A stretch of 64,000 nucleotides of DNA from sequence record LC739534.1. One strand, 5' to 3'. This document shows, in pieces, positions 1-64,000 of this stretch. The translations under genes were made by a program, and so were the position numbers. A model generated the notes under the pieces. That model saw nothing but the letters and a program-made list of their open reading frames with translations, had not been told where the DNA came from and ran no database searches. Origin of the DNA: Escherichia phage phiWec181. Positions within the stretch are counted from its first letter, which is position 1. The number at the start of each line of letters is the position of its first letter.

Positions 1-2
1 CC

Positions 3-194
3 TTAATACACATCACCTACAAACCAGATTTCTGGATCGCCATACTGATCCTTCTCGTAAGATTTGTAGACACTACAGCAATATTTCAAAACACCGTCCA
101 CAAGGATTGTTGATCTTTCTTCTGGAATCTCTGTGATCTCCCCTTTGCGGGTTTCGAAGATGGTATCACCCTTTTCAATTAGTCGGATTTTCAT
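3..194 (-). CDS. hypothetical protein (63+ aa, 3' end beyond window start)
   Basis: ATG at 194 preceded by GAGGGAGG RBS; ORF runs off window edge without stop. Confidence 0.45.
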   Translation of the reverse strand: MKIRLIEKGDTIFETRKGEITEIPEERSTILVDGVLKYCCSVYKSYEKDQYGDPEIWFVGDVY

Positions 195-195
195 A

Positions 196-393
196 TCATA
201 CCTCCCTCAATGCGATTAGTGCGTTCACCAGATTATCAACACCTTGAGCATCCAGGGCAATAACATCAAAGTTAAACCCTGTATCAGTTGGGACTTTACG
301 TGTTATGGTGTAATAATCCTCTGCATGACGTTCAACATATGCGTATGGGTAACTGGTGTTCGGATCATGTTTTACGCGAATAGATGTTTTCAT
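196..393 (-). CDS. hypothetical protein (65 aa)
   Basis: ATG at 393 with AAGAGGAG RBS; tightly packed with neighbours. Confidence 0.5.
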   Translation of the reverse strand: MKTSIRVKHDPNTSYPYAYVERHAEDYYTITRKVPTDTGFNFDVIALDAQGVDNLVNALIALREV

Positions 394-863
394 GTTTTGT
401 TCTCCTCTTTAGTTGCAACACGGAACTTATTAGCTTCTCTCACCTGGAACATGAAGTCTTTCTTCTTCATAATCCCGATGGACATTTCATCCAGTTCTTC
501 TGGATGGATCTGGAGATTACGGCGATCGGACAGGAACCAAGATTTCTCCCACCAGAAGCGTTGATCCTCCTCCTTGTGGTGCTTGTATTCCTCTTTTTCT
601 TTTTCTGTGAGGATCTTGAAGCGATTCTTTCCTTCCCAACGCATTGCTGTGTTAAAAGGAATACCGTTATCCCCATTATACACTGCGGAAGTAGGAAGGC
701 AATAGCCAGTTTCTGCGTCGATCATTTGGTAGTGAAATTCACATTCCAGTTCAACGTACTCTAAATCCCCATAAAAATCACTGATCAAGAAAGCAATGTA
801 AGTTTCACCATGTTCGGGAACAAATTCTTGCTTTGTCAACATCTCCAGTTTCAAACCTGCCAT
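390..863 (-). CDS. hypothetical protein (157 aa)
   Basis: ATG at 863 with AAAGGAGAAAG RBS; stop overlaps next start as ATGA. Confidence 0.6.
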   Translation of the reverse strand: MAGLKLEMLTKQEFVPEHGETYIAFLISDFYGDLEYVELECEFHYQMIDAETGYCLPTSAVYNGDNGIPFNTAMRWEGKNRFKILTEKEKEEYKHHKEEDQRFWWEKSWFLSDRRNLQIHPEELDEMSIGIMKKKDFMFQVREANKFRVATKEENKT

Positions 864-875
864 TGCTTTCTCCTT

Positions 876-1109
876 TTAGTCGAACCAGTTATATTCAGAA
901 GGGTAACGCGCATAGTTTGGCTTATACCCCAGCCTTTTCATCTTAACAGACATACGAGTGAAGCCAAAGGTTTTTTTGCCCTTAGACATAAACTTCTTCC
1001 CACTCTTCATTGGCTTCTTAGGGTCTTTGATCGCCTGGTTTAACGCTCGCGCAAGCCACAAAGTGTATGCGCTCGGTGCTTGGTTAACTTTCATCTTGTT
1101 ACCCTTCAT
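876..1109 (-). CDS. lysine-rich basic small protein (77 aa)
   Basis: ATG at 1109 with AGAGGAG RBS; very K/R-rich translation. Confidence 0.55.
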   Translation of the reverse strand: MKGNKMKVNQAPSAYTLWLARALNQAIKDPKKPMKSGKKFMSKGKKTFGFTRMSVKMKRLGYKPNYARYPSEYNWFD

Positions 1110-1120
1110 ACGATCTCCTC

Positions 1121-1333
1121 TTATAAAATTTCAAGTTCTTCGAGTGTTTCTTTCAGGGAAACTGGCAAATCACACTCCACATCCAGCATCGAAACCAACC
1201 AAGAGGTGGCTTCGGCTAACTTCTGGTAATCATCATACAACACATAACCCCCTTCGTCAACCTCTACGATGCAACGATAAGATGCAAAAGGGTTTTTGCT
1301 CATTTCTTCAATGTCATAACGTTCAACAACCAT
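1121..1333 (-). CDS. hypothetical acidic protein (70 aa)
   Basis: ATG at 1333 with GAGGTGA RBS (ORF-track TTG start at 1351 judged over-extended); start overlaps upstream stop. Confidence 0.5.
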   Translation of the reverse strand: MVVERYDIEEMSKNPFASYRCIVEVDEGGYVLYDDYQKLAEATSWLVSMLDVECDLPVSLKETLEELEIL

Positions 1334-1635
1334 TATTTCACCTCTGACCAATCAACAGTAATACATTGATAAGCTTGATGATTTATGTCCAATTCAATAT
1401 AAACCACAAGCCCACGCTCGCGGAGTGCTGTTACCACCATATACATTAACTCGCGCTGTCTGGCGATCCCATCTTGGGAAAGAGGACGATTACAGAAGCC
1501 AAAATCAGAGGGCGTGAAATCCCGTTGGTAATTTCCCGCCCGTGCTTCTGAAAAACACGTCTCAATAACCTCTTCAATAGGAAAACCGATGGAAGCTTCT
1601 TTGGCAATACTGCGTAACTGTTCGGTCAAATTCAT
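1333..1635 (-). CDS. hypothetical protein (100 aa)
   Basis: ATG at 1635 with GAGAGGAG RBS. Confidence 0.55.
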   Translation of the reverse strand: MNLTEQLRSIAKEASIGFPIEEVIETCFSEARAGNYQRDFTPSDFGFCNRPLSQDGIARQRELMYMVVTALRERGLVVYIELDINHQAYQCITVDWSEVK

Positions 1636-1700
1636 TTCATTTCTCCTCTCGTCTGTGTATGCAAAGATTATCTACCAACGTGATCCTTATGTCAAGCTAT

Positions 1701-2213
1701 TTATTCAAAATAAACTTTAACTTGTGCCGTGCTGTAGCGATTGTAAATCTCGACCACGGCTTTAGCATTATCTTCTTTATAGGATTCTGCCAGATCTTCC
1801 GCATCTCGGATATTTCCGGCAACACCTACGAGAACAAGATCCACCATTACAAGATATTTTTTATCTTCTGGACTCTCTTGAGAAGGCTCTTGCACTGGTT
1901 CTTCCTTTGGTTCTGGTGGCAAACCAACCTCTGCCTCAACATAAGAGTCAAACCAAGTGATATCGTTAAAATGCTTTAACTCGTGTTTGGACAGCAGCAT
2001 ACCACAATCAACGAAAGCACCTGCATCAGCTTCAAAGACATGCCCTTCAAATGTTTGGAACTTAACCACATCCCCTTTTTCTGTTGTCTCCAACACCAGG
2101 AAGTGTTTTGGCCCCAGCAGATCTGAAATCTTTCGGTTCAGATTGACAGCTTCACGGAACGCATTGTACTCTTTTGTATTTTTGAATTTATAAGAATGCC
2201 CTTGAATAAACAT
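1701..2213 (-). CDS. hypothetical protein (170 aa), paralog of 2226-2744
   Basis: Long ORF; shares domain order and C-terminal KxxVEIYxxxSTAxxKV motif with neighbour. Confidence 0.6.
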   Translation of the reverse strand: MFIQGHSYKFKNTKEYNAFREAVNLNRKISDLLGPKHFLVLETTEKGDVVKFQTFEGHVFEADAGAFVDCGMLLSKHELKHFNDITWFDSYVEAEVGLPPEPKEEPVQEPSQESPEDKKYLVMVDLVLVGVAGNIRDAEDLAESYKEDNAKAVVEIYNRYSTAQVKVYFE

Positions 2214-2225
2214 AGTAGTCTCCTC

Positions 2226-2744
2226 TTAGTCAAATATCACATTACTTACGAGTTTCGCTGTGCTACGCAGAGTATAAATCTCCACAAGCTTCCCTGGACT
2301 CTCTTTCTTCGCTTTCGTGGCTCTTTCTTGTGCCTCTGAAAAAGATGATACAGTATGCACTACTACGTAGTCAACAATAACTGCAAACTTTTTAGGCACA
2401 ATATCGGCATCAGGACGATCGTCGTGCGCAGAAACATCCTTACCTGGCTGTGGTGCCAGCGGCGGCAAGCCTGTCATTAACAGTGCACCTCCATCAAAGA
2501 AATATCCGATTTCATCGTGTGCAATAAGGAAGCGATCCATTTGAGCATCACCTACTCCCTGATCCCAGAACACTTTCCTATCTTCTACGAAGATGATAAG
2601 GGACAGGACATTCCCATGAACATCCGTGTTAACTGGTTGGAACCAGTGATCCCCAATCGCTTCAGCCAATTGTTTAGAGATTGATTGAAACAACTCTTGG
2701 TACGTGCCTTGTCTGAAACGATATACATTATTTGTTTTAAACAT
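2226..2744 (-). CDS. hypothetical protein (172 aa), paralog of 1701-2213
   Basis: Long ORF; Pro-rich linker and conserved C-terminal motif shared with neighbour. Confidence 0.6.
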   Translation of the reverse strand: MFKTNNVYRFRQGTYQELFQSISKQLAEAIGDHWFQPVNTDVHGNVLSLIIFVEDRKVFWDQGVGDAQMDRFLIAHDEIGYFFDGGALLMTGLPPLAPQPGKDVSAHDDRPDADIVPKKFAVIVDYVVVHTVSSFSEAQERATKAKKESPGKLVEIYTLRSTAKLVSNVIFD

Positions 2745-2766
2745 TAGTGTCTCCTCTTGTATTAAA

Positions 2767-3225
2767 TTATTGTTCTACTTCACGCAGCCACGCTAAAGCC
2801 TCTTCTGGGGATTTATCGAAGTCGTTGAGCAGTTCCTGCTCCAACTCCTCTTTCATTTCATTCAGCACTTGTAGTTGACGTGCCTTTTTCCACAAGGCTA
2901 CACGATAATCAACACCTTGTGGTGCTTCTTCTGCCACTTTTACATTACCTGTCGGGCAGCGAGGAAGATAGTCTTCAATATCTTCCAAGGCACGGCGATA
3001 ATTGGGGTCCATGTAGTTCACACGAACACGATTACATTCTAACAAAGTGGCACGGAACACTTCATAACGTGTTTCGGATAGAATGTGTTTCACACAGACA
3101 GCACCAGTATCTTCTGAAATTACGCTATACACTTCCAGTAGGCTGGAGTTTCTCTTGACATAATCTGTAACGCATTGCACATATGCTCCCAATATTGTGG
3201 AAGCTCTCGCTGGTTTTTCGCTCAT
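2767..3225 (-). CDS. hypothetical protein (152 aa)
   Basis: ATG at 3225 overlapping upstream stop (ATGA). Confidence 0.6.
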   Translation of the reverse strand: MSEKPARASTILGAYVQCVTDYVKRNSSLLEVYSVISEDTGAVCVKHILSETRYEVFRATLLECNRVRVNYMDPNYRRALEDIEDYLPRCPTGNVKVAEEAPQGVDYRVALWKKARQLQVLNEMKEELEQELLNDFDKSPEEALAWLREVEQ

Positions 3226-3461
3226 TTTCTACCTCCCCATAATGCCACCATTTTATTAAAGATGGAAGCGCGTCGTGCACGAGATGCTAACATACGATTG
3301 GCTTCTTCGTAGCCATAGAACAAACGATCTGTCAATACCAACGCCAGTGTCTTCTCTTGCAGAGACTGGCAATTATGTTCAGGACGACAGTCGTGCCCTG
3401 CATCGAAGTACAGATTGTTCAGATAGTTGTTTGCTCTCTCATTCTGCTTTGCAGTGATCAC
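3222..3461 (-). CDS. hypothetical protein (79 aa)
   Basis: GTG start at 3461 with AAGGAGGG RBS 4 nt upstream. Confidence 0.45.
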   Translation of the reverse strand: MITAKQNERANNYLNNLYFDAGHDCRPEHNCQSLQEKTLALVLTDRLFYGYEEANRMLASRARRASIFNKMVALWGGRK

Positions 3462-3470
3462 GATCCCTCC

Positions 3471-3701
3471 TTAATGAACAATTTCATATTCGTGAGGAAG
3501 GAAAACATAATCTTCCCCTTCACCTGCATCTTCTTCATCCCAGAAGAAACCTGGTATCTCAATCATCTTCGAAAAGCGCACATGCGCCAACCCACTATAC
3601 CCTATCTGTGCATTCAGCACAACGGGTAACTCTGCACCAATCAGACCTACATACCCGCAAGCGGTTTCAATACGAATTTTCATACGTTTTATGTTATGCA
3701 T
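3471..3701 (-). CDS. hypothetical protein (76 aa)
   Basis: ORF with ATG at 3701; weak RBS. Confidence 0.45.
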   Translation of the reverse strand: MHNIKRMKIRIETACGYVGLIGAELPVVLNAQIGYSGLAHVRFSKMIEIPGFFWDEEDAGEGEDYVFLPHEYEIVH

Positions 3702-3903
3702 CTTTCATATTCTCCACGAAGTGACGAGCAACAGGATTCCCGTAGAAATATTCATTGATGAAATCGATCACACAGGTTTCACTGCCTGTCACAACGGACG
3801 GTGCGAAGTTTCGGAACTGCACGAGTACACGACTTGCGTTAGCAAGGGCGTTCACACGATCAGTATTAGCTAAATACAAGGATACAGTTTTCATATTCGA
3901 CAT
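3694..3903 (-). CDS. hypothetical protein (69 aa)
   Basis: ATG at 3903 with GAGGAG RBS. Confidence 0.5.
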   Translation of the reverse strand: MSNMKTVSLYLANTDRVNALANASRVLVQFRNFAPSVVTGSETCVIDFINEYFYGNPVARHFVENMKDA

Positions 3904-3974
3904 TTCAATCTCCTCATTGGCTATCTGTTATGCGCGGTATTGCGCCTCTCATGCAAACAAGTATACAGACATTT

Positions 3975-4343
3975 TTATTCAATGCAAGCATTATTTGCAT
4001 CTTCGATGCGATCTTTCACCCATTGAAGACGTAACGTGTTGGTATGACACGCCAAGTCTATACACTCTGAAAGGTAATCCATGCAATCTGCATTGAACGG
4101 AAGATTGTAGTCCAGTTTTGCACATGTAAATTGTTTCCTCATTTCGTATTTCAAACTATCCAACAAACGATCACGCCATCTTTTATCTTCTTCTCTAATT
4201 ACCTCACCAACAAAATCATCTACATAATCTACCAGACAACCACACAAGCCACTCGTTGTGCGATTCATTGCCGGATGGTTGGCAATCCATGCTTTATAGA
4301 ATCGTATTAATGTTGCACTGCTCAACGGAATGTTACTTTTCAT
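3975..4343 (-). CDS. hypothetical protein (122 aa), member of tandem 3-paralog family
   Basis: ATG at 4343 with AAGGAGG RBS; shares PLSSxxLxxFYxxWxxxxxxxxxxxGLCxCL motif with two neighbours. Confidence 0.6.
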   Translation of the reverse strand: MKSNIPLSSATLIRFYKAWIANHPAMNRTTSGLCGCLVDYVDDFVGEVIREEDKRWRDRLLDSLKYEMRKQFTCAKLDYNLPFNADCMDYLSECIDLACHTNTLRLQWVKDRIEDANNACIE

Positions 4344-4698
4344 TATTGCCTCCTTCACAATCCTGGATACGATCTTCTACCCATTGCACACGCAGTCGGT
4401 TGAGATGACATTTTCTGTTTTCACATTCTTCCTCGTAGTCGAAGAAGTTGGTATTGAAAGGTGTGGTTTTAGACAACCCTGCATACATAAACTGTACCAG
4501 CATTTCATCAGCTAAAGCTTCACGCATCTCCCAAAACTGATCCACATCGGCACCATGTATCGGACACAATACGTCCCATGCAAAATTGCCTAAACATACG
4601 CACAAGCCATTCGCTGTGTTCACCAACTCACTACGGTGAGCCATCCAATTCTTATAGAACATCAGAAGAGTATCACTACTCAAGGGAATATTTTTCAT
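4333..4698 (-). CDS. hypothetical protein (121 aa), member of tandem 3-paralog family
   Basis: ATG at 4698 with AAGGAG RBS; conserved PLSS/GLCVCL motif. Confidence 0.6.
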   Translation of the reverse strand: MKNIPLSSDTLLMFYKNWMAHRSELVNTANGLCVCLGNFAWDVLCPIHGADVDQFWEMREALADEMLVQFMYAGLSKTTPFNTNFFDYEEECENRKCHLNRLRVQWVEDRIQDCEGGNNEK

Positions 4699-4699
4699 A

Positions 4700-5080
4700 T
4701 CAGGCTCCTTTACGATTATGGAAACAATCTTTCACTCGCTCTTGCACCCACTCTACACGAAGCTTGTTTTCATGCGCTCTGTTGTGGTTATGCTCTTGCA
4801 CATAGTCTTCGTAGTTCACATTAAAGGGAACACTGACAGACAATCCTGCACAACGAAATTGTTTCTTCATTTCTTTTAATGTCGCATCACTTAGGGCACA
4901 AAGCTGATTTGCCTGTTCCTCACTGAAGTTACTGTCCCACATCTCATCCCAGATAAAACTATCCAAGCATACACATAACCCATGCCTTGTGCGCTCTTTA
5001 GTATGATGATCAGCAAGCCAACTTTCATAGAAAGCTAACAACACCGGACTACTCAACGGAACATTTTTACTCTCTTGCAT
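4700..5080 (-). CDS. hypothetical protein (126 aa), member of tandem 3-paralog family
   Basis: ATG at 5080 with AGAGGAG RBS (ORF-track start 5167 judged over-extended); conserved motif. Confidence 0.6.
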   Translation of the reverse strand: MQESKNVPLSSPVLLAFYESWLADHHTKERTRHGLCVCLDSFIWDEMWDSNFSEEQANQLCALSDATLKEMKKQFRCAGLSVSVPFNVNYEDYVQEHNHNRAHENKLRVEWVQERVKDCFHNRKGA

Positions 5081-5169
5081 GATAATCTCCTCTCTTGGTT
5101 TCATGACAAACATCCTAATTCTCAACGAGGAACATCTTACGATCAATCCTCGGCAATTACAATTCATTT

Positions 5170-6581
5170 ATCATCGCTTTTCCCTATCAATTATTCTATA
5201 TATACCTGTTATTTTTGACACCCCCTTTGGTCAAATATTAATCGGCAAAATATCTGGGGGTACTCTATAAAATGATGCCCCCTGTTCCTGCAATTTATCG
5301 AGGAGAATATCATTCGACTATCATCGGCAAAGAGACAGAAAAGCCTTTGGTAGCAAGGATTTATGGCGAGTACGTCAGGACTGCTTAACGCGAATTTTTC
5401 GGCCCCTCCACTTCTGCGAGCCGGAATCCTCAAATATCAATGAGAATAATTATCATTATCATTCGTATTCAATAACTTAGGCGATCTTTTCCCCTGCTAT
5501 AAGGTCGGGCCTAACTTAACCATCACTTTTCAAACAATCCTTTATCAATCAACTACTTAACAACCTAAACATATGATTACTACGGTGTAAAGGTGCCGCC
5601 CATAACAGACTACCTATAAAATAGATGAGAATGATTATTATTCAGACAATTCTTACAACAAATCGACCAACAAATCAAGAATTTTCTTATTTTTATTCAC
5701 GTTTAAGAGAACGTGCTCAACATTCCGCTACGCGTAACGGTTCGCCCCCAAAAGATTAGCCTTTGCTTTCCTGTATATTTATACACTATGTGCAAGGTGT
5801 CGCTACACGCTCGCCTTGCCCCGCATAATCCTTCACTGTGCTAATGATTTCATAGTGCAACAATAACACTTATTATTATATTACGCTTAATTATTCTTAC
5901 ATACAATGCTAATAATAAGCCAGCGTAATTAGTGTAAGCGTAATACGCTTGCAATAATTGCAAGCTACATAATCACAAGAAATAACTATCACCGATAGTT
6001 ATGATTGTGGGGGTGTAGTTGGCTTATTATTAGCTCGCTACGTGTCCGGCGTAGCGTGCTAATGATGAGGCTTGGAATGATTCATTTTGCAATTATTACA
6101 GTCTTCACTATTTTGATAATAGTTGTTCTTTTAATGGTTTCATTTGTTATCGTTAGTTAGTTGGTTGTTTTGTAGTGTTATCGTTATCTTGCTTAGTATT
6201 CATCACGGTTTGATTGTTTGTCGTTATCAATCATCTTTCTATTATTCCTTTGATTATGATTAGTTTGCTTATTGTTTTAGGTTGTTGGTTGGTTAGTTGT
6301 TGCGAACTATTATCAACATTATAGTTATGCACTTATATTGCATAGATACGCAAGGGTAGATGATAATGGTTATCATTGCACTGGAAAGGAAGAAAACAGC
6401 CTTTTTCGGTTGTTTGTTGTTGGTTGTTGATCTATTTTAACCGCTCTAAATAGCTCTCTAACAGCCTGTTTACCTGGGGTGTATGGTTATTCGTTTGCTG
6501 GTTGATTAGCTCGATACCGCGATTTATTCAGTTTTGTTCTGTGTCGGTTTTTCATAGGCGGAATCTATCAACATTGTTCGG
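5170..6581. other. 1.4 kb non-coding region rich in palindromes and G/T-skewed short repeats
   Basis: No credible ORF; perfect inverted repeats (ATAACTATCACCGATAGTTAT, TTGCAATAATTGCAA, AGCGTAAT/ATTACGCT) and GTTATCGTTA-type repeats on one strand. Confidence 0.6.
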
Positions 6582-6621
6582 GCAAAAAGAAAGGGCGCTT
6601 GGTGCGCCCCTTGTTTTGTTG
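6582..6621 (-). terminator. intrinsic terminator (GGGCGC-N5-GCGCCC hairpin with U-run)
   Basis: GC hairpin 6593-6609 followed on minus strand by TTTCTTTTT; lies just 3' of gene 6626-7045. Confidence 0.6.
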
Positions 6622-6625
6622 TCGA

Positions 6626-7045
6626 TTATAACGCTTCATAGATTGAGTAGATCCGGTTCGCCAGGTCATTACGAAAGCGGAATTTTTCATCACGTTTAAT
6701 CATCAGATCCTTAAAACCGCATTCTTTCAAGGCTTCATTAACTTTACTGCGGCATACTTTCATATTGTCCTGCGCGTCACCAATAAACTTATTGCTATGA
6801 TGCATTGCTTTGATCTCTTCCTCCAGGACCAGGGCAACTACACGGATCGGATCAAGCTGATACGCGGTAACATCCATGCGGCATTGTAAACGGCTTTTAA
6901 CATCGTTTACCGGATACACTGCAACCTCTTCCCCGTCAACGTTCACGATAACCAGTTTGCCATCAATTTCGAAGCCTTTAGCGGCGCTACCGTGACAAAA
7001 AGCGTTATCGAAGGAGTAAGCCGGATTATTTGATTTAATGTTCAT
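6626..7045 (-). CDS. hypothetical protein (139 aa)
   Basis: ATG at 7045; promoter upstream, terminator downstream. Confidence 0.6.
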   Translation of the reverse strand: MNIKSNNPAYSFDNAFCHGSAAKGFEIDGKLVIVNVDGEEVAVYPVNDVKSRLQCRMDVTAYQLDPIRVVALVLEEEIKAMHHSNKFIGDAQDNMKVCRSKVNEALKECGFKDLMIKRDEKFRFRNDLANRIYSIYEAL

Positions 7046-7087
7046 GTTGTTGTCCTTTGTTTGGTTGCGTTGTTTGCTGCCAGTGAG

Positions 7088-7122
7088 TTAAATATAATAT
7101 AACGCCGATCCCCTGTCAATAG
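7088..7122 (-). promoter_or_regulatory. sigma70-like promoter (TTGACA, ~18 nt spacer, TATATT) inside CCCCTATTGACAGGGG palindrome
   Basis: Hexamers read on minus strand upstream of gene 6626-7045. Confidence 0.45.
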
Positions 7123-7154
7123 GGGATAGCGTATTATTTACATTTCTTTACGTT

Positions 7155-7178
7155 AAAGGGCGCTTAGTGCGCCCTTGT
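7155..7178 (-). terminator. terminator/attenuator-like hairpin (GGGCGC-N5-GCGCCC)
   Basis: Hairpin directly 3' of gene 7185-7553; only a short U tract follows. Confidence 0.35.
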
Positions 7179-7184
7179 ATAATC

Positions 7185-7553
7185 TTACTTTGTGCGGTTG
7201 TGAACGTTATCGCGTTCAACCATCAAGGCAAGGCGGATCAGTTGATCAGTTGTATCGCGTAAGCTGTCAGGCCATGTCTTATAGTTCCAGCTATCCAGGT
7301 TTGATTGTATATAGGTTTCAATCGCTTGATCCATATTATCAAACAAGTTTTCCTCCAAGCTCTCGGCTGTTTCACACTGGAAAGCATCAGCGACACTATT
7401 AATCAATAAGCAAGCCAGTAAATCAGCGTTGCGCCAATTTTTACGGATAGTTTCATCTGTCAGATAACCAACGAGATTAACCTTTGCGCCAGTGGTGGAC
7501 GTTGCGATCACTTCTTGCGCTTTTTCAACTGCTTTAATTGCTGATTTGCTCAT
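7185..7553 (-). CDS. hypothetical protein (122 aa)
   Basis: ATG at 7553 with AAGAGGAAAAG RBS. Confidence 0.6.
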   Translation of the reverse strand: MSKSAIKAVEKAQEVIATSTTGAKVNLVGYLTDETIRKNWRNADLLACLLINSVADAFQCETAESLEENLFDNMDQAIETYIQSNLDSWNYKTWPDSLRDTTDQLIRLALMVERDNVHNRTK

Positions 7554-7631
7554 CTTCTTTTCCTCTTTGTGGGCTTGCTGTATTGCTTGCCCTACGCAAT
7601 AACTATAAGTTAACAGGGTGTATAAAGCAAG

Positions 7632-7865
7632 CTATTTTTTATAAAATTTTTCTGCTGTGATATTCTTCCCTGTAGGCTTAACCGCTTGCAAAATCTTATC
7701 ATGTGCCGAACGTCCAAAGGAATAAGATCCGTAAACGGTAAACCAATAATCGCCATTGGGTTGCACGGTTACGGCGGCGTATGGTGTACCTCTCTCATTA
7801 TCACCGATAAAGTGTGAAACATTGCCGTTAACGTTCGATTTAGTGCTTTTAATTTGTCCGATCAT
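7632..7865 (-). CDS. hypothetical protein (77 aa)
   Basis: ORF with promoter-hairpin cassette upstream. Confidence 0.5.
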   Translation of the reverse strand: MIGQIKSTKSNVNGNVSHFIGDNERGTPYAAVTVQPNGDYWFTVYGSYSFGRSAHDKILQAVKPTGKNITAEKFYKK

Positions 7866-7945
7866 GGTGTTATTCCTATATTAGACGGGAAACATTCCCG
7901 CCCTACGTGATAAATAATAATATAAGCGTGATCCGGTGTCAATAG
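7866..7945 (-). promoter_or_regulatory. promoter + 5'-UTR hairpin cassette (GGGAA-loop-TTCCC variant)
   Basis: -35 TTGACA, -10-like hexamer, GC hairpin, GA-rich RBS, all read on minus strand. Confidence 0.5.
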
Positions 7946-8081
7946 GTAGAATTGTAAAGATTTGATAGTTTGTCTCTTTGTTGTTTTGTTGTTTGATAGA
8001 TGTTAGCTATCAATATATAGCGGGGTCGTCCGGTGATTACCTCCCCCGTTGCCAGTGCCGCCCGTTCAATAAGCATAACAA

Positions 8082-8112
8082 AAAACAGGACAAAAGCAAG
8101 CCCTGTTTTGTA
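8082..8112 (-). terminator. candidate intrinsic terminator
   Basis: ACAGG/CCTGT hairpin followed by TTTTTGTT on minus strand, 3' of gene 8117-8320. Confidence 0.35.
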
Positions 8113-8116
8113 AAGA

Positions 8117-8320
8117 TTAGATGATCTGCATATCCTCCACGATAATTTCTAATTTCCAAACAAGATGATCTAAGCTCCCTGATAAAAATGATTCCGATAC
8201 ATAACCGCCATCGGACACCGTAGCAAGGATCTCGCCATTTGCTTGCTCTTTGATTTGAACATCCAGGCGGTTAGCCTTTGCTTTGTTCAGGACGGCGATC
8301 AGGCGGTTAGCTGTAGTCAT
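8117..8320 (-). CDS. hypothetical protein (67 aa)
   Basis: ORF with cassette upstream. Confidence 0.5.
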   Translation of the reverse strand: MTTANRLIAVLNKAKANRLDVQIKEQANGEILATVSDGGYVSESFLSGSLDHLVWKLEIIVEDMQII

Positions 8321-8404
8321 GGTGTTTTCCTTTCAGTTGTGAGCGGCACCATTGCCGCCCTACGTGATACATCTTACACTATCAGATACATTGTGCAAGC
8401 TATT
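8321..8404 (-). promoter_or_regulatory. promoter + 5'-UTR hairpin cassette (GCGGCA-CCAT-TGCCGC)
   Basis: Minus strand reads TTGCAC, 16 nt, TAAGAT, hairpin, GGAAAACACC, ATG. Confidence 0.55.
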
Positions 8405-8596
8405 TTAGATCTCGTCACCTATATAATCAGATCTGTTCTTCTCTGTCATACGTTTTAATAATTCTTGCATATCGCTTATAGCTTGCAATGTGTCTTCTTC
8501 CAGGCTTGAATCCACATAGTCAGGATCATTCTTTACCTTGCTATGGTTATGATAGCGCAACGCTGCTAATACCTTTCTAACTTGTTCCACGTTCAT
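8405..8596 (-). CDS. hypothetical protein (63 aa)
   Basis: ATG at 8596. Confidence 0.5.
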   Translation of the reverse strand: MNVEQVRKVLAALRYHNHSKVKNDPDYVDSSLEEDTLQAISDMQELLKRMTEKNRSDYIGDEI

Positions 8597-8605
8597 GATG
8601 TACCC

Positions 8606-8740
8606 TTAAAATAGTGTGCCGATGGAAGATAGCAGGTCACTAATAACCAGGACCAGATCTACTATCACATATCTAATCAGGAAGGGGATTAGCGCCAGCG
8701 TCGCTACTATGATCCCCATTGTCATGATTACCTTTCTCAT
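8606..8740 (-). CDS. small hydrophobic peptide (44 aa, predicted membrane)
   Basis: Below ORF-track cutoff; ATG overlaps upstream stop as ATGA; hydrophobic core IIVATLALIPFLI. Confidence 0.4.
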   Translation of the reverse strand: MRKVIMTMGIIVATLALIPFLIRYVIVDLVLVISDLLSSIGTLF

Positions 8741-9027
8741 TGTTGGCGGTTTACATAAGCTTTACCGTTTACGGTCATCGGTATGGCCTCAAGGTCTGGA
8801 TCTTCCTTAAGGTCGCGTGCAAGCTCACCGCACCGGACACCCTCGAATCCGTGGTATTCTGTTTCCCCGTTCTTAAAAGTTTTAGCGGCAAGGCATAGGC
8901 GATAATTAACACCGATCCGGTTTACTGCGTTGATATCGGTTAACGTGATCGATTCCGGCAAATCGTTAGCCATTACAGGCGCGTTAATACCAACAACCAG
9001 GGCAACTACTGCGATCATCTTTTTCAT
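8737..9027 (-). CDS. secreted/periplasmic protein (96 aa, N-terminal signal peptide)
   Basis: N-terminus MKKMIAVVALVVGINAPVMA is a typical Sec signal peptide. Confidence 0.6.
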   Translation of the reverse strand: MKKMIAVVALVVGINAPVMANDLPESITLTDINAVNRIGVNYRLCLAAKTFKNGETEYHGFEGVRCGELARDLKEDPDLEAIPMTVNGKAYVNRQQ

Positions 9028-9062
9028 GTGTCTATCCTCTTCCTATTGCGTTTAATGGGGCG

Positions 9063-9299
9063 TTATTGATTGATGTTATGATGAAAGTTATTTTCTTCAA
9101 CGGCTTTTAAAATAAAGGCTGTTACCGCTTTCGTGTCTACTTGTTCGAACGTATCAGAATAAGCCCAATAATAATCATCCCCTACTTTAGGCGGGTAAAC
9201 CTGGACAAGGAGATCGCCACCTGGTTGATCTATAAGCTCAACATGTAAGCCGGATGATTCAGCGGTTTTAACGGCGTTTAATACTGTTGCAATACTCAT
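9063..9299 (-). CDS. hypothetical protein (78 aa)
   Basis: ATG at 9299 with AAAGGAAAAG RBS. Confidence 0.5.
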   Translation of the reverse strand: MSIATVLNAVKTAESSGLHVELIDQPGGDLLVQVYPPKVGDDYYWAYSDTFEQVDTKAVTAFILKAVEENNFHHNINQ

Positions 9300-9343
9300 A
9301 ATCTTTTCCTTTCTAATGTGGGGCGTTGCCGCCCCTTTGTTGA

Positions 9344-9643
9344 TTAGATCGCTGTTTCCAGTAGTTCGGCTAACGTCTTACCGCCTGATAGTTGGTCTAA
9401 CGTTTGCTCTTCTGACAAGAAATTAGCGGATATTAAACCGACCTGGTTCCCTTTGTGCCAGTTAGCCTGGCGGGTGATTCCATCCTTTAAGGATTTTACC
9501 GCCATTGTGCAACCATCACCAAATGATTCATTTTTATGGTCCATCACTTCATAAGCGCCCAGCTTGCTGCTGTTAGGCACCATTAACGCGAATACATCAC
9601 CAACAACCAGTTTTTCTACGGTAACAATAGCGATAGTTTCCAT
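9344..9643 (-). CDS. hypothetical protein (99 aa)
   Basis: ATG at 9643 with GAGGAAAAC RBS; cassette upstream. Confidence 0.55.
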   Translation of the reverse strand: METIAIVTVEKLVVGDVFALMVPNSSKLGAYEVMDHKNESFGDGCTMAVKSLKDGITRQANWHKGNQVGLISANFLSEEQTLDQLSGGKTLAELLETAI

Positions 9644-9724
9644 TTTGTTTTCCTCATTATCGGCGGCACCATTGCCGCCCTACGTGGTAAATATTATCAC
9701 ACTGGCGATCTGTGTCAATACTTT
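9644..9724 (-). promoter_or_regulatory. promoter + 5'-UTR hairpin cassette (GGCGGCACCATTGCCGCC)
   Basis: TTGACA -35 and hairpin ahead of gene 9344-9643. Confidence 0.55.
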
Positions 9725-10111
9725 TTATTCAATATAAATCAAATTATCTTCACCAATGTAAGCCGACACGTCCGGCATGAATTTAGCGGCATTTGTTAGG
9801 CGGTTGGCTGTGTTAGTAGTGTATATTTCAGGGCGATCCCAAAATCCTACGCCGTGACCGTTACGGGTAAAATGTAAATCATTCCCGATCTGGTTGGCTG
9901 TAGCGCCGTCGCTCATTGCTTCCGCAATAGCGGCAACGTTAGCATTACAAAATGATGTAACATCGTCCGCGATACGGTCCAGGGCTTGAGAAGAAAAATC
10001 ATAATCGTCTAAGTTATCAATAAAATCACCTTCGTGATCCCTGGCTGATTCAGCAAAAATAAAAACGTCTTTATAACCGTTGATGATTTCGTTAATGATT
10101 TCTGTTTTCAT
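9725..10111 (-). CDS. hypothetical acidic protein (128 aa)
   Basis: ATG at 10111 with GA-rich RBS. Confidence 0.55.
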   Translation of the reverse strand: MKTEIINEIINGYKDVFIFAESARDHEGDFIDNLDDYDFSSQALDRIADDVTSFCNANVAAIAEAMSDGATANQIGNDLHFTRNGHGVGFWDRPEIYTTNTANRLTNAAKFMPDVSAYIGEDNLIYIE

Positions 10112-10125
10112 GTTGTGTCTCTCTT

Positions 10126-10230
10126 TTAACCGATACCGTGGGAAGATAGGATCATATTAGCCATAGTTGCAACCACTCCAACCGATAACGCCAGGCCAAC
10201 TACTGCAACCGTGAAAATTTTCTCTAACAT
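10126..10230 (-). CDS. small hydrophobic peptide (34 aa)
   Basis: Below ORF-track cutoff; has its own cassette upstream (10233-10311); hydrophobic translation. Confidence 0.4.
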   Translation of the reverse strand: MLEKIFTVAVVGLALSVGVVATMANMILSSHGIG

Positions 10231-10232
10231 GA

Positions 10233-10311
10233 TGCTACCCTCATTAATGGGCGTTGCCTTATTGCCCCGCCCTACGTAATACAGTTTACCCGATTTATAA
10301 TTGTTGTCAAA
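10233..10311 (-). promoter_or_regulatory. promoter + 5'-UTR hairpin cassette (imperfect GGGCGGGGC variant)
   Basis: TTGACA, 17 nt, AAACTG, then GC hairpin, read on minus strand. Confidence 0.45.
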
Positions 10312-10581
10312 TTATTTTTTCAAGCTTGACCACTCAAAACACGGCGGGATCTCGTTAAAACTTGCACCCTGTAAAGCACATAATTTTTTAGCAATAGCCG
10401 CCGTAACCTGGCGTTGTACGCGCGGATCTGCTACTGATTGGAGAAAGTAGGCGGCTTTATATGTGATCATGCTTTCGCCTGTTTCCTTGTTAACGTGGTG
10501 CACTATTTTAGCCTTATCATCTTTAACCAGGGTGTAACCGGATTCGATGGCCTTGATTGCAACGTCCAATGATATTTTCAT
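10312..10581 (-). CDS. hypothetical protein (89 aa)
   Basis: Second in-frame ATG (10581) has GA-rich leader; ATG at 10593 abuts the hairpin. Confidence 0.5.
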   Translation of the reverse strand: MKISLDVAIKAIESGYTLVKDDKAKIVHHVNKETGESMITYKAAYFLQSVADPRVQRQVTAAIAKKLCALQGASFNEIPPCFEWSSLKK

Positions 10582-10593
10582 GATTTGTCTCAT

Positions 10594-10665
10594 CTGATAA
10601 GCGGGGCGGTTGTCGCCCCTGTAAAATGAATACTACGCGCTTATTTTGCTGTTGTCAACAACGGG
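10594..10665 (-). promoter_or_regulatory. promoter + 5'-UTR hairpin cassette (GGGGCGGTTGTCGCCCC)
   Basis: Cassette; -35 overlaps the 3' end of upstream gene. Confidence 0.5.
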
Positions 10666-10823
10666 CGAAAAAACTTTTTGATCTGGTTTGCTGTTAGGCG
10701 CATATCTGCTTTGAGCGTTGCCAGGCGATAAGCTTTACCCTTGATCAGTTTATGGTGTCCGGTGCCGTTGCCGATGATAACATCGATTTCACACAATACG
10801 CGGGAAGCATCAATCTTTTTCAT
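10641..10823 (-). CDS. hypothetical protein (60 aa)
   Basis: ATG at 10823 with AAAGGTAA RBS. Confidence 0.5.
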   Translation of the reverse strand: MKKIDASRVLCEIDVIIGNGTGHHKLIKGKAYRLATLKADMRLTANQIKKFFRPLLTTAK

Positions 10824-10905
10824 GTTGTTACCTTTCGTGTTATGGGGCGCTTGTCGCCCCCTGTCTGATAAAGATAATCCCTTTCGGGATATCTGTCAAC
10901 TATTT
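10824..10905 (-). promoter_or_regulatory. promoter + 5'-UTR hairpin cassette (GGGGCGCTTGTCGCCCC)
   Basis: TTGACA -35 and hairpin. Confidence 0.5.
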
Positions 10906-11091
10906 TTATTGTACGGTGTGGCGATCGCTGTATTCAGCGTAAAACTCACATCCATCGTCACGGCTATCAAGTTTAACGATGTACCCGCTATTCCAACGTT
11001 CAACTGATACTACCGGATAATACTTCCCGTTAAGGATATTTTTCACCAGGTCGCCTTTTACCAGTTCTTTCGTTTTCTTGTAAGTAGTCAT
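10906..11091 (-). CDS. hypothetical protein (61 aa)
   Basis: ATG at 11091 downstream of cassette (ORF-track start 11172 runs through the promoter). Confidence 0.5.
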   Translation of the reverse strand: MTTYKKTKELVKGDLVKNILNGKYYPVVSVERWNSGYIVKLDSRDDGCEFYAEYSDRHTVQ

Positions 11092-11175
11092 GATGTTTTC
11101 TCTTCTGTTTTGCGGTGGACCGTTCCGCCGCCCTATGTAATAAACTATACGCGCCAACGTTCCAGGCGTCAAGTA
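11092..11175 (-). promoter_or_regulatory. promoter + 5'-UTR hairpin cassette (GGCGGCGGAACGGTCCACCGC)
   Basis: TTGACG, 17 nt, TATAGT, hairpin, GA-rich RBS. Confidence 0.5.
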
Positions 11176-11289
11176 TATTTTTAAAATTATTTTCTACAAC
11201 GTAAAACGCCCCAGCATAAGCCAGGGCGCACTAATTAAATCAGGTAGGGGATTGCATTGCCTTACACCTTTTAGGCTGTTAGCTGGCGA

Positions 11290-11517
11290 TTAGTAGCGTA
11301 GGATGTTTACACGCTCATCCCGCCCCAAGATATCTTCATATCTGTTTCCCCTTCCTTCGTACCAGATGATCACGGTGTCAGGATCAAACGGATTGTTTTC
11401 GATAGCCGTTACCTTACAAAAATCATAAAACGGGAACGGATAAACGCCAACCTGTAAACGCGCCCGATCTCCTGGGCGAATGGTAGCGGCACGATCTGCA
11501 ATGACATTGTTATACAT
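11290..11517 (-). CDS. hypothetical protein (75 aa)
   Basis: ATG at 11517 with AAGGGG RBS. Confidence 0.5.
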   Translation of the reverse strand: MYNNVIADRAATIRPGDRARLQVGVYPFPFYDFCKVTAIENNPFDPDTVIIWYEGRGNRYEDILGRDERVNILRY

Positions 11518-11527
11518 AGTAAGCCCC

Positions 11528-11806
11528 TTAACGATTATAAACATTGTGGATGGCATCGAAAGCAAGCCGACCATAAGCCGCCAAATCGGGATTGATCCAG
11601 GCGTTATCTAACATCGTTTCAAGGACTGTGGAATCATCGTATAAAGCATCATAAAAATCTGCACGGATGATCGTTTCAATATCGTCCGGTGTTAGTTCCC
11701 TGTTAAGGTTGCAAACCGCTAAAACGTCCACCAATAATTTCCAATCTTGCAAATTAGTGGTTAATACTGTTTTCATTTCTTCGGTTGTGAGTTTAACGAT
11801 GGTCAT
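11528..11806 (-). CDS. hypothetical protein (92 aa)
   Basis: ATG at 11806; cassette upstream. Confidence 0.55.
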   Translation of the reverse strand: MTIVKLTTEEMKTVLTTNLQDWKLLVDVLAVCNLNRELTPDDIETIIRADFYDALYDDSTVLETMLDNAWINPDLAAYGRLAFDAIHNVYNR

Positions 11807-11883
11807 GATTTTATCTCTCTGTTAGGCGGGGCGCTTGTCGCCCCTATGTGATACACTTTATCAGATTGGTTGGGCTTGTCAAA
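11807..11883 (-). promoter_or_regulatory. promoter + 5'-UTR hairpin cassette (GGGGCGCTTGTCGCCCC)
   Basis: TTGACA -35 and hairpin. Confidence 0.5.
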
Positions 11884-11994
11884 CTATTTTTTCTTTTTCT
11901 TTGCTTCCAACCGTCTAAGGTTACGGCTTGACTTATTGCGCAAGGCGCTTAGATCGTCGTACCCTTTCCATGCTTGCATATCTTTCGGATTCAT
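11884..11994 (-). CDS. small basic protein (36 aa)
   Basis: ATG at 11994 with AAGGGGG RBS; K/R-rich. Confidence 0.35.
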   Translation of the reverse strand: MNPKDMQAWKGYDDLSALRNKSSRNLRRLEAKKKKK

Positions 11995-12004
11995 GTTAGC
12001 CCCC

Positions 12005-12211
12005 TTAACGCGTTGCGTAAATAATATGACTTGCCGGACTACTGCAAACCAGGTTAAGCGGCTTGCTGTTATATTGCATCTTGTCGGCTTGTTTGCTTGC
12101 TGCGATGATTCCATCTATTACACGTTGCAAACTAACCTTTACCGCCTTTTTTGCCAACCGTTGACGCTTTACCAGTGCCTGGATCTTTTTCTTGTCTGCG
12201 TTGCTTAACAT
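12005..12211 (-). CDS. basic protein (68 aa)
   Basis: ATG at 12211 with AAGGGCG RBS. Confidence 0.5.
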   Translation of the reverse strand: MLSNADKKKIQALVKRQRLAKKAVKVSLQRVIDGIIAASKQADKMQYNSKPLNLVCSSPASHIIYATR

Positions 12212-12220
12212 GGTGCGCCC

Positions 12221-12400
12221 TTACTTGTTAGCCGGATTGTATGCCAGGATCGCGCCGCTTGCTTTCACGCTTTCATCTTCATAGTTGCGCAGATCGTTTT
12301 CTGTAAGATTGAGCGCGATCACTTCCTCGATCTCAATGCCAGTGGCAAGGGCGATCTCTTTAATGATGTTTGATGATCTGATAACGTTTACTGTTTTCAT
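12221..12400 (-). CDS. hypothetical protein (59 aa)
   Basis: ATG at 12400 with AAGGTG RBS. Confidence 0.45.
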   Translation of the reverse strand: MKTVNVIRSSNIIKEIALATGIEIEEVIALNLTENDLRNYEDESVKASGAILAYNPANK

Positions 12401-12410
12401 GGTGTGCACC

Positions 12411-12530
12411 TTATAAGATGATTGATAAGATAGTGATAACGAAAGCGATAACACCAACGGCGATCGTAGTCTTACGCCCTTCGGATACTGCCGGATTCTC
12501 TACCGTGTATTCTACTGTGTATTTGTTCAT
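12411..12530 (-). CDS. small peptide with C-terminal transmembrane segment (39 aa)
   Basis: Below ORF-track cutoff; cassette upstream; hydrophobic C-terminus. Confidence 0.4.
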   Translation of the reverse strand: MNKYTVEYTVENPAVSEGRKTTIAVGVIAFVITILSIIL

Positions 12531-12629
12531 TGTGTTATCCTCTCGCTTGCTTTGAGAACTATTCCCGCCGCCCTATGAATTAAATATACACTATCCCAAA
12601 ATGATTGCAAGCCTTTTTCTAAATTATTT
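12531..12629 (-). promoter_or_regulatory. promoter + 5'-UTR hairpin cassette (GC hairpin variant)
   Basis: Hairpin and promoter hexamers between genes. Confidence 0.45.
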
Positions 12630-12914
12630 TTATGCAGTAAACAGACCATCATTTACAACGGCGGCGATGATCTCCCGTGCCATTGATTCAGGGAACGGGG
12701 CGCTATAGTCCTGGCTTGTCTCGTCGCTGTCTGTTACCCAATGATAAGCCAACGAGTAAAAGCCTTTACTCCCTGTTTTCAGTGAAACGATGATCACTCG
12801 GTTAAGTCCATCGGTAAACGTTGCCGTTAATGTGTTATCATCTTGCGTCATGTTGGACAAGTAAGCGGCATCATTAACCAGGGAAAACAGTAGCACCGTG
12901 TTAGCTTTAACCAT
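12630..12914 (-). CDS. hypothetical protein (94 aa)
   Basis: ATG at 12914 with GAGGATC RBS; ORF-track start at 12944 is an ATG inside the cassette hairpin. Confidence 0.5.
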   Translation of the reverse strand: MVKANTVLLFSLVNDAAYLSNMTQDDNTLTATFTDGLNRVIIVSLKTGSKGFYSLAYHWVTDSDETSQDYSAPFPESMAREIIAAVVNDGLFTA

Positions 12915-12944
12915 GATTTGATCCTCAAACGGGCGCGGCACCAT

Positions 12945-13015
12945 TGCCGCCCTACGTAATACACTTTACCTTATTTCTTCCAAAAAGCAAGTTTATTTGC
13001 AATTGGTGACAAATA
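12945..13015 (-). promoter_or_regulatory. promoter + 5'-UTR hairpin cassette (GCGGCACCATTGCCGC)
   Basis: -35 TTGCTT lies inside the last codons of upstream gene. Confidence 0.5.
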
Positions 13016-13171
13016 ACGTTTACCCGCGTAAAACAGTACAGCGACACTAACCACGGCGGCGATCTCATGCATAGCCGACGGGAAACGAGTATCATAATAA
13101 GATCCAATAATAGCAATAGCGGCAACGGCTGCAACGTCGATAATGATTTTTTCTTGTTTTGCGGTGATCAT
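12971..13171 (-). CDS. small membrane protein (66 aa)
   Basis: Two hydrophobic segments; ATG at 13171. Confidence 0.55.
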   Translation of the reverse strand: MITAKQEKIIIDVAAVAAIAIIGSYYDTRFPSAMHEIAAVVSVAVLFYAGKRYLSPIANKLAFWKK

Positions 13172-13259
13172 AATATTTACCTTTTTGTATGGTGGGGGGA
13201 ACTATTCCCCGCCCTGATGTAATACAGTTTAACAGATCCGGTTATAGTGTCAACCACTT
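13172..13259 (-). promoter_or_regulatory. promoter + 5'-UTR hairpin cassette (GGGGGGAACTATTCCCCGCC)
   Basis: TTGACA -35 and hairpin. Confidence 0.5.
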
Positions 13260-13445
13260 TTAAAGATATTTTATACTGATAACATTTTCCGGTTTAACCT
13301 GGTTGTGATAAGCATCAATGTAAATCAAACCATCGTTAGAAACGCCCAGGATCACGCCTTGCGCAATAAAACCGTATCGGTCGCGGTAACGTGCCGCCAC
13401 TTTGTTCGCTGCGTTGTAGGCTGTTTTAATCTCGTTTAAGGTCAT
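13260..13445 (-). CDS. hypothetical protein (61 aa)
   Basis: ATG at 13445 with GAGAGG RBS. Confidence 0.5.
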   Translation of the reverse strand: MTLNEIKTAYNAANKVAARYRDRYGFIAQGVILGVSNDGLIYIDAYHNQVKPENVISIKYL

Positions 13446-13469
13446 GTGCTGTTATCCTCTCGTTAGATA

Positions 13470-13500
13470 TAAGAAAGGGCGCTATTTGCGCCCTTGATTT
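13470..13500 (-). terminator. candidate intrinsic terminator (GGGCGC-N5-GCGCCC)
   Basis: Hairpin 13476-13494 followed on minus strand by TTTCTT. Confidence 0.45.
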
Positions 13501-13503
13501 GTT

Positions 13504-13650
13504 TTAGTCTTCCAGGTCCATCCATGCACGTTTCTCGGTGCGGTCGCGCTTAGTTTTGTTGCGCTTGTCGCCCTTGCGGATCACTTCTTCATTCCACGCT
13601 GCGCGTGTTTTAGAAGATTGGATTTTTTCGGCGCGATTAGATGTATTCAT
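13504..13650 (-). CDS. small basic protein (48 aa)
   Basis: Below ORF-track cutoff; ATG at 13650 with cassette upstream; K/R-rich. Confidence 0.4.
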   Translation of the reverse strand: MNTSNRAEKIQSSKTRAAWNEEVIRKGDKRNKTKRDRTEKRAWMDLED

Positions 13651-13748
13651 GATGTTTCCTCTTTTTAGTTGTGAGCGGCACCATTGCCGCCCTACGTGTT
13701 TTAATTTACTTTATTGTTTGATGCCTGTCAACTACTTTTAAAAACTTT
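13651..13748 (-). promoter_or_regulatory. promoter + 5'-UTR hairpin cassette (GCGGCACCATTGCCGC)
   Basis: TTGACA -35 and hairpin. Confidence 0.5.
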
Positions 13749-14102
13749 TTATTCGTGGGAAAGTGTAAGGATCACACCTGCAATATATAACCAATAGTTT
13801 TCCCTTTCTTTCTGGATCTTGTTTTCGCTACTACGCTCGTTAATGTACCCCCAGGATGTTAACAACCGATCTACTTCCCAATACTCGAAAGCTATATTAA
13901 TATTTGACGGTAAACCTTGTAACCATGATGCTATTGCTCTGATAATGTTATGATCGTAACGTTTTTGATTATCGGTGTACCAATATTCAGATTTAAAACA
14001 GCGCATCAATTCCGCGATCTTCTCTTTCTCTTCTGTGATGCCATACTCGCTATAATCAATTGAGGCCAGAATATAAAGTTTAATTGCATTTTGTGCTTTC
14101 AT
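13749..14102 (-). CDS. hypothetical protein (117 aa)
   Basis: ATG at 14102; cassette upstream. Confidence 0.6.
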   Translation of the reverse strand: MKAQNAIKLYILASIDYSEYGITEEKEKIAELMRCFKSEYWYTDNQKRYDHNIIRAIASWLQGLPSNINIAFEYWEVDRLLTSWGYINERSSENKIQKERENYWLYIAGVILTLSHE

Positions 14103-14179
14103 GGTGTCTCTCTTCTGTTGTGAGCGGCACCATTGCCGCCCTATGTGTTACATCTTACCGGATTTTTAAAACTTGTCAA
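14103..14179 (-). promoter_or_regulatory. promoter + 5'-UTR hairpin cassette (GCGGCA-CCAT-TGCCGC)
   Basis: -35 TTGACA (+ strand tgtcaa 14174-14179), 16 nt, -10 TAAGAT (14152-14157), hairpin 14124-14139. Confidence 0.6.
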
Positions 14180-14402
14180 TCATTTTTCTACTATCATTTG
14201 ATAACCTGTTTCAAGGTTAGTAAACACCGTGATCCCGTCCTGGCGTTCACTCATAAGCAAGCAAGGCGCTAACATCCTTCCTACTTCCTTGCACTCGTTA
14301 TAAGCGGCGGTAATGTCTCCCGCTGCTTTGTCTTCTGTGGTGAATGTATCGTTTACGTAAACTTTACCAGCGACAACGGCGACAATAGCAAAAGTGATCA
14401 TG
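14180..14402 (-). CDS. hypothetical protein (74 aa)
   Basis: ATG at 14402 with AAGAGGAAAAC RBS (ORF-track start 14473 judged over-extended). Confidence 0.5.
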
Positions 14403-14479
14403 ATGTTTTCCTCTTTGTGTTTTTCGTTTTGATTAGTTGATAATACAGCAATTCGCAGATTAGTCTTTAGCAATTCATG

Positions 14480-14698
14480 CTATTTACTCACAACAGTATC
14501 GAAAACAAATTTTTCTTTGTTGTCGAAGCTAACATATCCGATTCGACCACGCAAGCCGCCAGTAGTGCCGTATTCGTAACCATCAAGGCCTTTAACCTTC
14601 CAATCCGTACCCATTAAAACCGCATTATATTTCTGACCAACTACAAACGCGCCACCAGTTGATTCAATGCAAACAACTTTAATTTTACGGATTGCCAT
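14480..14698 (-). CDS. hypothetical protein (72 aa)
   Basis: ATG at 14698; promoter TTGACT-TATAAT with hairpin upstream. Confidence 0.5.
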   Translation of the reverse strand: MAIRKIKVVCIESTGGAFVVGQKYNAVLMGTDWKVKGLDGYEYGTTGGLRGRIGYVSFDNKEKFVFDTVVSK

Positions 14699-14776
14699 TT
14701 TCTTTCTCTCTTTGTGGTGATTGGTTTCTCTTCTCTATAGCGCCCATTATAAGGCGCTATAACGAAAAGTCAACGA

Positions 14777-14944
14777 TTATTTTTTACGGCTTAAGGTGCC
14801 CAAGTTATCAGCGTGACGCAGACCAGGGAAGATCCAAGCGCCGGATTCATCTTTTACAGGTGCCTTAACACTTGCGCCCAGGTTGGCGGCGTTAACTTTA
14901 CGTGCTACGTTGCGAGCGGCTTCACGGGTAGTAAAAGTAATCAT
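14777..14944 (-). CDS. small basic protein (55 aa)
   Basis: Below ORF-track cutoff; ATG at 14944 with GAGAAGAGGAAAAC leader; cassette upstream. Confidence 0.45.
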   Translation of the reverse strand: MITFTTREAARNVARKVNAANLGASVKAPVKDESGAWIFPGLRHADNLGTLSRKK

Positions 14945-15016
14945 GATGTTTTCCTCTTCTCTTTGTTAGGCGGTGGACCATTCCGCCGCCTTGATGTAAT
15001 ACAGTTTACTCTATTT
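14945..15016 (-). promoter_or_regulatory. promoter + 5'-UTR hairpin cassette (GGCGGCGGAATGGTCCACCGCC)
   Basis: TTGCAA, 16 nt, TAAACT, hairpin. Confidence 0.5.
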
Positions 15017-15175
15017 TTATTTCTTTGCAACTACTTTTATATTTTCTTTCTTTGCCTCTTCCACCTGGTCCGCCCACTGCTTACCCCACGTTTGAGCGTT
15101 ATAGTGATATTGACAAAGAGCAACACCACGTTTTAAACCAGCGATAGACTTTTTACCACATTGACAAGTTTTCAT
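15017..15175 (-). CDS. small Cys-containing protein (52 aa, possible zinc-binding)
   Basis: Below ORF-track cutoff; translation MKTCQCGKK...LCQYHY has spaced Cys/His. Confidence 0.4.
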   Translation of the reverse strand: MKTCQCGKKSIAGLKRGVALCQYHYNAQTWGKQWADQVEEAKKENIKVVAKK

Positions 15176-15186
15176 TTTGTGATCCC

Positions 15187-15399
15187 TTAGTTGATGATAG
15201 TCAGTGTAAAATTATAATCACCATTCTTATATAACACCATATTACCGAAGGTGCCGACTCGACGCATATCCATACGGATACCTATAACATCTTTAACGTC
15301 TTTAATGTTTTTAACGCCCGTGATATCTTTATTAAAATATTCCTCGTCTGAAAATAAAACTTGACTTGCATTTTTTAACAGTGTGCGGATATTAGCCAT
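15187..15399 (-). CDS. hypothetical protein (70 aa)
   Basis: ATG at 15399; cassette upstream. Confidence 0.5.
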   Translation of the reverse strand: MANIRTLLKNASQVLFSDEEYFNKDITGVKNIKDVKDVIGIRMDMRRVGTFGNMVLYKNGDYNFTLTIIN

Positions 15400-15488
15400 C
15401 GTGATAATCTCTCTTCTGTTGTGAGCGGCACCATTGCCGCCCTACGTAATACAGTTTACTCTTTTTCTTTCCGGTGTCAACAATCTTT
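15400..15488 (-). promoter_or_regulatory. promoter + 5'-UTR hairpin cassette (GCGGCACCATTGCCGC)
   Basis: TTGACA -35 and hairpin. Confidence 0.5.
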
Positions 15489-15716
15489 TTAGATTAATTC
15501 GTCCAGGCATAACAGGCGATCAACGTTGAGATCGGTCAGGCTGATGGTTGGCACCTGATAAGATTCGATGTACTCGACGCTTGCATATTCCCCAAAGTTA
15601 GCAATAGCCCACTTATTCAAGATCTCACATACATCATTAATCTTTTTGTTTGTTACAACTGCAATAACCTGGGAAGTGCCAACGGTGCCGGATACGCGAA
15701 CAATATTGATAGCCAT
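15489..15716 (-). CDS. hypothetical protein (75 aa)
   Basis: ATG at 15716; cassette upstream. Confidence 0.5.
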   Translation of the reverse strand: MAINIVRVSGTVGTSQVIAVVTNKKINDVCEILNKWAIANFGEYASVEYIESYQVPTISLTDLNVDRLLCLDELI

Positions 15717-15795
15717 GATTTTTCTCTCTTCTGTTAGGCGGGGCGCTTGTCGCCCCTATGTGATACATCTTACACTAATTTAAAACTTTGTCAAA
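15717..15795 (-). promoter_or_regulatory. promoter + 5'-UTR hairpin cassette (GGGGCGCTTGTCGCCCC)
   Basis: TTGACA, 16 nt, TAAGAT, hairpin, AGAAGAGAG RBS. Confidence 0.55.
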
Positions 15796-15889
15796 TTATT
15801 TTCTATTTCTTCCGTAATAGCCCAATTTATGATCTAAGCTAAAACGTTTTGTGAGATAGGTCGAACGATGTTTCATTTTTATGTCTCCT

Positions 15890-16129
15890 TTACATTCCAA
15901 CCATAGCGGCGCGGATCGCGGTAGTGCTATACTTGAAACCGTCTGGAGTTTTATCTTGTCCAGTCTGTTCCAGAAAGAGCATCATATCACGCGCCGCATC
16001 GTTACGGTTAGAATTATAACTAATAAATTCTTTCGCGGTGCGGTATAATGATTCATCGTTATTAATCCAAAGGCTTACATTCCAATGAGTTTTGTTTTTG
16101 TGACCTAAGAACATTTTTGATTTAGCCAT
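15890..16129 (-). CDS. hypothetical protein (79 aa)
   Basis: ATG at 16129; cassette upstream. Confidence 0.5.
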   Translation of the reverse strand: MAKSKMFLGHKNKTHWNVSLWINNDESLYRTAKEFISYNSNRNDAARDMMLFLEQTGQDKTPDGFKYSTTAIRAAMVGM

Positions 16130-16218
16130 GATGTTAATCTCTTTTTCAGTGAGGCGGGAACTATTCCCGCGCCCTATGTAATACAGTTTACTCTTTTTAT
16201 TCGTGCTGTCAATGCTTT
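16130..16218 (-). promoter_or_regulatory. promoter + 5'-UTR hairpin cassette (GCGGGAACTATTCCCGC)
   Basis: TTGACA -35 and hairpin. Confidence 0.5.
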
Positions 16219-16572
16219 TTATAAATCTTTTTTACGTTTTACATCGCTTGCATGACTGTATACAGCGATCCCATTATCACGACAAAAACGGGTAAGGTAT
16301 GATCCGCGTGAAAACTCTTTCCCTTCCAGGTCAACAACCTTGCTAAATTCTTCCAGGGCAACGGTATCAAAATGATCACCATAACCATATTGAAACGGCA
16401 CGTTAACAACTTCAATCAATTTACCGCCGATCTCAACGTCCACGCTTAAAGAAAAATATGTGTTACCGTAGGACTGTTGAAACCAGCGACGGGCGCTAAT
16501 GTGAACGGCTTCAATCTCACCAATTTTAAATTGAGTGTTACCCAGGATCGCAACGTTGATATTTTTAGCCAT
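16219..16572 (-). CDS. hypothetical protein (117 aa)
   Basis: ATG at 16572; cassette upstream. Confidence 0.55.
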   Translation of the reverse strand: MAKNINVAILGNTQFKIGEIEAVHISARRWFQQSYGNTYFSLSVDVEIGGKLIEVVNVPFQYGYGDHFDTVALEEFSKVVDLEGKEFSRGSYLTRFCRDNGIAVYSHASDVKRKKDL

Positions 16573-16668
16573 GATTTTTTCTCTCTTTTTGGTTAGTGGG
16601 AAGTGTTCCCGATAAAAGTTATTATGCTTATACTATCGTTTTTTGTCAATAGTATAAGACTAAAACTT
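16573..16668 (-). promoter_or_regulatory. promoter + 5'-UTR hairpin cassette (GGGAACACTTCCC variant)
   Basis: TTGACA -35 and divergent hairpin sequence. Confidence 0.45.
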
Positions 16669-16848
16669 TTAACGATAATCATCGTAGGCTTTATTAACCT
16701 GGCGAATATAACATTCGAAAGCGAGATCAATAGAATCATATTCCCGCACATAATCCCCGTAAGAAACTACATACACACCTTTTTGATCCTCAAACGTCAT
16801 GATGATAGAATCCAGGCCGATGATTTCAGTTTTAGCGATGATAGTCAT
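16669..16848 (-). CDS. hypothetical protein (59 aa)
   Basis: Below ORF-track cutoff; ATG at 16848; cassette upstream. Confidence 0.45.
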   Translation of the reverse strand: MTIIAKTEIIGLDSIIMTFEDQKGVYVVSYGDYVREYDSIDLAFECYIRQVNKAYDDYR

Positions 16849-16936
16849 AATAATAACCTTTTTATTGTTGGCGGCACCATTGCCGCCCTACGTGATAAAC
16901 TATACCAGAATTTTAAACAGTGTCAAACGTTTTTTC
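16849..16936 (-). promoter_or_regulatory. promoter + 5'-UTR hairpin cassette (GGCGGCACCATTGCCGCC)
   Basis: TTGACA -35 and hairpin. Confidence 0.5.
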
Positions 16937-17182
16937 TTAGTTTGCGAAATATGGCGCGGCGGCTGATGCCGTTAATCTCCAAGTGATTTGGCTATCGATC
17001 AAGTATTCTTCATTCTTGATCCGCACGGTATCAATCGAGAAGTTACTGAAAGGCTTGCTCTTGATTTTACGAACAACCGTTACACGACGGTTATTTTTCA
17101 TCTCTTTTAACTGAATCCAGGCGTAACCTTTTTCATTGACAAATATTTCATTGTGATTGGTGATAGATGATAAGTGTTTCAT
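16937..17182 (-). CDS. hypothetical protein (81 aa)
   Basis: ATG at 17182; cassette upstream. Confidence 0.5.
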   Translation of the reverse strand: MKHLSSITNHNEIFVNEKGYAWIQLKEMKNNRRVTVVRKIKSKPFSNFSIDTVRIKNEEYLIDSQITWRLTASAAAPYFAN

Positions 17183-17273
17183 GATTTTTCTCTCTTCTGT
17201 TTTGAGCGGTGGACCATTCCGCCGCCCTATGTGTTACATCTTACTACTTTTTTAAACATTGTCAAGGATATTT
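17183..17273 (-). promoter_or_regulatory. promoter + 5'-UTR hairpin cassette (GGCGGCGGAATGGTCCACCGC)
   Basis: TTGACA -35 and hairpin. Confidence 0.5.
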
Positions 17274-17555
17274 TTAACTATATGATCCACATCGTTCGCA
17301 GTAGTGATCATCGTCGTCATCTGCTACCTGGCTGATAAAATGATCTACCTTTGCTTTCAAATTATTATAATTGCTTTCTACTTCCTGTAGTCGTCGTTGG
17401 TAGTATTCCAGGGCTTGCACATAGGCCATTTGTTCGGTTTTAGCTTGCATAGCTAAATTCATGCCACGCGTTTCATCGTATAACCAATAACCATCATTAC
17501 ATTCACTAATAGATAGTGTAGGGCTTAGTTTTTCGTGACGGATAACCTTGCTCAT
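17274..17555 (-). CDS. hypothetical protein (93 aa) with C-terminal CxxC
   Basis: ATG at 17555 with AAGGGGCAC RBS. Confidence 0.5.
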   Translation of the reverse strand: MSKVIRHEKLSPTLSISECNDGYWLYDETRGMNLAMQAKTEQMAYVQALEYYQRRLQEVESNYNNLKAKVDHFISQVADDDDDHYCERCGSYS

Positions 17556-17565
17556 AGTGTGCCCC

Positions 17566-17676
17566 TTACTTCAAAATGATTGTTGTGATAACTGCTACGG
17601 TGATCCAGAATGGAACAACTAAGATAATAGCGTTAATCGTTCCAACTGTCAAACTATTTTCTTTCTTGATCATCAT
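17566..17676 (-). CDS. small hydrophobic peptide (36 aa)
   Basis: ATG at 17676 with AAGGAAAAC RBS; hydrophobic translation; the 77-aa ORF-track call starts inside the cassette hairpin. Confidence 0.4.
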   Translation of the reverse strand: MMIKKENSLTVGTINAIILVVPFWITVAVITTIILK

Positions 17677-17683
17677 GTTTTCC

Positions 17684-17767
17684 TTACAGTGTCCAAAGAA
17701 TGATTTCAAGTGCAGCACGGAAACCAGGAATAAAATTGATTGCAAAAAACAGGGAAGTAGTAAACAT
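17684..17767 (-). CDS. small hydrophobic peptide (27 aa)
   Basis: ATG at 17767 directly downstream of cassette; hydrophobic. Confidence 0.3.
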   Translation of the reverse strand: MFTTSLFFAINFIPGFRAALEIILWTL

Positions 17768-17772
17768 TTTTC

Positions 17773-17841
17773 TATCCTTTCAGTTGTGAGCGGCACCATT
17801 GCCGCCTGATGAGTTAACTATAAGGGATCACGTTTTACCTG
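17773..17841 (-). promoter_or_regulatory. promoter + 5'-UTR hairpin cassette (GCGGCACCATTGCCGC)
   Basis: TTGACA -35 and hairpin. Confidence 0.5.
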
Positions 17842-18399
17842 TCAACCTAAATCATCAAAATAAAGATAATTTTTTTCGGCTTCTTTCTTCTCTTCCTGTG
17901 ATGCCTCAAAGACTGGGAGAAAGTGATCAAAGGCGACGCACTCAACCGCTTGATCGTCTTCCTCTTCCTGGTCTTCCTCCTGGGCTATGGCTGCAATTTT
18001 GGCTAATTTCCTTTCAGCCTGGATCAGCTTACCATCTAAAACGCTTTTAGCGGTGCTGTACGCCGTCCAAGTGATGCGCTTACTTTCCAGCGCGGCATCA
18101 AGCGCCGCTATCTTGCTGGGGTATTCATCCAGGACACGAAAAGCCGGATCTACCTTGTACAGCGGATTATCTTTCGCGCCGTCGCTATCATCTGCGGCGC
18201 TTGCAATGTCAGCGTTACCATTCGCCAGCCAACCAGGGCGATCGCTGCGTGTTTTGGTATTCCCATGACTACGCGCCGATCTGTTGCCTACTTGCTCGCC
18301 ACTATAGCCAGGAGCATGATCGATCATGTCGTCCGGTATAATGCGCGGATCATTAACGTCATGTTTTACCCAGGACTGGATCACATATTCGCGCCCCAT
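17842..18399 (-). CDS. hypothetical protein (185 aa) with acidic C-terminus
   Basis: ATG at 18399 with AAAGGGGTG RBS; no cassette of its own, so likely in operon with two genes upstream. Confidence 0.6.
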   Translation of the reverse strand: MGREYVIQSWVKHDVNDPRIIPDDMIDHAPGYSGEQVGNRSARSHGNTKTRSDRPGWLANGNADIASAADDSDGAKDNPLYKVDPAFRVLDEYPSKIAALDAALESKRITWTAYSTAKSVLDGKLIQAERKLAKIAAIAQEEDQEEEDDQAVECVAFDHFLPVFEASQEEKKEAEKNYLYFDDLG

Positions 18400-18659
18400 T
18401 ATACACCCCTTTTAACAATCATTTCACACACAAGAAATAAGCTGGCGGAATCACGGCAAGGATAGAAAGATGTACGATAATCTCTCACCCCTGCTTTTAT
18501 GATCTCCGTGGTTTTACCTGATAGCACATTGTAAATAGTGTAACTTGTCGGACTGTTTTTATATACCTTGCCAGGGTAGATCATAACATAACGAGCAAGG
18601 TTATAAAATTCCTCGTTACGAAAGGCTATGATCTTCCCGCATACCTTAAGAAAGTGCAC
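18399..18659 (-). CDS. hypothetical protein (86 aa)
   Basis: GTG start at 18659 with AAGGGGG RBS. Confidence 0.45.
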   Translation of the reverse strand: MHFLKVCGKIIAFRNEEFYNLARYVMIYPGKVYKNSPTSYTIYNVLSGKTTEIIKAGVRDYRTSFYPCRDSASLFLVCEMIVKRGV

Positions 18660-18669
18660 GTTAGCCCCC

Positions 18670-18942
18670 TTACAGCAAAAAGTTTACTTGTCTTGCTGTT
18701 AATGTAGTATCAACCATTTTCGGGCTTTTATAATTGACAAAACGCGCGGTTTTTTCAATAGCGAAGCCGAGATAATCTTGTTTGTTGAAATTACATTCTT
18801 TCTTAAATGTTTCCCGTGCAATGGCGATCGCTGCGTCCAGGGATAAACGCCCGTCAATATTGATATTTGCGAAAGATCCGCCACCGCTCATAGGTTTACC
18901 AGTGGTGCCCGTTACGATCATTGTTGCGCTATATGATGCCAT
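18670..18942 (-). CDS. hypothetical protein (90 aa)
   Basis: ATG at 18942 directly downstream of cassette. Confidence 0.5.
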   Translation of the reverse strand: MASYSATMIVTGTTGKPMSGGGSFANINIDGRLSLDAAIAIARETFKKECNFNKQDYLGFAIEKTARFVNYKSPKMVDTTLTARQVNFLL

Positions 18943-19032
18943 GATGATAATCTCTCTTAGTTGTGAGCGGTGGACCATTCCGCCGCTCTACGTGATACAT
19001 CTTATCAGGTTGTTGCCTGTTGTCAATACTTT
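18943..19032 (-). promoter_or_regulatory. promoter + 5'-UTR hairpin cassette (GCGGTGGACCATTCCGCCGC)
   Basis: TTGACA -35 and hairpin. Confidence 0.5.
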
Positions 19033-19230
19033 TTATTCAAGCCCTACGATATGTAAGACACGGCGATTAGCAATAGCGTGCTGGTCTTCTGTTATAACGC
19101 CCATTTCTACCAGTGAATCAAGAAAGGAAAGCACCGTGATATATTCGTCATCGGGTACACTCATTTCATTAGTACCGTTTACCACTACGTTGATTTGTCC
19201 TGCTTTCGCTACAATGTGCAATGTTGCCAT
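19033..19230 (-). CDS. hypothetical protein (65 aa)
   Basis: ATG at 19230 with GGAG RBS. Confidence 0.5.
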   Translation of the reverse strand: MATLHIVAKAGQINVVVNGTNEMSVPDDEYITVLSFLDSLVEMGVITEDQHAIANRRVLHIVGLE

Positions 19231-19504
19231 GATCTTAACTCCAGGTGATGAATGATGTTTTTTGTTGGTTGACGGTGGATTATGGAGATCCTCACCTTTG
19301 CCCGTCCTGCATTGCGCCCTCCTGTTGTTTATTGTCGTTGTGCCTCGCCCCCCTCGACAAGATTAATACTACGCTACCAGGTGCGGAACGTCAACGACTT
19401 TTTCAATCTTTTTTATTTTCTTTTTGCTTGCTATATATAAAGGAAAGGGCTATCATCTTTCTACCGCGCCAACCAGGGCGCACAACAGAAGAAAGGGCGA
19501 CACC

Positions 19505-19771
19505 ATGACAACTACTACATTACACCTTATGCACTCGTTAGGCTGGCAAGGCGGCACGGTCCACCAGGTAGCAAGCGCAACGGGCTTAAAGGTTGAAACA
19601 GTTCTCAACCTGGGCGATCATAAAGTGGAAGAGATAGACCATTTTGATCCGTTCGCTGATGGTTATCTCTGGGCTTGCAGTGGCGGCGGGGAAAGCAAGA
19701 TACCGCCAGCCGCGCGGGGCGATATGCATTTTTGGTTAGGTGTTCTCTCCTGGCAAGAAAACAAAAAATAA
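19505..19771 (+). CDS. hypothetical protein (88 aa) in GC-rich island
   Basis: Only plus-strand ORF here with ATG start; weak RBS. Confidence 0.35.
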   Translation: MTTTTLHLMHSLGWQGGTVHQVASATGLKVETVLNLGDHKVEEIDHFDPFADGYLWACSGGGESKIPPAARGDMHFWLGVLSWQENKK

Positions 19772-19774
19772 TCT

Positions 19775-19802
19775 TGACAAGCCCAGGGATCGGGCTTATA
19801 CT
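19775..19802 (+). promoter_or_regulatory. near-consensus sigma70 promoter (TTGACA, 16 nt, TATACT) with no downstream ORF
   Basis: Hexamers read directly; no plus-strand ORF over 30 aa for the next 6 kb. Confidence 0.55.
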
Positions 19803-20029
19803 GTTTTACATACAGAAGAGGAAGCGCCACCCCACGGCGTAAAGGCGGGGCTAACATACCAGGGGCACTGGTTGGAAGGTCGATCGCCGGGAGGCTGGGC
19901 GCTATATATTTGTAAAGAAATGTAAAGATAAAATAATCGCTTGCTTTCCTGGCTGGATCTGTTATTCTTATTACATGGCGAGGGGACACGGGAGCGCGAG
20001 ACAATCACCGGACCTGCCCGTCATTCTGC

Positions 20030-20150
20030 AAATGAGAAAAATTCTCATTTGCAAATAAGACTCATTCGCATTTAATAATTGAATGAGAATCATTCTCATT
20101 CTCATTCGTATTTCGATTTTAAGTGAGAATAATTCTCATTTCGGTAATTT
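20030..20150. repeat. three palindromic TGAGAAT-N-ATTCTCA sites (operator-like)
   Basis: TGAGAAAAATTCTCA, ATGAGAATCATTCTCAT, GTGAGAATAATTCTCAT read directly. Confidence 0.6.
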
Positions 20151-20151
20151 T

Positions 20152-20354
20152 CACGTAAACTTTAGAATTTGCTTTTCAACTTTCACTTTTGTAAAAGCAA
20201 AAAAACTTTAAATACCTGGTGCGCGCGACTTTTTAAAAAATTTTTCTCGGTTTTTTGCTTTGAAATCTGGCCCACCAATTTGAGATAGTGTACGTAAACT
20301 TTAGAATTTGGTTTTGGATTCTCACTTTTGTAAACTCGTAAAAAGTTTAAATAA
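20152..20354. repeat. two ~60 bp direct repeats (ACGTAAACTTTAGAATTTG...TTTGTAAA...TTTAAATA), iteron-like
   Basis: Copies at ~20152-20214 and ~20291-20354, ~85% identical, AT-rich; TTGAGATA repeated three times nearby. Confidence 0.6.
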
Positions 20355-20481
20355 TTGTAGGGATTTTGAGATAGTTTGCTTGTAAGGTTTGAGATAATCC
20401 TTCCCGAAGATGTTACGCAGCCTACAGCCTACCTGAATGCTCGTCTAACGAGATTAACTCTAAAAGATGAGTGTTGGTGTA

Positions 20482-20522
20482 GCTAAAGAGAAAAGGCTCT
20501 CTACGGTGTTGTAGGAGCCTTA
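20482..20522 (-). terminator. intrinsic terminator of minus-strand operon
   Basis: Hairpin AAGGCTC...GAGCCTT followed on minus strand by TTCTCTTT, 3' of gene 20592-21119. Confidence 0.5.
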
Positions 20523-20591
20523 TTTCTGTGGCACAAAGTTGACGTATTCTTTTTAAAAACGAATTTTTTCAAAATATCACGAATATCGCCT

Positions 20592-21119
20592 TTATGGTAT
20601 TTTGGCTGGGAACAGGATTTTAATCAGATTGTTGTGGTATTGTCCTAAAAGATTCTGCCCTTTCCAGTTGGCAGGATTAAGCACCCCTGGTTCGTACATA
20701 CCCATTCCAATTCCGTAAACCTTATCATAAGGACTCGCCTCAACGAACGTTTTGAATTGGTACAGTCGCAAGTCAGAATAAAGATCAGGGTTCTGTGTAT
20801 ACTTCAAGCATAAGCCTCGCATTACGATACGCTCTCGGTACTCTTCCCACATGTCATTATTAAAACCAGACACCGCTCGACCCATGCGCTTGTAGTATGC
20901 CTGTCCCTTCTCGTCGTCACGCTTCATTGAGTGATCAAGGATAGCTGCTGCGATTACCTGATCCTTGAACAGCAAAGCCTTACGCCACATCATGTATTGC
21001 TCTACACAACAGAAAGTTTCATTGTACCCTGGTTCCGTCTCTGTGAATGGTGCAATGTACCAATTGCTAAACACATCTTTATGTGAAAAGAAGAATACAT
21101 ATTCATTAGTTATTCGCAT
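20592..21119 (-). CDS. NADAR/YbiA-like domain protein (175 aa)
   Basis: Translation shows FFxxxxxFSNW, CxEQxMMxxKA and VEASPxDxVYGIG with NLLG, matching the YbiA/NADAR pattern as I recall it. Confidence 0.6.
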   Translation of the reverse strand: MRITNEYVFFFSHKDVFSNWYIAPFTETEPGYNETFCCVEQYMMWRKALLFKDQVIAAAILDHSMKRDDEKGQAYYKRMGRAVSGFNNDMWEEYRERIVMRGLCLKYTQNPDLYSDLRLYQFKTFVEASPYDKVYGIGMGMYEPGVLNPANWKGQNLLGQYHNNLIKILFPAKIP

Positions 21120-21330
21120 TTTTCATGCCTCTTAAGACTTCAGCTTGCCCGTCTTGAAAAGCTTTCATCAGAACTATCTTAAGATTGACTTCCAAGCGTT
21201 CTTCATCCTCTTTATAACAATCCAACACTGCCTTAAGTTCATCATAGTGGTTCAGAATAGGTTTAAAGATTTCATGATCTGCTAAACGTGCCATAGTTTC
21301 TCCTTTGTTAGTCCATCCACCAGTAGCCAT
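21106..21330 (-). CDS. hypothetical protein (74 aa)
   Basis: ORF overlapping neighbours, operon context. Confidence 0.5.
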   Translation of the reverse strand: MATGGWTNKGETMARLADHEIFKPILNHYDELKAVLDCYKEDEERLEVNLKIVLMKAFQDGQAEVLRGMKNANN

Positions 21331-21673
21331 AAACTGCGTCTGCGTCGATGAGTTTGTGTTTGTTGTTCCGCATGTAGTCTAAGATAAGTAGACGTTTATT
21401 GTATCTGGAGAGATTATGACCCTCTTTTCCGCCATAGTCAAAATATTTTGCAAGACTTTTACACTCAAACAAAATCAGTTCGGGAGTTTCTTCACATTGG
21501 TCTGTCTGGTACACTTGACGGATGATCATGTATACGTCATCGTCTTCCGCTAAGTGCTCTACTGGTCCACACCCAGCAGGAATAAATTCATAGTCCCATC
21601 GAATCAGATGTTTCTCTACTGCTTCAAAGAAATCCATTTTTTCGCTACGCATGATCTGAACATCAATTAACAT
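21308..21673 (-). CDS. hypothetical protein (121 aa)
   Basis: ORF, operon context. Confidence 0.55.
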   Translation of the reverse strand: MLIDVQIMRSEKMDFFEAVEKHLIRWDYEFIPAGCGPVEHLAEDDDVYMIIRQVYQTDQCEETPELILFECKSLAKYFDYGGKEGHNLSRYNKRLLILDYMRNNKHKLIDADAVYGYWWMD

Positions 21674-22679
21674 AATTTTCCTCCTGTCTCATTATTCCAC
21701 CTGCTTGGTTGATAGCACTTAAGACAACAGCCAAATCCTCACGCAGGAAGGTTTCACTATGACCGTCTTTCATGTGCAACGCTTCCACACAGCCGATAGA
21801 CGGTAGGATCTGATCAGTCTTAGATTTTAGCTTACTCTCTAACGCCCTGCAAGCCTGGTAGGACGGCAGATCAAACAATGCTACACGTTGCATAAAGTAG
21901 TTATTATTTGCATTCTGAATCTTCAAACGTATATCACTATCCTTTGCAATCCCCAGCTTGAAAGCTCCCGTATCTTCTCCATACTCATCAAGGATAACGT
22001 TGATGTAAAATTCTTGCTGTGATCTGCCTTTACATTCAGAACAACCATTCCCACTTAGATACTTATTAGGTGTTATCGTTTGTTCTCCGTGCTCACTACA
22101 TAAATATTTAAACTTAGACATGGTTCCCACCTTACCAACGAACCCTATAAACTGGTCCCCTCGTTCCTGGCAAGCTTCAGTCATACGGAAAATCCATTGC
22201 GCAGGAGTGTAACGATGGTTTTTAGAACAACGGCAAGCAAGCAGCCCATCTCTAAGACTGCTCCTCGTTACTTCAAACCTACCGTTACACACGCCAGCCT
22301 TTACATATTCGTCATGAGAACATACGGAACACTTAACTATCCAATAAGCCGCCCATCCTTTACTATCTAATCTATCACTACGATAATACTCACGCGGAAC
22401 GTTATCAGGACACGCTTTGTTAAAGGTTGTGATATGGATTGAATCATCAATTAAACATGTTTGCCTTATTGCTTCCACCCTACAACCTTTACAACCACTT
22501 CCTATTTTAGCATTATCTATAGAAGTTGTTCTCCATTCCCCATGTATAGAACATTCACAGGTTAGTTTAGTGCGTGCCCCCTTCCATTCACCATGCCACC
22601 CCGTAATGGTCCACGGTTTATCCTGGTAAGCTTGTTCTATTTCTTCCTGATATTCCTCCCAACTTTTAGCCCTCATCAT
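21663..22679 (-). CDS. zinc-ribbon repeat protein with C-terminal T5orf172/GIY-YIG-like domain (338 aa)
   Basis: Multiple CxxC/CxC pairs; C-terminal FKLGIAKDSDIRLKIQ...KDGHSETF shared with paralog 26247-27200. Confidence 0.55.
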   Translation of the reverse strand: MMRAKSWEEYQEEIEQAYQDKPWTITGWHGEWKGARTKLTCECSIHGEWRTTSIDNAKIGSGCKGCRVEAIRQTCLIDDSIHITTFNKACPDNVPREYYRSDRLDSKGWAAYWIVKCSVCSHDEYVKAGVCNGRFEVTRSSLRDGLLACRCSKNHRYTPAQWIFRMTEACQERGDQFIGFVGKVGTMSKFKYLCSEHGEQTITPNKYLSGNGCSECKGRSQQEFYINVILDEYGEDTGAFKLGIAKDSDIRLKIQNANNNYFMQRVALFDLPSYQACRALESKLKSKTDQILPSIGCVEALHMKDGHSETFLREDLAVVLSAINQAGGIMRQEENYVN

Positions 22680-22689
22680 CCCCCCTACA

Positions 22690-22716
22690 ACAAATGCCCC
22701 TTGCGGGGCATCTTTA
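22690..22716 (-). terminator. intergenic hairpin (attenuator/terminator-like)
   Basis: ATGCCCC-TTGC-GGGGCAT stem-loop between genes; modest U tract. Confidence 0.35.
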
Positions 22717-23856
22717 TTAGAACACGCTACTTAAGGTTGCAGATCGTGTAGTGGTTGGTTCCAGAACCACACGGAACGTATCCCCAGGTTTATCGCTCAC
22801 TACTACAATCTTACCACCTTCGATCAGGTCACACTTCAAACCTTCGGCAGTAGCTTTCAGGTCGATGCGTGGATCGCCATCATCATCCAGGATAACGTAG
22901 CTGCTATCTTCGAGAGGCTCCAGTTCTTCGTCTTTCACGGCTTCCAGGTAGATGTTCAGTTCACATGCACCAGACAAGAACTTGGTAGGAGTGAACTCAT
23001 GCCAGTTGTTGACCCAGTTAGGCTTGATAGCTTTACCGTTGACAACAATAGAGCTAATCGTCCAGCGTGCATCGTTACCCAGAGAGATACCCATCATCTC
23101 CAGACAGGTCTTGAACGTCATTTTCGGATAGAAGTTTAACTCTTCTACGATCCCTTGAATAACATCGAAAGACAGTTCAGTGCTAACATCCCACAAACGT
23201 TGGAAGCTTTCAACATGTTTGCGATTCTTCAGATTCTTGTCCAGGTAGTCCAGCATAGTTTCAATAGACAGTTTGTCGTAGTTGAAGCTATAGAAGATAC
23301 GGCTCGGACGGTTGACGAAGTATTCCGAGATGTATCCGCTGTTCTTTGTCAGCATGAACAGTTTGTTACCGCTACCTGTGCCATCCAGCAGAGTCAGCAG
23401 TGCTTCCTGATCTTCCTTCTTGGAATACACTTTGTCGAACTCATCGAACAGTACTACTGCGCGTTCAGAGATCTTACTCATGAACTCCAGGAAATTGGCA
23501 TCAGAATATGGCTGCGTTACCAGAATAGTTGGGATTCCCAGGTCTTCCGCTTCCAACAGAGTGTTACTGATCAGTTTTGCCAGCATTGTCTTGCCACTGC
23601 CTTTTGTACCCGACAACAGGACACCTGTGTTCTTACCTTCTTTACTACGACGAGCGAAGGTACGGATAACGTGGGCTGCACGTTCTTTGGTTTCCCCGTA
23701 CAGGCGATCAGGAATCGTGAACTTATCAGCGCGACTAAGAGAATAGTTACCATGTGGATCACAATTGACAGTCCAAACGCCAGCGGGGAGTTTATCAACC
23801 TCTACACCAAAATCTTTATTAACAATTGCAACATCCCCATAAACTGTGTATTTCAT
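22717..23856 (-). CDS. AAA+ family ATPase (379 aa)
   Basis: Walker A GTKGSGKT and Walker B VVLFDEFD in translation; RBS AGAAGAGGAGAAAG. Confidence 0.7.
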   Translation of the reverse strand: MKYTVYGDVAIVNKDFGVEVDKLPAGVWTVNCDPHGNYSLSRADKFTIPDRLYGETKERAAHVIRTFARRSKEGKNTGVLLSGTKGSGKTMLAKLISNTLLEAEDLGIPTILVTQPYSDANFLEFMSKISERAVVLFDEFDKVYSKKEDQEALLTLLDGTGSGNKLFMLTKNSGYISEYFVNRPSRIFYSFNYDKLSIETMLDYLDKNLKNRKHVESFQRLWDVSTELSFDVIQGIVEELNFYPKMTFKTCLEMMGISLGNDARWTISSIVVNGKAIKPNWVNNWHEFTPTKFLSGACELNIYLEAVKDEELEPLEDSSYVILDDDGDPRIDLKATAEGLKCDLIEGGKIVVVSDKPGDTFRVVLEPTTTRSATLSSVF

Positions 23857-23881
23857 TTACTTTCTCCTCTTCTGTTGGAAT

Positions 23882-23916
23882 AGACGTATTATCTCTTGTC
23901 TAATACGTCTTGTCAA
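23882..23916 (-). promoter_or_regulatory. promoter (TTGACA, 17 nt, GATAAT) overlapped by perfect 10 bp inverted repeat AGACGTATTA/TAATACGTCT
   Basis: Read directly; the IR spans the spacer and -10. Confidence 0.55.
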
Positions 23917-23924
23917 TACTTGTT

Positions 23925-24284
23925 TTAGATCCCTTCGCCTTTAGTGATGATAGCTTCCATCACCACAGCTTTCTTCTTACGTTGAACATCTTGACGGATC
24001 AGGAGGCTACCACCTTGATCATCCTTATACTGCTTCATGATGATGAAGTTGTTGCCACACACAGCGCCGATAGCCACGTATGGGCGATTAGAATTATCCA
24101 CATCCGCAGATGGGGTTACATCCGTGCAAGTAAAGAACTTGCCATCAGGATCAGTATAAGCAAAGTGGCCTTTAGCAGTTACTGCAACTTCTCCGGTGCT
24201 TGTGGACTGTGCAGCCACAAACGGTGCAGCAGATGCTACGAAACTTGCAGACAGCAGGGCTACAGCTAAAATAATCTTTTTCAT
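23925..24284 (-). CDS. secreted protein (119 aa, signal peptide)
   Basis: N-terminus MKKIILAVALLSASFVASA. Confidence 0.6.
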   Translation of the reverse strand: MKKIILAVALLSASFVASAAPFVAAQSTSTGEVAVTAKGHFAYTDPDGKFFTCTDVTPSADVDNSNRPYVAIGAVCGNNFIIMKQYKDDQGGSLLIRQDVQRKKKAVVMEAIITKGEGI

Positions 24285-24296
24285 GGTGATCTCCTC

Positions 24297-24458
24297 TTAT
24301 TCCAACAACATACACAATGCAGCTACAACCAAGAACAGAGTAGCCACGCTTAAAGCGATAAACATTCCTAATTGAGAATGAAATTCGCCTATGATAGGTG
24401 CAGACAACGCACTTAGCAAACAACCTGTCAAACTTGCTTTGATAATAAGATCTAACAT
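24297..24458 (-). CDS. small membrane protein (53 aa)
   Basis: Below ORF-track cutoff; GGAGGTAAT RBS then ATG; two hydrophobic segments. Confidence 0.45.
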   Translation of the reverse strand: MLDLIIKASLTGCLLSALSAPIIGEFHSQLGMFIALSVATLFLVVAALCMLLE

Positions 24459-24466
24459 ATTACCTC

Positions 24467-24718
24467 CTACAATTCCACAATAGTTTTATCTAAGTGGTGT
24501 GCCTCAACTTGAGATAAGGTTAGCACTTCAACCAAACCTCTGTCAATACCTAATTTGATCACTTGCAAATAATCACCGAAAAGATCAGAGATTTCAATCT
24601 GGTGTTCAGTAACCACCACGACCTCGTTACCCTTGGTATACTCTCTCCAGATTCGTCCACACTTATAAATGAAATCTTTCTGGTCTTCACTGATCATCTT
24701 AGGCTTAACGCTTAACAT
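24467..24718 (-). CDS. hypothetical protein (83 aa)
   Basis: ORF, operon context. Confidence 0.5.
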   Translation of the reverse strand: MLSVKPKMISEDQKDFIYKCGRIWREYTKGNEVVVVTEHQIEISDLFGDYLQVIKLGIDRGLVEVLTLSQVEAHHLDKTIVEL

Positions 24719-25086
24719 TACATACTCCCGTAGTCTGGTTCAATATGGTGTTTACGACAAATAGCATCCCAACGTTCACTACCGAAACCCCGTCCGTGTA
24801 GTGCATCGTATGCGAAATGTTCTGCCAACCACAATACTACACCATCTGGTTCAGTGTCAAGCGGAATTCGAAATTCTCGATCATAACGCATACGGAGAAC
24901 AAACTCATTACCGTCTTCCAGGAGATGCATGTGACTTTTCGCTCGTGATGCCAAGTCAAAGAAAGGTGCCTCGTCTTTCCAAACCTGGCGCTCAACCTCA
25001 ATACCGTGATCAACTACCAGGGTAGCAATCACATCTTTCATTTCTTTACTAAACATATTCCCTCCTAATAATGTTTTAAAGTCCAC
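24718..25086 (-). CDS. hypothetical protein (122 aa)
   Basis: ORF, operon context. Confidence 0.55.
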   Translation of the reverse strand: MDFKTLLGGNMFSKEMKDVIATLVVDHGIEVERQVWKDEAPFFDLASRAKSHMHLLEDGNEFVLRMRYDREFRIPLDTEPDGVVLWLAEHFAYDALHGRGFGSERWDAICRKHHIEPDYGSM

Positions 25087-25310
25087 TCAATACCTGACGG
25101 GTAACTGCCTCGACAAATCTTACCATCGGAATGCCAGTTAATGCTATCAGGGAAAGTATGATTTAGTGTTTTTTCATGAGGAAGCCATTCTGTAGGCTTC
25201 TCTCCACCATTGATCCATACAAAACCTTCGTCTTCCAGTAAACCTAAAGCAAACTCCATCTCTTCTGCATCGTGAACCGTTACTTTCTGACCTTTCTGTA
25301 ATTTAATCAT
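25065..25310 (-). CDS. hypothetical protein (81 aa)
   Basis: ORF, operon context. Confidence 0.5.
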   Translation of the reverse strand: MIKLQKGQKVTVHDAEEMEFALGLLEDEGFVWINGGEKPTEWLPHEKTLNHTFPDSINWHSDGKICRGSYPSGIEWTLKHY

Positions 25311-25319
25311 ATTACCCCC

Positions 25320-25505
25320 TTAACCAATTAGTTGGACTGCCTTGCAGATGTAAATCCAAACAGGACTAAGCATAAGTGCTACAATACTGGGGTAAATCCC
25401 TTTTGGCTCTATCTCAATTATTGATAAGATTAAGGTGACAGCACTGATAAACATATAAGCTCCCAAGAAAGCCAGCGTCAAGAATTCAGACATAATTAGC
25501 TCCAC
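25320..25505 (-). CDS. small membrane protein (61 aa)
   Basis: Two hydrophobic helices in translation. Confidence 0.5.
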   Translation of the reverse strand: MELIMSEFLTLAFLGAYMFISAVTLILSIIEIEPKGIYPSIVALMLSPVWIYICKAVQLIG

Positions 25506-25828
25506 AAGTTATGAAAATATTCAGCAAACAGGCAACGACCTTCGATTTTATCCGTTTTGGTCATAACGGATTCAGGTTTAAAACCTTCAATCATTTGATC
25601 AATAATGGATAACCACTCCACTGTAGCTTCCCGCTCCTGCTCTTCTGTTAGTTTACGGTAATCTGACACATATTTAGCCCAAATCTTAGATGGGATAAGG
25701 ATATCCCCTCGTTCCACAATACGTGCCTTGAACGCGTACAGTCCAGCACAGATAATCGCGGAGAACGTATCATCCAGGTCTTGCAGATCTTCTACGCCAA
25801 ATTGTAATTCATCATGGATAATTTTCAT
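25496..25828 (-). CDS. hypothetical protein (110 aa)
   Basis: ORF, operon context. Confidence 0.55.
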   Translation of the reverse strand: MKIIHDELQFGVEDLQDLDDTFSAIICAGLYAFKARIVERGDILIPSKIWAKYVSDYRKLTEEQEREATVEWLSIIDQMIEGFKPESVMTKTDKIEGRCLFAEYFHNLWS

Positions 25829-26112
25829 TTTGTTTCTCCCCGCTCTGCGTCTAATTTCAATAAGAAGGCTGCATACTCTTCCGAACCTTTGTGTAAGAAC
25901 ATACGATAAGAACTCACCAGTTTCTTCGTTGTTGTATAACGCTCCATTCCGCCGACAACCCCTGTACCGAGAGTGTAGAGAACAACACCTTCAACCCCAA
26001 CATGGGTTACGACTTCAACCATGTCCGTGTTATCCCAGTGATATTTAGGGGATACAATAAGATCGCCAACTGCTAATTTGATGTTTGCCGCTTCGTCTTG
26101 TGAATAGTACAT
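25825..26112 (-). CDS. hypothetical protein (95 aa), first gene of minus operon
   Basis: ATG at 26112 with GAGAGGAGAAC RBS; promoter upstream. Confidence 0.55.
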   Translation of the reverse strand: MYYSQDEAANIKLAVGDLIVSPKYHWDNTDMVEVVTHVGVEGVVLYTLGTGVVGGMERYTTTKKLVSSYRMFLHKGSEEYAAFLLKLDAERGETK

Positions 26113-26152
26113 TTTGTTCTCCTCTCACATTAGGACACGTTTTGTGTCGATG

Positions 26153-26187
26153 GGTGTAGATTACGTGAGCACAAAGGGGTTGTCAAC
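26153..26187 (-). promoter_or_regulatory. sigma70-like promoter (TTGACA, 17 nt, TAATCT) for minus operon
   Basis: Read on minus strand; -35 is one arm of TTGTCAA-N7-TTGACAA inverted repeat. Confidence 0.5.
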
Positions 26188-26193
26188 TACTTA

Positions 26194-26222
26194 TTGACAA
26201 AAATTTCTAAACGTTGTAAATT
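26194..26222 (+). promoter_or_regulatory. sigma70-like promoter (TTGACA, 17 nt, TAAATT) for plus block
   Basis: Read directly; back-to-back with the minus promoter. Confidence 0.55.
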
Positions 26223-26246
26223 AAAAACATCTACAAAGGAGGAAAC

Positions 26247-27200
26247 ATGAAATACGAAGATTTTAAACAAATAGTTAAAGACGATGTGGTATTTGAGAAC
26301 TTACAGGAAGGTTGTGAAGTCTTAGGTTGGACAGAAAGAGATAGAAACTTTGCAAAAATATACGTAATACGTTGTAGTGTTTGTGCCAAAGACCCCGAAA
26401 TGTATGGAGATGGTCTTTTTACAGCTACAAAAGGGCGTTTAGTGAAAGGTCAGAAATGTTGCGCGTGCGCTGTATCCTTTAAATACAGTCAAAACCAACA
26501 CCTAATTCTGCTAAACAGGCATTTAAGTGTCGCAGGGTACAGCATAGTTTCTATTGGTGCTTGGGAGTGTTCTAAGACGAGAATAGAGTTTAGTTGTGAG
26601 AATGGACACACGAAGAACAGAACCCTGGCTCAAGCAAAGGTAGTAGAACCTTGTAAACAGTGTCTTGAAGAAGGCTGTACAAAACACAAACAAGATGAGG
26701 CAGAGGCAAAAATTATGAAGATAATAGAAGATAAATGTTTACCTTATGTATTTGTAGGGTGGGATACTTCTTACAAGAATGTAACTTCAAAATTCAACCT
26801 CATCTGTTCGGATCACGGTTTAAAAACAATAAGATACGCTTGTTTCCTAAATGGTCATTTTTGTAACGAGTGTTCTGGTAGAAATTGCCTAAGTCTTTAT
26901 TTATTAGGAGTTTATGATAGAGACTTGTTGGTAGGTTTAAAATTTGGCATCTCTCAGAGTCCAGTAAGAAGGGTTCAACAGTTAAATAAAAGGAACTTAT
27001 TTAAATGTAAAATACTACAGATTTGGACTTTTACATCACATGATCAAGCTGTACGGATGGAAACATTATTAAAGAACACATTGCGAACTGGAATATTTAC
27101 TAAAAGAGAGATGAAAGATGGTCATACAGAAACCACAGAAGTTACTAATTTAGAAACCATAATGGACCTTATGACCTCATCTCATGGATTGGTTAGTTAA
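26247..27200 (+). CDS. zinc-ribbon repeat protein with C-terminal T5orf172/GIY-YIG-like domain (317 aa)
   Basis: RBS AAGGAGGAAAC; Cys pairs; LKFGISQSPVRRVQQL...KDGHTETT, paralog of 21663-22679. Confidence 0.6.
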   Translation: MKYEDFKQIVKDDVVFENLQEGCEVLGWTERDRNFAKIYVIRCSVCAKDPEMYGDGLFTATKGRLVKGQKCCACAVSFKYSQNQHLILLNRHLSVAGYSIVSIGAWECSKTRIEFSCENGHTKNRTLAQAKVVEPCKQCLEEGCTKHKQDEAEAKIMKIIEDKCLPYVFVGWDTSYKNVTSKFNLICSDHGLKTIRYACFLNGHFCNECSGRNCLSLYLLGVYDRDLLVGLKFGISQSPVRRVQQLNKRNLFKCKILQIWTFTSHDQAVRMETLLKNTLRTGIFTKREMKDGHTETTEVTNLETIMDLMTSSHGLVS

Positions 27201-27495
27201 CAAAAACCTTAACATTTCCGATGTTCTTGCTGACTTCTTGTGAGAACATTGAAAGTACCTTGTCAAGCAGTTTTACTAATTCATTTGTAATTTGTTCCTC
27301 TGAACGAGAAGAAGTAAGTACCTTACTCTCACCAACGATGTGCATCACCTTGATAGGAGCATTCAGGATAACATTGTGCTTTTCATCTTCTTCGAAAGAT
27401 GCTAACCACTTCTCATTATTCCCGTGCAAAGCCACGATAACACCAAAACCGTTAATAGTTTGTGAAATGTTCTTAGTTGCTAATGTAATGTTCAT
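27193..27495 (-). CDS. hypothetical protein (100 aa), convergent
   Basis: ATG at 27495 with AGAGAGGTG RBS. Confidence 0.5.
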   Translation of the reverse strand: MNITLATKNISQTINGFGVIVALHGNNEKWLASFEEDEKHNVILNAPIKVMHIVGESKVLTSSRSEEQITNELVKLLDKVLSMFSQEVSKNIGNVKVFVN

Positions 27496-27554
27496 TGTTC
27501 ACCTCTCTTAATAATGTAGGGCTATTGTACACTAAAAATATTTCAGGTCAAGTG

Positions 27555-27582
27555 TTGACAAGCTTTTTGGTTCTGTTATGAT
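27555..27582 (+). promoter_or_regulatory. sigma70-like promoter (TTGACA, 16 nt, TATGAT)
   Basis: Read directly upstream of 27613. Confidence 0.55.
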
Positions 27583-27612
27583 TAGCTCATACTAAATGAG
27601 AGGAGAAAACAA

Positions 27613-28050
27613 ATGCAAAACATCAAACTGACTTGGACCGAAGCTAAAGAAGCAATGAAGGAAGGTAGACGTGTTAAACACGAGTATTTCTGTGGTGGGG
27701 AATGGTTTGAGATGCAATATGGTGTTATTCTGGACGAACATGGTTATAATATGACTGATTGGTATCGTGACGAAGCTTGGCAGGATGATGGTTGGTCTGT
27801 GGTTGAGAAAGAAGGTAATGAGGAAGAAGGACTGTTGTCTAATGTAGAGCGCGAAATGCGGGAAACAAAGGTGCCCGAACTGGACTACCATCACCTGGAA
27901 CTTCTTGTGGCAGCATCTTTCGCTACTGGAGATACAATGTGGCAAACTCCGGTGTCCCGTGTCGATAACCAAAATAAACCGTCTGCCCGTAATCACAAGC
28001 TTTACAAAGGTAAAGGTCATAACAAACTGAAGAAAGGAAAGAAGAAATGA
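27613..28050 (+). CDS. DUF2829-like protein (145 aa)
   Basis: RBS GAGAGGAG; N-terminus TWTEAKEAMKEGRRVKHEY...GEW resembles DUF2829 as I recall it; Lys-rich tail. Confidence 0.5.
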   Translation: MQNIKLTWTEAKEAMKEGRRVKHEYFCGGEWFEMQYGVILDEHGYNMTDWYRDEAWQDDGWSVVEKEGNEEEGLLSNVEREMRETKVPELDYHHLELLVAASFATGDTMWQTPVSRVDNQNKPSARNHKLYKGKGHNKLKKGKKK

Positions 28051-28193
28051 TCTACAAAAACAAGTTCACTGGTTGTCTACGTAAGTTTGTCGATAAAAAA
28101 GGTTATGTTTCGCTTGACAACGGGACTACATGGGTGCAGAATGGGACTTCAGAACAATTGATCAAGGCTCTGCCTTACTACGAGGAGGTTTAA

Positions 28194-28517
28194 ATGTCCA
28201 ACAATCTGTTTAGCGTGTCAATCGCACCGCGTGTTAATATTCGCTGTCAGTTTGTTACCTTGCCAGGCGTGACACACATTACTTTAGAGTATGATCCTCG
28301 TTCACGAGAGAACCCAATTACAGGCAAGATTGATTCAGCCTACGGCGACTTCCTAATGGATCACCAAGCGATCTTATGTTGTGTGCAACGCTTACAGGCA
28401 GGGTCTTTATACATCTTTAAGAAGTCTGTGTTCCAAGAGATTGCTCAAGCAGTTGAAAGCGGTATGGAGACTCTTAACGCTATGATTGAAGCAGCCAACA
28501 AGAAGGAGGTTTTATGA
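28194..28517 (+). CDS. hypothetical protein (107 aa)
   Basis: RBS GGAGG; overlapping stop/start with next genes. Confidence 0.55.
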   Translation: MSNNLFSVSIAPRVNIRCQFVTLPGVTHITLEYDPRSRENPITGKIDSAYGDFLMDHQAILCCVQRLQAGSLYIFKKSVFQEIAQAVESGMETLNAMIEAANKKEVL

Positions 28518-28771
28518 CACTCTATCACGTAACCACTGAAGGCGATACCGAAGGTCGTACTACAAAAGACTTAGGGTATGTTGAAGCAGATTCGCCTGAA
28601 CATGCAATCAAGTATCTGCACTCTATAGGGAAGTATGCAGGGTATAAATATGACATTCAAGAAGTTGAAGTCAACCCTGTACAAGTGGCAACACCTATGG
28701 TAGAGTTGCAGTATCTTAAAGCCAAGGTTACACCTGGGCCTTTGGGCGGTTATAAGGGAGAGGTAAAATGA
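28514..28771 (+). CDS. hypothetical protein (85 aa)
   Basis: ATGA overlap with previous stop. Confidence 0.55.
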   Translation: MTLYHVTTEGDTEGRTTKDLGYVEADSPEHAIKYLHSIGKYAGYKYDIQEVEVNPVQVATPMVELQYLKAKVTPGPLGGYKGEVK

Positions 28772-28977
28772 GCGGTTGGATTAAGGTATCTGGCACCGAA
28801 GATGTTCCTGTAGGAGAGTGGCTTGTCATCATGGCAGACGGCAAGAAGGGCTTCTGTGAGGTGCACAAAGCCGCAAAAGGGACAATAGCAGTCATTAACC
28901 GTTTATTTTACTTTGACTGTGAACCTGTAATAGCGTATCATGCATTACCAACTTATGAAGAGGAGACTAACAAATGA
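28768..28977 (+). CDS. hypothetical protein (69 aa)
   Basis: ATGA overlap. Confidence 0.5.
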   Translation: MSGWIKVSGTEDVPVGEWLVIMADGKKGFCEVHKAAKGTIAVINRLFYFDCEPVIAYHALPTYEEETNK

Positions 28978-29270
28978 GCCTTACCACTATGCACAAAACA
29001 CTGCTCAAACTATTTAACAATCAACGTAATCTTTTGATCGAAGATTTCCGTAGCTTTAAACGTAACAAGGTCAATCGTGCCTACATGCCTCATTCAGCCT
29101 TTGATGCCACGTTAAAAGAGTTTCGTAACCGTATCTCTGAAATGGATGCTTACATCCGTGGCACAAAGCTTGCACGCACAGTAACTATCCAAACAGGATT
29201 GTTGCACTTTTATGATGGAACTACCGGATCGATCTACAATCCAGACAGCATAGAGAATTATTTAAAATAG
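28974..29270 (+). CDS. hypothetical protein (98 aa)
   Basis: ATGA overlap. Confidence 0.55.
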   Translation: MSLTTMHKTLLKLFNNQRNLLIEDFRSFKRNKVNRAYMPHSAFDATLKEFRNRISEMDAYIRGTKLARTVTIQTGLLHFYDGTTGSIYNPDSIENYLK

Positions 29271-29472
29271 TTGTTGACTTTGATATACGAAGTATGCTAC
29301 CCTACCCACGAAGTGCCGAGCGGGAGCGAGGTATAAGTGTTACCCTCCCGTTAGGGTAGAGGGTAGTAATTATAGTTTCTATCGTTAGATTGTTCGAAGA
29401 ACAGAAACTTAGATCTTGTTCTTATCGTTAGATGATCGTAAGATCAAGAACATAATATAGAGGAGATAAAGA
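29271..29472 (+). promoter_or_regulatory. 200 bp structured leader with nested inverted repeats
   Basis: CTACCCTACC...GGTAGAGGGTAG and GAACAGAAACTTAGATCTTGTTC repeats, then AGAGGAG RBS. Confidence 0.4.
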
Positions 29473-30009
29473 ATGAAATTGTTAGACTATGCGATGGTTA
29501 TGGATCTTAGTGTGCTTCGTGACGATGCTCAATACATGACACAGAACCAGGATGGCACCTTAAACCTGTATTCTGCCTATCCACGTAATCATGGTCCAGT
29601 TACAACTTACGGTTGGGGTGATAGCAACTTCCTGGATTACTACCCAGCACCACGTAGCCTGGAAACTGCTGAAGATTGGTTCCACTCTATTATCAACTTG
29701 CAAGCAATCCGTGACTACCAAGAGAGTGGGTCAGATAGCAACCTGGCAAATACATTGGGAACGTTGAATACCATCTCTTACAAAGAGAAGCCGCCTAAGC
29801 TTTACTTCCTGCGGGATATTCCAGAAGGCACTTTCTTTGTCTATGGCGGTGCTGACGCTTCTGGTGAGCCTCCTATCTGGCAGAAAGTAGATGGCGGTTT
29901 AGCAGTTATGTTTGATACAGGGATCACTTCTCCGCAAGATACTTTCTCTCAAGATCGTGTGTGGAAAATCTTGAAAGCGCATCTGACTGTTAGCCCAATC
30001 CGAGAATAA
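29473..30009 (+). CDS. hypothetical protein (178 aa)
   Basis: Strong RBS; long ORF. Confidence 0.65.
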   Translation: MKLLDYAMVMDLSVLRDDAQYMTQNQDGTLNLYSAYPRNHGPVTTYGWGDSNFLDYYPAPRSLETAEDWFHSIINLQAIRDYQESGSDSNLANTLGTLNTISYKEKPPKLYFLRDIPEGTFFVYGGADASGEPPIWQKVDGGLAVMFDTGITSPQDTFSQDRVWKILKAHLTVSPIRE

Positions 30010-30087
30010 TCTTAATCTGCAAATAAGTCTTGATCACAAGGTTGTATTCTGATAGAATGCAATCTCACTAAACAAAAGGAGATTTAA

Positions 30088-30285
30088 ATGGCTACGAAGA
30101 AACAAAAAATGAAATGTCTGTCACTAACTCAACTGGGACACAGTGCAGGTTGTGTGACGATCGGTAAAACCTACTCCACCACTTTGAATAAAGAGAACAA
30201 CAGCTTTACATTCAAAGATGACAATGGTAACATGCAGGTGGGGATTTACCCTGAGTGTGCATTCGGTACTTGGGAAAAAGTTTAA
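30088..30285 (+). CDS. hypothetical protein (65 aa)
   Basis: RBS AAAGGAG. Confidence 0.5.
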   Translation: MATKKQKMKCLSLTQLGHSAGCVTIGKTYSTTLNKENNSFTFKDDNGNMQVGIYPECAFGTWEKV

Positions 30286-30304
30286 TTAACTGATCGGAGG
30301 GAGT

Positions 30305-30478
30305 ATGCAAGACAAGAAAAACAATGTTCGTTATGCTTTGTACGGACGTATGGGCGTAGACTGCGAATGGAGACTTCTGTTACAGCGTATTCCCTCTTAT
30401 CAAGAAGCTATGACGAAGCGAGAACATTATAAGAAGACGTGGAGACACGTTGTTTGCAAACATTACGAGGAGGCATAA
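30305..30478 (+). CDS. hypothetical protein (57 aa)
   Basis: Below ORF-track cutoff; RBS GGAGGGAG; stop overlaps next ATG. Confidence 0.45.
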   Translation: MQDKKNNVRYALYGRMGVDCEWRLLLQRIPSYQEAMTKREHYKKTWRHVVCKHYEEA

Positions 30479-30786
30479 TGAGCACATTATCAACAGCAGT
30501 CAAGTTCCACCAGGATTATGAAGAAGCTGTCAAAGATGCTGACAATCCTTCCTCGTTAGTGTTTGAGGATCGTACAGGTTTGAAGTGGGTTAAATCTTTC
30601 GATGAGATCTATTTCTGGTATCCGCAGGGAGCCACAAGCAATAGTTCTCTGTATAGCTACGAACTGGAATACCGTGGCCCTGTAGATGAAGATGAAAACT
30701 TTATCATGTATTTCGTAAATAATGGTTGCGGTGAAACGTTTAATGTTGTATTCTCTAAAGCAGATGAGTCTGACGAGGAGGTGTAA
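30478..30786 (+). CDS. hypothetical protein (102 aa), paralog of next gene
   Basis: RBS GAGGAGG; shares YELEYRGP..FIMYFV..G.GE..V.F with neighbour. Confidence 0.6.
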   Translation: MSTLSTAVKFHQDYEEAVKDADNPSSLVFEDRTGLKWVKSFDEIYFWYPQGATSNSSLYSYELEYRGPVDEDENFIMYFVNNGCGETFNVVFSKADESDEEV

Positions 30787-31091
30787 TGCAGTACAATACG
30801 ACTTTAAGTTTGGCAGTTGCAGCCCACATGCTGTACAATGATTCTGTGAAGGATGAGTTGTCGCCTGTGAGTTTAGCTTTCTATCTGATAGAAAGGGATT
30901 GGATGTTCTCTGGTGAGGACGAAATCTACTACGTAAATTCGCGCGGTTTTATTGAAAGTTTTGAACTTGAACATCGCGCACCAACAGCAGAAGATGATCG
31001 TTTTATTATGTTCTGTGTAAGTGATGGTTACGGAGAGGTATATGATGTAGTATTCTTCAAAAACCGACAGAAGATTGAAGAGGAATTCTAA
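30786..31091 (+). CDS. hypothetical protein (101 aa), paralog of previous gene
   Basis: ATG overlapping previous stop; conserved motif. Confidence 0.6.
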   Translation: MQYNTTLSLAVAAHMLYNDSVKDELSPVSLAFYLIERDWMFSGEDEIYYVNSRGFIESFELEHRAPTAEDDRFIMFCVSDGYGEVYDVVFFKNRQKIEEEF

Positions 31092-31454
31092 ATGAAAAAG
31101 CTACTTTGTGTCCTGATGTTGATGATTGCCACCAATGCTACAGCCGCCCGTGACGGTTTCAAGATTGGGGTGGAAGGTAGCCAATTCTTCACTTGGTACG
31201 GTGGTGAAGCTGTCTACCAGGTGGATGATAAAAAGTATAACTGTAAGTTTGATCGTATAGATCGTGGAGTAGATAATTGGGGCGACGCTTATAAAGCAAC
31301 AGGTTTTTATTGCACCAAAGAAATCTACATTACGGTCAAAGAACCACAAGACAACAGAAAGGTGTTGTTTATTGTGATAAACCCTGCTAAATTTGAAGAA
31401 CGTAAAGCTTACTATGCAGATATGTTCATTGAATACAAAAAGGAGGAAAAATGA
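31092..31454 (+). CDS. secreted protein (120 aa, signal peptide)
   Basis: N-terminus MKKLLCVLMLMIATNATAA. Confidence 0.6.
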   Translation: MKKLLCVLMLMIATNATAARDGFKIGVEGSQFFTWYGGEAVYQVDDKKYNCKFDRIDRGVDNWGDAYKATGFYCTKEIYITVKEPQDNRKVLFIVINPAKFEERKAYYADMFIEYKKEEK

Positions 31455-31813
31455 GAGAAACAATCGTAGATGTTGTTATTAATGGACAACGTTATGTACC
31501 TGTTATAGAGAAAGCTGAACCAGACGCTTTAGATGTTGTCTTTGAAGATGATGATCTTGGCACTGTTACTGTACGTGAATATTTCAGACGACTACTCTCT
31601 ACACTTTGGGAAGAAGAAGACAGTTTTAGTGGAAAACGACCTTTTGGTAACTCTTGCTGGCAGTTCGATTTGATTATCGGTTTGATCGATGCTGGCTACC
31701 TGGAGGGTAAAGTTTATCGTGACGAAGATGGAGGTATAGAAGATACCGACTATGATCGTGAAGAAGCAGATAAACTCATTCAAGGTCTAATTTCACGTAT
31801 GTGTTTGGGGTAA
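31451..31813 (+). CDS. hypothetical acidic protein (120 aa)
   Basis: ATGA overlap; RBS AAGGAGGAAAA. Confidence 0.55.
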   Translation: MRETIVDVVINGQRYVPVIEKAEPDALDVVFEDDDLGTVTVREYFRRLLSTLWEEEDSFSGKRPFGNSCWQFDLIIGLIDAGYLEGKVYRDEDGGIEDTDYDREEADKLIQGLISRMCLG

Positions 31814-31814
31814 T

Positions 31815-32183
31815 ATGAAAGTCTTGAACTTCTACCATTTAGGTAAAGTTGTTCCCGACACTGCAATATACATTGGACGCGCGATGCCCCACTTCGGGTT
31901 GAAAGCGTCAAAGTTTGCCAACCCGTTCAAACTGAAAGAGGATGAACCAAGAGGTGCTACCATTCAAAGATACAAAGAGTGGTTGTGGGATCAGATCCGT
32001 TCTGGTAAGATAACTCTTGAAGATTTGTTGGAGTTGGAAGGTAAAGATGTAGTCTGCTTTTGCTCGCCCCAGAAATGTCATGGAGATGTGCTCGTTGCAG
32101 CCGTGGCATGGGCGCGAAGGGAATACGATAGACGTAATCCACCGTTTACGGATGGGTATTGGAACTGGGAGGAAAATCTATGA
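31815..32183 (+). CDS. DUF4326-like small protein (122 aa)
   Basis: Motifs YIGR, FANPF, CFCSPQKCHGD resemble DUF4326 as I recall it. Confidence 0.5.
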   Translation: MKVLNFYHLGKVVPDTAIYIGRAMPHFGLKASKFANPFKLKEDEPRGATIQRYKEWLWDQIRSGKITLEDLLELEGKDVVCFCSPQKCHGDVLVAAVAWARREYDRRNPPFTDGYWNWEENL

Positions 32184-32533
32184 AGAATATTATTGCGGTG
32201 GATGTATTTGGTGCAAGCGTCTTGCAAGACAAGCAAGCTATGCTGTACCACTATGAAGAAGATAAGCTTACGTACATTTATGTCGGGTCAGAAAAGTATC
32301 GTATCTTTGATTTGGCTTTGTTGAAAGAGGGTGATCTCCCTTTAACAGAGAAGCTATATGGCTTCAAATTCAGACGAGATGTAAAGCTTGATGGGAAGAT
32401 TGCAGTGATTCAAGTTGACGCGTATTATATCATTACCTTTGTCACCCCTGTGTTCAGCGATCTGAACGGAGAAGGTGCTATTAATGATGTGATCGTCCTG
32501 AAAGTAGGTAATGCATTGCACGATGTGAAATAA
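32180..32533 (+). CDS. hypothetical protein (~117 aa)
   Basis: ATG 32180 with GGGAGG RBS (ORF-track start 32159). Confidence 0.5.
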   Translation: MKNIIAVDVFGASVLQDKQAMLYHYEEDKLTYIYVGSEKYRIFDLALLKEGDLPLTEKLYGFKFRRDVKLDGKIAVIQVDAYYIITFVTPVFSDLNGEGAINDVIVLKVGNALHDVK

Positions 32534-32544
32534 CAGGAGGTAGT

Positions 32545-33054
32545 ATGTTCTTTGACGTAGATTCCTTATTCGTTGCCACTGCTGGACAATCTGCGGTTAA
32601 CGCAGAGTTTGAAGAAAGGGAGGCGTGGATTGATGCTCATAACTATGATCCTACAAACCTAAACTGGTGCTGTATGGATATCAAAGGTATGAGCAGGGAT
32701 AGTGCGTTTAGGGCATACTACGCTGTATATACTCTTGACAATCTTTATCAGTATTTTGTATTCCGTAATATGATTGTCAACCTTAATCTTGCTGGGAGAC
32801 TAAAGAACAAAAAAGAGTTTACTTTAGGGCACTACATACCGTTCAAAAAAGGTGGTGAACATTTTCCTTCCAACTGGACAGTGCAAATAAGAGTTGAAAA
32901 TAACAACGCAGGTGATACAATACCAAAAGTCAAAACAAAATGGTCATGGGAGAAACAGGAACGTTATATACGTTCCCATCTCCCACCAAACCTGAGAGAG
33001 CCGTATGCGAGTCGGGCCTTTCATTTAATGAATATTGTCAAGAGTTTTTACTAA
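32545..33054 (+). CDS. HNH endonuclease-like protein (169 aa)
   Basis: C-terminal H-x5-GGEH-x4-N...N pattern typical of HNH nucleases. Confidence 0.5.
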   Translation: MFFDVDSLFVATAGQSAVNAEFEEREAWIDAHNYDPTNLNWCCMDIKGMSRDSAFRAYYAVYTLDNLYQYFVFRNMIVNLNLAGRLKNKKEFTLGHYIPFKKGGEHFPSNWTVQIRVENNNAGDTIPKVKTKWSWEKQERYIRSHLPPNLREPYASRAFHLMNIVKSFY

Positions 33055-33064
33055 GGAGGATTTA

Positions 33065-34666
33065 GTGTCTAATACTTTGAGTTTCACTCCAACCGAAGAG
33101 CAATTTGCTATTGAGCGTGCTTTCGGGGAAAACCGTTTTGTAACTATTCAAGCAAAATCTGGTTCGGGGAAAACATCTACTCTATACATGTTGGCAAATG
33201 GCACAGACAAGAGCATCCTGTACCTGGCATTCAATAAGAGCATGGCGGAAGAGGCGCGTCGCAAGATGCCGCACAATGTAGAGTGTCGAACTCTGCACTC
33301 AATCTGCTATCAGAAGCTTCCACAAAACTTACGTCACAAACTCTCGCGTCCTGAAGGGAAGTATGTGAATGTGGCGGGAACAGGTAGCGAAATTGCCAAG
33401 AAGTTTAAGATCCAAAACCTTATTGATAAAAACGGAAAGACTTTGGTCACTCGTGCTATGATCGGTTTAATGGTTAAACAAACTTTGGCTAAATATGAGT
33501 TTTCAGATGATGAGCATATCTCTTTGAAACACTTCCCTAAAATGCACATCTCTGATCTGAAACGTAAGAATGTGAATGAGAATAAGCTGATCGCAGAAGT
33601 CGTTAAATATGCAAAACAATTGTGGCGTGAGCGTATTGATCCTAACTCGGAAACGATCATGACTCATGACACCTATGTGAAACTGTTCGAACTATCGGGC
33701 GAAGATTTAGGGTATGATATCATCTTTGGTGATGAGTTCCAGGATGTTAACCCTGCATTCCTGTCTATCCTACGTAACGCAGAAAAGGCCAGTCGTATTG
33801 TGGTTGTAGGCGATGAGTTCCAGAGTATTTATCAGTTCCGAGGTAGTCAGAACATGATGAAAGAGACGGCTCAATATGGTGTAGAATTACCATTGACAGC
33901 ATGTTTCCGTTTTGGTCCTAAAGTGGCAGACATTGCTAATGCGATCCTTAGCGATAAAACTCCACTGGCCCATCCACTGGTAGGGAAAGGGTATAACACG
34001 GTGACAGGTAGCTTCCACTCGGATATAGTGGACTTCTCCAAACCGTACACAATCATCTTCCGTAAAAACCTGACGTTGCTTATGGATGCAATGGATCGTA
34101 TTGCGAACGGAGAAGATATCAATATTAACGTTGACACCAAAGATTTTATTGCTATGGTGGACAGTGTGAATGCGTTGCGTCGAGGAGATATTGACAAAGT
34201 GAAGCATGAAACCGTTCTACCGTATGCAGACTGGCAGGAGTTTGTGGATTGTGCGGAATCAGATCCAGACGCTAAACGTCTACTGAATATTGTTGTTTCA
34301 GGTAAGGCTAACAACATTGCGTACACACTCCGTATGCACCGTAACTCACCTACAGCAAAGGTGACACTGACCACAGCACACAAATCGAAAGGTTTGGAAT
34401 GGGACCAAGTTATTGTTGCAAATGACTTCCCTTCGAACTATGATAAGAAGACACGCGAGTGGGTAGGGCTGGAAGAATCTGAACGTAACCTTCTATATGT
34501 TGCTCACACACGTTGTATTAAATGTTTGCAGTGGAATGAGACAGTGCATGAGATCTTAACCATGCAGCAATTAGGAGGAGACACATCTCCTAAAATGACG
34601 GAAGAAGATGAGATGGTTGCAGCATTGGCTCGTAAGATCAAGCAGATTCGATGCGAGGAGTATTAA
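33065..34666 (+). CDS. SF1 (UvrD/Rep/PcrA-like) DNA helicase
   Basis: GTG start with AAGGAGGA RBS; motifs AKSGSGKT, GDEFQD, VVGDEFQSIYQFRG, TAHKSKGLEWD. Confidence 0.8.
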   Translation: MSNTLSFTPTEEQFAIERAFGENRFVTIQAKSGSGKTSTLYMLANGTDKSILYLAFNKSMAEEARRKMPHNVECRTLHSICYQKLPQNLRHKLSRPEGKYVNVAGTGSEIAKKFKIQNLIDKNGKTLVTRAMIGLMVKQTLAKYEFSDDEHISLKHFPKMHISDLKRKNVNENKLIAEVVKYAKQLWRERIDPNSETIMTHDTYVKLFELSGEDLGYDIIFGDEFQDVNPAFLSILRNAEKASRIVVVGDEFQSIYQFRGSQNMMKETAQYGVELPLTACFRFGPKVADIANAILSDKTPLAHPLVGKGYNTVTGSFHSDIVDFSKPYTIIFRKNLTLLMDAMDRIANGEDININVDTKDFIAMVDSVNALRRGDIDKVKHETVLPYADWQEFVDCAESDPDAKRLLNIVVSGKANNIAYTLRMHRNSPTAKVTLTTAHKSKGLEWDQVIVANDFPSNYDKKTREWVGLEESERNLLYVAHTRCIKCLQWNETVHEILTMQQLGGDTSPKMTEEDEMVAALARKIKQIRCEEY

Positions 34667-34667
34667 T

Positions 34668-34919
34668 ATGGCGGGTTATCATTTAATAGATATTGAGAAA
34701 CAACCTTACGGCAGTATTGAAAAGATTCAGGAAGAAGTTTATGAACTTTTTGATGCTGTCGAACAGGATTGCAAAGTTATGCAATTGGTTGAATTGTCTG
34801 ATATTGTGGGTGCTGTTGAAGGTGTGCTGGAGACACAGTTTCCTGGGATGACGTTGCAAGATTTGATCACCATGTCAGACATTACCAAACGTGCTTTCCG
34901 CACAGGAGGAAGATCATGA
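34668..34919 (+). CDS. small acidic protein (83 aa), possibly MazG-like pyrophosphohydrolase
   Basis: ATG right after helicase stop; EExYELxDAVEQ helix pattern only. Confidence 0.3.
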   Translation: MAGYHLIDIEKQPYGSIEKIQEEVYELFDAVEQDCKVMQLVELSDIVGAVEGVLETQFPGMTLQDLITMSDITKRAFRTGGRS

Positions 34920-35479
34920 ATGGGGAAGTCATTGCCAATGCGATCCACTATTACGGACGCTATGCACAAATGATTCAAGTACCTTACCTGGTAGATGCAG
35001 ATATTCTTGCATACACACTACCAGAAGGTAAAGAGGATCGCCCTTTGGGGCATCCTAATGGGAGATTCTATGTTGCCAGCGCAGAACAATCCTTCCTCCA
35101 GATGGAGAAAGATGGTTTTGAGTTTGTAGCAGAGCATCCTTATATGGCATTGACACCATGTTACCGCACAGAAGATGTTCTTGATGAAAGTCATTTTAAC
35201 ATCTTTCTGAAACTGGAACTAATTGAGTTTTATCCGAAACATGGGCCTATAGCATATGCAAAGGATATGTGTAATTTTCTTTGGACCTATTATAGTCTGG
35301 AAACACGTATAGTAAAAACTGAAATAGGGTTTGACGTGGAAGACAAATATGGGTTAGAATTAGGATCATTCGGGATGAAGAATTCTCCGAAAGGTCATCC
35401 GTACATGTATGCCACAGGCATAGCAGAACCACGAGCATCTATTGCTCTTAACCACAGAGAGGGGTTTATTTATGAATAA
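34916..35479 (+). CDS. hypothetical protein (187 aa)
   Basis: ATGA overlap; YRTED and GIAEPR motifs; fold assignment uncertain. Confidence 0.55.
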   Translation: MNGEVIANAIHYYGRYAQMIQVPYLVDADILAYTLPEGKEDRPLGHPNGRFYVASAEQSFLQMEKDGFEFVAEHPYMALTPCYRTEDVLDESHFNIFLKLELIEFYPKHGPIAYAKDMCNFLWTYYSLETRIVKTEIGFDVEDKYGLELGSFGMKNSPKGHPYMYATGIAEPRASIALNHREGFIYE

Positions 35480-36971
35480 GTCGATGGAAGAATTAGTTAA
35501 ATATTATGTCCACACAGAAGACCTGACAGACGCAGAGTTTACCAAGATTTATGATCTGTGCGAACAGCTTCAACCTGGCCCGTGGAACAGTGAAGAAGAC
35601 TTCCGTGCCGATGTTAATCAAGATACAGGGTTTTTGTTCTTCGATCCTGCTAATGGCATTGATGCCGTACACAACGAAGATTATATCCCAGCAGGTCTTT
35701 CTGTTACCACTACAGAGCATTTCGTTGATCTGCTTTTGGAGACAGCTTGGTGTGATTCCAAACCAATCTACTACTGCATGAAGGATACGCTACGTATGGC
35801 AGCAAGTCGCCTGTATGACGGGAACTCTCGCTTATATACGGCTGTAGCCGAGCTTTATGGTAATGGTTGGACTGCCGATCAACTCCAAAAAGCTTGGGAA
35901 GAAGGGCGTGGTGGGCGTGACGTTGTTATTTTCTCTGAAGTTTTAGGGGTGGATTCTATCGCTTATGAAAATATTCCACGCTTAGGGACAAAACCAGAAA
36001 TCATTGATGGAGAAGAAATGTTAGATCTTATTTTAGCTAAAGTGGCAGGGCGATCTATTCACGAAGTGTGCGTATCTACCAGAAAGATCTCCACAAGTCA
36101 AATGGAATCTCTTTTAAAGATTTTCACCCTGGTGACTGGTGAAGGGTATTGGAAAGATGCTGAACATTTTCTGATGTATAGTCGTGGTCTGTCTGAACAC
36201 TACTCTTTCTATAGTTCTAAGTCGGGGATTGATGGTCACAACAGTCCACAAGGATTAGAAATAGGTGTTGACGAATTTATCAAACTGTTTTTGAAGCATT
36301 TAGGTATTGACAATACCGAGAAATCATTGGAAGATATCCTTGCTGACTTAACAAAAGAAGGAGAAGAAGTGGAAGAGAATACTTTTGAAGTTGAAGAATA
36401 TGTGGAAGAATACCTTCCGAACCCTGGGTTCCCTCCAGAGGGTAATCCTTATGTGAAGATCGTCTGCCGTAACGGGCAAACTTTCACAGGTCCAGCCGAC
36501 GATATGGGTTGGAGGGTCGATGAGAACCATCCCCATGATCTGGATATGGTGAAATATATGATTGTTCCGCGTGTAGCCAAAGTGGAGGCTGCTCCAGATG
36601 AGGTAGTTGCTCCGGTATATGCACCGAAGCCACGTTATCGTAAGACGCGCCAAAAGCCTCCTGTAGGTAAGAAGCCAGTTGTGCGTATTCTCTACACTAC
36701 ACAACAAACGTACATGTTTAAGAATGTGGACAGTGTGCAGGTTACAGGTGAGAAAGTGTATATCCAGTATGCTCGTAATATTGCAGAAGGTATTGTTGAG
36801 TCTGTTGTTTCCGAGATCGACAGCAATCTGCTTCTCGCAGTGGTGATTGAAGAGAATGGACACCGTGATAATTTCTTAGCTAACATCGACGGTTCTTGGG
36901 ATTACCAAGGGCATGATGGTACTGCCGTTAAAGGTGGTAAGCTGATGGGACGACAGTTCCTTTCTAAATAA
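35472..36971 (+). CDS. hypothetical protein (499 aa)
   Basis: Long ORF with RBS GAGGGG; terminator follows. Confidence 0.7.
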   Translation: MNKSMEELVKYYVHTEDLTDAEFTKIYDLCEQLQPGPWNSEEDFRADVNQDTGFLFFDPANGIDAVHNEDYIPAGLSVTTTEHFVDLLLETAWCDSKPIYYCMKDTLRMAASRLYDGNSRLYTAVAELYGNGWTADQLQKAWEEGRGGRDVVIFSEVLGVDSIAYENIPRLGTKPEIIDGEEMLDLILAKVAGRSIHEVCVSTRKISTSQMESLLKIFTLVTGEGYWKDAEHFLMYSRGLSEHYSFYSSKSGIDGHNSPQGLEIGVDEFIKLFLKHLGIDNTEKSLEDILADLTKEGEEVEENTFEVEEYVEEYLPNPGFPPEGNPYVKIVCRNGQTFTGPADDMGWRVDENHPHDLDMVKYMIVPRVAKVEAAPDEVVAPVYAPKPRYRKTRQKPPVGKKPVVRILYTTQQTYMFKNVDSVQVTGEKVYIQYARNIAEGIVESVVSEIDSNLLLAVVIEENGHRDNFLANIDGSWDYQGHDGTAVKGGKLMGRQFLSK

Positions 36972-36977
36972 TAAATA

Positions 36978-37004
36978 AGAAGGCGCTAAGTGCGCCTTTT
37001 TTGA
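36978..37004 (+). terminator. intrinsic terminator
   Basis: AAGGCGC-TAAGT-GCGCCTT hairpin followed by TTTTTT. Confidence 0.7.
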
Positions 37005-37072
37005 TCCTGAACAAAGTCTTTCGATGGATAAATGGTAAAATAGAATCTCAATCTATTAAATAAGGAACCCAC

Positions 37073-38887
37073 ATGCATAATTTATATCAGGACGTATTTT
37101 CTTTTTTGGATAAAACTTGTGACACATATACACGAGAGAACGCAAACAAACCCTCTCACCTCGTTAACACACATAGGGACTTACTGGCGGGGATTTTAAG
37201 TAAGCACATGGCAATGACTCAGATATTACCAAAGAACCTCGCAGAATGGCATACAGAAGGTTTTGGACATATCCATGATCTTGATTATCTGTTGTCTCCT
37301 CTTACGAATTGTTGTCTGGTAAACTACCAAGATATGCTGGAGAATGGCTTTAAAATCGGTGCTGCATATATTGAGAAACCTAAGTCCATTGGTGTAGCCA
37401 CCACAGTGTTGACGCAAATCATCCAGGCTGTTGCTTCAAGCCAGTATGGGGGACAAACTTGTGCTCATATTGATCAGGGGTTAAGTCAGTATGTTGAAGC
37501 TACCTACCTTAAGAATTTGAGAGAAACAGAACTACGTTACGGATACCCAGCCTGTAACGAAGCTTTAGCAGCAACAGATAAGGCTGTATATGATGCTATG
37601 CAGACATTGCTGTACCAGGTGAATACACTGATGAGCGTCAATGGACAATCTCCTTTCATCACTATCAGTATGGGATTAGATACAACAGTTTTTGGGAGAA
37701 TGATCACTAAGAACTATCTTAAGGTACACAGTGAAGGGTTAGGGAAAGATCATGTCACACCTGTGTTCCCTAAAGTTGTGTTCTTCCTGGAGGAAGGTGT
37801 TAACATGGCAACTGAAGATCCTAATTACGATCTGAAAAAACAAGCTTTAGAGTGTTGTGCAGATCGAATCTATCCTGACTTCATTTCTGTGCCTCTTAAC
37901 AAGGAAGTGACAGGCTCTACGAAAGGAAATGTTACCAGTATGGGGTGCCGTTCGTTCCTGTCTTACTACACTACAGAACAGGGAGAGAAGTATGATGGAC
38001 GTTTTAATTTAGGAGTTGTGTCAATAAACTTACCATTAATTGCAGCTAAAGCAAAAACAGAAGGATATTGTTTCTCTGACCTACTTGATGAACATATGCG
38101 TCTGGCTTACGATGCTCATATGCTTCGGGTGGAACGCCTACGTCATACACGCGCATCAGAGAACCCTATCCTGTTTATGGAAGGGGCTTTAGCACGTCTC
38201 AATGCTGACGATGAGATTGGAGTTTTGTTTGAGGGTGGGTATGCTTCAATCAGTATTGGGTATGTAGGATTGTCCGAAGCTTTGGAGATCTTATACTCTG
38301 AAGAAGCGGATAAGAAAGAGATGGGCAAAGCTATTCTGCAATACATGAAAGACACTTGTGCAGAGTTTAAAGAGTTGTCTAATCTGCCTTTCAGTTTGTA
38401 TGGCACTCCTGCGGAATCCTTGTGCTACAAGTTTGCCACAGCTTTAAATAAAAATTATCCTAATCTGCATGTACGGGATTACCTGACCAACTCGTTCCAT
38501 CAACCTGTTTGGGAGGTTACAAATCCTTTTGAGAAGTGGGACTACGAAACAGGTTTTGCTCAAATCAGTAATGGCGGGAATATTAGTTATGTAGAAACTC
38601 CCAACCTGAAGAACAACTTGGAAGCTTTAGAAGCTTTGGTCGATTATGCTTATGAGCGCATCCATTACTTTGGCATCAATCAACCAGTGGATCAATGTTT
38701 CAAATGCAACTTTCATGGGGAGTTTAAAGCTACAGCAAAAGGTTTTGAATGCCCTTCGTGCGGGAATAATGAAGAAGAAACTATCTCCGTTATTCGTCGT
38801 GTTTCCGGTTATCTGTCTGCCCCTAACTCGCGCCCTTACAACAAAGGGAAAATGCAGGAAGTGTTACAAAGGGAGAAACATCTTTGA
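37073..38887 (+). CDS. nrdD: anaerobic ribonucleoside-triphosphate reductase, class III (NrdD)
   Basis: 604 aa; C-terminal zinc ribbon CFKC...CPSCGN and glycyl-radical motif RRVSGYL. Confidence 0.9.
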   Translation: MHNLYQDVFSFLDKTCDTYTRENANKPSHLVNTHRDLLAGILSKHMAMTQILPKNLAEWHTEGFGHIHDLDYLLSPLTNCCLVNYQDMLENGFKIGAAYIEKPKSIGVATTVLTQIIQAVASSQYGGQTCAHIDQGLSQYVEATYLKNLRETELRYGYPACNEALAATDKAVYDAMQTLLYQVNTLMSVNGQSPFITISMGLDTTVFGRMITKNYLKVHSEGLGKDHVTPVFPKVVFFLEEGVNMATEDPNYDLKKQALECCADRIYPDFISVPLNKEVTGSTKGNVTSMGCRSFLSYYTTEQGEKYDGRFNLGVVSINLPLIAAKAKTEGYCFSDLLDEHMRLAYDAHMLRVERLRHTRASENPILFMEGALARLNADDEIGVLFEGGYASISIGYVGLSEALEILYSEEADKKEMGKAILQYMKDTCAEFKELSNLPFSLYGTPAESLCYKFATALNKNYPNLHVRDYLTNSFHQPVWEVTNPFEKWDYETGFAQISNGGNISYVETPNLKNNLEALEALVDYAYERIHYFGINQPVDQCFKCNFHGEFKATAKGFECPSCGNNEEETISVIRRVSGYLSAPNSRPYNKGKMQEVLQREKHL

Positions 38888-39354
38888 ATTGTTCAGGCTA
38901 TGAAGCAACAGACATGCTTAACGGAGAAGGGGTGAGATGCTCTCTATGGGTCAGTGGATGTAGCCACGGATGCAGAGGATGTTTCAATCAGAAAGCCTGG
39001 TCATACTCTTACGGCGCAGCTTTCACAGAAGCAGATGTAGAACGTGTGTTAGCAGATTTGGCACGACCTTTCATTAAAGGTGTAACAATCTTAGGGGGAG
39101 AACCTTTAGACCCACAGAATATTGATGAAGTTTATAAGTTGATACTCCGAATCAAGGAAGTGTACGGGGAAGATAAGGATGTGATGGTGTATACAGGATA
39201 TTTGTTTGAAGACATTCCTTCCCACATCAAGAATGTTGTGGATACAATCATGGATGGTAAATATGATTTAAATCAACCAACAGCAAAGCCATTCAGAGGT
39301 TCTGATAATCAGAGATTATGGAACAAGAAGAATGGTATTTGGCAAGCAGATTAA
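38884..39354 (+). CDS. nrdG: anaerobic RNR activating enzyme, radical SAM (NrdG)
   Basis: CSHGCRGC = CxxxCxxC near N-terminus; directly follows nrdD; start may be TTG 38884 or ATG 38914. Confidence 0.85.
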   Translation: MNCSGYEATDMLNGEGVRCSLWVSGCSHGCRGCFNQKAWSYSYGAAFTEADVERVLADLARPFIKGVTILGGEPLDPQNIDEVYKLILRIKEVYGEDKDVMVYTGYLFEDIPSHIKNVVDTIMDGKYDLNQPTAKPFRGSDNQRLWNKKNGIWQAD

Positions 39355-39367
39355 TACAGGAGATAAT

Positions 39368-39559
39368 ATGGTTACGTATTTTGCAGTTAAAAACGAAGTA
39401 GGGACGGCTGGGAAGCTGATTCTGGACAGCGATCGAGATACCCGTGAGGTTATTTGTACCCTGATTGATATTTTACAAAGAAAAGAGTTGCTTTCTGATC
39501 GGGACATTGCTAATCTATTGGATATCGGCGGTGACGAACTCGAACGACTGCCATTCTAA
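39368..39559 (+). CDS. hypothetical acidic protein (63 aa)
   Basis: ATG 39368 with AGGAGA RBS. Confidence 0.45.
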   Translation: MVTYFAVKNEVGTAGKLILDSDRDTREVICTLIDILQRKELLSDRDIANLLDIGGDELERLPF

Positions 39560-39571
39560 AGGAGACTAACA

Positions 39572-40174
39572 ATGCAACAACTGATCGTTAATATGCCTCG
39601 CACTGGTAATGAAGTTTTTGGCTCACCAGTAGACAAAGTTTGGAAAGCACACTTTCATCTGACCTTAGCCGAGGTAAGTAGTAAAGAGCTTATGCGAGCA
39701 GCAAAGATTATCGGTGCAAAATGCACAACTATCGATCTACATCGGGACACGCAATCACAGCGCGATCGTATGTTAACTAAGTATCAGGGTGGCATTGACA
39801 CAGGCTTAATGTTGGAATGTGTGGCAAAGTTAAAAGCGGCTGGCTTCAAAGTGTTACGCTATAAACTGGAACAAATGTTCAAGGACGTAGAACACGTAAT
39901 GCAGATGAACCTAAGCAAAGAACATTACGGAGAAGTACACATCAAGACTCCTGCCTCTATGCCGGAGATTGATACTGGCTTCTTCCGTATCTCTTCTAAT
40001 GCCGAAGAGGTGGATTATCGTTTCTATAATGCCCGTCTGTATACCGAAGAAGATAAGTTGCAGTTCAAGAAAGCTTATGATATGCTTCTGGCAAATGATG
40101 TTGAAATAAAGGGCTACCATGTAGAACAAGTGGTAGTAGACAGTAATCTTAACTTAGACGCATGGTGGGCTTAA
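39572..40174 (+). CDS. hypothetical protein (200 aa)
   Basis: RBS AAAGGAG. Confidence 0.65.
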   Translation: MQQLIVNMPRTGNEVFGSPVDKVWKAHFHLTLAEVSSKELMRAAKIIGAKCTTIDLHRDTQSQRDRMLTKYQGGIDTGLMLECVAKLKAAGFKVLRYKLEQMFKDVEHVMQMNLSKEHYGEVHIKTPASMPEIDTGFFRISSNAEEVDYRFYNARLYTEEDKLQFKKAYDMLLANDVEIKGYHVEQVVVDSNLNLDAWWA

Positions 40175-40175
40175 T

Positions 40176-40832
40176 ATGACTATTAAACATATCTCTTTTG
40201 ATGTATGGAACACACTGATCACAGCAAACCCCAATTACGCAGATATGCGAGCGTGGACTATCGCAAAATACGGGGATATTACGGAAGTAGAAGCAAGAGC
40301 AGCTTACAAGAAGATCAAAAAGGAACTGGACAATGCCGCACTTCAGGGAACAGCCGAGTGTGCAGCATATGCCTGGGAAAGACTTGGTTACGAACTTGGG
40401 ATAACACCTTTGAAGTCTGCAAAGCTTCGTTTCGAGTGTGAACAGTGGTTCCTTAAGTTTCCACCGCATGTGGCTGTGGATTTACCGATGCACTTGCTGT
40501 ATCTTTCGGGGCGTTATGATTTGAGCATCAAGAGTAATACCAACTTCATATCAGGAGATATCTTGCGACGTGCCTGTAAGTTTGAAGGTTGGAATTGTTT
40601 TGAGTTCACACATTTCTCGGATGAAGCTTTACTTTGTAAACCAGATCCGCGATTCTTTGCTCGCACGATCACTTATTCTCCAATCCCTCTGGTAGGGCAG
40701 GAAGTGTTGCACGTAGGTGATAGTGAAGAATATGATGGAAAATGTGTTGACGTAGGATTTAACTTCTGTCATATTAAGAACCCTAACGACTTGTTAGATA
40801 AACTTGCTAAAGGAGAACTTGTTAATGCGTAA
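40176..40832 (+). CDS. HAD-superfamily hydrolase-like protein (218 aa)
   Basis: N-terminal FDVWNTL resembles HAD motif I; C-terminal HVGDSEEYD resembles motif IV. Confidence 0.55.
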   Translation: MTIKHISFDVWNTLITANPNYADMRAWTIAKYGDITEVEARAAYKKIKKELDNAALQGTAECAAYAWERLGYELGITPLKSAKLRFECEQWFLKFPPHVAVDLPMHLLYLSGRYDLSIKSNTNFISGDILRRACKFEGWNCFEFTHFSDEALLCKPDPRFFARTITYSPIPLVGQEVLHVGDSEEYDGKCVDVGFNFCHIKNPNDLLDKLAKGELVNA

Positions 40833-41652
40833 TCAAACTCAAATCTTTGCTCACAAATTCGATAGTCTGGAAACTGCTCGCTTTGATATTCGTGACTATT
40901 CCAAACTGAAGTTTGGCAGCAACCAGGCGGCTCGCCGTATGGGGCGAACGCTGGCAGTCTCTTTCTATGACTTGGTAGTCAAGAATATGCCGGAAGAAGA
41001 ATTTGTGGTGATTCCTTCACCTTACAACCATGTGCATAACGCAGCAACCATGATGACCAATCAGTTCATCAACTTCCTGAACCTGTTGCTGTTGAATCAC
41101 AAGGGTAGCCGTGCAGTAGAATTGGATACGATCCACCGCAAGGTGAGTTACATTAACGATTATGGTTTCCTGGACAAAGCGAGCCGTAAGAAACTGATTG
41201 ATGGTGACACCTTCTATTGCAACAAAGATTTTTGGGGCAACAAGAAGCTGATCTTCATTGATGATGTGAACATCACGGGAACTCATGAAGACAAACTGAT
41301 TGAGATCCTGGATGAAAATAAAGTTACGAATGATGTTTACTTCCTGTATTTTGCGAAGTATACTGGTAATCAAGCAGACACAGAGGCTAAACTGAACTTC
41401 AACCATATTAACACGACAGATGCTTTTGTTAAGATGATCAATGAAGAATGTGATGCGCAGTGTCTTGTTCGTCCTATCAAGTATTTGATGGGACAAACAC
41501 CGGAAGAGTTTAAAATCATTCTTTCCCGTTTGCCGCACCAATACGTAGAAGCACTGTTCTTTGGGTGTCTTGGGGAAGGTTATGATAAGATCGAGAAGTA
41601 TTCTGAAAACTTCGTCTTCCTGAACCGTTACTTTAACCAGCATATCCTGTAA
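40825..41652 (+). CDS. phosphoribosyltransferase (PRTase)-fold protein (275 aa)
   Basis: ATG 40825 with AAGGAGAAC RBS; KKLIFIDDVNITGTHED matches PRPP-binding loop. Confidence 0.6.
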   Translation: MRNQTQIFAHKFDSLETARFDIRDYSKLKFGSNQAARRMGRTLAVSFYDLVVKNMPEEEFVVIPSPYNHVHNAATMMTNQFINFLNLLLLNHKGSRAVELDTIHRKVSYINDYGFLDKASRKKLIDGDTFYCNKDFWGNKKLIFIDDVNITGTHEDKLIEILDENKVTNDVYFLYFAKYTGNQADTEAKLNFNHINTTDAFVKMINEECDAQCLVRPIKYLMGQTPEEFKIILSRLPHQYVEALFFGCLGEGYDKIEKYSENFVFLNRYFNQHIL

Positions 41653-41661
41653 GGAGGGAAA

Positions 41662-42144
41662 ATGTTGAAGGTTGTTACTGGGAATCTGATCGATGCCGCC
41701 AAGAATGGGAAAGTGAACGTTATAGCCCACTGTTGTAACTGTATGTGTAATATGGGTGCAGGGATTGCTCCGCAAATTAAACGAGCATTTCCTTATGCAT
41801 ATGCAGCCGACTTGGATACAGCGGCAGGTGATCAAAGCAAACTGGGTTCTTTTAGTTTAGGGGTGCCGGAGGAAGTGTCTGACCCACTGGTTTATAACCT
41901 GTACGGACAGTACCGTTACGGGTATAACGGTAAAGGTCGTCAGTTGGACTATGATGCCCTGTACGATGCTCTTGAGGCTATGGCAAAGGATCTCCACAAA
42001 TGGGTGAACACATCTGCCAAACATAAGATTGGTCTACCTATGATCGGAGCAGGGTTGGCAGGAGGTAATTGGGCTATCATTGAAGTGATGATTGAAGAAA
42101 CTTTAGTAAAAACAGGTCACGATGTGACTATTTATAAACTTTAA
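41662..42144 (+). CDS. macrodomain protein (160 aa)
   Basis: N-terminus VVTGNLIDAAKNGKVNVIAHCCNCMCNMGAGIA matches macrodomain GDI...AIVNAAN...GGGV pattern. Confidence 0.7.
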   Translation: MLKVVTGNLIDAAKNGKVNVIAHCCNCMCNMGAGIAPQIKRAFPYAYAADLDTAAGDQSKLGSFSLGVPEEVSDPLVYNLYGQYRYGYNGKGRQLDYDALYDALEAMAKDLHKWVNTSAKHKIGLPMIGAGLAGGNWAIIEVMIEETLVKTGHDVTIYKL

Positions 42145-42157
42145 GAGGAGAAATAAT

Positions 42158-42379
42158 ATGGGTGTTGTTGCAGGTGTTCTGGCAGTAGTTATCGTGTTTG
42201 TTCTGGCTTTCCTGATTAGTATGATTCCAGCATGGCTTCTGCTGCTGGCTTATAACTACGTTGTTGAAATGATGGGTCACACAGATATCACTGTTCCTAT
42301 CACCTTCTGGACTGTGGTGTGTGTGGCATTTATCATGGCTGTACTACGTGGGATCTTTTCCTCAAGTTCTTCAAAATAA
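42158..42379 (+). CDS. small membrane protein (73 aa)
   Basis: Two hydrophobic helices; RBS AAGAGGAG. Confidence 0.6.
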   Translation: MGVVAGVLAVVIVFVLAFLISMIPAWLLLLAYNYVVEMMGHTDITVPITFWTVVCVAFIMAVLRGIFSSSSSK

Positions 42380-42460
42380 GTGTTGACAAGGTTTTAGAAT
42401 AGAGTAAGATGTATCACATGAGGCGGGGAGTGGTTCCCCGCAAAGAGAAAGGAGAAAATA

Positions 42461-43435
42461 ATGCAACTTGGTTTTCCAATCATTGATGTAGTGGTGTTGG
42501 TAGGTATTCTTGTTCTGTCGATCTGTGTTGACTTTTTTGGTCATCGTGAAAACAAGGAGATCTCTTTCAAATCCGCTGTGGCTTGGTCAGTATTCTGGAT
42601 TGGTGTGTCTTTAGCCTACTACGGTTTTGTATACTTCCAGCACGGCGCAGCTTTTGCAAACTTATTCTTGAGTGGATATGTGTTAGAGAAGTCGCTCTCG
42701 GTAGATAACTTGGTAGTGTTTGTAGCAGTGTTCTCCAGTTTCGGGATTAAGAGCACACACTTACAACACAAAATTCTACTCTGGGGTATTGCAGGTGCGA
42801 TTGTCTTCCGAGGTGTGTTTGTAGCAGCAGGGACTTATCTGCTAAGTTTGGGTTGGTTTGTTAATATCATCTTCGGTGCTGTTATCCTGTTCTGTGCTTT
42901 TAAAATGGTAATGGCTGGCGGTGATGATGAAGAAGTGGATTACTCTAAACATTGGGCGACACGCTTTGTACGTAAACTATTCCCAGTATCGGATCAGATG
43001 GATGGCGAGAAGTTCTTCACAATTAAGAATGGTGTTCGTGTAGCAACTCCGGCTCTGGTTTGTGTGTTCGTGATGGAAATGGTGGATGTGATCTTTGCAG
43101 TAGACTCGGTTCCGGCTGTAATTGCAGTGACACAAGAACCACTGCTTGTATTCTCTTCGATGCTCTGTGCAATCTTAGGCTTACGTGCTCTGTTCTTTGT
43201 TCTTAGTGTGGCCCTGAAGTATCTGGTTCACCTGGAAAAAGCAGTTATCGCAGTCCTGGTGTTTGTTGGTGTGAAACTGATGTATCACCCGTTTGCAGAA
43301 ACGCTGCACGCAAAAGTGAGCTTCCTGCCAGCGCATATTGACCCGACGATCAGCATGTATATCGTGCTTGGTACTCTGACCCTGGGCGTGATTGCAAGTT
43401 TCATCTTCCCTGAAAAAGAAGAAGCTACCGCTTAA
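42461..43435 (+). CDS. TerC-family integral membrane protein (324 aa)
   Basis: Multi-pass hydrophobic translation with YVLEKSLSVDNLVVF, which I recognise as the TerC signature. Confidence 0.7.
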   Translation: MQLGFPIIDVVVLVGILVLSICVDFFGHRENKEISFKSAVAWSVFWIGVSLAYYGFVYFQHGAAFANLFLSGYVLEKSLSVDNLVVFVAVFSSFGIKSTHLQHKILLWGIAGAIVFRGVFVAAGTYLLSLGWFVNIIFGAVILFCAFKMVMAGGDDEEVDYSKHWATRFVRKLFPVSDQMDGEKFFTIKNGVRVATPALVCVFVMEMVDVIFAVDSVPAVIAVTQEPLLVFSSMLCAILGLRALFFVLSVALKYLVHLEKAVIAVLVFVGVKLMYHPFAETLHAKVSFLPAHIDPTISMYIVLGTLTLGVIASFIFPEKEEATA

Positions 43436-43443
43436 TACCAATG

Positions 43444-43468
43444 AACCTCCTTCGGGAGGTTTCTTACT
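43444..43468 (+). terminator. candidate intrinsic terminator
   Basis: AACCTCC-TTCG-GGAGGTT hairpin followed by TCTT. Confidence 0.5.
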
Positions 43469-43483
43469 AACATAGGAGGAATT

Positions 43484-43834
43484 ATGTCTGTATATTTTGA
43501 CGATGTTCAGGAATATGTTTGGTGTCTTTCTGGCACAATCTCGGAAGTAGAAGCTGCGATTCAAGAGGTTTTTCCTTACGCTTATGTAGAAGTTAAACAG
43601 GCACCTCCTATGGATCTTCCCCCTAATGTGGAAGCTTGTTGTGGTTCCGGCGAGGGTACAGTCATCCCAGTTCTGCGTTACGAACTACAAGCAGCAAGTG
43701 CAAATGTCGATGATATTATTACAGAAATTAAGGCGTATGGTTTCTGGACCTCTCCTTACGCTAAATGGGATAACTCTGACACTTGGGATTTATTCTTCTG
43801 GGATAATGAGACAGATGACGAGGTATTTCTGTAA
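43484..43834 (+). CDS. hypothetical acidic protein (116 aa)
   Basis: RBS AGGAGG. Confidence 0.6.
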   Translation: MSVYFDDVQEYVWCLSGTISEVEAAIQEVFPYAYVEVKQAPPMDLPPNVEACCGSGEGTVIPVLRYELQAASANVDDIITEIKAYGFWTSPYAKWDNSDTWDLFFWDNETDDEVFL

Positions 43835-44076
43835 TGAAAGTTGTTTGGGTTGTGTTTGAAAATATTTGTTTTGCAATAGGTTTGTTCGTCATACTTTTTG
43901 TGTTGACAAACGTGATCAATGGTAGTAAAGTATCCCTATACAAAGACGGGGAGCAGATTTACTGCTTCTCTGGAGATTTCAAACACACCTGTGTTAATAT
44001 GCAGAAAGAAGAAACTCCACACCAGAAGTCAAGAGAAGATTTTGATTGGTGGTCACTACTTAATAACTTAAGATGA
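43834..44076 (+). CDS. membrane-anchored small protein (80 aa)
   Basis: N-terminal hydrophobic helix. Confidence 0.5.
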   Translation: MKVVWVVFENICFAIGLFVILFVLTNVINGSKVSLYKDGEQIYCFSGDFKHTCVNMQKEETPHQKSREDFDWWSLLNNLR

Positions 44077-44085
44077 GGAGAAAAT

Positions 44086-44955
44086 ATGAAAAATATTCAG
44101 CCATTACCTGTAGTTGGGGATTTGTATTTCTTATCTGGTACGGGTTATTCCCCAGAAGCATTAGAAGTTAACAAGAACGTCTTCCGAGTGAAAGAAATAA
44201 GAGAAGAATGTAATGAAATTGTTTTCGAAGGTATTACTAATGGAGTTCTTCAGTATGCAGAGATGCGTAGCTGCTTCCAGCAACCTTTCCGCCCGTTGGC
44301 AGACGAGTATAAGATTGCGGTAAATATTGATGATCTTAAAAAAGAACCAGGGTTCGAAGCGTTCTCTACTTTTATGGAAGATACGTATGTGGATGTAAAG
44401 AGATCTAACCTTTTCGCGGGGGATAATTTCCCTCACTTTGTGTCAGAGAAAAGTGATGGTTTTTCCGACTACGTGGATGCTGTAAACTATGATGTTTCTG
44501 AATTGACAGGAGAGCAGGATTATCTTCTGCTGTCTCCTAAAGATTTCATGCGCGTAATGTATGCCGTAGCCGAACAGAAAAAGAAGAAAGAAAAGCTTGT
44601 AGCCAAAAAAGTTAAAAAGGTTAAAGGTAAACGTGCCAAAGGTGTTCCAGAACGTAAGCGCACCGTAAATAAGGCGACAGTCTTCTTTACCAGCGGTGAG
44701 CAATATACGATCAAAGGTTTTAAAGAAGTGGGTTACACTGCTGGCGGAAACCTTCTGTTCTTCACAGTTGCAGAAGAAGGAGAAACTTTTATCCGTTTTT
44801 CCAATATGTGGGAAATGTCTGTAGAAGATATTAAAAGTGTTGTTGTTTTAGGTGTACATAAGAGTTTCATTATTAATCAAATCTCTGATTTCAGTGCACA
44901 CTTGACAGCACCAGATTTCGAAACTACCACAACAAGCTTTAACTTCAAGGTGTAA
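44086..44955 (+). CDS. hypothetical protein (289 aa) with Lys-rich segment
   Basis: RBS GAGGAG; internal KKKKEKLVAKKVKKVKGKRAK. Confidence 0.65.
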   Translation: MKNIQPLPVVGDLYFLSGTGYSPEALEVNKNVFRVKEIREECNEIVFEGITNGVLQYAEMRSCFQQPFRPLADEYKIAVNIDDLKKEPGFEAFSTFMEDTYVDVKRSNLFAGDNFPHFVSEKSDGFSDYVDAVNYDVSELTGEQDYLLLSPKDFMRVMYAVAEQKKKKEKLVAKKVKKVKGKRAKGVPERKRTVNKATVFFTSGEQYTIKGFKEVGYTAGGNLLFFTVAEEGETFIRFSNMWEMSVEDIKSVVVLGVHKSFIINQISDFSAHLTAPDFETTTTSFNFKV

Positions 44956-44958
44956 TGC

Positions 44959-45549
44959 ATGAATACCGAGAGAGATTTAAAACTCTTGTGGTGGGAAGTG
45001 ATGCAGGAGATCAAGGAGGATTTCCCTGTTTACTACAACATGCTACGTGAAGCTGGATATACGGCTTGCGTTAGGAACAAAGTGAATAACTCTTTCGGTT
45101 GGTGCAACTACCGAGAAAAGATTGTTGTTGTGAATTGGCACTTGCATAAAAACTCCACAAGGGATATGATAGTGGACACAATGAAGCATGAGATTGCTCA
45201 TGCGATCGACGGTTGTATGGGTAAGTTCAGTCGTCATGGACCACACTGGCAAAAGCTGGCAGCAGAGTTGGGAGCCAATCCTAAAGCTACTTCCAAAGAA
45301 CCGTTAAACCATGAGTACAAATATGTTCTTGTTTTGGTGGACAGATTTGCCACAAGATGTGTTAGAGGGTATAATCGTAAACCTAACCGTATGACTCCAG
45401 GGAAACAACCACATATTTGGTTGAAGAGTGATAAAGAGGGGACAGAAGGAAAAATATGGTTGTATAAATGGGAAGATTGGGTTAAAGTAGCTAAAGAATA
45501 TGGTGTTTCACCTTACACAAGAGAAATAGAAGAGGAGAATGAAGAATGA
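44959..45549 (+). CDS. SprT-like zinc metalloprotease-motif protein (196 aa)
   Basis: HEIAHAI (HExxH) preceded by conserved Cys/Trp region. Confidence 0.5.
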   Translation: MNTERDLKLLWWEVMQEIKEDFPVYYNMLREAGYTACVRNKVNNSFGWCNYREKIVVVNWHLHKNSTRDMIVDTMKHEIAHAIDGCMGKFSRHGPHWQKLAAELGANPKATSKEPLNHEYKYVLVLVDRFATRCVRGYNRKPNRMTPGKQPHIWLKSDKEGTEGKIWLYKWEDWVKVAKEYGVSPYTREIEEENEE

Positions 45550-46658
45550 CAAGTCCATTTTTGAAAGCGGCAACTGGTGGTCAAAAGAAATCTGAAACGA
45601 GTGTACTGACTGCTACTACAGATGCAAGCAAGTCCGTGTTCGCTCCGAGTGTCCTGGATGCAAGTCCAGTGTATGCTCCAGCAGCGCCAAAAGCTGTGCC
45701 TACCTTGCCAACAATGTCTCGTAAAGAGATTGAAGAAGTGGGTGCAGAAGCAGGTTTAACTCTCCGCACGCTGAATGCCGAAGTGTTAAAGCACCAACGT
45801 AGCAATCAAGGCGATGAAATGAGCCAACGCCTTACCGCGCTGATTAAACAAGCCAAACAGCTTGATCCTGCTTCTATCAAGCAGAGCAAAGGTGTAGGCA
45901 AACTTATCAAGAAACTGATGGGTATGAAGGAAGATCTGTTCGGGGAATTCGATAATGTGAACAACCGTATCGAAGAACTCGTTAAGAATCTTCAGATGGA
46001 TATTCGTAAAGAAGAAGATTCTCTGGTGTACCTGGAGAAGCTGCACCAGGCGATCGGACAGTACGCCGCAAGCCTGAATCGTGATATGGAATTACTCACA
46101 GCAGCTTATGAGCAAGAACTGGCTAACTTTGAAGCTACGCCAGAAGATGACGTAGAAGCCCGTCAACGCGTCCGTGACACGCTTGATCTTCTGGAGATAC
46201 GTATTGCTGACTTGAAGGCATTACGCTTGCTGTGCGTGCAAATGGGGCCGCGTGTATTGGGTATGCAGAAAGTATCTGCCAGCCTCATGCGTTCTGCTCG
46301 TAATATTGTGAACAATGTGATTCCTGCTTACTCGGCAAACTTCTCGATGTATATTGAAAGTCTGCGCCAGAAGAAAGCAGCAGAAACACAGAACAACGTT
46401 CTGGACGAGTTCAACCTGGCAATCAAACTGGGTAGCGATCTTGCCACACAGAACCAGATCGAAGCAGCAGCACTGGCTAACCGCCAAGTGTTGGATATCG
46501 AAACTCTGCGTCACGATCAGGAGAACTTGGTTAAGATGTTGGAAGAAACTAACCGCATCAATACGGAAGCCCGTGCTGCCCGTGTTGATTACATCAATGA
46601 AGTTCAATCTCTCGAAGATGGGATGGTTGACGCTGTTAAGAAGGGGTTGGGTAAATGA
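45546..46658 (+). CDS. coiled-coil protein (370 aa), possibly TelA-like
   Basis: Long helical, heptad-rich translation; TelA guess rests on size and Ter neighbourhood only. Confidence 0.6.
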   Translation: MTSPFLKAATGGQKKSETSVLTATTDASKSVFAPSVLDASPVYAPAAPKAVPTLPTMSRKEIEEVGAEAGLTLRTLNAEVLKHQRSNQGDEMSQRLTALIKQAKQLDPASIKQSKGVGKLIKKLMGMKEDLFGEFDNVNNRIEELVKNLQMDIRKEEDSLVYLEKLHQAIGQYAASLNRDMELLTAAYEQELANFEATPEDDVEARQRVRDTLDLLEIRIADLKALRLLCVQMGPRVLGMQKVSASLMRSARNIVNNVIPAYSANFSMYIESLRQKKAAETQNNVLDEFNLAIKLGSDLATQNQIEAAALANRQVLDIETLRHDQENLVKMLEETNRINTEARAARVDYINEVQSLEDGMVDAVKKGLGK

Positions 46659-46861
46659 GAATCCGTGTATACATGCTTGACGAACAAGCTGGAGAAATAG
46701 GTGTTCGTTATGATGAAGAGAAACGCTTTGCCCCAATGACCCAGCTACAAACTCCAGATATTTTTGCAGCTTGTCGTGACGGATATATCTATGAAGGTTG
46801 TCGCAACTTTGGCAGATTTAAAGTTATTTCTGATGTGGAATTTAACGAGGAGGAAGAATGA
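46655..46861 (+). CDS. hypothetical protein (68 aa)
   Basis: ATGA overlap. Confidence 0.5.
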   Translation: MRIRVYMLDEQAGEIGVRYDEEKRFAPMTQLQTPDIFAACRDGYIYEGCRNFGRFKVISDVEFNEEEE

Positions 46862-47028
46862 AAACATTGCGTGTGAACATCGAAACTACCTGGCGAGATT
46901 TCGAGGTTGTTGATATTGAGATTGAAGACGATATGTCTCAAGAAGATATCGAAGATCTTGCAAAAGAAACATTTCAGGACTATTGTAATTACGGGTTCCA
47001 TATTTTAGGGGAGGAAGAAGATGTTTAA
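46858..47028 (+). CDS. hypothetical acidic protein (56 aa)
   Basis: Below ORF-track cutoff; ATG overlaps previous stop; RBS GAGGAGG. Confidence 0.4.
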   Translation: MKTLRVNIETTWRDFEVVDIEIEDDMSQEDIEDLAKETFQDYCNYGFHILGEEEDV

Positions 47029-47419
47029 ACACACAAACGTAAACTTGAAATTAACAGTAACAGATCCGACTCTTTTCATCAATCTTACAAGCGGGGAAGT
47101 TTATGAAGTTATCACAGACGAGGATGGTTCTTGCTTCCTTAAAGGTTATTATCTCTGTGAATCTGATGAGTTGGTATCTATTATCACCTTGGGAGAATAC
47201 GAAGAACCAGGCTTCCGTGTGGAGGTTGTTAAGAATCCCGATATTATCCAGTTGACTCGCCAAGAACTGATCACAATCATGGAAGACGCTTTTATTGATG
47301 GATGGAAGACTCAAAACTATGATTGGAGTGGCCCAGAAGACTTCCTGCGTCTTCATAAAGAGTATGACGATTCCAGCGAAACTACTATTGCCATTGATAG
47401 TATTAAGGCTGGTGTGTAA
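47021..47419 (+). CDS. hypothetical protein (132 aa)
   Basis: RBS GGAGGAAGAAG. Confidence 0.6.
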   Translation: MFKHTNVNLKLTVTDPTLFINLTSGEVYEVITDEDGSCFLKGYYLCESDELVSIITLGEYEEPGFRVEVVKNPDIIQLTRQELITIMEDAFIDGWKTQNYDWSGPEDFLRLHKEYDDSSETTIAIDSIKAGV

Positions 47420-47488
47420 TGAAAAGTGTTGACAACAATCTCCATAAGATGGATAATACCTCCATCGAAAAAACGGGAGGAGATAAGA

Positions 47489-47761
47489 ATGTTTGATTTT
47501 AAAATAAAGGATTCAAAACCCCAAGATGTAGCAGTTCGTTTCGAAGAGTTGGGGATTGGTGAAACTTTCATGTATTATTCAGCATATGAAGAAAATGGTT
47601 TGGATACATTTGCAAACTTAGTATTCCTTAAAAGCGGCGGCGCGACTGCTGTTTGTTTGAATAGTTCATCAAGAGGGAGTGTCCATACCGTATCCCCAGA
47701 TGTGCCGATGGTTGCAGTTCGTTTAGTAGTTACTGATATTACACTTACAGAGGAGAAATAA
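47489..47761 (+). CDS. hypothetical protein (90 aa), paralog of 48783-49064
   Basis: ATG 47489 with GGGAGGAG RBS; both paralogs sit immediately upstream of a TerD-type gene. Confidence 0.55.
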   Translation: MFDFKIKDSKPQDVAVRFEELGIGETFMYYSAYEENGLDTFANLVFLKSGGATAVCLNSSSRGSVHTVSPDVPMVAVRLVVTDITLTEEK

Positions 47762-47762
47762 T

Positions 47763-48563
47763 ATGTCCAATAAAATTAGCCTGAAGAAACGCCAAGACAC
47801 CCTGACCATTTCACTGAAGAAAAAGAAAATTGTCAACGAAGATCAAAAGATCGTTCTGCGTGTTGCAAGCGCACTGGATATCTCCGGCAGCATGTCCAGC
47901 CTGTATCGTAACGGTACTGTAAGTGAGTTTGTTGGTAAGCTGCTTCCGTTTGGTATGCTGTTCGATGATAACGCGCAGATCGATATGTGGGCTTTCAACA
48001 ATAGCTCTCGTGAAATCACTCCAGCAACTGCTGATGTGTATGATGATTACGTTGGTAAATGCATTAATGGTCGTGTAACAGTCCAGGGTGGCACAAGCTA
48101 TGCACCTGTTATGCAGGATATTTACGATTCCTACTTCGGTAGCACCACTAAATATGAAACTGTAGAAACCCCTGTAACCAAAGAAGTTCCTAAGAAAGGT
48201 TTCTTCAACCGTTTACTGGGTAAAACCGAAACTGTAGAAGCTATTGTAGAAAAAACTGTAGCCGTTGCTGTGCCTGGTGTAGACGTTACTCCGGCAGTTG
48301 TGTTCTTCCAGACAGATGGAGAGAACGATGATCCGAGCCGTGTACTCTCCGTACTGGAAAAGAACAAGGGTAAACCTATTTACTGGTTCATGGTGGGTGT
48401 TGGTAGTGCTCGTTTCTCTTTCCTGAAAGATTTGGCTGAAGCTTACGACAACGTAGCATTCATTGGTCTGAACGATCTTTCCTTGACAGACGAGCAGCTT
48501 TACGATAAACTCTTGTCTGAAGAGTTCGGTGAGTGGGTTGAAAAGGTTGGTGCTAAGAAATGA
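47763..48563 (+). CDS. vWA-domain protein with TerD-like N-terminal leader (266 aa)
   Basis: MIDAS-like DISGSM; GGTSYAPV; VVFFQTDGEND; N-terminus KISLKK...ISLKKK like the TerD gene. Confidence 0.65.
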   Translation: MSNKISLKKRQDTLTISLKKKKIVNEDQKIVLRVASALDISGSMSSLYRNGTVSEFVGKLLPFGMLFDDNAQIDMWAFNNSSREITPATADVYDDYVGKCINGRVTVQGGTSYAPVMQDIYDSYFGSTTKYETVETPVTKEVPKKGFFNRLLGKTETVEAIVEKTVAVAVPGVDVTPAVVFFQTDGENDDPSRVLSVLEKNKGKPIYWFMVGVGSARFSFLKDLAEAYDNVAFIGLNDLSLTDEQLYDKLLSEEFGEWVEKVGAKK

Positions 48564-48802
48564 TCGACACGCTGATCTCTCAAACGGTGTTGCAAGTGAT
48601 GCGTGAGAGAGAAGCTTTCATCATGAAGGGTCTTAAAGATTATTTTGGGACTCTTTCTTTGGAAGAACTCAAACTACGCGTTGAGATCCATGCGTATCCT
48701 TCTTATGAAGAATGGATTGACAAAGCAAATAAAGCTGTTATAATGCGTATCAACAAACCAGAAATCACGACAGGAGGACAAGATGTTAAATTTCGCCATT
48801 AA
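48560..48802 (+). CDS. hypothetical protein (80 aa)
   Basis: ATGA overlap. Confidence 0.5.
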   Translation: MIDTLISQTVLQVMREREAFIMKGLKDYFGTLSLEELKLRVEIHAYPSYEEWIDKANKAVIMRINKPEITTGGQDVKFRH

Positions 48803-49064
48803 GAAAGATAGCAAACCAAAGATTCAGACTTGTCGCATTGCAAATCTTACACATGGTGATTTGTTTGTTCTGAAAAGTGCCTACGACGAAGACGGTCTTG
48901 ATCCAGAAGCAGTCGTCGTTTATATGGTGTTGCGGCGAGATGAAGACACCAAGCACCCATACAATGCGGTAGAGATGAATTACAATGCAATGTTGTGCTC
49001 AATACACTATACGGCAGAGTTGGTGCAGGTAGAGTTAACAGTTAACGAAATTAAACTTAAATAA
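48783..49064 (+). CDS. hypothetical protein (93 aa), paralog of 47489-47761
   Basis: RBS CAGGAGGA. Confidence 0.55.
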   Translation: MLNFAIKKDSKPKIQTCRIANLTHGDLFVLKSAYDEDGLDPEAVVVYMVLRRDEDTKHPYNAVEMNYNAMLCSIHYTAELVQVELTVNEIKLK

Positions 49065-49079
49065 TAGAGGAGACACATA

Positions 49080-49682
49080 ATGAGCGATAAAATTTCCCTG
49101 AAAAAAGGTTCCACCGAGAAGATTTCCCTGAAGAAAGTTGCTCCGGCACTGAAAGAACTGCGTCTGGAGTTCTCCTGGAAATCAAACTCTAAACTGGATC
49201 TGGATGTAAGCGCACTTGTATGCCGACACAACGCCTCTGGCAACCCTGAAATGCTGTCTGCACGTCATCTGGTTTGTTATGCTAACAAGTTTGATCCAGA
49301 ACGTTCTGTATTCGCAGGTGATGATGTTCGTGACGGTACTGGTCAAATGGAACAAATCGATGTAACCTTGGCTAAGATCTCCGATAAAGCCGAAGAGATT
49401 GCTTTTGTCCTAACTATTGATGATGAAACGGGTCAGAAACGTCTGGGTCACGCTACTGAAGGTATGCTGAAGATCTTTGATGCCGAGCGTAACGTTGAGA
49501 TCCTGGACTTCGACTTCTTGGCTCCTGAAGTGGCTGGTAATACCATCTGCCACGTAGCTTCCCTGGTTCGTGAAGACGGTGAATGGAAACTGAAAGCTTA
49601 CGGTGTTGGTAAAGCAGGTATGGATATCTGTGATGTGGTTATGGCCTTCGGTGGTCAGAAAGAATGGTACGATTGCCCGTAA
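49080..49682 (+). CDS. TerD-domain protein (200 aa)
   Basis: Translation aligns by eye to E. coli TerD: ISLKKG, DLDVSAL, GDDVRDGTG, IAFVLTIDD, REDGEWKLKAYGVG. Confidence 0.8.
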   Translation: MSDKISLKKGSTEKISLKKVAPALKELRLEFSWKSNSKLDLDVSALVCRHNASGNPEMLSARHLVCYANKFDPERSVFAGDDVRDGTGQMEQIDVTLAKISDKAEEIAFVLTIDDETGQKRLGHATEGMLKIFDAERNVEILDFDFLAPEVAGNTICHVASLVREDGEWKLKAYGVGKAGMDICDVVMAFGGQKEWYDCP

Positions 49683-49779
49683 GATTTAACTGAAATGTTG
49701 TTGGGGGAGAAATCCCCCATTGCAAAAACGCCTCTCATGTGTTATACTGGTAGTTCATTCACCCAAAAGGAGGCAAAAT

Positions 49780-50301
49780 TTGCTGATAAAAAACTTTGTA
49801 ACAGTTGCGTTACTATCCTTAACTGCTTTTACATTTACACCTGTCACGGCAACCGCCGAAGCTGCAAACGTAAAGACTGCTAAAGTAGTTCACAAATGTG
49901 CAAAGCAAGATACTAAAGAAAATCTCTTGGCTTGTGCAATTTACGCTGAAAGTCGTAATCAGGGTAAACGTGGGATGTATGCTGTAGGTAATGTAGTATT
50001 GAACAGGAAAGGTGATGATTACTTCCCTGATAATATTAAAGATATTCTCTTCCAACGAGGACAATTCTCTTACAGGAAGAAGTTTAACGTTACCGAAGCA
50101 GAGCGATGGAAAGAAGCTAAAGCTATCGCAAAACGACTTATATACCTGGATACACACTTCCCTACACTTAGAGAAGCCCAGGACATGACAAAAGGTGCGA
50201 CATTTTTTAAGAAAGTAAAAACCCGTGCACACTGGACAAAAGATATGGTCTTAGTGTATCGTTATAAAGAACATCAGTTCTACCTACCGACAAGGAGCTA
50301 A
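49780..50301 (+). CDS. SleB/CwlJ-like cell-wall hydrolase with signal peptide (~173 aa)
   Basis: LLACAIYAESRNQG...AVGNVVLNR motif; TTG start 49780 after AAAGGAGG gives a signal peptide, whereas ATG 49720 has no RBS. Confidence 0.65.
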   Translation: MLIKNFVTVALLSLTAFTFTPVTATAEAANVKTAKVVHKCAKQDTKENLLACAIYAESRNQGKRGMYAVGNVVLNRKGDDYFPDNIKDILFQRGQFSYRKKFNVTEAERWKEAKAIAKRLIYLDTHFPTLREAQDMTKGATFFKKVKTRAHWTKDMVLVYRYKEHQFYLPTRS

Positions 50302-50302
50302 T

Positions 50303-50587
50303 ATGCGAGAAGATAATACTGTTGTTGTTGCGAGCTATCTCGTTATCGGTTTAACCGAAGAAGATGTGTACTACATTCGTAAAGGTTTGGAAGCTTACGC
50401 TACCCTCTTCATGGAAGACGAAAGCGATGTTGATAAATATTCCGTGGAGTTGATCAACGACAGTATTTATCCTTGCATAGCTCTTAAAGTAGATGCTGTT
50501 CTGTGGGAGCGTTTTGCAAGAAGTCACGATGCTATTGAATCTTCAATGGTTATGACACAAAACAACATTTTGGGGGTGATTCACTAA
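50303..50587 (+). CDS. hypothetical acidic protein (94 aa)
   Basis: RBS AAGGAG. Confidence 0.55.
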   Translation: MREDNTVVVASYLVIGLTEEDVYYIRKGLEAYATLFMEDESDVDKYSVELINDSIYPCIALKVDAVLWERFARSHDAIESSMVMTQNNILGVIH

Positions 50588-50817
50588 TGGCAGATATCAT
50601 TGAGGTAAACTTCCGTACTCGGAAGAAAGTAGAGAAATATACAATATTGAAAAGTGTTTGCGTTGTTTGTTTCAATAGTGTAATCTACGATTCAAGAAAG
50701 GGCGAAGACGGTAATGAGCCGTATATCGAACTGTCAAAGGGCAACGGTAGTTGCATTTGTAAAGCTTGTGCTGTTCAGATTAAGGGGGTTGTTGATGAAA
50801 ACGAATGGGATAAATAA
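50587..50817 (+). CDS. small zinc-ribbon protein (76 aa)
   Basis: CVVC...CICKAC Cys pairs. Confidence 0.5.
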   Translation: MADIIEVNFRTRKKVEKYTILKSVCVVCFNSVIYDSRKGEDGNEPYIELSKGNGSCICKACAVQIKGVVDENEWDK

Positions 50818-50989
50818 TACAGGGGAACTTTCTCTTGAGAACGTAACAAACGACAAACTGATTAAAATGCGAGATGTAGCTTTGGATCATCTCCAAGACT
50901 CCTTCAAGGAATATATGGAAGCACGGGATCGTGTGCTTGAGATTCGTCAAGCAATGGTTAAACGCGGAATGGTGGTGGATTCTAAATAA
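50795..50989 (+). CDS. hypothetical protein (64 aa)
   Basis: ATG 50795 with AAGGGGG RBS (ORF-track 50714 start judged over-extended). Confidence 0.4.
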   Translation: MKTNGINNTGELSLENVTNDKLIKMRDVALDHLQDSFKEYMEARDRVLEIRQAMVKRGMVVDSK

Positions 50990-50998
50990 GGGGTCAGT

Positions 50999-51562
50999 AT
51001 GATTTATTATATTACCCCCTATCTAAGTGGAGATATCGGCAAAGCAATTAACGATGCTATTGCCGTTCTTCACGAAGATAGTTGGGTCTGTTTACGTGAT
51101 ATCGATACCATGTTCTTACTGCCAGACCAACCTTCTATGTTGGAAGATTTGGTAGCAACCAATCCACCGTTTGATGTGATCGGTGCGTCTTGTAATCGTT
51201 TAGGTAGTGGTTATCAACTTCTCGGTGGAAAGATTGATGATGATCCTAACATTCTGAACCATATTTCTCATGCCAAAGTTGCTCGTGATTACTATGGTGA
51301 TGAAATTGAAGAAGTCCCACAAGGCACTCCCTTAGCAGGTTTCTTTCTATTGTTCAGGAAATCATTATGGAAGGAGATCCCTTTTGAAGAACGTACCATC
51401 CAGTTCGATATAATCTTCTCAAACACTTTACATGAACGAGGAAAAAGGTTAGGATTGATGCGTGGGATGTATCTCTTCCATATTTACCGTTTAGGTCAAA
51501 AAGATCCTCAACGGGCAATATCACACCTTATGCATTGTCATGATCACCGGAAAACTATTTAG
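50999..51562 (+). CDS. glycosyltransferase-like protein (187 aa)
   Basis: DxD-like CLRDIDTMF; tandem with three other glycosyltransferases. Confidence 0.45.
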   Translation: MIYYITPYLSGDIGKAINDAIAVLHEDSWVCLRDIDTMFLLPDQPSMLEDLVATNPPFDVIGASCNRLGSGYQLLGGKIDDDPNILNHISHAKVARDYYGDEIEEVPQGTPLAGFFLLFRKSLWKEIPFEERTIQFDIIFSNTLHERGKRLGLMRGMYLFHIYRLGQKDPQRAISHLMHCHDHRKTI

Positions 51563-51570
51563 GGGGAAAG

Positions 51571-52254
51571 ATGGAAAATATTAAAATTGGGGTTGGCGTT
51601 ATCACTGTAGGTGTTCGTCCACTTAAAGATTACATGGTTGCACCTGGTGTAGACTTCAAAGTGTTTCACGATCCCGATCGTAAAGGTGTAGCTTATGCTC
51701 GCAACCAATTAATGAAACAGTTCTACGATGAAGGTTTTGACTACTGGTTCATTTTTGACGATGATTGCTATCCGGTTAAACGTGGCTGGGAAGAATACTT
51801 CGTTAACCAGGCTGTCGAGAATGGTTGGGACTTCTTCGGTATGCCAGAATACTTCAAAGATACTGTGATAGGTTGTTCTGGAGAAGTAGTCTTCTGGGAA
51901 TTGGCTATGTGTCAGTTTGCAATGTATTCTCGTGCAACTGTTGAGACGATGGGTTATTTCCGTCCTTATACACACGGATATGGTTTCGAAGATGCAGAAT
52001 GGACTAATCGTCTGAAAGCTTCAGGTTTGAATAAAGGACTCCAGGGCGTACCTTGTCCGATGCGCATTATGGCGTACATTCACCCCGACGATGTTTTCGG
52101 TGATAACCCTTTACCTTTTGCTAATCTGACAAAAGAAGAGAAAGAATCAGCAATCGGGATCAATTGGGAAGAATACAAACTGTCTTTGGAGGATATTAAT
52201 AATGGCAAAACACACATCTCTTTTGAAGAGGCTGAAGGATATGGCGTTAAATAA
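51571..52254 (+). CDS. GT-A (family 2-like) glycosyltransferase (227 aa)
   Basis: FIFDDDCYP DxD motif. Confidence 0.55.
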   Translation: MENIKIGVGVITVGVRPLKDYMVAPGVDFKVFHDPDRKGVAYARNQLMKQFYDEGFDYWFIFDDDCYPVKRGWEEYFVNQAVENGWDFFGMPEYFKDTVIGCSGEVVFWELAMCQFAMYSRATVETMGYFRPYTHGYGFEDAEWTNRLKASGLNKGLQGVPCPMRIMAYIHPDDVFGDNPLPFANLTKEEKESAIGINWEEYKLSLEDINNGKTHISFEEAEGYGVK

Positions 52255-53188
52255 GAAACCAACCCTACTGTGTGACAACAAATTCAACAGTGGTTGTGAT
52301 TACCATCGCATTGTCATGCCATTTTCTAACACAGAGATCAAGCCACGTACTGATGTACTGGTCTTTAACCGCATCTTCTCGAAGGGTGCTGATGAAGTAG
52401 CCAAACTTAAGCGCCAAGGTGTTAAGATTGTTGTAGATTTGGATGATTTCTATCAATTGAATCCAGAACACTACCTGGCGCATCTGTACGCGCCAAACAC
52501 CCGCACAATCGTGGAAATGGTTAAAATAGCAGATATTGTCATTGTCACAACCGAATACCTGGCGTACAAAGTTCGTCACTTAAACTCTAACGTTGTTGTG
52601 ATCCGAAATGCTCTACCGTTTGATGATGGTCAATTCACTCTCTCGAATGATCGTACTTCGGGTACGCCTATCATTTGGGCTGGAGGTGCGAGTCATGAAC
52701 CGGATTTACGTTTGCTTTCAAACACTTTTGATGATAGTTTATTGTCTATCGCAGGGTATGAAGCGAGCAGCACAGTGACAGGGCAAGAGTGGGTTAAGAT
52801 CCGCCGTAGTTTGCCTAATGCGCAGTATAAACCTGCTGTAGATTCTTTGAATCATTATATGTCTGCATACGATGGTCATGCTATGGCTGTAGCTCCGTTA
52901 GTAGATAACGACTTCAACCATTGCAAGAGCAACCTGAAAGTATTAGAAGCTGGTGCTAAAGGCATTCCAATCGTTTGTTCTAAGGTATTACCTTACTACA
53001 ACCCGATCGATGCCCGTGCAGTAACCTTCGCAGATAGCAAAGCAGAGTGGCACTATGAAGTTGTAAAACTACTTCGTAATCCAAACTACCGCGAAGATCG
53101 TGGACTGTTCTTGGCTGAACATGTTCGTACTCACTACAACTTGAAGGATGCAAACGAATTGCGTCGTCAAGTGATCGAAAGTCTGTAG
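52241..53188 (+). CDS. GT-B glycosyltransferase (315 aa), paralog of next gene
   Basis: C-terminal KSNLKVLEAGAKGIPIVCS resembles GT1/GT4 nucleotide-sugar-binding motif; shared CDYHR N-terminus. Confidence 0.6.
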   Translation: MALNKKPTLLCDNKFNSGCDYHRIVMPFSNTEIKPRTDVLVFNRIFSKGADEVAKLKRQGVKIVVDLDDFYQLNPEHYLAHLYAPNTRTIVEMVKIADIVIVTTEYLAYKVRHLNSNVVVIRNALPFDDGQFTLSNDRTSGTPIIWAGGASHEPDLRLLSNTFDDSLLSIAGYEASSTVTGQEWVKIRRSLPNAQYKPAVDSLNHYMSAYDGHAMAVAPLVDNDFNHCKSNLKVLEAGAKGIPIVCSKVLPYYNPIDARAVTFADSKAEWHYEVVKLLRNPNYREDRGLFLAEHVRTHYNLKDANELRRQVIESL

Positions 53189-53194
53189 GTGTTT

Positions 53195-54139
53195 ATGGGA
53201 CAAATTATTCTTGACAATCGTGGTGGAAAAGAATATAGTGTCTGTGATTATCACCGAGTAATGCTGCCTTACACAAGGCAGTTCTCGGCCCAACCGTCAC
53301 AGAACGTATATGTCTTTAACGGTGTCCCTACGAAAGGGAAACAAGGCTTCATAGCCCTTAAGAGCATGGGCTTTAAGATGGTAATGGATTTGGATGACTC
53401 TTTAAACATTCCCCAAGGCCATATGCTGGAAGACATTTTTGATGCAGGTATTCGAGAAGACTTGCAATGGTTCCTCGAACGCAGTGATCTTGTAACGACA
53501 ACAACCCCTGCTCTCCAGGTGGAATTGTCCCAGTACAATCCTAACGTGCATATTATCCCAAATGGTTTACCGTTTGACGAGGATCAGTTTACGTTAACTC
53601 GTGATCGCTACTCCAAGTCCCCTGTAGTTTGGGCTGGAAGTGAAACACACAAGCAAGACCTGGCTCTACTACCGAACTTCGGGAGTGACTTAACGATTTG
53701 CGGATTCCGCAGAGATAGTGAAGTGTTAAGTAGTCAGCAATGGACCGATATACGTGAAAAGGTGGCTCCAAGCTGCAAATATGAGGCTGTTAGACCATAT
53801 GAGAGCTATATGGAATCTTACGACGGTCATCAGATAATGCTTGCACCTCTAACAGATAACATGTTTAATAACGCTAAGAGTAACCTGAAGATTCTGGAAG
53901 CAGGTGCCAAGGGTTTACCTTTAGTGTGTTCTCCCCGTGAAAACTACTTCACCGAAGAGTTTAAAGATTTGTTGTTCTTTGCAGAAACAAAAAGCGAGTG
54001 GGAAGATATTGTTAATTACCTGATCCAGTGTCCTGATGTGGGTATTGAAAAGGGATTAGCTTTAGCTAAGTATGTTCGTAAGCATTACCATATTGATGTG
54101 CTGAATGAACGCCGTAGATTATTATTTGAGGAGTTATAA
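53195..54139 (+). CDS. GT-B glycosyltransferase (314 aa), paralog of previous gene
   Basis: KSNLKILEAGAKGLPLVCS; CDYHRVMLPY. Confidence 0.6.
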   Translation: MGQIILDNRGGKEYSVCDYHRVMLPYTRQFSAQPSQNVYVFNGVPTKGKQGFIALKSMGFKMVMDLDDSLNIPQGHMLEDIFDAGIREDLQWFLERSDLVTTTTPALQVELSQYNPNVHIIPNGLPFDEDQFTLTRDRYSKSPVVWAGSETHKQDLALLPNFGSDLTICGFRRDSEVLSSQQWTDIREKVAPSCKYEAVRPYESYMESYDGHQIMLAPLTDNMFNNAKSNLKILEAGAKGLPLVCSPRENYFTEEFKDLLFFAETKSEWEDIVNYLIQCPDVGIEKGLALAKYVRKHYHIDVLNERRRLLFEEL

Positions 54140-54417
54140 TGCTGAATACTTTTGATTTTGAATACACTACGAAAAGTGGTTTTAATGTTGTGGTGGAGGT
54201 TGACTATTACTACGAAGAGCCTGATCCACACTCACGGGAAAGTGATTGGGATTACCACGGCGGGTTACTGATCGACGGTATCCGTTTCTATGCGGGTCTG
54301 GAACAGATTAATGCGGAAGACATTAACGTCACCGTAACAGAAATCGCATACCAATTCAAAAAACATATGGAGGCATTAGAAGCCGAGTACATGATGGAAA
54401 CTAACGAATCATTTTAA
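54139..54417 (+). CDS. hypothetical acidic protein (92 aa)
   Basis: ATG overlapping previous stop. Confidence 0.5.
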   Translation: MLNTFDFEYTTKSGFNVVVEVDYYYEEPDPHSRESDWDYHGGLLIDGIRFYAGLEQINAEDINVTVTEIAYQFKKHMEALEAEYMMETNESF

Positions 54418-54426
54418 CAGGAGAGG

Positions 54427-55071
54427 ATGACCATGAGGTTAGTACAAGGTTGGGGGATTAATGATATAGGTAGTATCCCTAAAACAGGTTTTATCCGAGT
54501 AGCTTACAGGTGTTGGTCAAGAGTTTTAGAAAGATCTCACAGTAAAGCTTGGAAGAATAAGTATCCTACATACAAGGATGTAACATGTTGCGAAGACTGG
54601 AAATATTTTTCAGTATTCATGGACTGGATGGAGACACAACCTTGGGAAGGAAACGATTTGGATAAGGATTTGTTAGGAGATGGTAGCTTATACTCCCCTC
54701 AAACTTGTGTTTTTATACCTCCTGAAATAAATAAAGCTTTAGCTGCAAATAAAAAACAAGGAGAATTCTTATCTGGAGTCTGGTTTCAAACAAAGTCTAA
54801 AACTATGGTTAATAGTTTAAAACGTCCTTGGGCTGTTAAAGCCCATAGACAGGGTAGTAAAAAACCTGTATATTTAGGAAACTATTATTCAGAACAAGAA
54901 GCCCATAATGTGTGGTTGACTACACGCGCAGAGGATATGTTATGGTGGTGCGACCAATGGGAAAACAACGAGAAGTATAATAAATCTTGGAAACCTGTGT
55001 TTAAAGAAGCTTTTAATAAGAAAGCTGAAGCTTATAGAGGGAGGATAAAAAATGTCATACATTGTCACTAA
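54427..55071 (+). CDS. HNH/AP2-type homing endonuclease-like protein (214 aa)
   Basis: W..RC...Y..V..CEDWKxFSxFxxW...YSPxTC then AP2-like Y.SEQEAH..W; paralog of 59542-60138. Confidence 0.6.
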   Translation: MTMRLVQGWGINDIGSIPKTGFIRVAYRCWSRVLERSHSKAWKNKYPTYKDVTCCEDWKYFSVFMDWMETQPWEGNDLDKDLLGDGSLYSPQTCVFIPPEINKALAANKKQGEFLSGVWFQTKSKTMVNSLKRPWAVKAHRQGSKKPVYLGNYYSEQEAHNVWLTTRAEDMLWWCDQWENNEKYNKSWKPVFKEAFNKKAEAYRGRIKNVIHCH

Positions 55072-56833
55072 GTATGGTTTTGATGTAGATTTAAGCAAAG
55101 AGGGGCACACAGGGTGTCCCCGTTGTATGAAGAACGGAAAAGATAGATCGAAGAATAACTTGATGTGTTATGGGTTGGATTCTAACGATGAGCATAAAGG
55201 AGCAAAATGCTTCGCGTGTGAGTACACAATCCCCAGCGTTGAATGGTTACGAGAGAATGGTGAAGTTTTAGAAGAAGAGGAGGATATTGTGGGTTCGGAA
55301 TTTAATAAAGAGATTCATCGTAAGATTGTAGAAGAAACAGGCACTAACCCACGAGGCTACCGTGGGATCAAGGAAGAATATTCTAAATTCTACGGTGTAC
55401 GTTACCAGTACAAACAAGAAGAATCTGGTGTTGTTGTGGAACATACTTTGTATCCAACAACTATCGGTAAAGAACTGGTAGGTTTTAAGCGTCGTATCCA
55501 CCCTAAAGACTTCTCCAAGCCCATTGGTCAAGTAGGTAAAGATGTAGATTTGTTTGGACAAGTTCGTTTCCTTGAGCGTTCCCACACCGTAATCATTACT
55601 GGTGGTGAACATGATGCCTTGGCAGCATATCAAATGTTGGCAGAAGGTCTTGACAGGAAATATGAATTACCAGCAGTAGTTAGTGGCACAACTGGTGAAA
55701 CCAGTATGTACAAACAGGTACAGGCACAGTACCCTTTCTTTGAGAAGTTCAAGAAGATCATCGTCTGCATGGATAATGATAAGGCAGGTAAAGAAGCTTT
55801 TGAGAACATTGTGAAGGTGTTGCCTCGTAATAAAGTTTACCTGATGAAGATGGAACTGAAAGATGCTAATGAATACCTGGTGCAAGATAAAGCAAAAGAT
55901 TTTGTGAAAGCTTATTGGGGTGCAAAACTTTATACCCCAGCGGGTGTTTATGCTTCGAACGAACTTTATGAAGCTGCAATGGACTGTCTGGATGCACAAG
56001 TGATCACCCTCCCTCCGTTCATGCGTACTGCTGCGAACATGTTGGGTGGTGGTCTGGTAGAAGAAGAGATCACAGTTATTCTGGCTAAAACGAGTATCGG
56101 TAAGACGTTGATGGTCAATGAGATCACCAAACACATTATCGTGGCTCATCCAGAACATGTGCTGGGTATTCTGTCTCTGGAGGCAACGTATAAGAAATAC
56201 TCCCGTAACCTTCTTTCTTCGTTCCTGCATATTCCTTTGCATCGTAAGACTAAGGAAGAAAAGGCTGCGATCCTGGAAGAGAACAAGGAAGCTATCAATA
56301 ACTTCTACGTTCGTGAAGATGGTTCTCCTCGCTTCTTTGTTTGTGATGATCGTGGTGCAGACATTGATTCAATCAAGGAGAAAGTGCTGGAGATGATCAT
56401 CTACTTCGGCATTACCATCCTGGTAATTGACCCATACTCGGATCTGTTGTCGGGGATGAGTGTTCAGGAACAAGAAGAGTTGGCAACGTGGTTGAAGCGC
56501 ATCATGAAAGAATACGGCATCACGATCATTGTAATCTCGCACGTTAAGAAAGCTGCCAACAATGGTAACGAACACTTAACAGAAGATGATGCAATGGGTA
56601 GTAGCTTCTTGGCTAAAGGCGCAGGTATTACACTGGCACTGGAACGAGATAAGGCTAACGATGACCCCGTACTTAGAAACACAACTTTTTGTTATATTCT
56701 CAAAAACCGAGAGTTTTCAGAAACTGGTCCGGCTGGGGAGTTTTATTACGATATTAAAACTGCCACGCTACACGACAAAGCACAGTATTTTGCTAACCCT
56801 GATAATGCAGGTGGTGCAGAAGGCGCGTATTGA
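55052..56833 (+). CDS. DNA primase/helicase (593 aa)
   Basis: N-terminal zinc ribbon CPRC...CFAC; TOPRIM (GGEHD, DNDKAG); DnaB-like Walker A AKTSIGKT and Walker B LVIDPYSD. Confidence 0.85.
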   Translation: MSYIVTKYGFDVDLSKEGHTGCPRCMKNGKDRSKNNLMCYGLDSNDEHKGAKCFACEYTIPSVEWLRENGEVLEEEEDIVGSEFNKEIHRKIVEETGTNPRGYRGIKEEYSKFYGVRYQYKQEESGVVVEHTLYPTTIGKELVGFKRRIHPKDFSKPIGQVGKDVDLFGQVRFLERSHTVIITGGEHDALAAYQMLAEGLDRKYELPAVVSGTTGETSMYKQVQAQYPFFEKFKKIIVCMDNDKAGKEAFENIVKVLPRNKVYLMKMELKDANEYLVQDKAKDFVKAYWGAKLYTPAGVYASNELYEAAMDCLDAQVITLPPFMRTAANMLGGGLVEEEITVILAKTSIGKTLMVNEITKHIIVAHPEHVLGILSLEATYKKYSRNLLSSFLHIPLHRKTKEEKAAILEENKEAINNFYVREDGSPRFFVCDDRGADIDSIKEKVLEMIIYFGITILVIDPYSDLLSGMSVQEQEELATWLKRIMKEYGITIIVISHVKKAANNGNEHLTEDDAMGSSFLAKGAGITLALERDKANDDPVLRNTTFCYILKNREFSETGPAGEFYYDIKTATLHDKAQYFANPDNAGGAEGAY

Positions 56834-56838
56834 TTCAG

Positions 56839-56866
56839 AAGGGGCGCAAGCCCCTCTTGACTTTTG
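56839..56866 (+). terminator. candidate terminator/processing hairpin
   Basis: AGGGGC-GCAA-GCCCCT hairpin followed by CTTGACTTTTGATTG. Confidence 0.45.
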
Positions 56867-56916
56867 ATTGAGGAATGTGATACCCTTCAGGTTGAGTTAC
56901 ATAATATGGAGGACTA

Positions 56917-59514
56917 ATGAGTAAGTTTACATGGGATATTGAAGCAACCGCATTACTGAACAATGACACAATTGATTACCTGGCAAGCCCTTATCGATTG
57001 AAAGACACTTTTGGTATGCATTGTATTTGTCTGGAAAACCACGAAACAGGAGAGATCATTGCTTTTCACGATGGTCCTAAGTACATTTTCGATGGTCGTC
57101 CTTATGAAGAGTCTGACGGTAAGTACACTTATGTACTGAAGGAGTATGTGGCACAAGAATACACACACTTTCCTCTGTCAGATTTTCCAGATTTTGTCAA
57201 CCATACAGGCAAGTTCGCAGATAAGCCTGAATACCTCGTAGAAATGGCTGTAGCCCACAACGGCATCAACTATGACCACTTGGCAGTTAAGCTTTACTAC
57301 GGGCTGAATTACAGCGTTAAATACAATACTTGGGGTGATTCGAAAGTTAAGATTATTGATACCCTGATCCTTAGTAAAGTATTGAACCCTGATCGCAAGG
57401 TTGATGGTAAACCTGGGCACAACTTGAATGCTCTTTCTAAAAAAGCTGGCGGTGATGTTAAGATTGATTTCCGTAAAGAGCTTCCAGAAGGAGAACGATT
57501 CAAGACTTTCGCAGCAGATATGTTGTACTACTGTATCTACGACAACAAGGCAACTACAGCAGTATATTATTACCTCATGGAAGAATGGGGCGATTATAAG
57601 AAGTGGCAAGAGCCGTTCGACTTGGAGCAACGTATTGCGGATATCATCACCCGTCAAGAACACCGTGGCTTTAAGTTCAACATGCAACAAGCTGAACAGA
57701 ACCTGGAATTCTTGGACAAAGAAATGGAACGTCTACGTTTGTTGGTAGAGCCTATTCTTCCACCTAAGCCAGCGACTAAAGGTTATCTGAAAGATTTTAT
57801 TCCGCCGAAACTTCAAATCAAGAAGAACGGTGAGCCAACAAACCATATCATCAGGTTTGCGGAGAAACATGGCGGTAGCCTTGAAGAACGTGAAGGTGAT
57901 TGGTGGCTGCTTGTTTTAGATAAAGAGTTTAAGTTACCGATCTCAAGTGAAGAACCTATTTGTGAACCTACCATTCCGTCTACGCTGAATGATACGACAC
58001 ACATTAAAAACTGGCTTGTAGGTTTAGGTTGGGTTCCGTCTGAATATAAAGACAAGGATTTGACGCTTAAATCTGGTTCGAAGATCAAGAAAGATCCTGA
58101 CGACTTAGAGAAAGGTATTCTGTCTTATGTCAAACAGACCTTGGAAAGCAATTTCTGTAATGACCGTTGCGAACACTTACAAGCCGATGCTGAAACACTG
58201 GAGCTTAGAATCCGTGAACGTCTGGCTAAAGGGAAAGGTCGTGGTCTTAAAGTGCTGACCAACCCATGCTTCACGAAGGGGCAGGAGAAAGAGATTTGTC
58301 CTAATCTTGAAGCACTGGGCGAGAAGTTCCCGTATGCCACACAGATTGTGCAGTACCTGACGTACAAACATCGTCGAAACTCTATTTTGGGCGGTGGTGC
58401 AGATTGGGAAGACGATGAGGAAGATCAAGAATACGACAAAGGTTTCTTGGCAGCAGTTCGTGCCGATGGTCGTATAGCGACTCCAGCGGCTACATGTGAC
58501 GCTGCAACATCTCGTATGAAGCATCGCTCTGTTGCTAACGTTCCTCGCGTTACATCGTTGTTTGGGTACGAAATGCGTAACTTGTTTGGGGTAGAAACAC
58601 CGCGTTACTTCCAGATCGGTTATGACTTTGACTCCTTGGAAGCAAAGATTGAGTCGCATTATTGTTGGCGCTACGAACCGGAGCCTCATGAATACTGTAA
58701 CGCTCTCTTGTTGGAGAAGCCTAACGATGTTCATACCATGATGGCAAGACGTATCACAGAAACTATTGGACGTAAGTTTGAACGTAGTCCAGCTAAATCT
58801 GTTAAATACGGGATTACATATGGAGCACAGGCAGACAAAGTTGCTAAGACAATTGGTAGTGATAAGTACACAGGACAACTGGTATTTGATGCGTTCTGGG
58901 AAGCAGCTTTCCCGTTAGCACAACTGAAAGAGAAGTTGAATGCTTTCTGGGTTAACACTGGCAAGCAGTATGTTCTCGGTATTGATGGACGTAAAGTTCC
59001 AACACGATCTGCACATGCAATCTTAAACTCCTTGTTCCAAAGTGGCGGGGTTATCTGTGCCAAGCGTGCAATGGTAATCTATGACGATATGATTGAAGAG
59101 GAAGGTTTAGCTGTTGACTTCTTCGTAGATGACTGGAAGAATAAAGAGTTCGTTCAGCAAATGATTGCTTACCACGATGAAGCGCAGCTTGAAGTATCTC
59201 GTAACTTGGTGGAATTTAAATGGTTCTCCAAAGAGTCTTTAGGTTGGGTTAAAGTGGATGACGAGAAAGAGCAGAAGAAAATAGATGCGGAATGTCTTGC
59301 AAAAGCTAATGAATGGAAGCATAATAAAGAGAAAGAGACAGGGCAGATTTGGGCTAACGTTCACGAATCACCTAAAGGTGGTTGGTTTACCGCTTATAGT
59401 CGTGCCGGAGAACTTGCTTCTCTTGCTGTTATCAAAGCTGGGGAATATTACAAACTAAACGTTCAGCTTACCGCTGGATACGATGTTGGTAGTTCCTGGG
59501 CCAGTTGTCATTGA
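56917..59514 (+). CDS. family A DNA polymerase with 3'-5' exonuclease domain (865 aa)
   Basis: Exo motifs DIEATAL, NGINYDH, YYCIYD; polymerase motif A GYDFDSLE, motif B KSVKYGITYG, motif C YHDE. Confidence 0.9.
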   Translation: MSKFTWDIEATALLNNDTIDYLASPYRLKDTFGMHCICLENHETGEIIAFHDGPKYIFDGRPYEESDGKYTYVLKEYVAQEYTHFPLSDFPDFVNHTGKFADKPEYLVEMAVAHNGINYDHLAVKLYYGLNYSVKYNTWGDSKVKIIDTLILSKVLNPDRKVDGKPGHNLNALSKKAGGDVKIDFRKELPEGERFKTFAADMLYYCIYDNKATTAVYYYLMEEWGDYKKWQEPFDLEQRIADIITRQEHRGFKFNMQQAEQNLEFLDKEMERLRLLVEPILPPKPATKGYLKDFIPPKLQIKKNGEPTNHIIRFAEKHGGSLEEREGDWWLLVLDKEFKLPISSEEPICEPTIPSTLNDTTHIKNWLVGLGWVPSEYKDKDLTLKSGSKIKKDPDDLEKGILSYVKQTLESNFCNDRCEHLQADAETLELRIRERLAKGKGRGLKVLTNPCFTKGQEKEICPNLEALGEKFPYATQIVQYLTYKHRRNSILGGGADWEDDEEDQEYDKGFLAAVRADGRIATPAATCDAATSRMKHRSVANVPRVTSLFGYEMRNLFGVETPRYFQIGYDFDSLEAKIESHYCWRYEPEPHEYCNALLLEKPNDVHTMMARRITETIGRKFERSPAKSVKYGITYGAQADKVAKTIGSDKYTGQLVFDAFWEAAFPLAQLKEKLNAFWVNTGKQYVLGIDGRKVPTRSAHAILNSLFQSGGVICAKRAMVIYDDMIEEEGLAVDFFVDDWKNKEFVQQMIAYHDEAQLEVSRNLVEFKWFSKESLGWVKVDDEKEQKKIDAECLAKANEWKHNKEKETGQIWANVHESPKGGWFTAYSRAGELASLAVIKAGEYYKLNVQLTAGYDVGSSWASCH

Positions 59515-59541
59515 CATTTACTTGATTTTAAAGGAGTTTTT

Positions 59542-60138
59542 ATGCTTACTGTATATGGTGAAGGTATTAATGATCTGGAGGGTGAGAGCACTCTACCTGG
59601 TAGTAAGAAACTGACTCCTCATTATATGAAATGGATGGCTATGTTGGGGAGGTGTTACTCCCCTTGCCAACAAGAACGTGATCCTTGTTATCATGGGGTG
59701 CTGGTCTGTGAAGAATGGAAGCTGTTTTCCAACTTCTATGCTTGGTTAAAAACTTGGGAAGAGTGGGAGAAATTAGAATTAGACAAGGATATTATTGGAG
59801 GGGGAGTTTACTCCCCTAACACCTGCCTTTTAGTAACAGGAGATCTTAACAAGTTCTTAGCTTATAGAGTGAGTAAAAGATCTCATGGAACTATGGTAGG
59901 TTTACATTACGAAAAAGATCGTAAGAAGTATAAAGCCAATATTAAAACAGGCTCACGCATGGTAACACTTGGACGTTTTGATACTGAACTTGAGGCGCAT
60001 CTTTGTTGGTTGAAAGCTAAAGCAGAACAACTTACAAAGTTTTTTGAAACAGAAGACAAAAGAGTTGTTCCACATCTTAAAGCATTGTATAATGATATGC
60101 TTGAACATATTGAACAACGTAAGGAGTGGACACGATAG
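59542..60138 (+). CDS. HNH/AP2-type homing endonuclease-like protein (198 aa)
   Basis: Paralog of 54427-55071; AP2-like GRFDTELEAHLCW. Confidence 0.6.
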   Translation: MLTVYGEGINDLEGESTLPGSKKLTPHYMKWMAMLGRCYSPCQQERDPCYHGVLVCEEWKLFSNFYAWLKTWEEWEKLELDKDIIGGGVYSPNTCLLVTGDLNKFLAYRVSKRSHGTMVGLHYEKDRKKYKANIKTGSRMVTLGRFDTELEAHLCWLKAKAEQLTKFFETEDKRVVPHLKALYNDMLEHIEQRKEWTR

Positions 60139-60341
60139 GAGGGTATATGCGTTACGATTTAGATTACTTTGGTATGCCTTACCTACCCGATGAGTTCGCA
60201 GATGAGGCGGAAGATCGTGAGTGGGATGATGGGGATATCCGTTGTTGGTCTTGTGGTAAAGACATGTCTTACGAACAACACATGCACAACGATGGCTTCT
60301 GTCCGCACTGTCAGAATGAAATAGATTTAGAGGAGGACTAA
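60126..60341 (+). CDS. small zinc-ribbon protein (71 aa)
   Basis: CWSCGK...CPHCQNE. Confidence 0.5.
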   Translation: MDTIGGYMRYDLDYFGMPYLPDEFADEAEDREWDDGDIRCWSCGKDMSYEQHMHNDGFCPHCQNEIDLEED

Positions 60342-60343
60342 TA

Positions 60344-60511
60344 ATGACTTCCGGTATTATGATCTGTTATAAGATCGTTCGTATTGTTGGGGATGAAGTT
60401 ACTACTCGCCACTTTATGATTGAAAATCATGCTGATGAGGTGTATAATGATTGGCTGGAACAAGGCGGATACGACTTCGTATCTAAAGAAACTTTCCACT
60501 TAGAAGTATAA
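60344..60511 (+). CDS. hypothetical protein (55 aa)
   Basis: Below ORF-track cutoff; RBS GAGGAGGA. Confidence 0.4.
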   Translation: MTSGIMICYKIVRIVGDEVTTRHFMIENHADEVYNDWLEQGGYDFVSKETFHLEV

Positions 60512-60520
60512 GGAGAAGAA

Positions 60521-60739
60521 ATGCGTAAATTAGTGAGTTTTAATGTTTCAATTCTGATTGATGAACAAAATGAAGATGTTATTAAAGGTCTTGCAAATAA
60601 GATTGAAGGTGGAATGACGGAAGCAGAAGTATGGGAAGAATGTGCTCGACTTTATGAAGCAGGTGTTCTTGAAGTCTTGGAAGATGAGATTAATATGGAT
60701 GATGTTGTTAAAGTAACTGTGGAGCGTATCAATGACTAA
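60521..60739 (+). CDS. hypothetical acidic protein (72 aa)
   Basis: RBS AAGGAGAAG. Confidence 0.5.
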   Translation: MRKLVSFNVSILIDEQNEDVIKGLANKIEGGMTEAEVWEECARLYEAGVLEVLEDEINMDDVVKVTVERIND

Positions 60740-61337
60740 ATCAAGCCAGATTACCCTTGCCCGTGAGATCCTTACTGTTCTTAAGATTGCTGATCCTCGT
60801 TCAATCCTGGCAGGTGGCGCGGTCCGTGATTGGTACATGCTGGACATTGCAGGGCGAGATCTGGACTTCTATACATCATTCCAGCCACACCGAAACATAG
60901 ATCAGGTGATTACGTTTATCAAAGAGAATCTTAAAGGCACCAATGTAACCGTGTTAGGTCAGGAGGAAATGGGTGACAACTATGAGTCTATGATCGGACT
61001 GAAACATGTGTTTGAGTTTATCCGTGATGATCAGGTTTGCAATCTCATGATCATGGAACCATGCTACATGAGCAACATCCTGAAAAACTTTGATCTTTCT
61101 GTTTGCAAAGCTTCGTTTGATGGTGTAGAATATTACTTCGATCCTGACTTCCTGGTAACAGATGCAACAAATATTTGCTTCGTGCATAAGGATGTTAAAG
61201 TGGATGCGAAACACGTCCGTAAGATCGCGGATCGCTTCCCGCACATGCGTTTTGTACGTGACTTGGATGTGCAGCGTCGCACGCAAGATAAGGCTCTACC
61301 AAAGTTCGAAGATACTGATGAAGATATTCCTTGGTAA
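60732..61337 (+). CDS. Pol-beta-type nucleotidyltransferase, CCA-adding-enzyme head-like (201 aa)
   Basis: ILAGGAVRDWYMLDIAGRDLDF matches GGxVRD...DxD signature. Confidence 0.55.
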   Translation: MTKSSQITLAREILTVLKIADPRSILAGGAVRDWYMLDIAGRDLDFYTSFQPHRNIDQVITFIKENLKGTNVTVLGQEEMGDNYESMIGLKHVFEFIRDDQVCNLMIMEPCYMSNILKNFDLSVCKASFDGVEYYFDPDFLVTDATNICFVHKDVKVDAKHVRKIADRFPHMRFVRDLDVQRRTQDKALPKFEDTDEDIPW

Positions 61338-61381
61338 TAAAGCTTGACTTTCACTAATCTTTTATGATAGGATGACAATCA

Positions 61382-61777
61382 ATGACTGAACGTTCAAAAG
61401 TAAGTGTTGAAACTGAATACAGCGAATACCTGAACAGTTTGATACTTGTTGAAAAAGATGTAATAGGTCTGGATAACTCGTTCTTCTTTCAAATCCTGAT
61501 AGGTAAGGGTGGACACCGAAAGTTATTCTCTCGCGTGGAAGACTCTGACCTATCCGAAACTGAAATAACGGTTAAAGAACTTATTAGCCTACAGGATAAC
61601 ATCCGAAAAGTTATTGACACAGCCGGGAACGCTGTTACAATAAAACTCGACATGCATTCTGTGCAATTTGTTCATTTTCCGAATGGAGAAATTGGAGTTG
61701 GAATAGGTAAAGGTAAGTACCTTTTAGAAAAAGAAAACGCAGAGCTTCTTCGTGAGTTCTGTGCAAAAACAATGTGA
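61382..61777 (+). CDS. hypothetical protein (131 aa)
   Basis: ORF. Confidence 0.55.
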   Translation: MTERSKVSVETEYSEYLNSLILVEKDVIGLDNSFFFQILIGKGGHRKLFSRVEDSDLSETEITVKELISLQDNIRKVIDTAGNAVTIKLDMHSVQFVHFPNGEIGVGIGKGKYLLEKENAELLREFCAKTM

Positions 61778-61794
61778 ATATAGAGGAGATAATA

Positions 61795-62703
61795 ATGTCC
61801 GTAATTAATACTGAAACTGATCGTAAAGGCAAAACTGTAACTTATGCAACTGGTGTTGTAGACTACGTTAAACTGGATAAATTCGCAGAGCCTAAAACCT
61901 TCCAATGGGATGGTAAGTCGATTGTTTCTACTCACCGTGCTTCACTCGTTCTGAAAGAAAAGGGTGCCAAGCAGGATGCAAAAGGGACGTGGATTAGCCT
62001 GGGTGATATTGAACTGAAAGAAGGTTACGAAAATCTTCAGGTTAAAGATGGTGATACTTGGATCACTATCGAAAAAGGTGTTGAAGTTAGTATTGATATC
62101 GACAAAGTTGATACCAAAGGCGACAAAACTTACTACAATACCAAGAAATCTCGTATCACTGTTCTTTCTACTGAAGGTGTTCAGAAGAAAGAAAATAAAT
62201 CTGGTGGGACTGGCGTTTCAGGTAATACTGGAAACAAACAATCCTTCAAAAAACGTGATACCGTAGGTCTTGAGACTGGTCATGCAGTTAACGGAGCTTT
62301 GGAACTGATTCGTAATGGTGTGAAAGGTGAAGCGTTTGATATTGCAGGTGTGGTTCAGTCTGCTACTGTGACTCTGAAAGCTGAAGTGGCTAAAGAGCGT
62401 GGCGTAGATATCAGTGATTATGATCTGGGGGCTTCTGTTGGTCACGCTGTTCTGAATGCCTGTAAAGATCATTCCGGTAAGACTGTTTCGGTAGAAGATT
62501 TGATTGAAACTGCTCGTGAAGTTCTGGCACTTTCTGACAAGGTAGCTAATGCCATTCGTGGCGCAGCAGAACAACCTAAGAAAGAAGAAGCCAAGAAAGA
62601 GCCTAAGAAGGAAGAACCGAAGCAGGAGCCTAAACAAGAACCTGCTCCTCAACAAAATCCAGAAGAACCTCCAATGGACTTCGATGATGATATTCCATTC
62701 TGA
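61795..62703 (+). CDS. ssb: single-stranded DNA-binding protein (302 aa)
   Basis: ATG 61795 with AGAGGAG RBS; Lys/Glu/Pro-rich linker and acidic tail ending DFDDDIPF. Confidence 0.75.
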   Translation: MSVINTETDRKGKTVTYATGVVDYVKLDKFAEPKTFQWDGKSIVSTHRASLVLKEKGAKQDAKGTWISLGDIELKEGYENLQVKDGDTWITIEKGVEVSIDIDKVDTKGDKTYYNTKKSRITVLSTEGVQKKENKSGGTGVSGNTGNKQSFKKRDTVGLETGHAVNGALELIRNGVKGEAFDIAGVVQSATVTLKAEVAKERGVDISDYDLGASVGHAVLNACKDHSGKTVSVEDLIETAREVLALSDKVANAIRGAAEQPKKEEAKKEPKKEEPKQEPKQEPAPQQNPEEPPMDFDDDIPF

Positions 62704-62730
62704 TCTTATTGATTTATAAAGAGTTTTTAT

Positions 62731-62766
62731 AAAAGAAAAGGGAACCTTTGCGGGTTCCCTTTTTTA
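62731..62766. terminator. bidirectional intrinsic terminator
   Basis: A-run, GGGAACC-TTTGC-GGGTTCCC hairpin, T-run, between convergent genes. Confidence 0.8.
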
Positions 62767-64000
62767 TTAGTCGTAATATTTCAAACCTGTAATAAACTTC
62801 GATCCCCAATCCGCACTTGCGGCGGTGAACGTCAACATCCAAGTTGTAGCTGTACCAGTGAAGACCTCTCGTTGCACAGTACCATCAGTGTGGTAAATGT
62901 CCACGCCAGTATGTCCATTCTTAGGAATAGTGAAGGTAACAGCACTGGTAGTGTCTCGTGCATAAGAACAAACAAATGGTGTCCCCGCCCAGACTGGATT
63001 TGTCAAATCACCCATCTCAAGTTGTGGAACCCAAGCAATAAGACCTGCCGTACCATCTCCTGCGAAAGTGTCTGATCCACTTGCATTCAAAGCTATAATC
63101 TCATAGGTTATAGATGCTTGTTTGGCAACTGTCACTTTGTGTAGAATTACACGATACCAACCATTCCCCATATCGATTATGTTTGCATCTGCACCTGTAA
63201 ATGTTCCAGCTACAAGATCATAAGTCCCTTCGTTAATCTCATCTCCTGAAGTCAATTTGAGTTTCACTTTAGTGATCCCGTCTGGCTTCAAGAATACGGA
63301 TGCCGCCCAGTGCTTACCTGCTGTAATATCAGAAGCTGTATTCACTGCTGATAAAATATGTTGTCCTGAAGTTGTAGAAGGTGTTAACTTGTAAGTGTTA
63401 GCCGTAGTTCCAATCGGAGAGTTGATTGTTGATGCTGTGACTGTCAAGTTCGTCTTCAACCACGGGGAAGCTGTTGTCAAGTTATTGTTGATAAAGATAT
63501 GTGTACGGTTGGCTGCTACAACACGTCTACCTTGTGGAGTTGTACCAACATATTCTAAAGGTGCTACGGGAGCAGAACTCTCTGTAGGTACAAGGATATC
63601 TCCAGAAGTCCTGGCATAACGGTTACTCCTGTTGACCTTTACATCCACCGGAATAGTTTCTTGCGTCAAATCATAGTCCATCACAATCACCACAGCATTC
63701 ACTGCGAGATAAGAACTATCTTCGGCAGTTACCACGCCTTGATAAGTTGCTCTACAACCAATACGACAATCTCCATCAGTAACCGCTGTAATAACGCCTG
63801 TAACGGGGTCAACTGTTGCTACTGTAGGGTCGTTAGAGAAATACTCAACAACCATACCAGGGAGGTTTTCTGCCCCTGCTGGGGTTATTTCTGCCACCAA
63901 TGTTTGCGTTGTCCCTTCATCCATAGCTGAAAGACTTGGAGTATACACTTCCAACGTTGAAGCATAACCTCCAGAGCTATCTGATAAAGTTGTTCCTGCT
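62767..64000 (-). CDS. tail fibre-like structural protein with Ig-like (Big_2-type) domain; 5' end beyond window
   Basis: Open frame continues to window edge; Thr/Ser/Gly-rich beta-type sequence; TVDPVTGVITAVTDGD. Confidence 0.6.
   Translation of the reverse strand, partial: AGTTLSDSSGGYASTLEVYTPSLSAMDEGTTQTLVAEITPAGAENLPGMVVEYFSNDPTVATVDPVTGVITAVTDGDCRIGCRATYQGVVTAEDSSYLAVNAVVIVMDYDLTQETIPVDVKVNRSNRYARTSGDILVPTESSAPVAPLEYVGTTPQGRRVVAANRTHIFINNNLTTASPWLKTNLTVTASTINSPIGTTANTYKLTPSTTSGQHILSAVNTASDITAGKHWAASVFLKPDGITKVKLKLTSGDEINEGTYDLVAGTFTGADANIIDMGNGWYRVILHKVTVAKQASITYEIIALNASGSDTFAGDGTAGLIAWVPQLEMGDLTNPVWAGTPFVCSYARDTTSAVTFTIPKNGHTGVDIYHTDGTVQREVFTGTATTWMLTFTAASADWGSKFITGLKYYD

Follow-up and report, generated by a model that had tools for sequence, protein, structure and literature searches.

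What is the function of a long stretch of phage DNA that is free of open reading frames (ORFs), dense in perfect palindromes and skewed in composition between its strands? The window in which this locus lies (the whole 64,000 nucleotides analysed, from Escherichia phage phiWec181, record LC739534.1) is 100% identical to Escherichia phage phiWec186 (Stephanstirmvirinae; genome of 154,402 bp). Because the annotated minus-strand gene to its left (4700-5080, preceded by a GGAG ribosome-binding site) starts at 5080, the part of the GenBank record that is free of ORFs covers 5081-6625, and is larger than the 5170-6625 delimited in an earlier, sequence-only reading. The lack of ORFs claimed by that reading held up in the GenBank annotation, in a PHROG search (no family matched any of the 10 candidate ORFs of the region) and in a codon-phase test, which was flat (i.e. 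no 3-nt periodicity in the substitutions among relatives); moreover, the longest ORF of the region changes both location and strand from phage to phage. A basic minus-strand ORF of 22 aa, spotted by eye (ca. 6558-6490), was discarded, as phi92 lacks its ATG and the frame is broken. The tRNA/tmRNA scan returned no match, the tandem-repeat search recovered three short arrays only, and the window holds no Chi site.

The packaging or end site that had been proposed for this DNA is corroborated by the physical ends of at least four relatives (phi92, Schickermooser, BME3 and Mt1B1_P17), which fall inside the region and map to two conserved sites (5385|5386, boundary A, and 5717|5718, boundary B), both bearing the motif TGCT|YAAC. 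The annotated left and right direct terminal repeats (DTR-L and DTR-R, 343 bp) of phi92, as well as the 329-bp repeat found at both ends of the Schickermooser record, align exactly to the columns 5386-5717; BME3 and Mt1B1_P17 both begin 1 nt inside boundary A, with GCT|CAAC at the exact end of the 342-bp DTR that PhageTerm called in BME3 and after nt 328 in Mt1B1_P17. Several further phage records start or finish at query position 217/218, and the Klebsiella phages retain both boundary motifs at a spacing of 344 bp. Since the ends of relatives map to these two conserved TGCT|YAAC sites, we consider it highly probable that 5081-6625 is a concatemer junction with a terminal repeat, the ends of phiWec186 itself being assigned by homology: its predicted DTR would span 332 bp (5386-5717), a segment that is single-copy in the circularised or concatemer-type assembly. 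A genome-end junction is an expected and already known type of region in the Stephanstirmvirinae, whose DTRs (343 bp in phi92, 328-329 bp in Schickermooser, 342 bp in BME3, 317 bp in FKP3) resemble the predicted one in their orthologous locus, boundary motifs, length class (~317-344 bp, which 332 bp fits), flanking genes and ORF-free layout of ~1.5-1.8 kb, and differ from it in that the phiWec186 repeat is unannotated and its record was opened elsewhere. The earlier premise, by which a region of this kind would be unusual for a gene-dense phage, thus carries little weight, as it is probably an ordinary concatemer junction of the subfamily and as the window harbours a second ORF-free locus (19772-20591).

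On the plus strand, the predicted cut-site motif of boundary A (TGCT|TAAC, 5382-5389) lies within the invariant TGCTTAACGCGA and that of boundary B (TGCT|CAAC, 5714-5721) within the invariant GCTCAACA; the second is a direct, not inverted, repeat of the first. The weight of the motif stems from its position and invariance; as a unique signal TGCTYAAC was rejected, the 8-mer alone being no rarer in the window than chance would have it (6 found versus 4.9 expected). The repeat interior is ~60-70% similar between the Wec, phAPEC8 and phi92 types, and boundary B is followed by a hypervariable spacer (5718-5905; 53% variable columns and many indels). The direct orientation of the two motifs is not predicted by staggered nicks from one symmetric enzyme.

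A different pair of ends is suggested by the deposited record, which has 148 bp (window 26521-26668) common to both its extremities, and by the paper on the phiWec phages, which states that the genomes ‘terminate with direct terminal repeats’ and says nothing further on the ends. Were these the true ends of phiWec186, 5081-6625 would be merely an internal, intergenic regulatory region. We regard this as very improbable and rejected the record ends as physical ones: the shared 148 bp fall inside an ORF of 317 aa that matches an endonuclease family (phrog_681, E = 6e-59), the permutation differs among the four Wec records (phiWec179, 188 and 190 versus phiWec186), and all relatives with mapped ends have them at 5386 and 5717. 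The deposited phiWec186 record opens inside a gene, and the corrected, predicted ends (5386 and 5717) would be relevant to annotation, engineering and packaging-based tools.

Every palindrome quoted in the sequence-only reading was recovered, and their density exceeds chance. Counting perfect inverted repeats with a stem >=6 and a loop <=8, the region contains 10, versus 3.9 +/- 2.0 in dinucleotide shuffles and an average of 4.2 +/- 2.0 in windows of equal size across the 154,402-bp genome, and the top inverted-repeat window of the whole genome begins at 5800. The quoted palindromes comprise ATAACTATCACCGATAGTTAT (5982-6002), TTGCAATAATTGCAA (5949-5963, nested in GCTTGCAATAATTGCAAGC, 5947-5965), the copies of AGCGTAAT/ATTACGCT (5880-5887, 5922-5929 and 5936-5950) and the AT palindromes GAATAATTATCATTATC (5444-5460) and GAATGATTATTATTC (5629-5643). 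Spacer DNA with chance palindromes, or a decayed gene, could account for the AT-richness of the region and for those short repeat families that are weak two-copy matches; however, such an origin is hardly credible for a region whose palindrome density tops the shuffles and all other genome windows, in which 13 base pairs covary, whose hairpin cluster and T/G-rich tract (below) are more conserved than the terminal repeat, and which is retained in 138 phage records.

Part of the palindromes belong to a conserved hairpin cluster of ~155 nt (5908-6056, plus strand), situated on the right-arm side, 190-340 bp from boundary B. It is built from a closing stem of 15 bp (5908-5922 with 6020-6034), two hairpins (5936-5950 and 5947-5965), a long hairpin (5966-5970 with 6013-6017, with an inner 9-bp stem and 3-nt loop at 5982-6002) and a further hairpin (6036-6043 with 6049-6056). 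Its 48 pairs are 98.9% paired and 13 of them show compensatory changes, a level of covariation reached by none of 500 shuffles (slid controls gave 0-4); further compensatory variants are present in the Klebsiella phages. The fold is strand-biased, with 56 G.T pairs versus a single A.C pair and a plus-strand fold that is ~18 kcal/mol more stable in 20 out of 20 sequences (folding z = -8.2 as RNA and -9.3 as DNA). The cluster shows the lowest variability of the region (10% variable columns), and in the distant phage KP13-26 it is the only part still detected. Its shape, three-way and multi-hairpin, goes beyond what a simple fold-back primer would need.

These properties bear on the regulatory RNA that had been suggested for this DNA. 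A structured non-coding RNA gene on the plus strand, made of the cluster with or without the adjoining G/U-rich tract, would run antisense to its neighbours and could act as a packaging or regulatory RNA encoded near the terminus; the plus-strand-only covariation with its many G.U-type wobbles, the very low RNA folding energy, the high conservation and a hairpin (6593-6609) able to terminate plus-strand transcripts in some phages are all consistent with it. Nevertheless, G.T wobbles fit single-stranded DNA equally well, and the plus-strand U-tract after 6609 is absent in the phi92 and ZCKP1 types. Rfam 15 gave no match at the gathering score anywhere in the window, and the best hits at a relaxed E-value (5100-6700; E = 0.9-4) fell far below the threshold. 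Upstream of the hairpins, plus-strand sigma-70-like sites in 11 phages scored no higher than the genome background at positions that are not conserved (in a scan covering sigma-70 promoters). Without an Rfam family or a conserved plus-strand promoter or terminator, the regulatory-RNA idea is unsupported, and we judge such a gene unlikely. Neither a known RNA family nor an ORF, a promoter or a DnaA box accounts for the cluster.

An alternative use of the fold is as single-stranded DNA. The plus strand, on which the cluster folds, has the repeat in its 5' part, and from this position and the strand bias we would put the chances of a fold-back or priming element at about even among the options. 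Strand-specific, conserved multi-hairpin elements of ~150 nt are found in single-strand initiation signals (G4-type ssi), in the single-strand origins (sso) of rolling-circle plasmids and in the phi29 pRNA (which is encoded beside the genome end); the likeness is by analogy only, as the cluster has no sequence or Rfam similarity to any of the three. In T7, the short DTR is embedded in a long non-coding junction and early promoters lie immediately inside the left end; phiWec186 shares the short, here predicted, repeat in a long non-coding junction as well as a promoter-like site inside the left end. The T7 repeat is duplicated during processing, and hairpin-ended DNA containing the repeat was reported as an intermediate (PMC4281155). 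The phiWec186 junction resembles this intermediate in having inverted repeats capable of folding back on the right-arm side, on the strand whose 5' part holds the repeat and which could prime synthesis through it; unlike T7, with which it has no sequence similarity, it carries several covarying hairpins in a cluster instead of a single inverted repeat. The pause (CJ) signal of the T7 RNA polymerase is inapplicable here, because phiWec186 is a myovirus dependent on the host RNA polymerase.

To the right of the cluster lies a tract that is T/G-rich on the plus strand and A/C-rich on the minus strand (6081-6430, core 6134-6300), with the repeated unit GTTATCGTTA at 6145 and 6176. The plus-strand skew described earlier for 6100-6320 is real, its G+T content being the highest in the genome, at 4.7 sd above the mean, but the wording ‘almost only G and T’ was overstated, as G+T amounts to 70.6% (T 52%, G 19%, A 19%, C 11%). 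The tract is nearly invariant among Phapecoctavirus-type phages; in Justusliebigvirus its sequence differs and is still C-poor. Another segment conserved among relatives follows (6436-6589), and similarity to Vequintavirus Av-05 extends over 6506-6614. Altogether, the presumed right-end cis DNA measures ~900 bp and stops where the upstream minus-strand gene (6626-7045) has its terminator. This intrinsic terminator (6612-6590, minus strand) has a stem of 9 pairs, including 6 G-C pairs, that leads into a U-tract (CTTTCTTTTT); it is annotated in phAPEC8 and Schickermooser, and relatives retain both its stem and the T-run on the minus strand. On the plus strand it is terminator-like as well, in some phages only.

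At the other end of the junction, a unique leader (5081-5385, minus strand) separates the terminal repeat from the first gene. It contains a block (5183-5225) that is invariant in all 11 aligned phages, phi92 included, and within it a sigma-70-like minus-strand promoter (-35 GTGTCA at 5221-5216, a 17-nt spacer and -10 TAGAAT at 5198-5193). The block is promoter-like and may well function as a promoter.

We propose that phiWec186 is a T7-style DTR phage, in which 5386-5717 would stand at both virion ends and once in replicated DNA, where the single copy would be flanked by the right arm at higher coordinates and by the left arm at lower ones. The terminase would cut at, or immediately beside, the two directly repeated TGCT|YAAC motifs (the chemistry of the cut being conjectural), and the repeat would be duplicated by DNA synthesis during processing. 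In the left arm, the sigma-70-like promoter would start transcription of the first genes; in the right arm, the intrinsic terminator would halt the upstream operon ahead of the junction, leaving the hairpin cluster and the conserved T/G-skewed tract as putative cis elements between terminator and repeat. The hairpin element appears to have been selected to fold on the plus strand only, the 3' direction of that strand pointing away from the repeat, and might serve, as single-stranded DNA, either as a fold-back/priming signal or as a structure recognised during end regeneration, comparable to the hairpin intermediate of T7. If so, the junction would offer cis elements for studying end regeneration in short-DTR myoviruses, a subject on which most work so far concerns T7.

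The Fur-like, protein-binding arrays suspected from the letters were substantiated at the motif level, in that they correspond to the published Fur-box consensus and occupy conserved positions. Predicted Fur box 1 (AATGAGAATAATTATCATT, 5439-5457) lies 55 bp inside boundary A and is overlapped by an ATTATC hexamer repeat that extends to 5463; its 19-mer is identical in the Wec, phAPEC8 and phi92 types, and in the Klebsiella phages this offset is occupied by AATGCGAATCATTCTCATT. Predicted Fur box 2 (GATGAGAATGATTATTATT, 5624-5642) has a counterpart with the canonical core TGATAATGATTATCA in arall and phi92. Predicted Fur box 3 (GATGATAATGGTTATCATT, 6359-6377) adjoins a conserved palindrome (TATGCACTTATATTGCATA, 6326-6344) and is the only one of the three to overlap a promoter-like site (a weak one on the minus strand, TTTCCA-16-TATCAT, 6387-6360). 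All three keep their positions in E. coli and Klebsiella phages. Compared with the reference motifs (the E. coli 19-mer GATAATGATAATCATTATC, of 9-1-9 layout, the 15-bp 7-1-7 motif TGATAATnATTATCA and the Xanthomonas consensus AATGAgAATcATTctCATT), the phage boxes agree with the 7-1-7 core at 14/15 and 13/15 positions and, on one strand, with the E. coli 19-mer at 17/19. The Fur consensus has 8 matches in the window versus 0.58 expected, and the whole genome (154 kb) holds only 6 Fur-box sites, 3 of them in the junction. In IMG/VR, the G-variant and the canonical Fur palindromes returned at least 120 matches each, and a composition-matched control 3. Motif identity and conserved position make these AT palindromes candidate host Fur boxes, bearing in mind that consensus-based Fur predictions sometimes fail (PMC2189734). 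The candidates lie in the terminal repeat of a virulent phage and not ahead of iron-uptake genes.

The same box recurs as a four-copy array in the second ORF-free locus, where the perfect copies (20084 and 20124) are identical to the Fur boxes of Xanthomonas and E. faecalis (a conserved GC-rich element of that locus, 19772-20030, gave no significant folding z-scores). This recurrence could also be read in favour of a replication origin in or at 5081-6625, with the AT-rich palindromes as initiator sites and the hairpins as a lagging-strand priming signal; plus-strand-only folding would suit a lagging-strand template or a displaced strand, and T7 has an origin near its right end. Yet the boxes match the host Fur site and no known initiator site, 5081-6625 contains no DnaA box (TTWTNCACA), and the extremes of the cumulative GC skew (~26 kb and ~139 kb) are located elsewhere, at changes of gene orientation. 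With neither DnaA boxes nor a skew switch, the second origin suggested earlier finds no support, and we think it quite unlikely. An origin and a concatemer junction are compatible readings of the same DNA.

Returning to the junction, host Fur may be recruited by all three boxes, of which two lie in the repeat and the third next to the skewed tract; such binding would either tie end function or early transcription to host iron status, or else titrate Fur. We advance only tentatively, as a possibility, that the junction holds two functional elements, namely a four-helix plus-strand cluster acting as single-stranded DNA (alternatively, a new structured RNA close to the terminus) and Fur boxes fixed in the repeat. 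As far as we found, neither the hairpin cluster nor Fur boxes inside the repeat have been described in the literature. If the idea is true, Fur would play an architectural or regulatory part at the genome ends of a virulent phage, which recruits it there; alternatively, amplifying phage DNA would titrate Fur and de-repress iron uptake for the phage's iron-dependent ribonucleotide reductase.

Candidate Fur boxes are present in the terminal repeats of both this coliphage group and an unrelated one, which points to a possible link between host iron status and phage DNA ends. Arrays of the same box (AAATGCGAATCATTCTCATTATCATTCGCATT, AAATGATAATCATTCTCATT) occupy a non-coding part at the left end of the long terminal repeat of T5-like phages such as Salmonella phage bobsandoy (nt 160-300), which differ from phiWec186 in belonging to an unrelated family, in having a repeat of ~10 kb and in carrying the boxes beside DnaA-box-like and LexA-box-like sequences. 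A module consisting of the box plus CATTCGYATT is common to the T5-like terminal repeat and phiWec186.

Phage phiWec186 (LC739535.1; Stephanstirmvirinae, proposed 'Wecvirus') matches the window at 100% identity, and its GenBank record places two minus-strand genes, at 4700-5080 and 6626-7045 (the former preceded by the ribosome-binding site GGAG), around an interval for which it holds no annotation. As both flanking genes are annotated and the gap between them is empty, the gene-free stretch spans 5081-6625 (1,545 bp); an earlier sequence-only reading had rightly seen it as free of ORFs, although within narrower limits (5170-6625). The ten candidate ORFs of this region matched no PHROG family, the longest ORF varies in position and strand between phages, the substitutions that separate nine close relatives lack a 3-nt phase, and indels (1, 7 and 11 nt) occur frequently; the region is non-coding. 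All the palindromes quoted in that reading were recovered at or near the positions assigned to them. In total, ten perfect short inverted repeats were present, versus 3.9 ± 2.0 in dinucleotide shuffles and 4.2 ± 2.0 in same-size segments of the reconstructed 154,402-bp genome, where the highest density is reached in the segment starting at 5800. The tract at 6100-6320 is a whole-genome extreme in G+T (4.7 s.d. over the mean), but its G+T content of 70.6% falls short of the 'almost only G and T' that had been claimed.

We consider 5081-6625 to be most likely the genome-end junction (i.e. the concatemer junction of a linear phage genome) of a phage with a short direct terminal repeat (DTR) of the T7 type. 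The region is present in 138 phage records, many of which start or stop beside it. The Schickermooser record carries an identical 329 bp at both ends (328 bp in the corresponding paper), the phi92 record is annotated with a 343-bp direct terminal repeat on the left and on the right, and both phages end at the same two columns, 5385|5386 and 5717|5718 (boundaries A and B), when eleven junctions are aligned. For BME3, a repeat of 342 bp was determined by PhageTerm; its record starts 1 nt inside the first site and shows GCT|CAAC exactly after nt 342, a pattern repeated in Mt1B1_P17 with 328 nt. Boundaries A (ACTGCT|TAACGCGA) and B (CGTGCT|CAACAT) represent a single motif in direct orientation, both being invariant across all aligned phages, and in two Klebsiella phages the motifs are spaced by 344 bp. 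Since the relatives' ends and the motifs fall at the same two sites, we predict that the terminal repeat of phiWec186 occupies 5386-5717 (332 bp), and regard the two conserved TGCT|YAAC sites as the best candidates for cut sites. The suggestion of a packaging or end site is thus backed by relatives (Schickermooser, phi92, BME3, Mt1B1_P17) whose ends map inside the region.

A short DTR of 317 bp was also reported (by PhageTerm) for Klebsiella phage FKP3 (PP895363.1). Its record opens some 15 nt into the repeat, and within nt 1-900 the full boundary-to-boundary repeat recurs at 487-830, a deposited arrangement that seems at odds with the reported length. Across the junction, the records of PsgM04F (Pseudomonas), B15, A145, C15, C2 (Campylobacter) and ABPW7 (Acinetobacter) share 85-92% identity with these coliphages, and their host labels look doubtful.

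The ends of the phiWec186 record, located at window ~26521-26668, overlap by 148 bp inside a 317-aa ORF (26247-27200) that matches the endonuclease family phrog_681 (E = 6e-59). Considering that the overlap lies within this ORF and that the four Wec records are mutually permuted, the record ends are assembly artefacts, and their 148-bp 'terminal repeat' results from an overlap in the assembly; they are excluded as physical ends, and the deposited record does not contradict the predicted repeat. The gene is unannotated because the record was opened inside it.

A genome-end DTR at this locus is an already known kind of feature (annotated or reported in phi92, Schickermooser, BME3 and FKP3; the rV5 paper draws a 'non-coding' box in the rV5 genome), and the main identity of the region is therefore ordinary, with phiWec186 being a newly recognised, unannotated case. 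In the literature searched, whose incomplete coverage makes this absence of evidence only, we found no description of the shared boundary motif, of a covarying plus-strand hairpin cluster, or of Fur boxes at conserved positions within the repeat or their counterpart in T5-like terminal repeats. Two conserved sub-elements merit experiment.

Followed from left to right, the window starts in one genome copy, on its left arm, and passes into the right arm of the preceding copy. The first left-end gene has a leader (5081-5385) that contains an invariant block (5183-5225) harbouring a predicted, conserved sigma-70-like promoter on the minus strand (GTGTCA-17-TAGAAT, about 5221-5193). The predicted repeat (5386-5717) has 38% variable columns in its interior, its ends and two Fur-like boxes being better conserved, and is followed by a hypervariable spacer (5718-5905), the hairpin cluster (5908-6056), a T/G-skewed tract (6081-6430), and a conserved palindrome with the third Fur-like box (6326-6377). 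The tract is nearly invariant in Phapecoctavirus-type phages (the Justusliebigvirus equivalent is C-poor and different in sequence), and as its conservation extends beyond composition it probably binds something specific. Further right lie a conserved segment (6436-6589), with similarity reaching Vequintavirus Av-05, and the intrinsic terminator of the upstream gene (6612-6590), annotated as such in phAPEC8 and Schickermooser. Some 180 nt just past the terminator of gene 6626-7045 (6436-6614) are kept into Vequintavirus (Av-05 is 82.6% identical to 6506-6614), and the small ORF they contain is not conserved.

Most of the 'perfect palindromes' turned out to be parts of one conserved structure, the hairpin cluster. 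In an alignment of 20 distinct sequences (GenBank phages, IMG/VR and metagenome contigs) RNAalifold predicted six helices with 48 pairs, 98.9% of the cells being paired. Compensatory double changes were found at 13 pairs, a covariation matched by none of 500 shuffles, and only 0-4 such pairs remained when partner columns were slid by 1-3. In the 15-bp closing stem, Wec has AAGCCA/TGGCTT where phi92 has AACGCA/TGCGTT and Klebsiella phages have ACCGCA/TGCGGT; the inner hairpin (ATAACTATC-ACC-GATAGTTAT in the window, GTGACTATT-AGG-AATAGTCAC or ATTACTATT-AGG-AATAGTAAT in other phages) always has 9 bp and a 3-nt loop, and CTACG/CGTAG changes to CTATG/CATAG. The structure is specific to the plus strand, with 56 G.T pairs versus a single A.C pair and a fold about 18 kcal/mol better than that of the minus strand in 20/20 sequences (z-scores in the window: -8.2 for plus and -6.4 for minus as RNA, -9.3 for plus as DNA). 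The cluster is also the best-conserved part of the junction (10% variable columns), and the only one detected by BLAST in the distant phage KP13-26. These data show a selected single-stranded structure, as DNA or RNA; the covariation and the conservation contradict an origin of the palindromes by chance or from a decayed gene. The main rival reading of the cluster, a plus-strand non-coding RNA, appears rather unlikely to us: it has no family match in Rfam, no upstream plus-strand sigma-70-like promoter is above background or fixed in position across 11 phages, and the plus-strand U-run after 6609 is not conserved among relatives. The idea of a regulatory RNA consequently found no support.

We reason that replication would generate concatemers with one repeat per junction, and that the terminase would recognise the junction and cut both boundaries, the repeat being duplicated through DNA synthesis. 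The models available for T7 invoke strand displacement and a primase or hairpin, and hairpin DNA with the repeat has been seen (PMC4281155). On the plus strand the order is 5'-repeat-spacer-cluster-3'; an exposed plus strand could fold back at the cluster, its 3' end priming synthesis back through the repeat. Given that the cluster lies on the right-arm side and selection acts on the plus strand only, fold-back is the one geometry that fits both, and such priming is the most likely role of the cluster (perhaps an even chance among the options). In a close variant, displaced or lagging-strand DNA would present the cluster as a structure that terminase or primase recognises. The terminator (6612-6590) would shield the junction from the upstream operon, and the promoter at ~5221-5193 would restart transcription toward the left arm. 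A (second) origin of replication, possible in principle, is unsupported, as the region has neither DnaA boxes nor a skew signal.

The repeat family ATGAGAATRATTATYATT fits the 7-1-7 Fur core TGATAATnATTATCA, which has eight matches in the window (<=2 mismatches; 0.58 expected). Box 1 (5439-5457) differs from the E. coli 19-mer by two mismatches on one strand. Genome-wide, TGAKAATNATTMTCA (<=1 mismatch) occurs at only six sites (5441, 5626, 6361, 20033, 20084, 20124), those at 20084 and 20124 being perfect palindromes (TGAGAATnATTCTCA) identical to a published Fur box. The three junction boxes (the others at 5624-5642 and 6359-6377) hold fixed positions across phages of the phAPEC8 and phi92 types and of Klebsiella, despite divergence of the intervening DNA, and at least 120 IMG/VR contigs contain the perfect palindrome versus 3 for a composition-matched control. 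The rarity within the genome, the identity to a published box and the fixed positions make the label 'Fur-box-like' valid at the sequence level, where the proposed protein-binding arrays are likewise supported. The published boxes are the Xanthomonas consensus AATGAgAATcATTctCATT, TGAGAATGATTCTCA and TGATAACGATTCTCA in Fur-regulated operons of E. faecalis, and the A. baumannii boxes AAATGAGAATCATTTTCATTT; consensus-based Fur matches sometimes fail (PMC2189734). Through the boxes within the repeat, Fur could be present at both genome ends, where it may exert iron-dependent control of neighbouring weak promoters (box 3 overlaps TTTCCA-16-TATCAT), act architecturally, as host factors do at packaging sites of other phages, or be titrated by the amplifying phage DNA.

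T5-like phages carry arrays of the same box-plus-CATTCGYATT module in the left terminal repeat. In Salmonella phage bobsandoy (MT074464.1), nt 1-510 (read as reverse complement), at the far left of a T5-like long terminal repeat, hold a Fur-box-like array adjoined by the DnaA-box-like sequence TGTGGATAA in three copies and by a LexA-box-like palindrome that is perfect (TACTGTATATTTATACAGTA), i.e. host-factor-like sites clustered at a genome end. The IMG/VR contigs with AATGAGAATnATTCTCATT (at least 120) span 27% to 65% G+C, and in many of them an extended -10 element, together with a CGGCGCC-like run, immediately precedes the box, a combination that looks like a recurrent promoter-operator cassette.

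A second ORF-free locus, flanked by convergent genes, is found at 19772-20591. There, a strong promoter-like site on the plus strand (TTGACA-17-TATACT, 19774-19802) precedes a GC-rich segment (~19815-20030) whose conservation reaches across 405 phage records, among them Vequintavirinae (PVP-SE1) and phages of Klebsiella, Cronobacter and Pectobacterium. The segment is non-coding, as indels of 5, 9 and 1 nt indicate, had no Rfam match and gave no significant folding z-score; 3' of it, Fur-box palindromes occur four times (20030-20141), as do two 62-nt direct repeats further on (20153-20214, 20292-20353). The locus is a candidate for a so far unrecognised small RNA gene or for a cis element. In phAPEC8, the PHIRE-annotated 'phage-specific promoters' (GTAGGGCGGCAATGGTGCCGCC; 9280-9336, 10695-10714 and 11926-11945, with the corresponding early region of the window at ~7000-13000) are G+C-rich stem-loops immediately 3' of sigma-70 promoters, and look like promoter-plus-5'-hairpin cassettes rather than promoters.

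Follow-up and report, generated by a model that had tools for sequence, protein, structure and literature searches.

In T4-type phages, the PeSL (promoter-early stem-loop) cassettes (Arbiol et al., 2010, PMC2839356; Comeau et al., 2014, PMC4122927) recur between genes as modules of about 70-100 bp, concentrated among small ORFan genes. Each combines an upstream stop codon within an AT-rich tract, a sigma-70-like early promoter, a GC-rich G-run/C-run stem-loop, a Shine-Dalgarno sequence and an ATG. Genes inserted, deleted or replaced between close relatives are flanked by them, and chimeric cassettes occur among them. Their stem-loop lies in the stretch that separates -35 from -10, over the -10, upstream of the -35 or shortly ahead of the start site, and was shown to be a terminator/attenuator (PMC2839356); being inside or upstream of the promoter, it is not part of its own transcript. 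The cassettes described here share the size, the components, the company of small ORFan genes, the flanking of gene replacements and the chimeras. The initial annotation had likened them to PeSL cassettes, and the likeness stands for the module layout and the flanking of indels but not for PeSL in the strict sense: with one exception (c14773, the only array cassette with a PeSL arrangement), the hairpin follows the predicted start, 10 nt after the -10 and thus at the predicted transcribed 5' end, it has no U-tract, and the lineage is not T4-like but Stephanstirmvirinae and Vequintavirinae. We regard the present cassettes as analogues rather than as members or homologues, since a PeSL stem-loop sits within the promoter and terminates transcription.

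A second comparison is with the stabilising 5' stem-loops of the E. coli mRNAs ompA and papA (Emory, Bouvet and Belasco, 1992; review PMC3997798), likewise stable hairpins a few nt from the 5' end, in which structure matters and not sequence, and which block RppH and 5'-end-dependent RNase E attack; both enzymes require single-stranded 5' termini, which explains stabilisation by 5' secondary structure (PMC3997798). Those known cases are single genes, whereas the present element comes in a standard form, about 24 times over, within a promoter module, with a 5' end and a half-life effect that are predicted only. Phage T7 gene 10 transcripts also carry a 5' stem-loop, a comparable 5'-terminal hairpin. 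Intrinsic terminators resemble the cassette hairpins in their GC-rich stem of 6-10 bp and loop of 3-5 nt, and programs that search for terminators annotate the cassette hairpins as such, but these have no U-run and lie just past a promoter, ahead of the gene served. Small hairpins close to the promoter, with a loop rich in A, are further known from early transcripts at lambda/P22 nut sites and from the rrn leader antiterminator (boxB + boxA), and one loop variant of the cassettes, ACAAG, is reminiscent of GACAA, the loop of P22 boxB; the cassettes, however, have no boxA-like sequence, their hairpin is predicted right at the 5' terminus, hairpins come one to a gene and not one to a long operon, and no N-like factor was found. 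Our literature search found no paper describing the cassette hairpin, which GenBank records label "PHIRE promoter" or "terminator."

The cassette array

The observation of repeated promoter-hairpin cassettes is confirmed, and the first reading of them as a whole is partly supported. Between 7.55 and 19.04 kb of the window (the whole 64-kb stretch of DNA analysed), the minus strand of this rV5/phAPEC8-type coliphage (genus Phapecoctavirus) carries 24 of them, close to the "about 22" first counted, as detected by direct reading together with a covariance model built from the commonest hairpin variant. The model returned 22 hits in the window at E<0.05, 21 on the minus strand (7551-19038) and one on the plus strand (42371-42463); two further minus-strand cassettes, c10658 and c16649, whose hairpins are divergent or short, scored low, and c14773, with its hairpin over the -10, completes the 24. 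The array extends one cassette (c7630) beyond the range first given, and outside it and the plus-strand copy at 42.4 kb, cassettes are absent from the other 100 kb of the genome.

The anatomy claimed for the module (promoter, spacer, -10, hairpin, RBS and ATG) was borne out, in the order A-rich tract, TTGACA, 16-17 nt, TAAGAT/TAAACT, GTATCAC(R)TA, GC-rich hairpin, A/G-rich leader and ATG. Ten related genomes yielded 153 cassettes, among which the hairpin takes 64 distinct sequences. TTGACA is the -35 in 115 of 152, the spacer is 16 nt in 98 and 17 nt in 54, the -10 takes the forms TAAGAT, TAAACT, TATAGT and similar, and the sequence downstream of it reads G-T-A-T-C-A-C-R-T-A. The first paired base of the hairpin falls 9-12 nt (mode 10) past the -10 in 128/153 cassettes; the distance from the hairpin 3' end to the ATG is looser (17-25 nt), and A makes up 52% of the leader and G 19%. 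The hairpin is not followed by a U-tract (115/152 cassettes have 0-1 T in the 8 nt beyond it, and none has more than 4), which argues, as the initial annotation did, against their being intrinsic terminators.

The four hairpin variants quoted there all occur, having been given as the plus-strand complement. Some hairpin sequences in the window recur at several sites, all on the minus strand: GGGCGGCAAUGGUGCCGCUC serves the cassettes at 15397-15492 (hairpin 15442-15423, ATG 15399), 14100-14191 (14141-14122, ATG 14102), 13648-13743 (13692-13673, ATG 13650) and 8318-8410 (-35 TTGCAC, -10 TAAGAT 8376-8371, hairpin 8360-8341, ATG 8320); GGGGCGACAAGCGCCCC those at 15714-15806 (15756-15740, ATG 15716), 11804-11894 (11844-11828, ATG 11806) and 10821-10911 (10860-10844, ATG 10823); and GGCGGCAAUGGUGCCGCC those at 16846-16938 (16887-16870, ATG 16848) and 9641-9730 (core hairpin 9679-9662, ATG 9643). 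The cassette at 18940-19038 has its -35 TTGACA at 19026-19021, its -10 TAAGAT at 19004-18999, a hairpin of -14.4 kcal/mol at 18988-18965 (GAGCGGCGGAAUGGUCCACCGCUC) and its ATG at 18942. Others on this strand lie at 17765-17857 (hairpin 17806-17789, GGCGGCAAUGGUGCCGCU; ATG 17767, opening a 27-aa peptide), 17180-17277 (17227-17204, GGGCGGCGGAAUGGUCCACCGCUC; ATG 17182), 16127-16224 (16174-16151, GGGCGCGGGAAUAGUUCCCGCCUC; ATG 16129), 14942-15043 (-35 TTGCAA; 14991-14968, AGGCGGCGGAAUGGUCCACCGCCU; ATG 14944), 13169-13265 (13214-13194, GGGCGGGGAAUAGUUCCCCCC; ATG 13171), 12912-13002 (-35 TTGCTT 12990-12985, -10 TAAAGT; core hairpin 12950-12935, GCGGCAAUGGUGCCGC; ATG 12914), 11089-11184 (11131-11112, GCGGCGGAACGGUCCACCGC; ATG 11091), 10579-10670 (c10658; 10619-10603, GGGGCGACAACCGCCCC), 10228-10322 (c10310; 10272-10249, GGGCGGGGCAAUAAGGCAACGCCC; ATG 10230), 7863-7954 (7903-7883, GGGCGGGAAUGUUUCCCGUCU; ATG 7865) and 7551-7642 (c7630; -35 TTGCTT; 7592-7571, GGGCAAGCAAUACAGCAAGCCC, -8.3 kcal/mol; ATG 7553; covariance-model E 5e-4).

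Some minus-strand cassettes depart from the pattern. In c14773 (14696-14785, ATG 14698) the hairpin, UUAUAGCGCCU-UAUAAU-GGGCGCUAUAG at 14762-14735, sits over the -10 in PeSL fashion and there is no 5'-UTR hairpin; c16649 (16570-16661, ATG 16572) has a weak stem, GGGAACACUUCCC at 16610-16598 (-4.0 kcal/mol, covariance-model E 3.7); and c12610 (12528-12622, ATG 12530) has a decayed one, GCGGCGGGAAUAGUUCUC (-3.4 kcal/mol), in which UUCCC is kept in orthologues. The sole plus-strand cassette (42371-42463; TTGACA-16-TAAGAT, hairpin GCGGGGAGUGGUUCCCCGC) lies upstream of a 324-aa TerC-family gene (42461-43435). An orphan hairpin on the minus strand at 9320-9335, GGGGCGGCAACGCCCC, is followed by an RBS and an ATG at 9299 with no promoter upstream, and is possibly a remnant cassette. 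The array promoter at 19394 has a 117-nt leader in place of a hairpin.

The statement that nearly every small gene is preceded by a cassette was too generous: the 24 cassettes compare with roughly 35-40 genes (phiWec179 has 35 annotated CDS in the corresponding stretch), so that about 60% have their own; "one per tiny gene" was likewise too strong, given this fraction and the TerC-family gene. Array genes that lack a cassette stand in mini-operons of 2-3 genes with tight junctions, and at these promoter-less junctions no hairpins were found; 23-24 hairpins accompany a promoter, against the single orphan. A hairpin of -8 kcal/mol or below at the cassette position occurs at 20 of 25 promoter-like sites in the array versus 11 of 134 elsewhere in the genome, and 5'-UTR folding energies have a mean z-score of -2.5 (17/24 below -2). 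The association of promoter and hairpin exceeds chance.

Covariation of the stems and the apical loop

Selection acts on the hairpin as an RNA-level structure rather than on its sequence, and the structure is coupled to promoter position. Among orthologous genes whose promoter and RBS flanks are identical, stems differ yet still pair (e.g., GGGCGGCGGAAUGGUCCACCGCUC, GGGCGGGAAGUGGUUUCCCGCUC and GGGCGGCAAUAGUGCCGCUC), and the stems exchanged between orthologues differ in length as well as sequence (the overall range is 5 to 10 bp); a C.A mismatch in one variant was repaired in independent events, A>G in one and C>U in another. When arms were swapped between hairpins, the mean energy rose from -11.97 kcal/mol in the natural hairpins to -8.5, and the natural value was reached in 0/5000 permutations; paired cells make up 94.8% versus 83.7% in shuffles, and slid controls collapse. 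Double changes occur in 7 of 8 model pairs, with 56 compensatory cells, as counted in the alignment fitted to the covariance model itself, and the earlier statement that stems are kept by compensatory change holds. Model pair 2 alternates between G.U (39), G-C (32) and A-U (6), a cycle that makes sense only at the RNA level and on the sense strand. The arms are strongly asymmetric, the 5' arm being G-rich (GC 233 vs CG 57, AU 78 vs UA 2).

The loop contains AA in 151 of 152 cassettes (and in 23/23 aligned window cassettes), reads AAU(A/G)G in 101 of 152, and is usually closed by an A-U pair; about 20 loop sequences are tolerated, including ACAAG, CAC, UGU, AAUAAG and AAUACA. Such conservation goes beyond the needs of a pure stability element and could reflect either shared ancestry or a factor that reads the loop.

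Possible roles of the hairpin

On balance, we think it probable that these are early sigma-70 cassettes in which a transcribed 5' hairpin shields the mRNA from 5'-end-dependent decay. Host sigma-70 RNA polymerase would read each self-contained early-gene cassette. An A-rich UP-like tract, containing the stop codon of the upstream gene, precedes a promoter close to consensus; the initial transcribed sequence, which is conserved, would place a stable GC-rich hairpin ~3-5 nt from the mRNA 5' end, and between hairpin and ATG lies an A/G-rich leader, unstructured and bearing a Shine-Dalgarno sequence. The hairpin would stabilise immediate-early mRNAs and also read-through transcript fragments cut loose in the AU-rich promoter region. 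A stabilising role at the 5' end, which the initial annotation had put forward, fits the tight promoter-to-hairpin spacing. A hairpin onset 10±1 nt past the -10 is ~3-5 nt past the predicted start site. Start sites, as predicted from promoter consensus alone, fall at position 6 or 8 after the -10 (pyrimidine-purine steps 5/6 and 7/8), leaving 5 or 3 unpaired nt. A protective 5' tail is often quoted as limited to 2-4 nt, a figure reportedly due to Emory et al. in 1992; a start at position 6, with its 5-nt tail, would be at the edge of this presumed range. It counts against this reading that some array promoters work with no hairpin (19394) or have a weak stem (c16649, c12610).

The constancy of the loop against variable stems, and the fixed position of the hairpin in about 24 co-regulated transcripts, would also suit a binding site for a trans-acting factor (a phage or host RNA-binding protein or nuclease) controlling the whole immediate-early regulon, whether by shutting off translation, by targeted decay, by protecting the 5' end or by processive antitermination, with lambda N-boxB, T4 RegA/RegB and Aca2 with its RNA hairpin as comparable cases. 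We consider this unlikely: the range of loops and stem lengths tolerated is wide, boxA-like elements are absent (88 matches vs 80 expected, 0 in cassettes), no candidate binding protein was found (sampled neighbouring ORFs gave no informative family), and common descent with gene conversion can account for the similarity of the loops. Insulation of each gene from upstream transcription, with the hairpins as terminators or attenuators like the PeSL stem-loops and as in the ASO2A GenBank annotation, would profit densely packed promoters; the GC-rich stems, with G-runs and then C-runs, are those of PeSL stem-loops, one of which reduced lacZ read-through by itself (PMC2839356), and WebGeSTer annotated the hairpins as terminators in MZ726793. 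This too seems improbable, and rather more so, as the opposite strand likewise has no T-run, a terminator downstream of its own promoter would attenuate the gene that it serves, promoter-less junctions have no hairpins, and units within the same array are closed by canonical terminators of hairpin plus U-run, at 13475-13495 on the minus strand (AAGGGCGC-N5-GCGCCCUU) and at 11206-11229 and 8082-8109.

That the inverted repeat acts as DNA, as the operator of a dimeric repressor (~+4 to +24) or as a phage-specific promoter element (the "PHIRE promoter" of phAPEC8), is suggested by a perfect or near-perfect palindrome directly downstream of strong promoters and by the selection of the 20-mer TGTAGGGCGGCAATGGTGCC as a repeated motif by PHIRE, but we hold it to be very unlikely: variable half-sites around a conserved centre are the reverse of an operator pattern, orthologues carry differing stems, pair 2 cycles through G.U as well as G-C and A-U, the arms are asymmetric, and a consensus sigma-70 promoter already lies upstream. 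Phages of this type are not known to encode an RNA polymerase of their own, which counts against a phage-specific promoter. Least credible of all, to our minds, is a stem with no present function, a palindrome hitch-hiking in a single ancestral intergenic region that duplication and gene conversion would have multiplied; ectopic exchange and homogenisation among cassettes are clear and many copies are identical, yet pairing is kept over the 64 distinct sequences in four genera by double substitutions and independent mismatch repairs, the hairpin position relative to the -10 is held within 1 nt, and decayed stems are rare (2/24).

Exchange between cassettes in related phages

The cassette layout is found also in Justusliebigvirus, Vequintavirus and the Seunavirus PVP-SE1 (a Salmonella phage), where the stems are different ones, GCCGGGGAAUGGUUCCCCGGC among them. 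Cassette-bounded gene presence and absence, proposed from the window, is seen in relatives' genomes as gene-sized indels and a clean chimeric cassette: c10658 and the gene at 10312-10593 form an indel missing in phiWec179, which at the site of the window's extra gene has a single cassette that joins the promoter half of c10658 to the hairpin half of c10310. Homology breakpoints fall inside cassettes in 17 of 34 cases (cassettes are 19% of the region, p=6e-5), an enrichment that is confounded because nearly all intergenic DNA of the array is cassette. These comparisons show the ~90-bp repeats acting as portable homology, by which recombination deletes, inserts or swaps single small genes, and the cassettes mark sites of small-gene gain, loss and swapping. 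Recombination also moves hairpin alleles from cassette to cassette; in phage alia, the hairpin alleles are homogenised within the genome.

Organization of the cassette array

The window is 100% identical by megablast to Escherichia phage phiWec186 (LC739535.1, 154.5 kb), a Phapecoctavirus of the Stephanstirmvirinae within the rV5/phAPEC8/phi92 group of myoviruses. Its plus-strand block at 26-62 kb carries a UvrD-type helicase, NrdD, TerC, TelA, a primase-helicase and a family-A DNA polymerase, and its minus-strand array is made up of small genes, the function of nearly all of which is unknown (PHROGs, consulted for 10 cassette genes, gave a function to only one, a small membrane protein). Read by eye on the minus strand, each module runs from the stop codon of the upstream gene, lying in an A-rich tract, through TTGACA, 16-17 nt, a -10 element (TAAGAT, TAAACT or TATAGT) and GTATCAC(A/G)TA to a GC-rich hairpin, and then through a leader like (UC)ACAAC(A/U)GAAGAGAGA to AUCAUG.

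A covariance model built from ten copies of the commonest variant, run unfiltered across the whole window, gave 22 matches at E<0.05, 21 on the minus strand (7551-19038) and one on the plus strand (42371-42463). Three further minus-strand units, named by position c10658, c16649 and c14773, are visible by eye and score weakly with the model; the hairpin of c14773 overlaps its -10. The cassettes therefore exist in about the number (22) given by the initial annotation, with ~24 minus-strand units by eye. Over the remaining 100 kb of the genome, the model's best match was no better than E=0.03. A model-free scan for promoter-like sites with a hairpin of -8 kcal/mol or lower starting 6-14 nt past the -10 found one at 20 of 25 such sites in the array vs 11 of 134 elsewhere in the genome. 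The array, initially annotated at 7866-19032, is real and reaches one cassette further at its beginning; the idea that nearly every gene has its own cassette was too generous, since ~24 cassettes serve roughly 35-40 genes, the others adjoining their neighbor by tight junctions without promoter or hairpin. A second, much longer run of ~70 small minus-strand genes (32700-50000 of locus L010; minus strand of window 1-7000) is entirely free of cassettes, its genes overlapping or joined by 10-bp junctions, so that the layout of one promoter per gene is limited to the 12-kb array and is not general for the small genes of this phage.

Using nhmmer, we collected 153 cassettes, all on the coding strand, from the window and eight related loci: ASO2A, phAPEC8, phiWec179, phiWec190, Schickermooser, PsgM04F, alia (Justusliebigvirus) and slur16 (Vequintavirus); the set is also described as coming from ten genomes. 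TTGACA is present in 115/152 cassettes, with a spacer of 16/17 nt, a -10 of the form TAnnnT and 48% A and 29% T in the 14 nt upstream of the promoter. Hairpins of -9 to -15 kcal/mol occur in 21 of the 24 window cassettes, and in about 20 of the 24 pairing begins 10±1 nt past the last -10 base; across the larger set, the hairpin starts 9-12 nt past the -10 in 128 of 153, and most exceptions extend this core by further outer base pairs. Directly past the -10, the consensus over ten positions reads G-T-A-T-C-A-C-R-T-A. Initiation by E. coli RNA polymerase is usually 7±1 nt past the -10, with a preference for a purine preceded by a pyrimidine, which makes the A at position 6 or the R at position 8 the likely start; a start predicted 6-8 nt past the -10 would likely leave 5 or 3 unpaired nt before the stem. 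The distance from hairpin to ATG (17-25 nt) is less tightly held than that from promoter to hairpin, and A accounts for 52% and G for 19% of the leader.

The plus-strand cassette drives a TerC-family membrane protein (42384-43435, plus strand), with a TelA-family protein 2 kb downstream (45546-46658, plus strand); both are tellurite-resistance-type genes, present here in a lytic phage. The leader downstream of a promoter at 19394 (TTGACG-17-TAGTAT) is G-rich and 117 nt long (window 19244-19361, minus strand), and the same site in phAPEC8, phiWec190 and Schickermooser has the standard GGGCGGCAAUGGUGCCGCUC hairpin; neither the 117-nt leader (19228-19362, z=+0.6) nor 7945-8075 folds better than shuffled sequence. 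At 9320-9335 (minus strand), a cassette-type hairpin, GGGGCGGCAACGCCCC, precedes an RBS and an ATG at 9299 without a promoter; homology to phiWec190 breaks exactly at this hairpin (9338), which may be the remnant of a cassette.

Conservation of pairing in the hairpin stems

The 153 cassettes contain 64 distinct hairpin sequences. When sites are grouped by downstream gene, orthologous sites have the same promoter and RBS flanks and different stems; one gene has five stems in five phages (GGGCGGCGGAAUGGUCCACCGCUC, GAGCGGCGGAAUGGUCCACCGCUC, GGGCGGGAAGUGGUUUCCCGCUC, GAGCGGCGGAAUGGUCCGCCGCUC and GGGCGGCAAUAGUGCCGCUC), and the internal C.A mismatch of one common variant is mended by A>G in one phage and by C>U in another. 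Exchanging 3' arms among 48 distinct hairpins raised the mean energy from -11.97 kcal/mol to about -8.5, and the natural value was reached in 0 of 5000 permutations. When 92 cassettes were aligned on the model, 94.8% of cells paired vs 83.7% in shuffles (0/500), two-sided changes were present in 7 of 8 pairs (56 cells), and pairing collapsed in controls with the structure slid by 1-3 columns; this alignment is fitted to the model and its sequences are related to one another, and the arm-swap and orthologue comparisons are independent of it. Taken together, the arm swap, the two-sided changes and the orthologous stems that differ yet pair uphold the initial proposal of compensatory change: it is structure, not sequence, that is conserved, and a non-functional reading of the hairpins is unlikely. 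One pair cycles through G.U (39), G-C (32) and A-U (6), which favors sense-strand RNA pairing over a DNA palindrome.

Only 3 pairs emerged when RNAalifold was applied to 28 diverse hairpins in a plain MAFFT alignment; this is an alignment failure and not counter-evidence, because unequal stems, and loops of 3 vs 4 nt, put the sequences out of register. We relied instead on single-sequence folds, the arm swap and the model-based alignment. The small-gene region of PVP-SE1 (a Salmonella phage, Seunavirus) has the same layout of promoter, hairpin and leader with other stems (e.g., GCCGGGGAAUGGUUCCCCGGC and GGCGGGAGAGGUUCCCGCC), so that the architecture is conserved across two subfamilies.

Gene shuffling at cassettes and the relation to PeSLs

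BLASTN of 6-21 kb against four relatives gave homology blocks broken at gene-sized indels. The window has a gene at 10312-10593 between cassettes c10658 and c10310, and phiWec179 has at this place a single chimeric cassette, with a promoter half identical to that of c10658 and a hairpin half identical to that of c10310; there is a similar junction against phiWec190 at 12963|13209. Cassettes make up 19% of the region and hold 17 of 34 distinct breakpoints (binomial p=6e-5), an enrichment that is confounded because cassettes are most of the intergenic DNA here, and several other breakpoints fall where genes adjoin tightly. In alia, 4 of 10 cassettes share their hairpin allele with paralogous cassettes of the same genome but with no orthologue, which points to ectopic exchange or gene conversion. 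The early suggestion that cassettes serve as boundaries for gene shuffling thus finds support in the phiWec179 chimera, the 12963|13209 junction and, with the confounding noted, the breakpoints.

Promoter-early stem-loop (PeSL) cassettes of T4-type phages, which the initial annotation had likened to these units, have the same parts list and the same link to the shuffling of ORFans. The array has a sigma-70-like early promoter with an AT-rich upstream tract holding the stop codon of the upstream gene, a stable GC-rich stem-loop in this intergenic module, which ends on its 3' side in SD and ATG, and cassettes flanking ORFan indels and replacements between close relatives with a recombinant cassette at the junction. 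However, the PeSL stem-loop is situated inside the promoter or ahead of it (in the -35/-10 spacer, over the -10, upstream of the -35, or just before the start site) and has been shown to terminate transcription (PMC2839356), whereas here the hairpin would be transcribed from its own promoter, starting 9-12 nt past the -10 in 128/153, and no U-tract follows it, which argues against a terminator or attenuator as far as sequence can tell. The exception is c14773 (14735-14785, minus strand), the only unit with the hairpin placed as in a PeSL: TTGACT-16-TATAAT with an 11-bp hairpin (14762-14735) over its own -10 and no 5'-UTR hairpin, an arrangement typical of T4-type PeSLs. The resemblance therefore stands for parts, promoter and the flanking of indels and fails for hairpin placement; the cassettes are analogues of PeSLs with another layout, not members. 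In this way the PeSL idea of regulatory cassettes as recombination linkers for accessory genes is extended to an unrelated myovirus lineage.

Possible role of the hairpin and its place in public records

What is established for these cassettes is that the promoter fits a sigma-70-type consensus, that the hairpin is selected for its structure and locked to the promoter position, that no terminator tail follows and that cassettes bound indels. We lean, by a little more than even chances, toward the explanation that the hairpin protects the mRNA. From the predicted start sites, it would form the 5' end of the transcript, and both RppH and the 5'-sensor pathway of RNase E require single-stranded 5' termini (PMC3997798); a transcript reading through the cassette, if cleaved in the AU-rich promoter segment, would again be left with a protected 5' end. 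The best class for the feature is the theme of a promoter plus stem-loop cassette combined with the principle of 5' hairpin protection.

Termination is the role assigned in the ASO2A record, where the same hairpins are annotated as "rho-independent terminator (WebGeSTer)" straight after each promoter. This reading is unlikely, and we reject it on the absence of a U-tract, in agreement with the initial annotation: no U-rich tract lies directly 3' of the hairpin, the 8 nt after the stem having 0-1 T in 115 of 152 cassettes and at most 4. Canonical terminators with a U-run are present in the same array (13495-13475, 11229-11206 and 8109-8082, all minus strand), and the minus-strand terminator scan returned true terminators only; the phage thus employs ordinary terminators where termination is needed. 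A DNA operator is a further unlikely reading of the palindromes, for an operator has conserved half-sites around a free center, and here the arms vary and co-vary around a constant AA.

The apical loop has "AA" in 151/152 cassettes and AAU(A/G)G in 101/152 while the stems vary freely, and the 5' arm is strongly G-rich (G-C 233 vs C-G 57; A-U 78 vs U-A 2); a purely stabilizing role explains neither. It is this oddly constant loop that places second the main rival, that some factor reads the hairpin, to which we give a low probability. In its full form, which seems to us similarly doubtful, the GC stem with its A-rich AAU(R)G loop would be not just a passive clamp at the 5' end but a recognition handle on every rV5/phAPEC8-type immediate-early transcript, such that one factor, of phage or host origin, turns the entire early regulon on or off post-transcriptionally; if true, this would be a phage-wide RNA regulon tag labelled until now as "promoter" or "terminator." A link to T4 Srd and RNase E is speculation: the rV5 paper calls gp11 an Srd homologue, and no such family was found among the ORFs scanned. 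A nut- or rrn-type antitermination site was rejected, with 88 boxA (GCUCUUUAACAA-like) matches at <=3 mismatches vs 80 expected and none in a cassette. A host-derived repeat was likewise rejected, the 20-mer TGTAGGGCGGCAATGGTGCC being limited to 3 contigs among 185,579 bacterial genomes.

The loop ATG was also considered as a start codon and dropped, being missing from many variants and lacking a ribosome binding site. Mechanical ORF calls begin at this ATG (AAUGG) at 18978, 12944 and 17799 (minus strand), lengthening three ORFs, one of which becomes a 77-aa ORF in another frame; cassette geometry would set the real starts at 18942, 12914 and 17767. The GenBank records of some relatives appear to use the loop ATG.

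The feature is real, statistically solid, conserved across two subfamilies and misannotated in public records. The phAPEC8 RefSeq record annotates the TGTAGGGCGGCAATGGTGCC 20-mer as "putative promoter determined with PHIRE," beside "host dependent promoter"; the ASO2A paper only counts promoters and terminators, and the rV5 paper lists promoters with no mention of the hairpin. Full-text literature searches on phAPEC8, phi92 and ESCO13 promoters or stem-loops, on Vequintavirinae/Stephanstirmvirinae transcriptomes and by motif sequence gave no description. Rfam 15 had no match in the window at the gathering threshold and only two sub-threshold chance matches in 7000-20500. Recognition of the cassette corrects a recurring label error (phage promoter or terminator) in >150 public phage genomes and defines a conserved regulatory module for genes that are the most poorly understood in a group of phages with therapeutic use (rV5, phAPEC8 and phi92 relatives). 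The array also amounts to a natural library: about 60 5' hairpins that differ in sequence, match in position and sit on strong promoters, suited to tests of the rules of 5'-end-dependent mRNA decay and as parts for synthetic expression cassettes.

Other features of the region deserve mention. At ~5080-6620, ~1.5 kb whose equivalent in phiWec179 has no annotated gene contains several long imperfect inverted repeats, with a terminator (6612-6590) at its boundary; no tRNA or Rfam match was found there, and it may be the "non-coding" box of the rV5 genome map. Just upstream of the array, a sparsely coding ~1.2 kb has four copies of a 21-nt palindrome, AAATGAGAAnnATTCTCATTT (20030-20141), and after them a direct repeat of 62 nt (20153-20214 and 20292-20353). 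These repeats resemble iterons or operators and may mark an origin or control region; the alia record has "repeat_region" features adjoining its cassette array in a similar position (by placement only, without alignment). Finally, OR584014.1, which bears the name "Pseudomonas phage PsgM04F," shares 92% identity with this coliphage across the region, and thirteen "Campylobacter phage" records are among the megablast matches to the window; both host labels are probably wrong.

Follow-up and report, generated by a model that had tools for sequence, protein, structure and literature searches.

Small hydrophobic peptide genes in the promoter-dense minus-strand array of Escherichia phage phiWec181

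Small hydrophobic early proteins are expected in large virulent phages, and the described systems closest to the peptides analysed here are found in phage T4 and in bacteria. Imm, a small inner-membrane protein, and Sp, a small periplasmic protein, are likewise small, early and envelope-located products of a large virulent coliphage, T4. The bacterial small membrane regulators MgrB, AcrZ, MgtS and SgrT are also 30-50 aa long, have one span and bind a larger membrane protein; they carry a short functional motif, with a span that otherwise tolerates change. Small membrane proteins usually work by binding larger membrane complexes. The type I toxins TisB, Hok, Ldr, Ibs and ShoB are alike in length and hydrophobicity.

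The peptides of phiWec181 resemble each of these systems in part. The combination of Imm and Sp may be likened to two gene pairs, 8606 with 8737-9027 and 24297 with 23925-24284, but there is no sequence similarity (no Pfam match for the peptides or for their secreted partners), Imm is twice the size of the peptides here, and in T4 the imm and sp genes do not lie next to each other. The short motif and tolerant span of the bacterial regulators match the conservation pattern of the phage peptides, although the regulators are host-encoded and show no homology to them. Compared with the type I toxins, the phage peptides have no family match and no evident antisense RNA partner, carry polar conserved motifs outside the span, and are phage-encoded behind a constitutive promoter cassette. 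PHROG 16005, 14631, 10979 and 27459, which match four of the peptides, are four separate groups, none with known function. Membership of the Imm/Sp or small-regulator families was not found by sequence, and both likenesses serve here as working analogies only.

Gene callers routinely miss small membrane proteins, and four of the six ORFs considered below are absent from the annotation of this genome. Phapecoctaviruses and their relatives are widely used therapeutic and biocontrol phages, with early arrays of about 100 genes without assigned functions. The present analysis changes no concept; it provides corrected gene models, a widely conserved 34-mer with a C-terminal motif, and two candidate modules in which a peptide is paired with a putative secreted protein.

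The small-gene array and its hydrophobic ORFs

The window analysed here, a stretch of 64,000 nucleotides of phiWec181 (LC739534.1), is 100% identical to phiWec186 (LC739535.1; Phapecoctavirus, Stephanstirmvirinae) and spans the ends of that linear record. Positions 1-26,300 hold about 60 small genes arrayed on the minus strand. Sigma-70-like promoter matches, almost all of them on the minus strand, number 73 in this array compared with 42.9 +/- 7.1 in shuffles, and about 20 of the promoters share one recurring cassette layout: an A-rich tract, TTGACA, 16-17 nt, TAAGAT or TAAACT, a stem-loop (GGGCGGCAATGGTGCCGC), a Shine-Dalgarno (SD) sequence of the AGAAGAGAGA type and ATG. Folding of the stem-loop gave -14.4 kcal/mol (z = -2.9). 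The promoter consensus suggests early expression of the array. No Rfam family scored within the window. Six tiny hydrophobic ORFs lie in this array, surrounded by small genes that are all without known function:

8606..8740, minus strand: p8606, 44-aa hydrophobic peptide (MRKVIMTMGIIVATLALIPFLIRYVIVDLVLVISDLLSSIGTLF), without SD, ATGA overlap with the upstream stop; PHROG 16005
10126..10230, minus strand: p10126, 34-aa single-span peptide (MLEKIFTVAVVGLALSVGVVATMANMILSSHGIG), first cistron of its cassette; PHROG 14631
10231..10310, minus strand: promoter TTGACA-N16-TAAACT with a 5'-UTR hairpin variant (-16.8 kcal/mol, z = -2.9) and SD, driving p10126
12411..12530, minus strand: p12411 (BDU12845.1), 39 aa, polar N-terminal 20-mer followed by a C-terminal membrane span (tail-anchor layout); PHROG 10979, 'membrane protein'
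17566..17673, minus strand: p17566, 35-aa single-span peptide (MIKKENSLTVGTINAIILVVPFWITVAVITTIILK), starting at the second ATG, at 17673; no PHROG match
17684..17767, minus strand: p17684, 27-aa hydrophobic ORF, doubtful gene, first ORF behind a promoter at 17845; SD AAAGGA
24297..24458, minus strand: p24297 (BDU12873.1), 53 aa, two hydrophobic spans joined by a loop P-x-x-G-E-[FY]-x-S, SD AGGAGG; PHROG 27459

The earlier note had described these ORFs as a family of unannotated hydrophobic peptide genes with full gene context. All six were recovered on the minus strand with the coordinates and lengths given there, except that the gene start of 17566-17676 shifts to 17673, leaving 35 aa. Their hydrophobic character was borne out by GRAVY values of 0.77-1.78. 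The best 19-residue Kyte-Doolittle window reaches 2.3-2.8 in five ORFs and 1.7 in 17684; by this crude measure, the ORFs have the hydrophobic helix, some 19 residues or longer, that marks an integral membrane peptide. Translation start signals consist of the SDs GAGGG (10126), GAGAGGA (12411), AAGGA (17566), AAAGGA (17684) and AGGAGG (24297), and the start of 8606 overlaps the stop of the upstream gene, in keeping with the ATGA coupling that had been proposed. The cassettes attributed to 10126 and 12411 were also confirmed: these two ORFs and 17684 are each the first ORF behind a sigma-70-like promoter with a 5'-UTR hairpin, which is degenerate in the 12411 cassette. The next gene begins 9-15 nt beyond each of the three, and the genes downstream of the tiny ORFs have SDs of their own.

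The set was compared with its background. Fifty ATG ORFs of 25-59 aa are found on the minus strand of window 1-26300, and five of them have a GRAVY of at least 1.3, namely four of the listed tiny ORFs and an annotated 57-aa gene. On the plus strand, no small ORF in the 37.8 kb beyond 26,200 has a window of comparable hydrophobicity. Because the strongly hydrophobic small ORFs on the coding strand are only the listed ORFs and annotated genes, the six-ORF set is more than chance. Small membrane-type proteins beyond the six, both annotated, are:

25320..25493, minus strand: small membrane protein with two hydrophobic spans, 57 aa when counted from the ATG, part of the source annotation; PHROG 22639
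12971..13171, minus strand: 66-aa membrane-type protein, first ORF of its own promoter-hairpin cassette, dN/dS 0.11-0.20; PHROG 30003

The six ORFs do not form a family. Four of them match a different PHROG each, 17566 and 17684 match none, and all-versus-all blastp in an 11-sequence database found no pair of window peptides better than E = 0.085, with short hydrophobic runs only. The PHROG profile matches, at E = 2.8e-20 (16005, 8606), 8.5e-22 (14631, 10126), 9.2e-20 (10979, 12411) and 1.1e-11 (27459, 24297), span the entire profile or leave out just its first two positions, and the profile lengths of 44, 34, 39 and 54 compare with ORFs of 44, 34, 39 and 53 aa; with such full-length matches, these four are already recognised in other genomes. 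The description as unannotated holds in the source record for 8606, 10126, 17566 and 17684, an omission that we ascribe to gene-caller length cut-offs, but not for 12411 and 24297, which are annotated there. Five of the six have an annotation in one relative or more. Some relatives annotate the orthologues of 8606, 10126 and 17566, as gp136, gp142 and gp162 in ESCO13 and as gp142, gp148 and gp163 in Schickermooser, with further annotated 10126 orthologues being EdH4_00006 and Murica gp121, whereas many related records omit them. Public protein collections contain sequences identical to the 34-, 39-, 35- and 53-aa peptides. Five of the peptide genes are uncharacterised examples of a well-known kind of gene, most of them catalogued already as hypothetical proteins in related phages.

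Conservation and gene starts

The comparison of the ORFs drew on 12 loci, taken from genomes of Phapecoctavirus and Justusliebigvirus and from contigs of IMG/VR, together with three Vequintavirinae loci. Five ORFs (8606, 10126, 12411, 17566 and 24297) are intact in 6-9 diverged nucleotide variants each, despite 5-64 nucleotide differences. Stops occur in the alternative frames in at least five of each ORF's six to nine variants and never in the coding frame. For 8606, 12411, 17566 and 24297, the frame is kept and dN/dS among diverged orthologues is below 1, at 0.07-0.38 with an excess of changes at third codon positions (Fisher p <= 0.006, synonymous versus non-synonymous); for 10126, coding is indicated by codon-position bias and by a length fixed across subfamilies. 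The SD or coupling context of these five ORFs is conserved in relatives.

These comparisons show that five of the six ORFs are real, conserved genes under purifying selection at the protein level. The alternative that the ORFs are untranslated frames left open by chance in intergenic or regulatory DNA would account for the absence of four of them from the source annotation and for their omission from many related records. For the five, it is opposed by frame and length kept through all these nucleotide differences with dN/dS well below 1, by the stops in other frames, the conserved start signals and the full-length PHROG matches, and we regard it as extremely improbable. The proposal of genuine small genes with full context therefore stands for five ORFs and is doubtful for 17684, which has only an SD and an open frame in its favour; likewise, purifying selection supports for the five the earlier picture of membrane-type peptide genes in a promoter-dense array resembling an early region. 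Phage records with a match number 64 for 8606 (tblastn), 197 for 10126 (DNA search), 60 for 12411, 107 for 17566, 70 for 24297 and 5 for 17684, and by this distribution the tiny peptides are clade-restricted orphans.

p8606 is exactly 44 aa long in 9 of 9 nucleotide variants, which share 57-100% amino-acid identity, with a dN/dS of 0.20-0.38 in diverged pairs (Fisher p = 2.7e-5) and 1-10 stops in the other frames. M1 is the sole start common to all variants, M6 and M8 being missing in some, which supports translational coupling to the upstream gene. The internal starts M6 and M8 annotated in ZCKP1 and ESCO13 were rejected as a general start, since an internal Met is absent from some variants. 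VSDL is an invariant motif of the peptide. A profile of p8606 found three matches among 1.84 billion representatives, each of 44 aa, and a word-indexed protein search returned close relatives only. The AlphaFold2 model is a single long helix (residues 2-43, pLDDT 92) and is uninformative for function.

The most widespread of the peptides, p10126, occurs in two subfamilies, its carriers including the Vequintavirinae EdH4, Murica (gp121) and UPEC06 as well as phi92 and phAPEC8. Its SD (GAGGG), ATG and 34-aa length are kept in all relatives. The near relatives are too conserved for a pairwise test, with 3/1/9 variable nucleotide columns by codon position; against UPEC06 and Murica, both exactly 34 aa, the differences are 7/4/14 and 17/5/15. 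A C-terminal motif, ATM[AS]NMILS[SF][HN]GIG, is near-invariant across the two subfamilies, with a variable N-terminal half. The gene retains 94-99% nucleotide identity versus 88-90% in the downstream gene, and it is better conserved than its promoter and UTR (78-100%, below 88% in 7 of 10 relatives). NCBI lists the exact sequence under the label hypothetical protein (for instance YP_010356308.1), and about half of the sampled related records, including phAPEC8 and phi92, have no feature over the 34-mer. No copy was found in 5,426 complete E. coli genomes. Longer gene models of 52 aa (Schickermooser) and 63 aa (ESCO13) were rejected as artefacts, because their extra N-terminal residues are a translation of the promoter and hairpin, and the SD and ATG of the 34-mer are universal.

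p12411 is 39 aa long in all variants (dN/dS 0.24-0.36; Fisher p = 0.006). Its N-terminal motif, V-[EQ]-Y-[TS]-V-x-N-P-A-x-x-E-G-[RK]-K, is kept in a 45%-identical Justusliebigvirus orthologue, and the span drifts. Orthologues of p24297 have 53-54 aa at 47-49% identity, with a dN/dS of 0.20-0.31 (Fisher p = 9e-5); the conserved parts are the loop and a C-terminal CML[LW]E. Two allele groups are apparent, with 65 of the 70 records under 60% identity and 4 reaching at least 95%. A word-indexed protein search with p24297 returned its own cluster only.

The region of 17566 and 17684 required correction. The first ATG of 17566-17676 is replaced by ATC, ACG, ACA or GCA in relatives, and this lack of conservation places the start of p17566 at 17673. 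The peptide has 31-35 aa in its variants, with a conserved N-terminal half and a C-terminus of variable length (dN/dS 0.07-0.15; Fisher p = 1e-7). The annotations of ESCO13 (gp162) and Schickermooser (gp163) give it as a CDS of 31 aa, and in these two phages and BI-EHEC it is the sole ORF from the promoter-hairpin-SD unit to the next promoter. A 77-aa ORF at 17566-17799 was rejected, its ATG falling in the cassette hairpin loop. p17684 is situated within an insertion of about 90 nt, sited between the cassette SD and the start of p17566; most relatives are without this insertion, and the cassette there drives p17566 directly.

The arrangement of the cassettes bears on another explanation, namely that the tiny ORFs are leaders whose translation serves only to regulate or permit translation of the next cistron, through coupling or the opening of mRNA structure, with a functionless peptide. 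The first position of 10126, 12411 and 17684 after a promoter, the close spacing of the next gene, the coupling of 8606 and the insertion of 17684 ahead of p17566 all fit such a role. It is countered by selection acting on the amino acids while synonymous changes accumulate, by peptide length fixed across subfamilies, and by the downstream genes' own SDs. The p10126 sequence is kept while its downstream neighbour varies, with another gene lying in between in Schickermooser, and p17566 stands alone in its cassette in several phages. For the five conserved genes, a pure leader function is very unlikely. p17684 is a lineage-specific open frame that may be translated, given its SD. It is short and confined to five records with at least 99% identity, in which the single difference seen is non-synonymous (F2S), and it has no PHROG, Pfam or NCBIfam match, as would also suit a chance frame. 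Among the leader-ORF cases, 17684-17767 is the one for which this reading is most plausible; it may be a leader or a chance frame.

Pairing of two peptides with putative secreted proteins

Two of the peptide genes are accompanied by a gene for a protein with a signal-peptide-like N-terminus:

8737..9027, minus strand: sec96, 96-aa protein whose N-terminal segment resembles a signal peptide (MKKMIAVVALVVGINAPVMA/ND), putative as read from the sequence; PHROG 9845
23925..24284, minus strand: sec119, 119-aa protein with a signal-peptide-like N-terminus (MKKIILAVALLSASFVASA/AP), likewise putative; PHROG 5474

In all 11 loci that have p8606, the gene for sec96 lies immediately upstream of it. The sec96 gene is also present without p8606 in rV5-like contigs, so the pairing is not obligatory. 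The AlphaFold2 model of sec96 has low pLDDT in the N-terminal 21 residues and a body of beta-beta-beta-alpha-beta order with a pLDDT of about 90. An IMG/VR scan using sec96 found 3 loci only. A frameshift fusion of sec96 and p8606 was considered and is unsupported, the conserved -1 frame relation following from a single CAA/TAA change.

The gene for sec119 is directly downstream of p24297 in 8 of 8 loci having p24297. The two have diverged together, to 47% (p24297) and 38% (sec119) identity, and a flanking 83-aa gene is still 83-95% identical. This co-divergence could reflect mere replacement of a two-gene block by recombination. We regard 8606 with 8737-9027 and 24297 with 23925-24284 as candidate two-gene envelope modules.

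Possible roles at the envelope

Searches for function gave no direct lead. No Pfam or NCBIfam model matched the peptides with E below 0.01, the listed matches all being under curated cut-offs, and homology to any characterised protein was not found in these collections. The Pfam, NCBIfam and PHROG annotations of the peptides and their neighbours offered no functional lead, and no structural match was obtained. Helical periodicity of conservation, as a mark of an interaction face, was not significant. A literature search found no transcriptome, ribosome-profiling, proteomic or functional study of these genes or of this phage group.

We consider it rather likely that the early array supplies five unrelated small membrane peptides (31-54 aa) that insert in the inner membrane and act by sequence-specific contacts with envelope proteins. 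The five genes would be transcribed by host RNA polymerase soon after infection, and their hydrophobic products would insert into the E. coli inner membrane, where they would contact particular envelope proteins in a sequence-specific manner and without general membrane damage. Such specificity is suggested because conservation sits in short motifs while the remaining span drifts: ATMxNMILSSxGIG in the 34-mer, the polar 20-mer of the 39-mer, VSDL in the 44-mer, and the loop and C-terminus of the 53-mer. The fixed modules of peptide and secreted protein, the second diverging far faster than its flanks, point to envelope-directed roles, which may include superinfection exclusion, remodelling of receptors or the envelope, or the blocking of an envelope-located defence. 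The earlier suggestion that the peptides inhibit transporters, the divisome or envelope defences may be kept as a reasonable analogy.

The peptides might instead be generic membrane-damaging agents of the type I toxin or viroporin kind, which oligomerise, dissipate the proton motive force and shut down the host without a specific partner. They are of the size and hydrophobicity of TisB, Hok, Ldr and Ibs-type peptides, an invariant acidic residue within the hydrophobic helix of p8606 (D35) could line a pore, and host shut-off would fit early timing. On the other hand, no toxin family of Pfam or NCBIfam matched, including the curated models of Hok/Gef, Ldr, Ibs, TisB, ShoB and Fst, and polar parts outside the membrane are conserved, as in the first 20 residues of p12411 and in the SSHGIG tail with which p10126 ends. 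An early collapse of membrane potential would presumably hurt a large phage that needs host energy through a long cycle, and five different peptides for one generic job would be redundant. We judge this explanation unlikely.

Control of lysis timing by holin, antiholin or pinholin-like components is highly improbable. One or two spans in a very small protein is a holin layout, and p24297 has two spans and charged ends. The genes lie, however, in a promoter-dense array of small genes with no adjoining endolysin or spanin, and all of their neighbours are without known function. There is no Pfam or PHROG holin match, the PHROG labels being 'unknown function' or 'membrane protein', and the sigma-70 consensus promoters suggest early over late expression. 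Toxin, leader, lysis and chance explanations are each less likely for the five genes than the specific envelope contacts proposed above.

A more far-reaching version of the envelope-contact proposal would make the 34-mer a core early factor in phages like rV5 and phi92, with a C-terminal motif that docks on a conserved inner-membrane machine of the Enterobacteria, and would make the two modules of peptide and secreted protein undescribed envelope-acting exclusion or anti-defence systems, the 24297 pair being engaged in an arms race. Taken as a whole, this extended scenario is speculative and rather doubtful.

Hydrophobic peptides make up about half of the very small genes of the array, not all. 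Hydrophilic genes of less than 60 aa, already annotated, are present at 13504-13650, 14777-14944, 15017-15175 and 16669-16848.

The promoter-hairpin cassette of the putative early array

A conserved cassette, presumably early, recurs about 20 times on the minus strand between positions 7,100 and 19,100 of the window; examples are as follows.

14179-14095, minus strand, promoter-hairpin cassette
15480-15400, minus strand, promoter-hairpin cassette
17265-17183, minus strand, promoter-hairpin cassette

In the cassette, an A-rich tract leads into TTGACA, a spacer of 16-17 nucleotides, TAAGAT or TAAACT, the stem-loop GGGCGGCAATGGTGCCGC and, 3' of the stem-loop, a Shine-Dalgarno (SD) sequence of the AGAAGAGAGA type. 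The stem-loop lies near the predicted 5' end of the transcript and has a folding energy of -14.4 kcal/mol (z = -2.9). Nowhere in the window was there a match to an Rfam family. The hairpin could serve as a stabilizer of the mRNA 5' end or as a regulator-binding site.

Within the same array, a 26-aa basic ORF (MKHRSTYLTKRFSLDHKLGYYGRNRK; 15,796-15,876, minus strand) is absent from the annotation. It is preceded by an AAAGGAG SD and flanked by the gene at 15890-16129 and the next promoter.

A divergent two-gene block

The genes for a 53-aa membrane peptide and a 119-aa putative secreted protein form a block at 23,925-24,458. In a comparison of the window with loci L002, L006-L009, L011 and L012, the block shares 38-49% identity with its counterpart in most Phapecoctaviruses, whereas the flanking genes share 83-95%. 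Judged from this difference in sequence identity, the block is a hypervariable or allelic module.

Stretches with few or no annotated genes

In a non-coding stretch at 19,960-20,400, a palindrome of the type AATGAGAATnATTCTCATT occurs several times on the plus strand, for example:

20081-20108, plus strand, palindrome copy
20030-20053, plus strand, palindrome copy
20123-20146, plus strand, palindrome copy

The palindromes, which resemble operators, iterons or Fur boxes in shape, are followed by two direct repeats, aaactttagaatttg...cacttttgtaaa. The stretch is located within a gap at 19.3-20.6 kb, where the sole annotated CDS is one on the plus strand, and may represent an origin or a regulatory region.

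Separately, the source record has no annotated CDS in the 1.5 kb of 5,080-6,626, where neither tRNAs (ARAGORN) nor Rfam matches were found.

Observations on p17566

A promoter-like site of near-consensus form (TTGACA-N17-TATTAT; 17,624-17,652, minus strand) lies within the coding sequence of p17566, a 35-aa single-span peptide gene; the relatives' version reads TTGACG-N17-TATCAT. The site may drive the 93-aa gene downstream or may be a coincidence. The 90%-identity protein cluster of p17566 also contains an unrelated 740-aa ENA protein (P0016), which looks like a clustering artefact.
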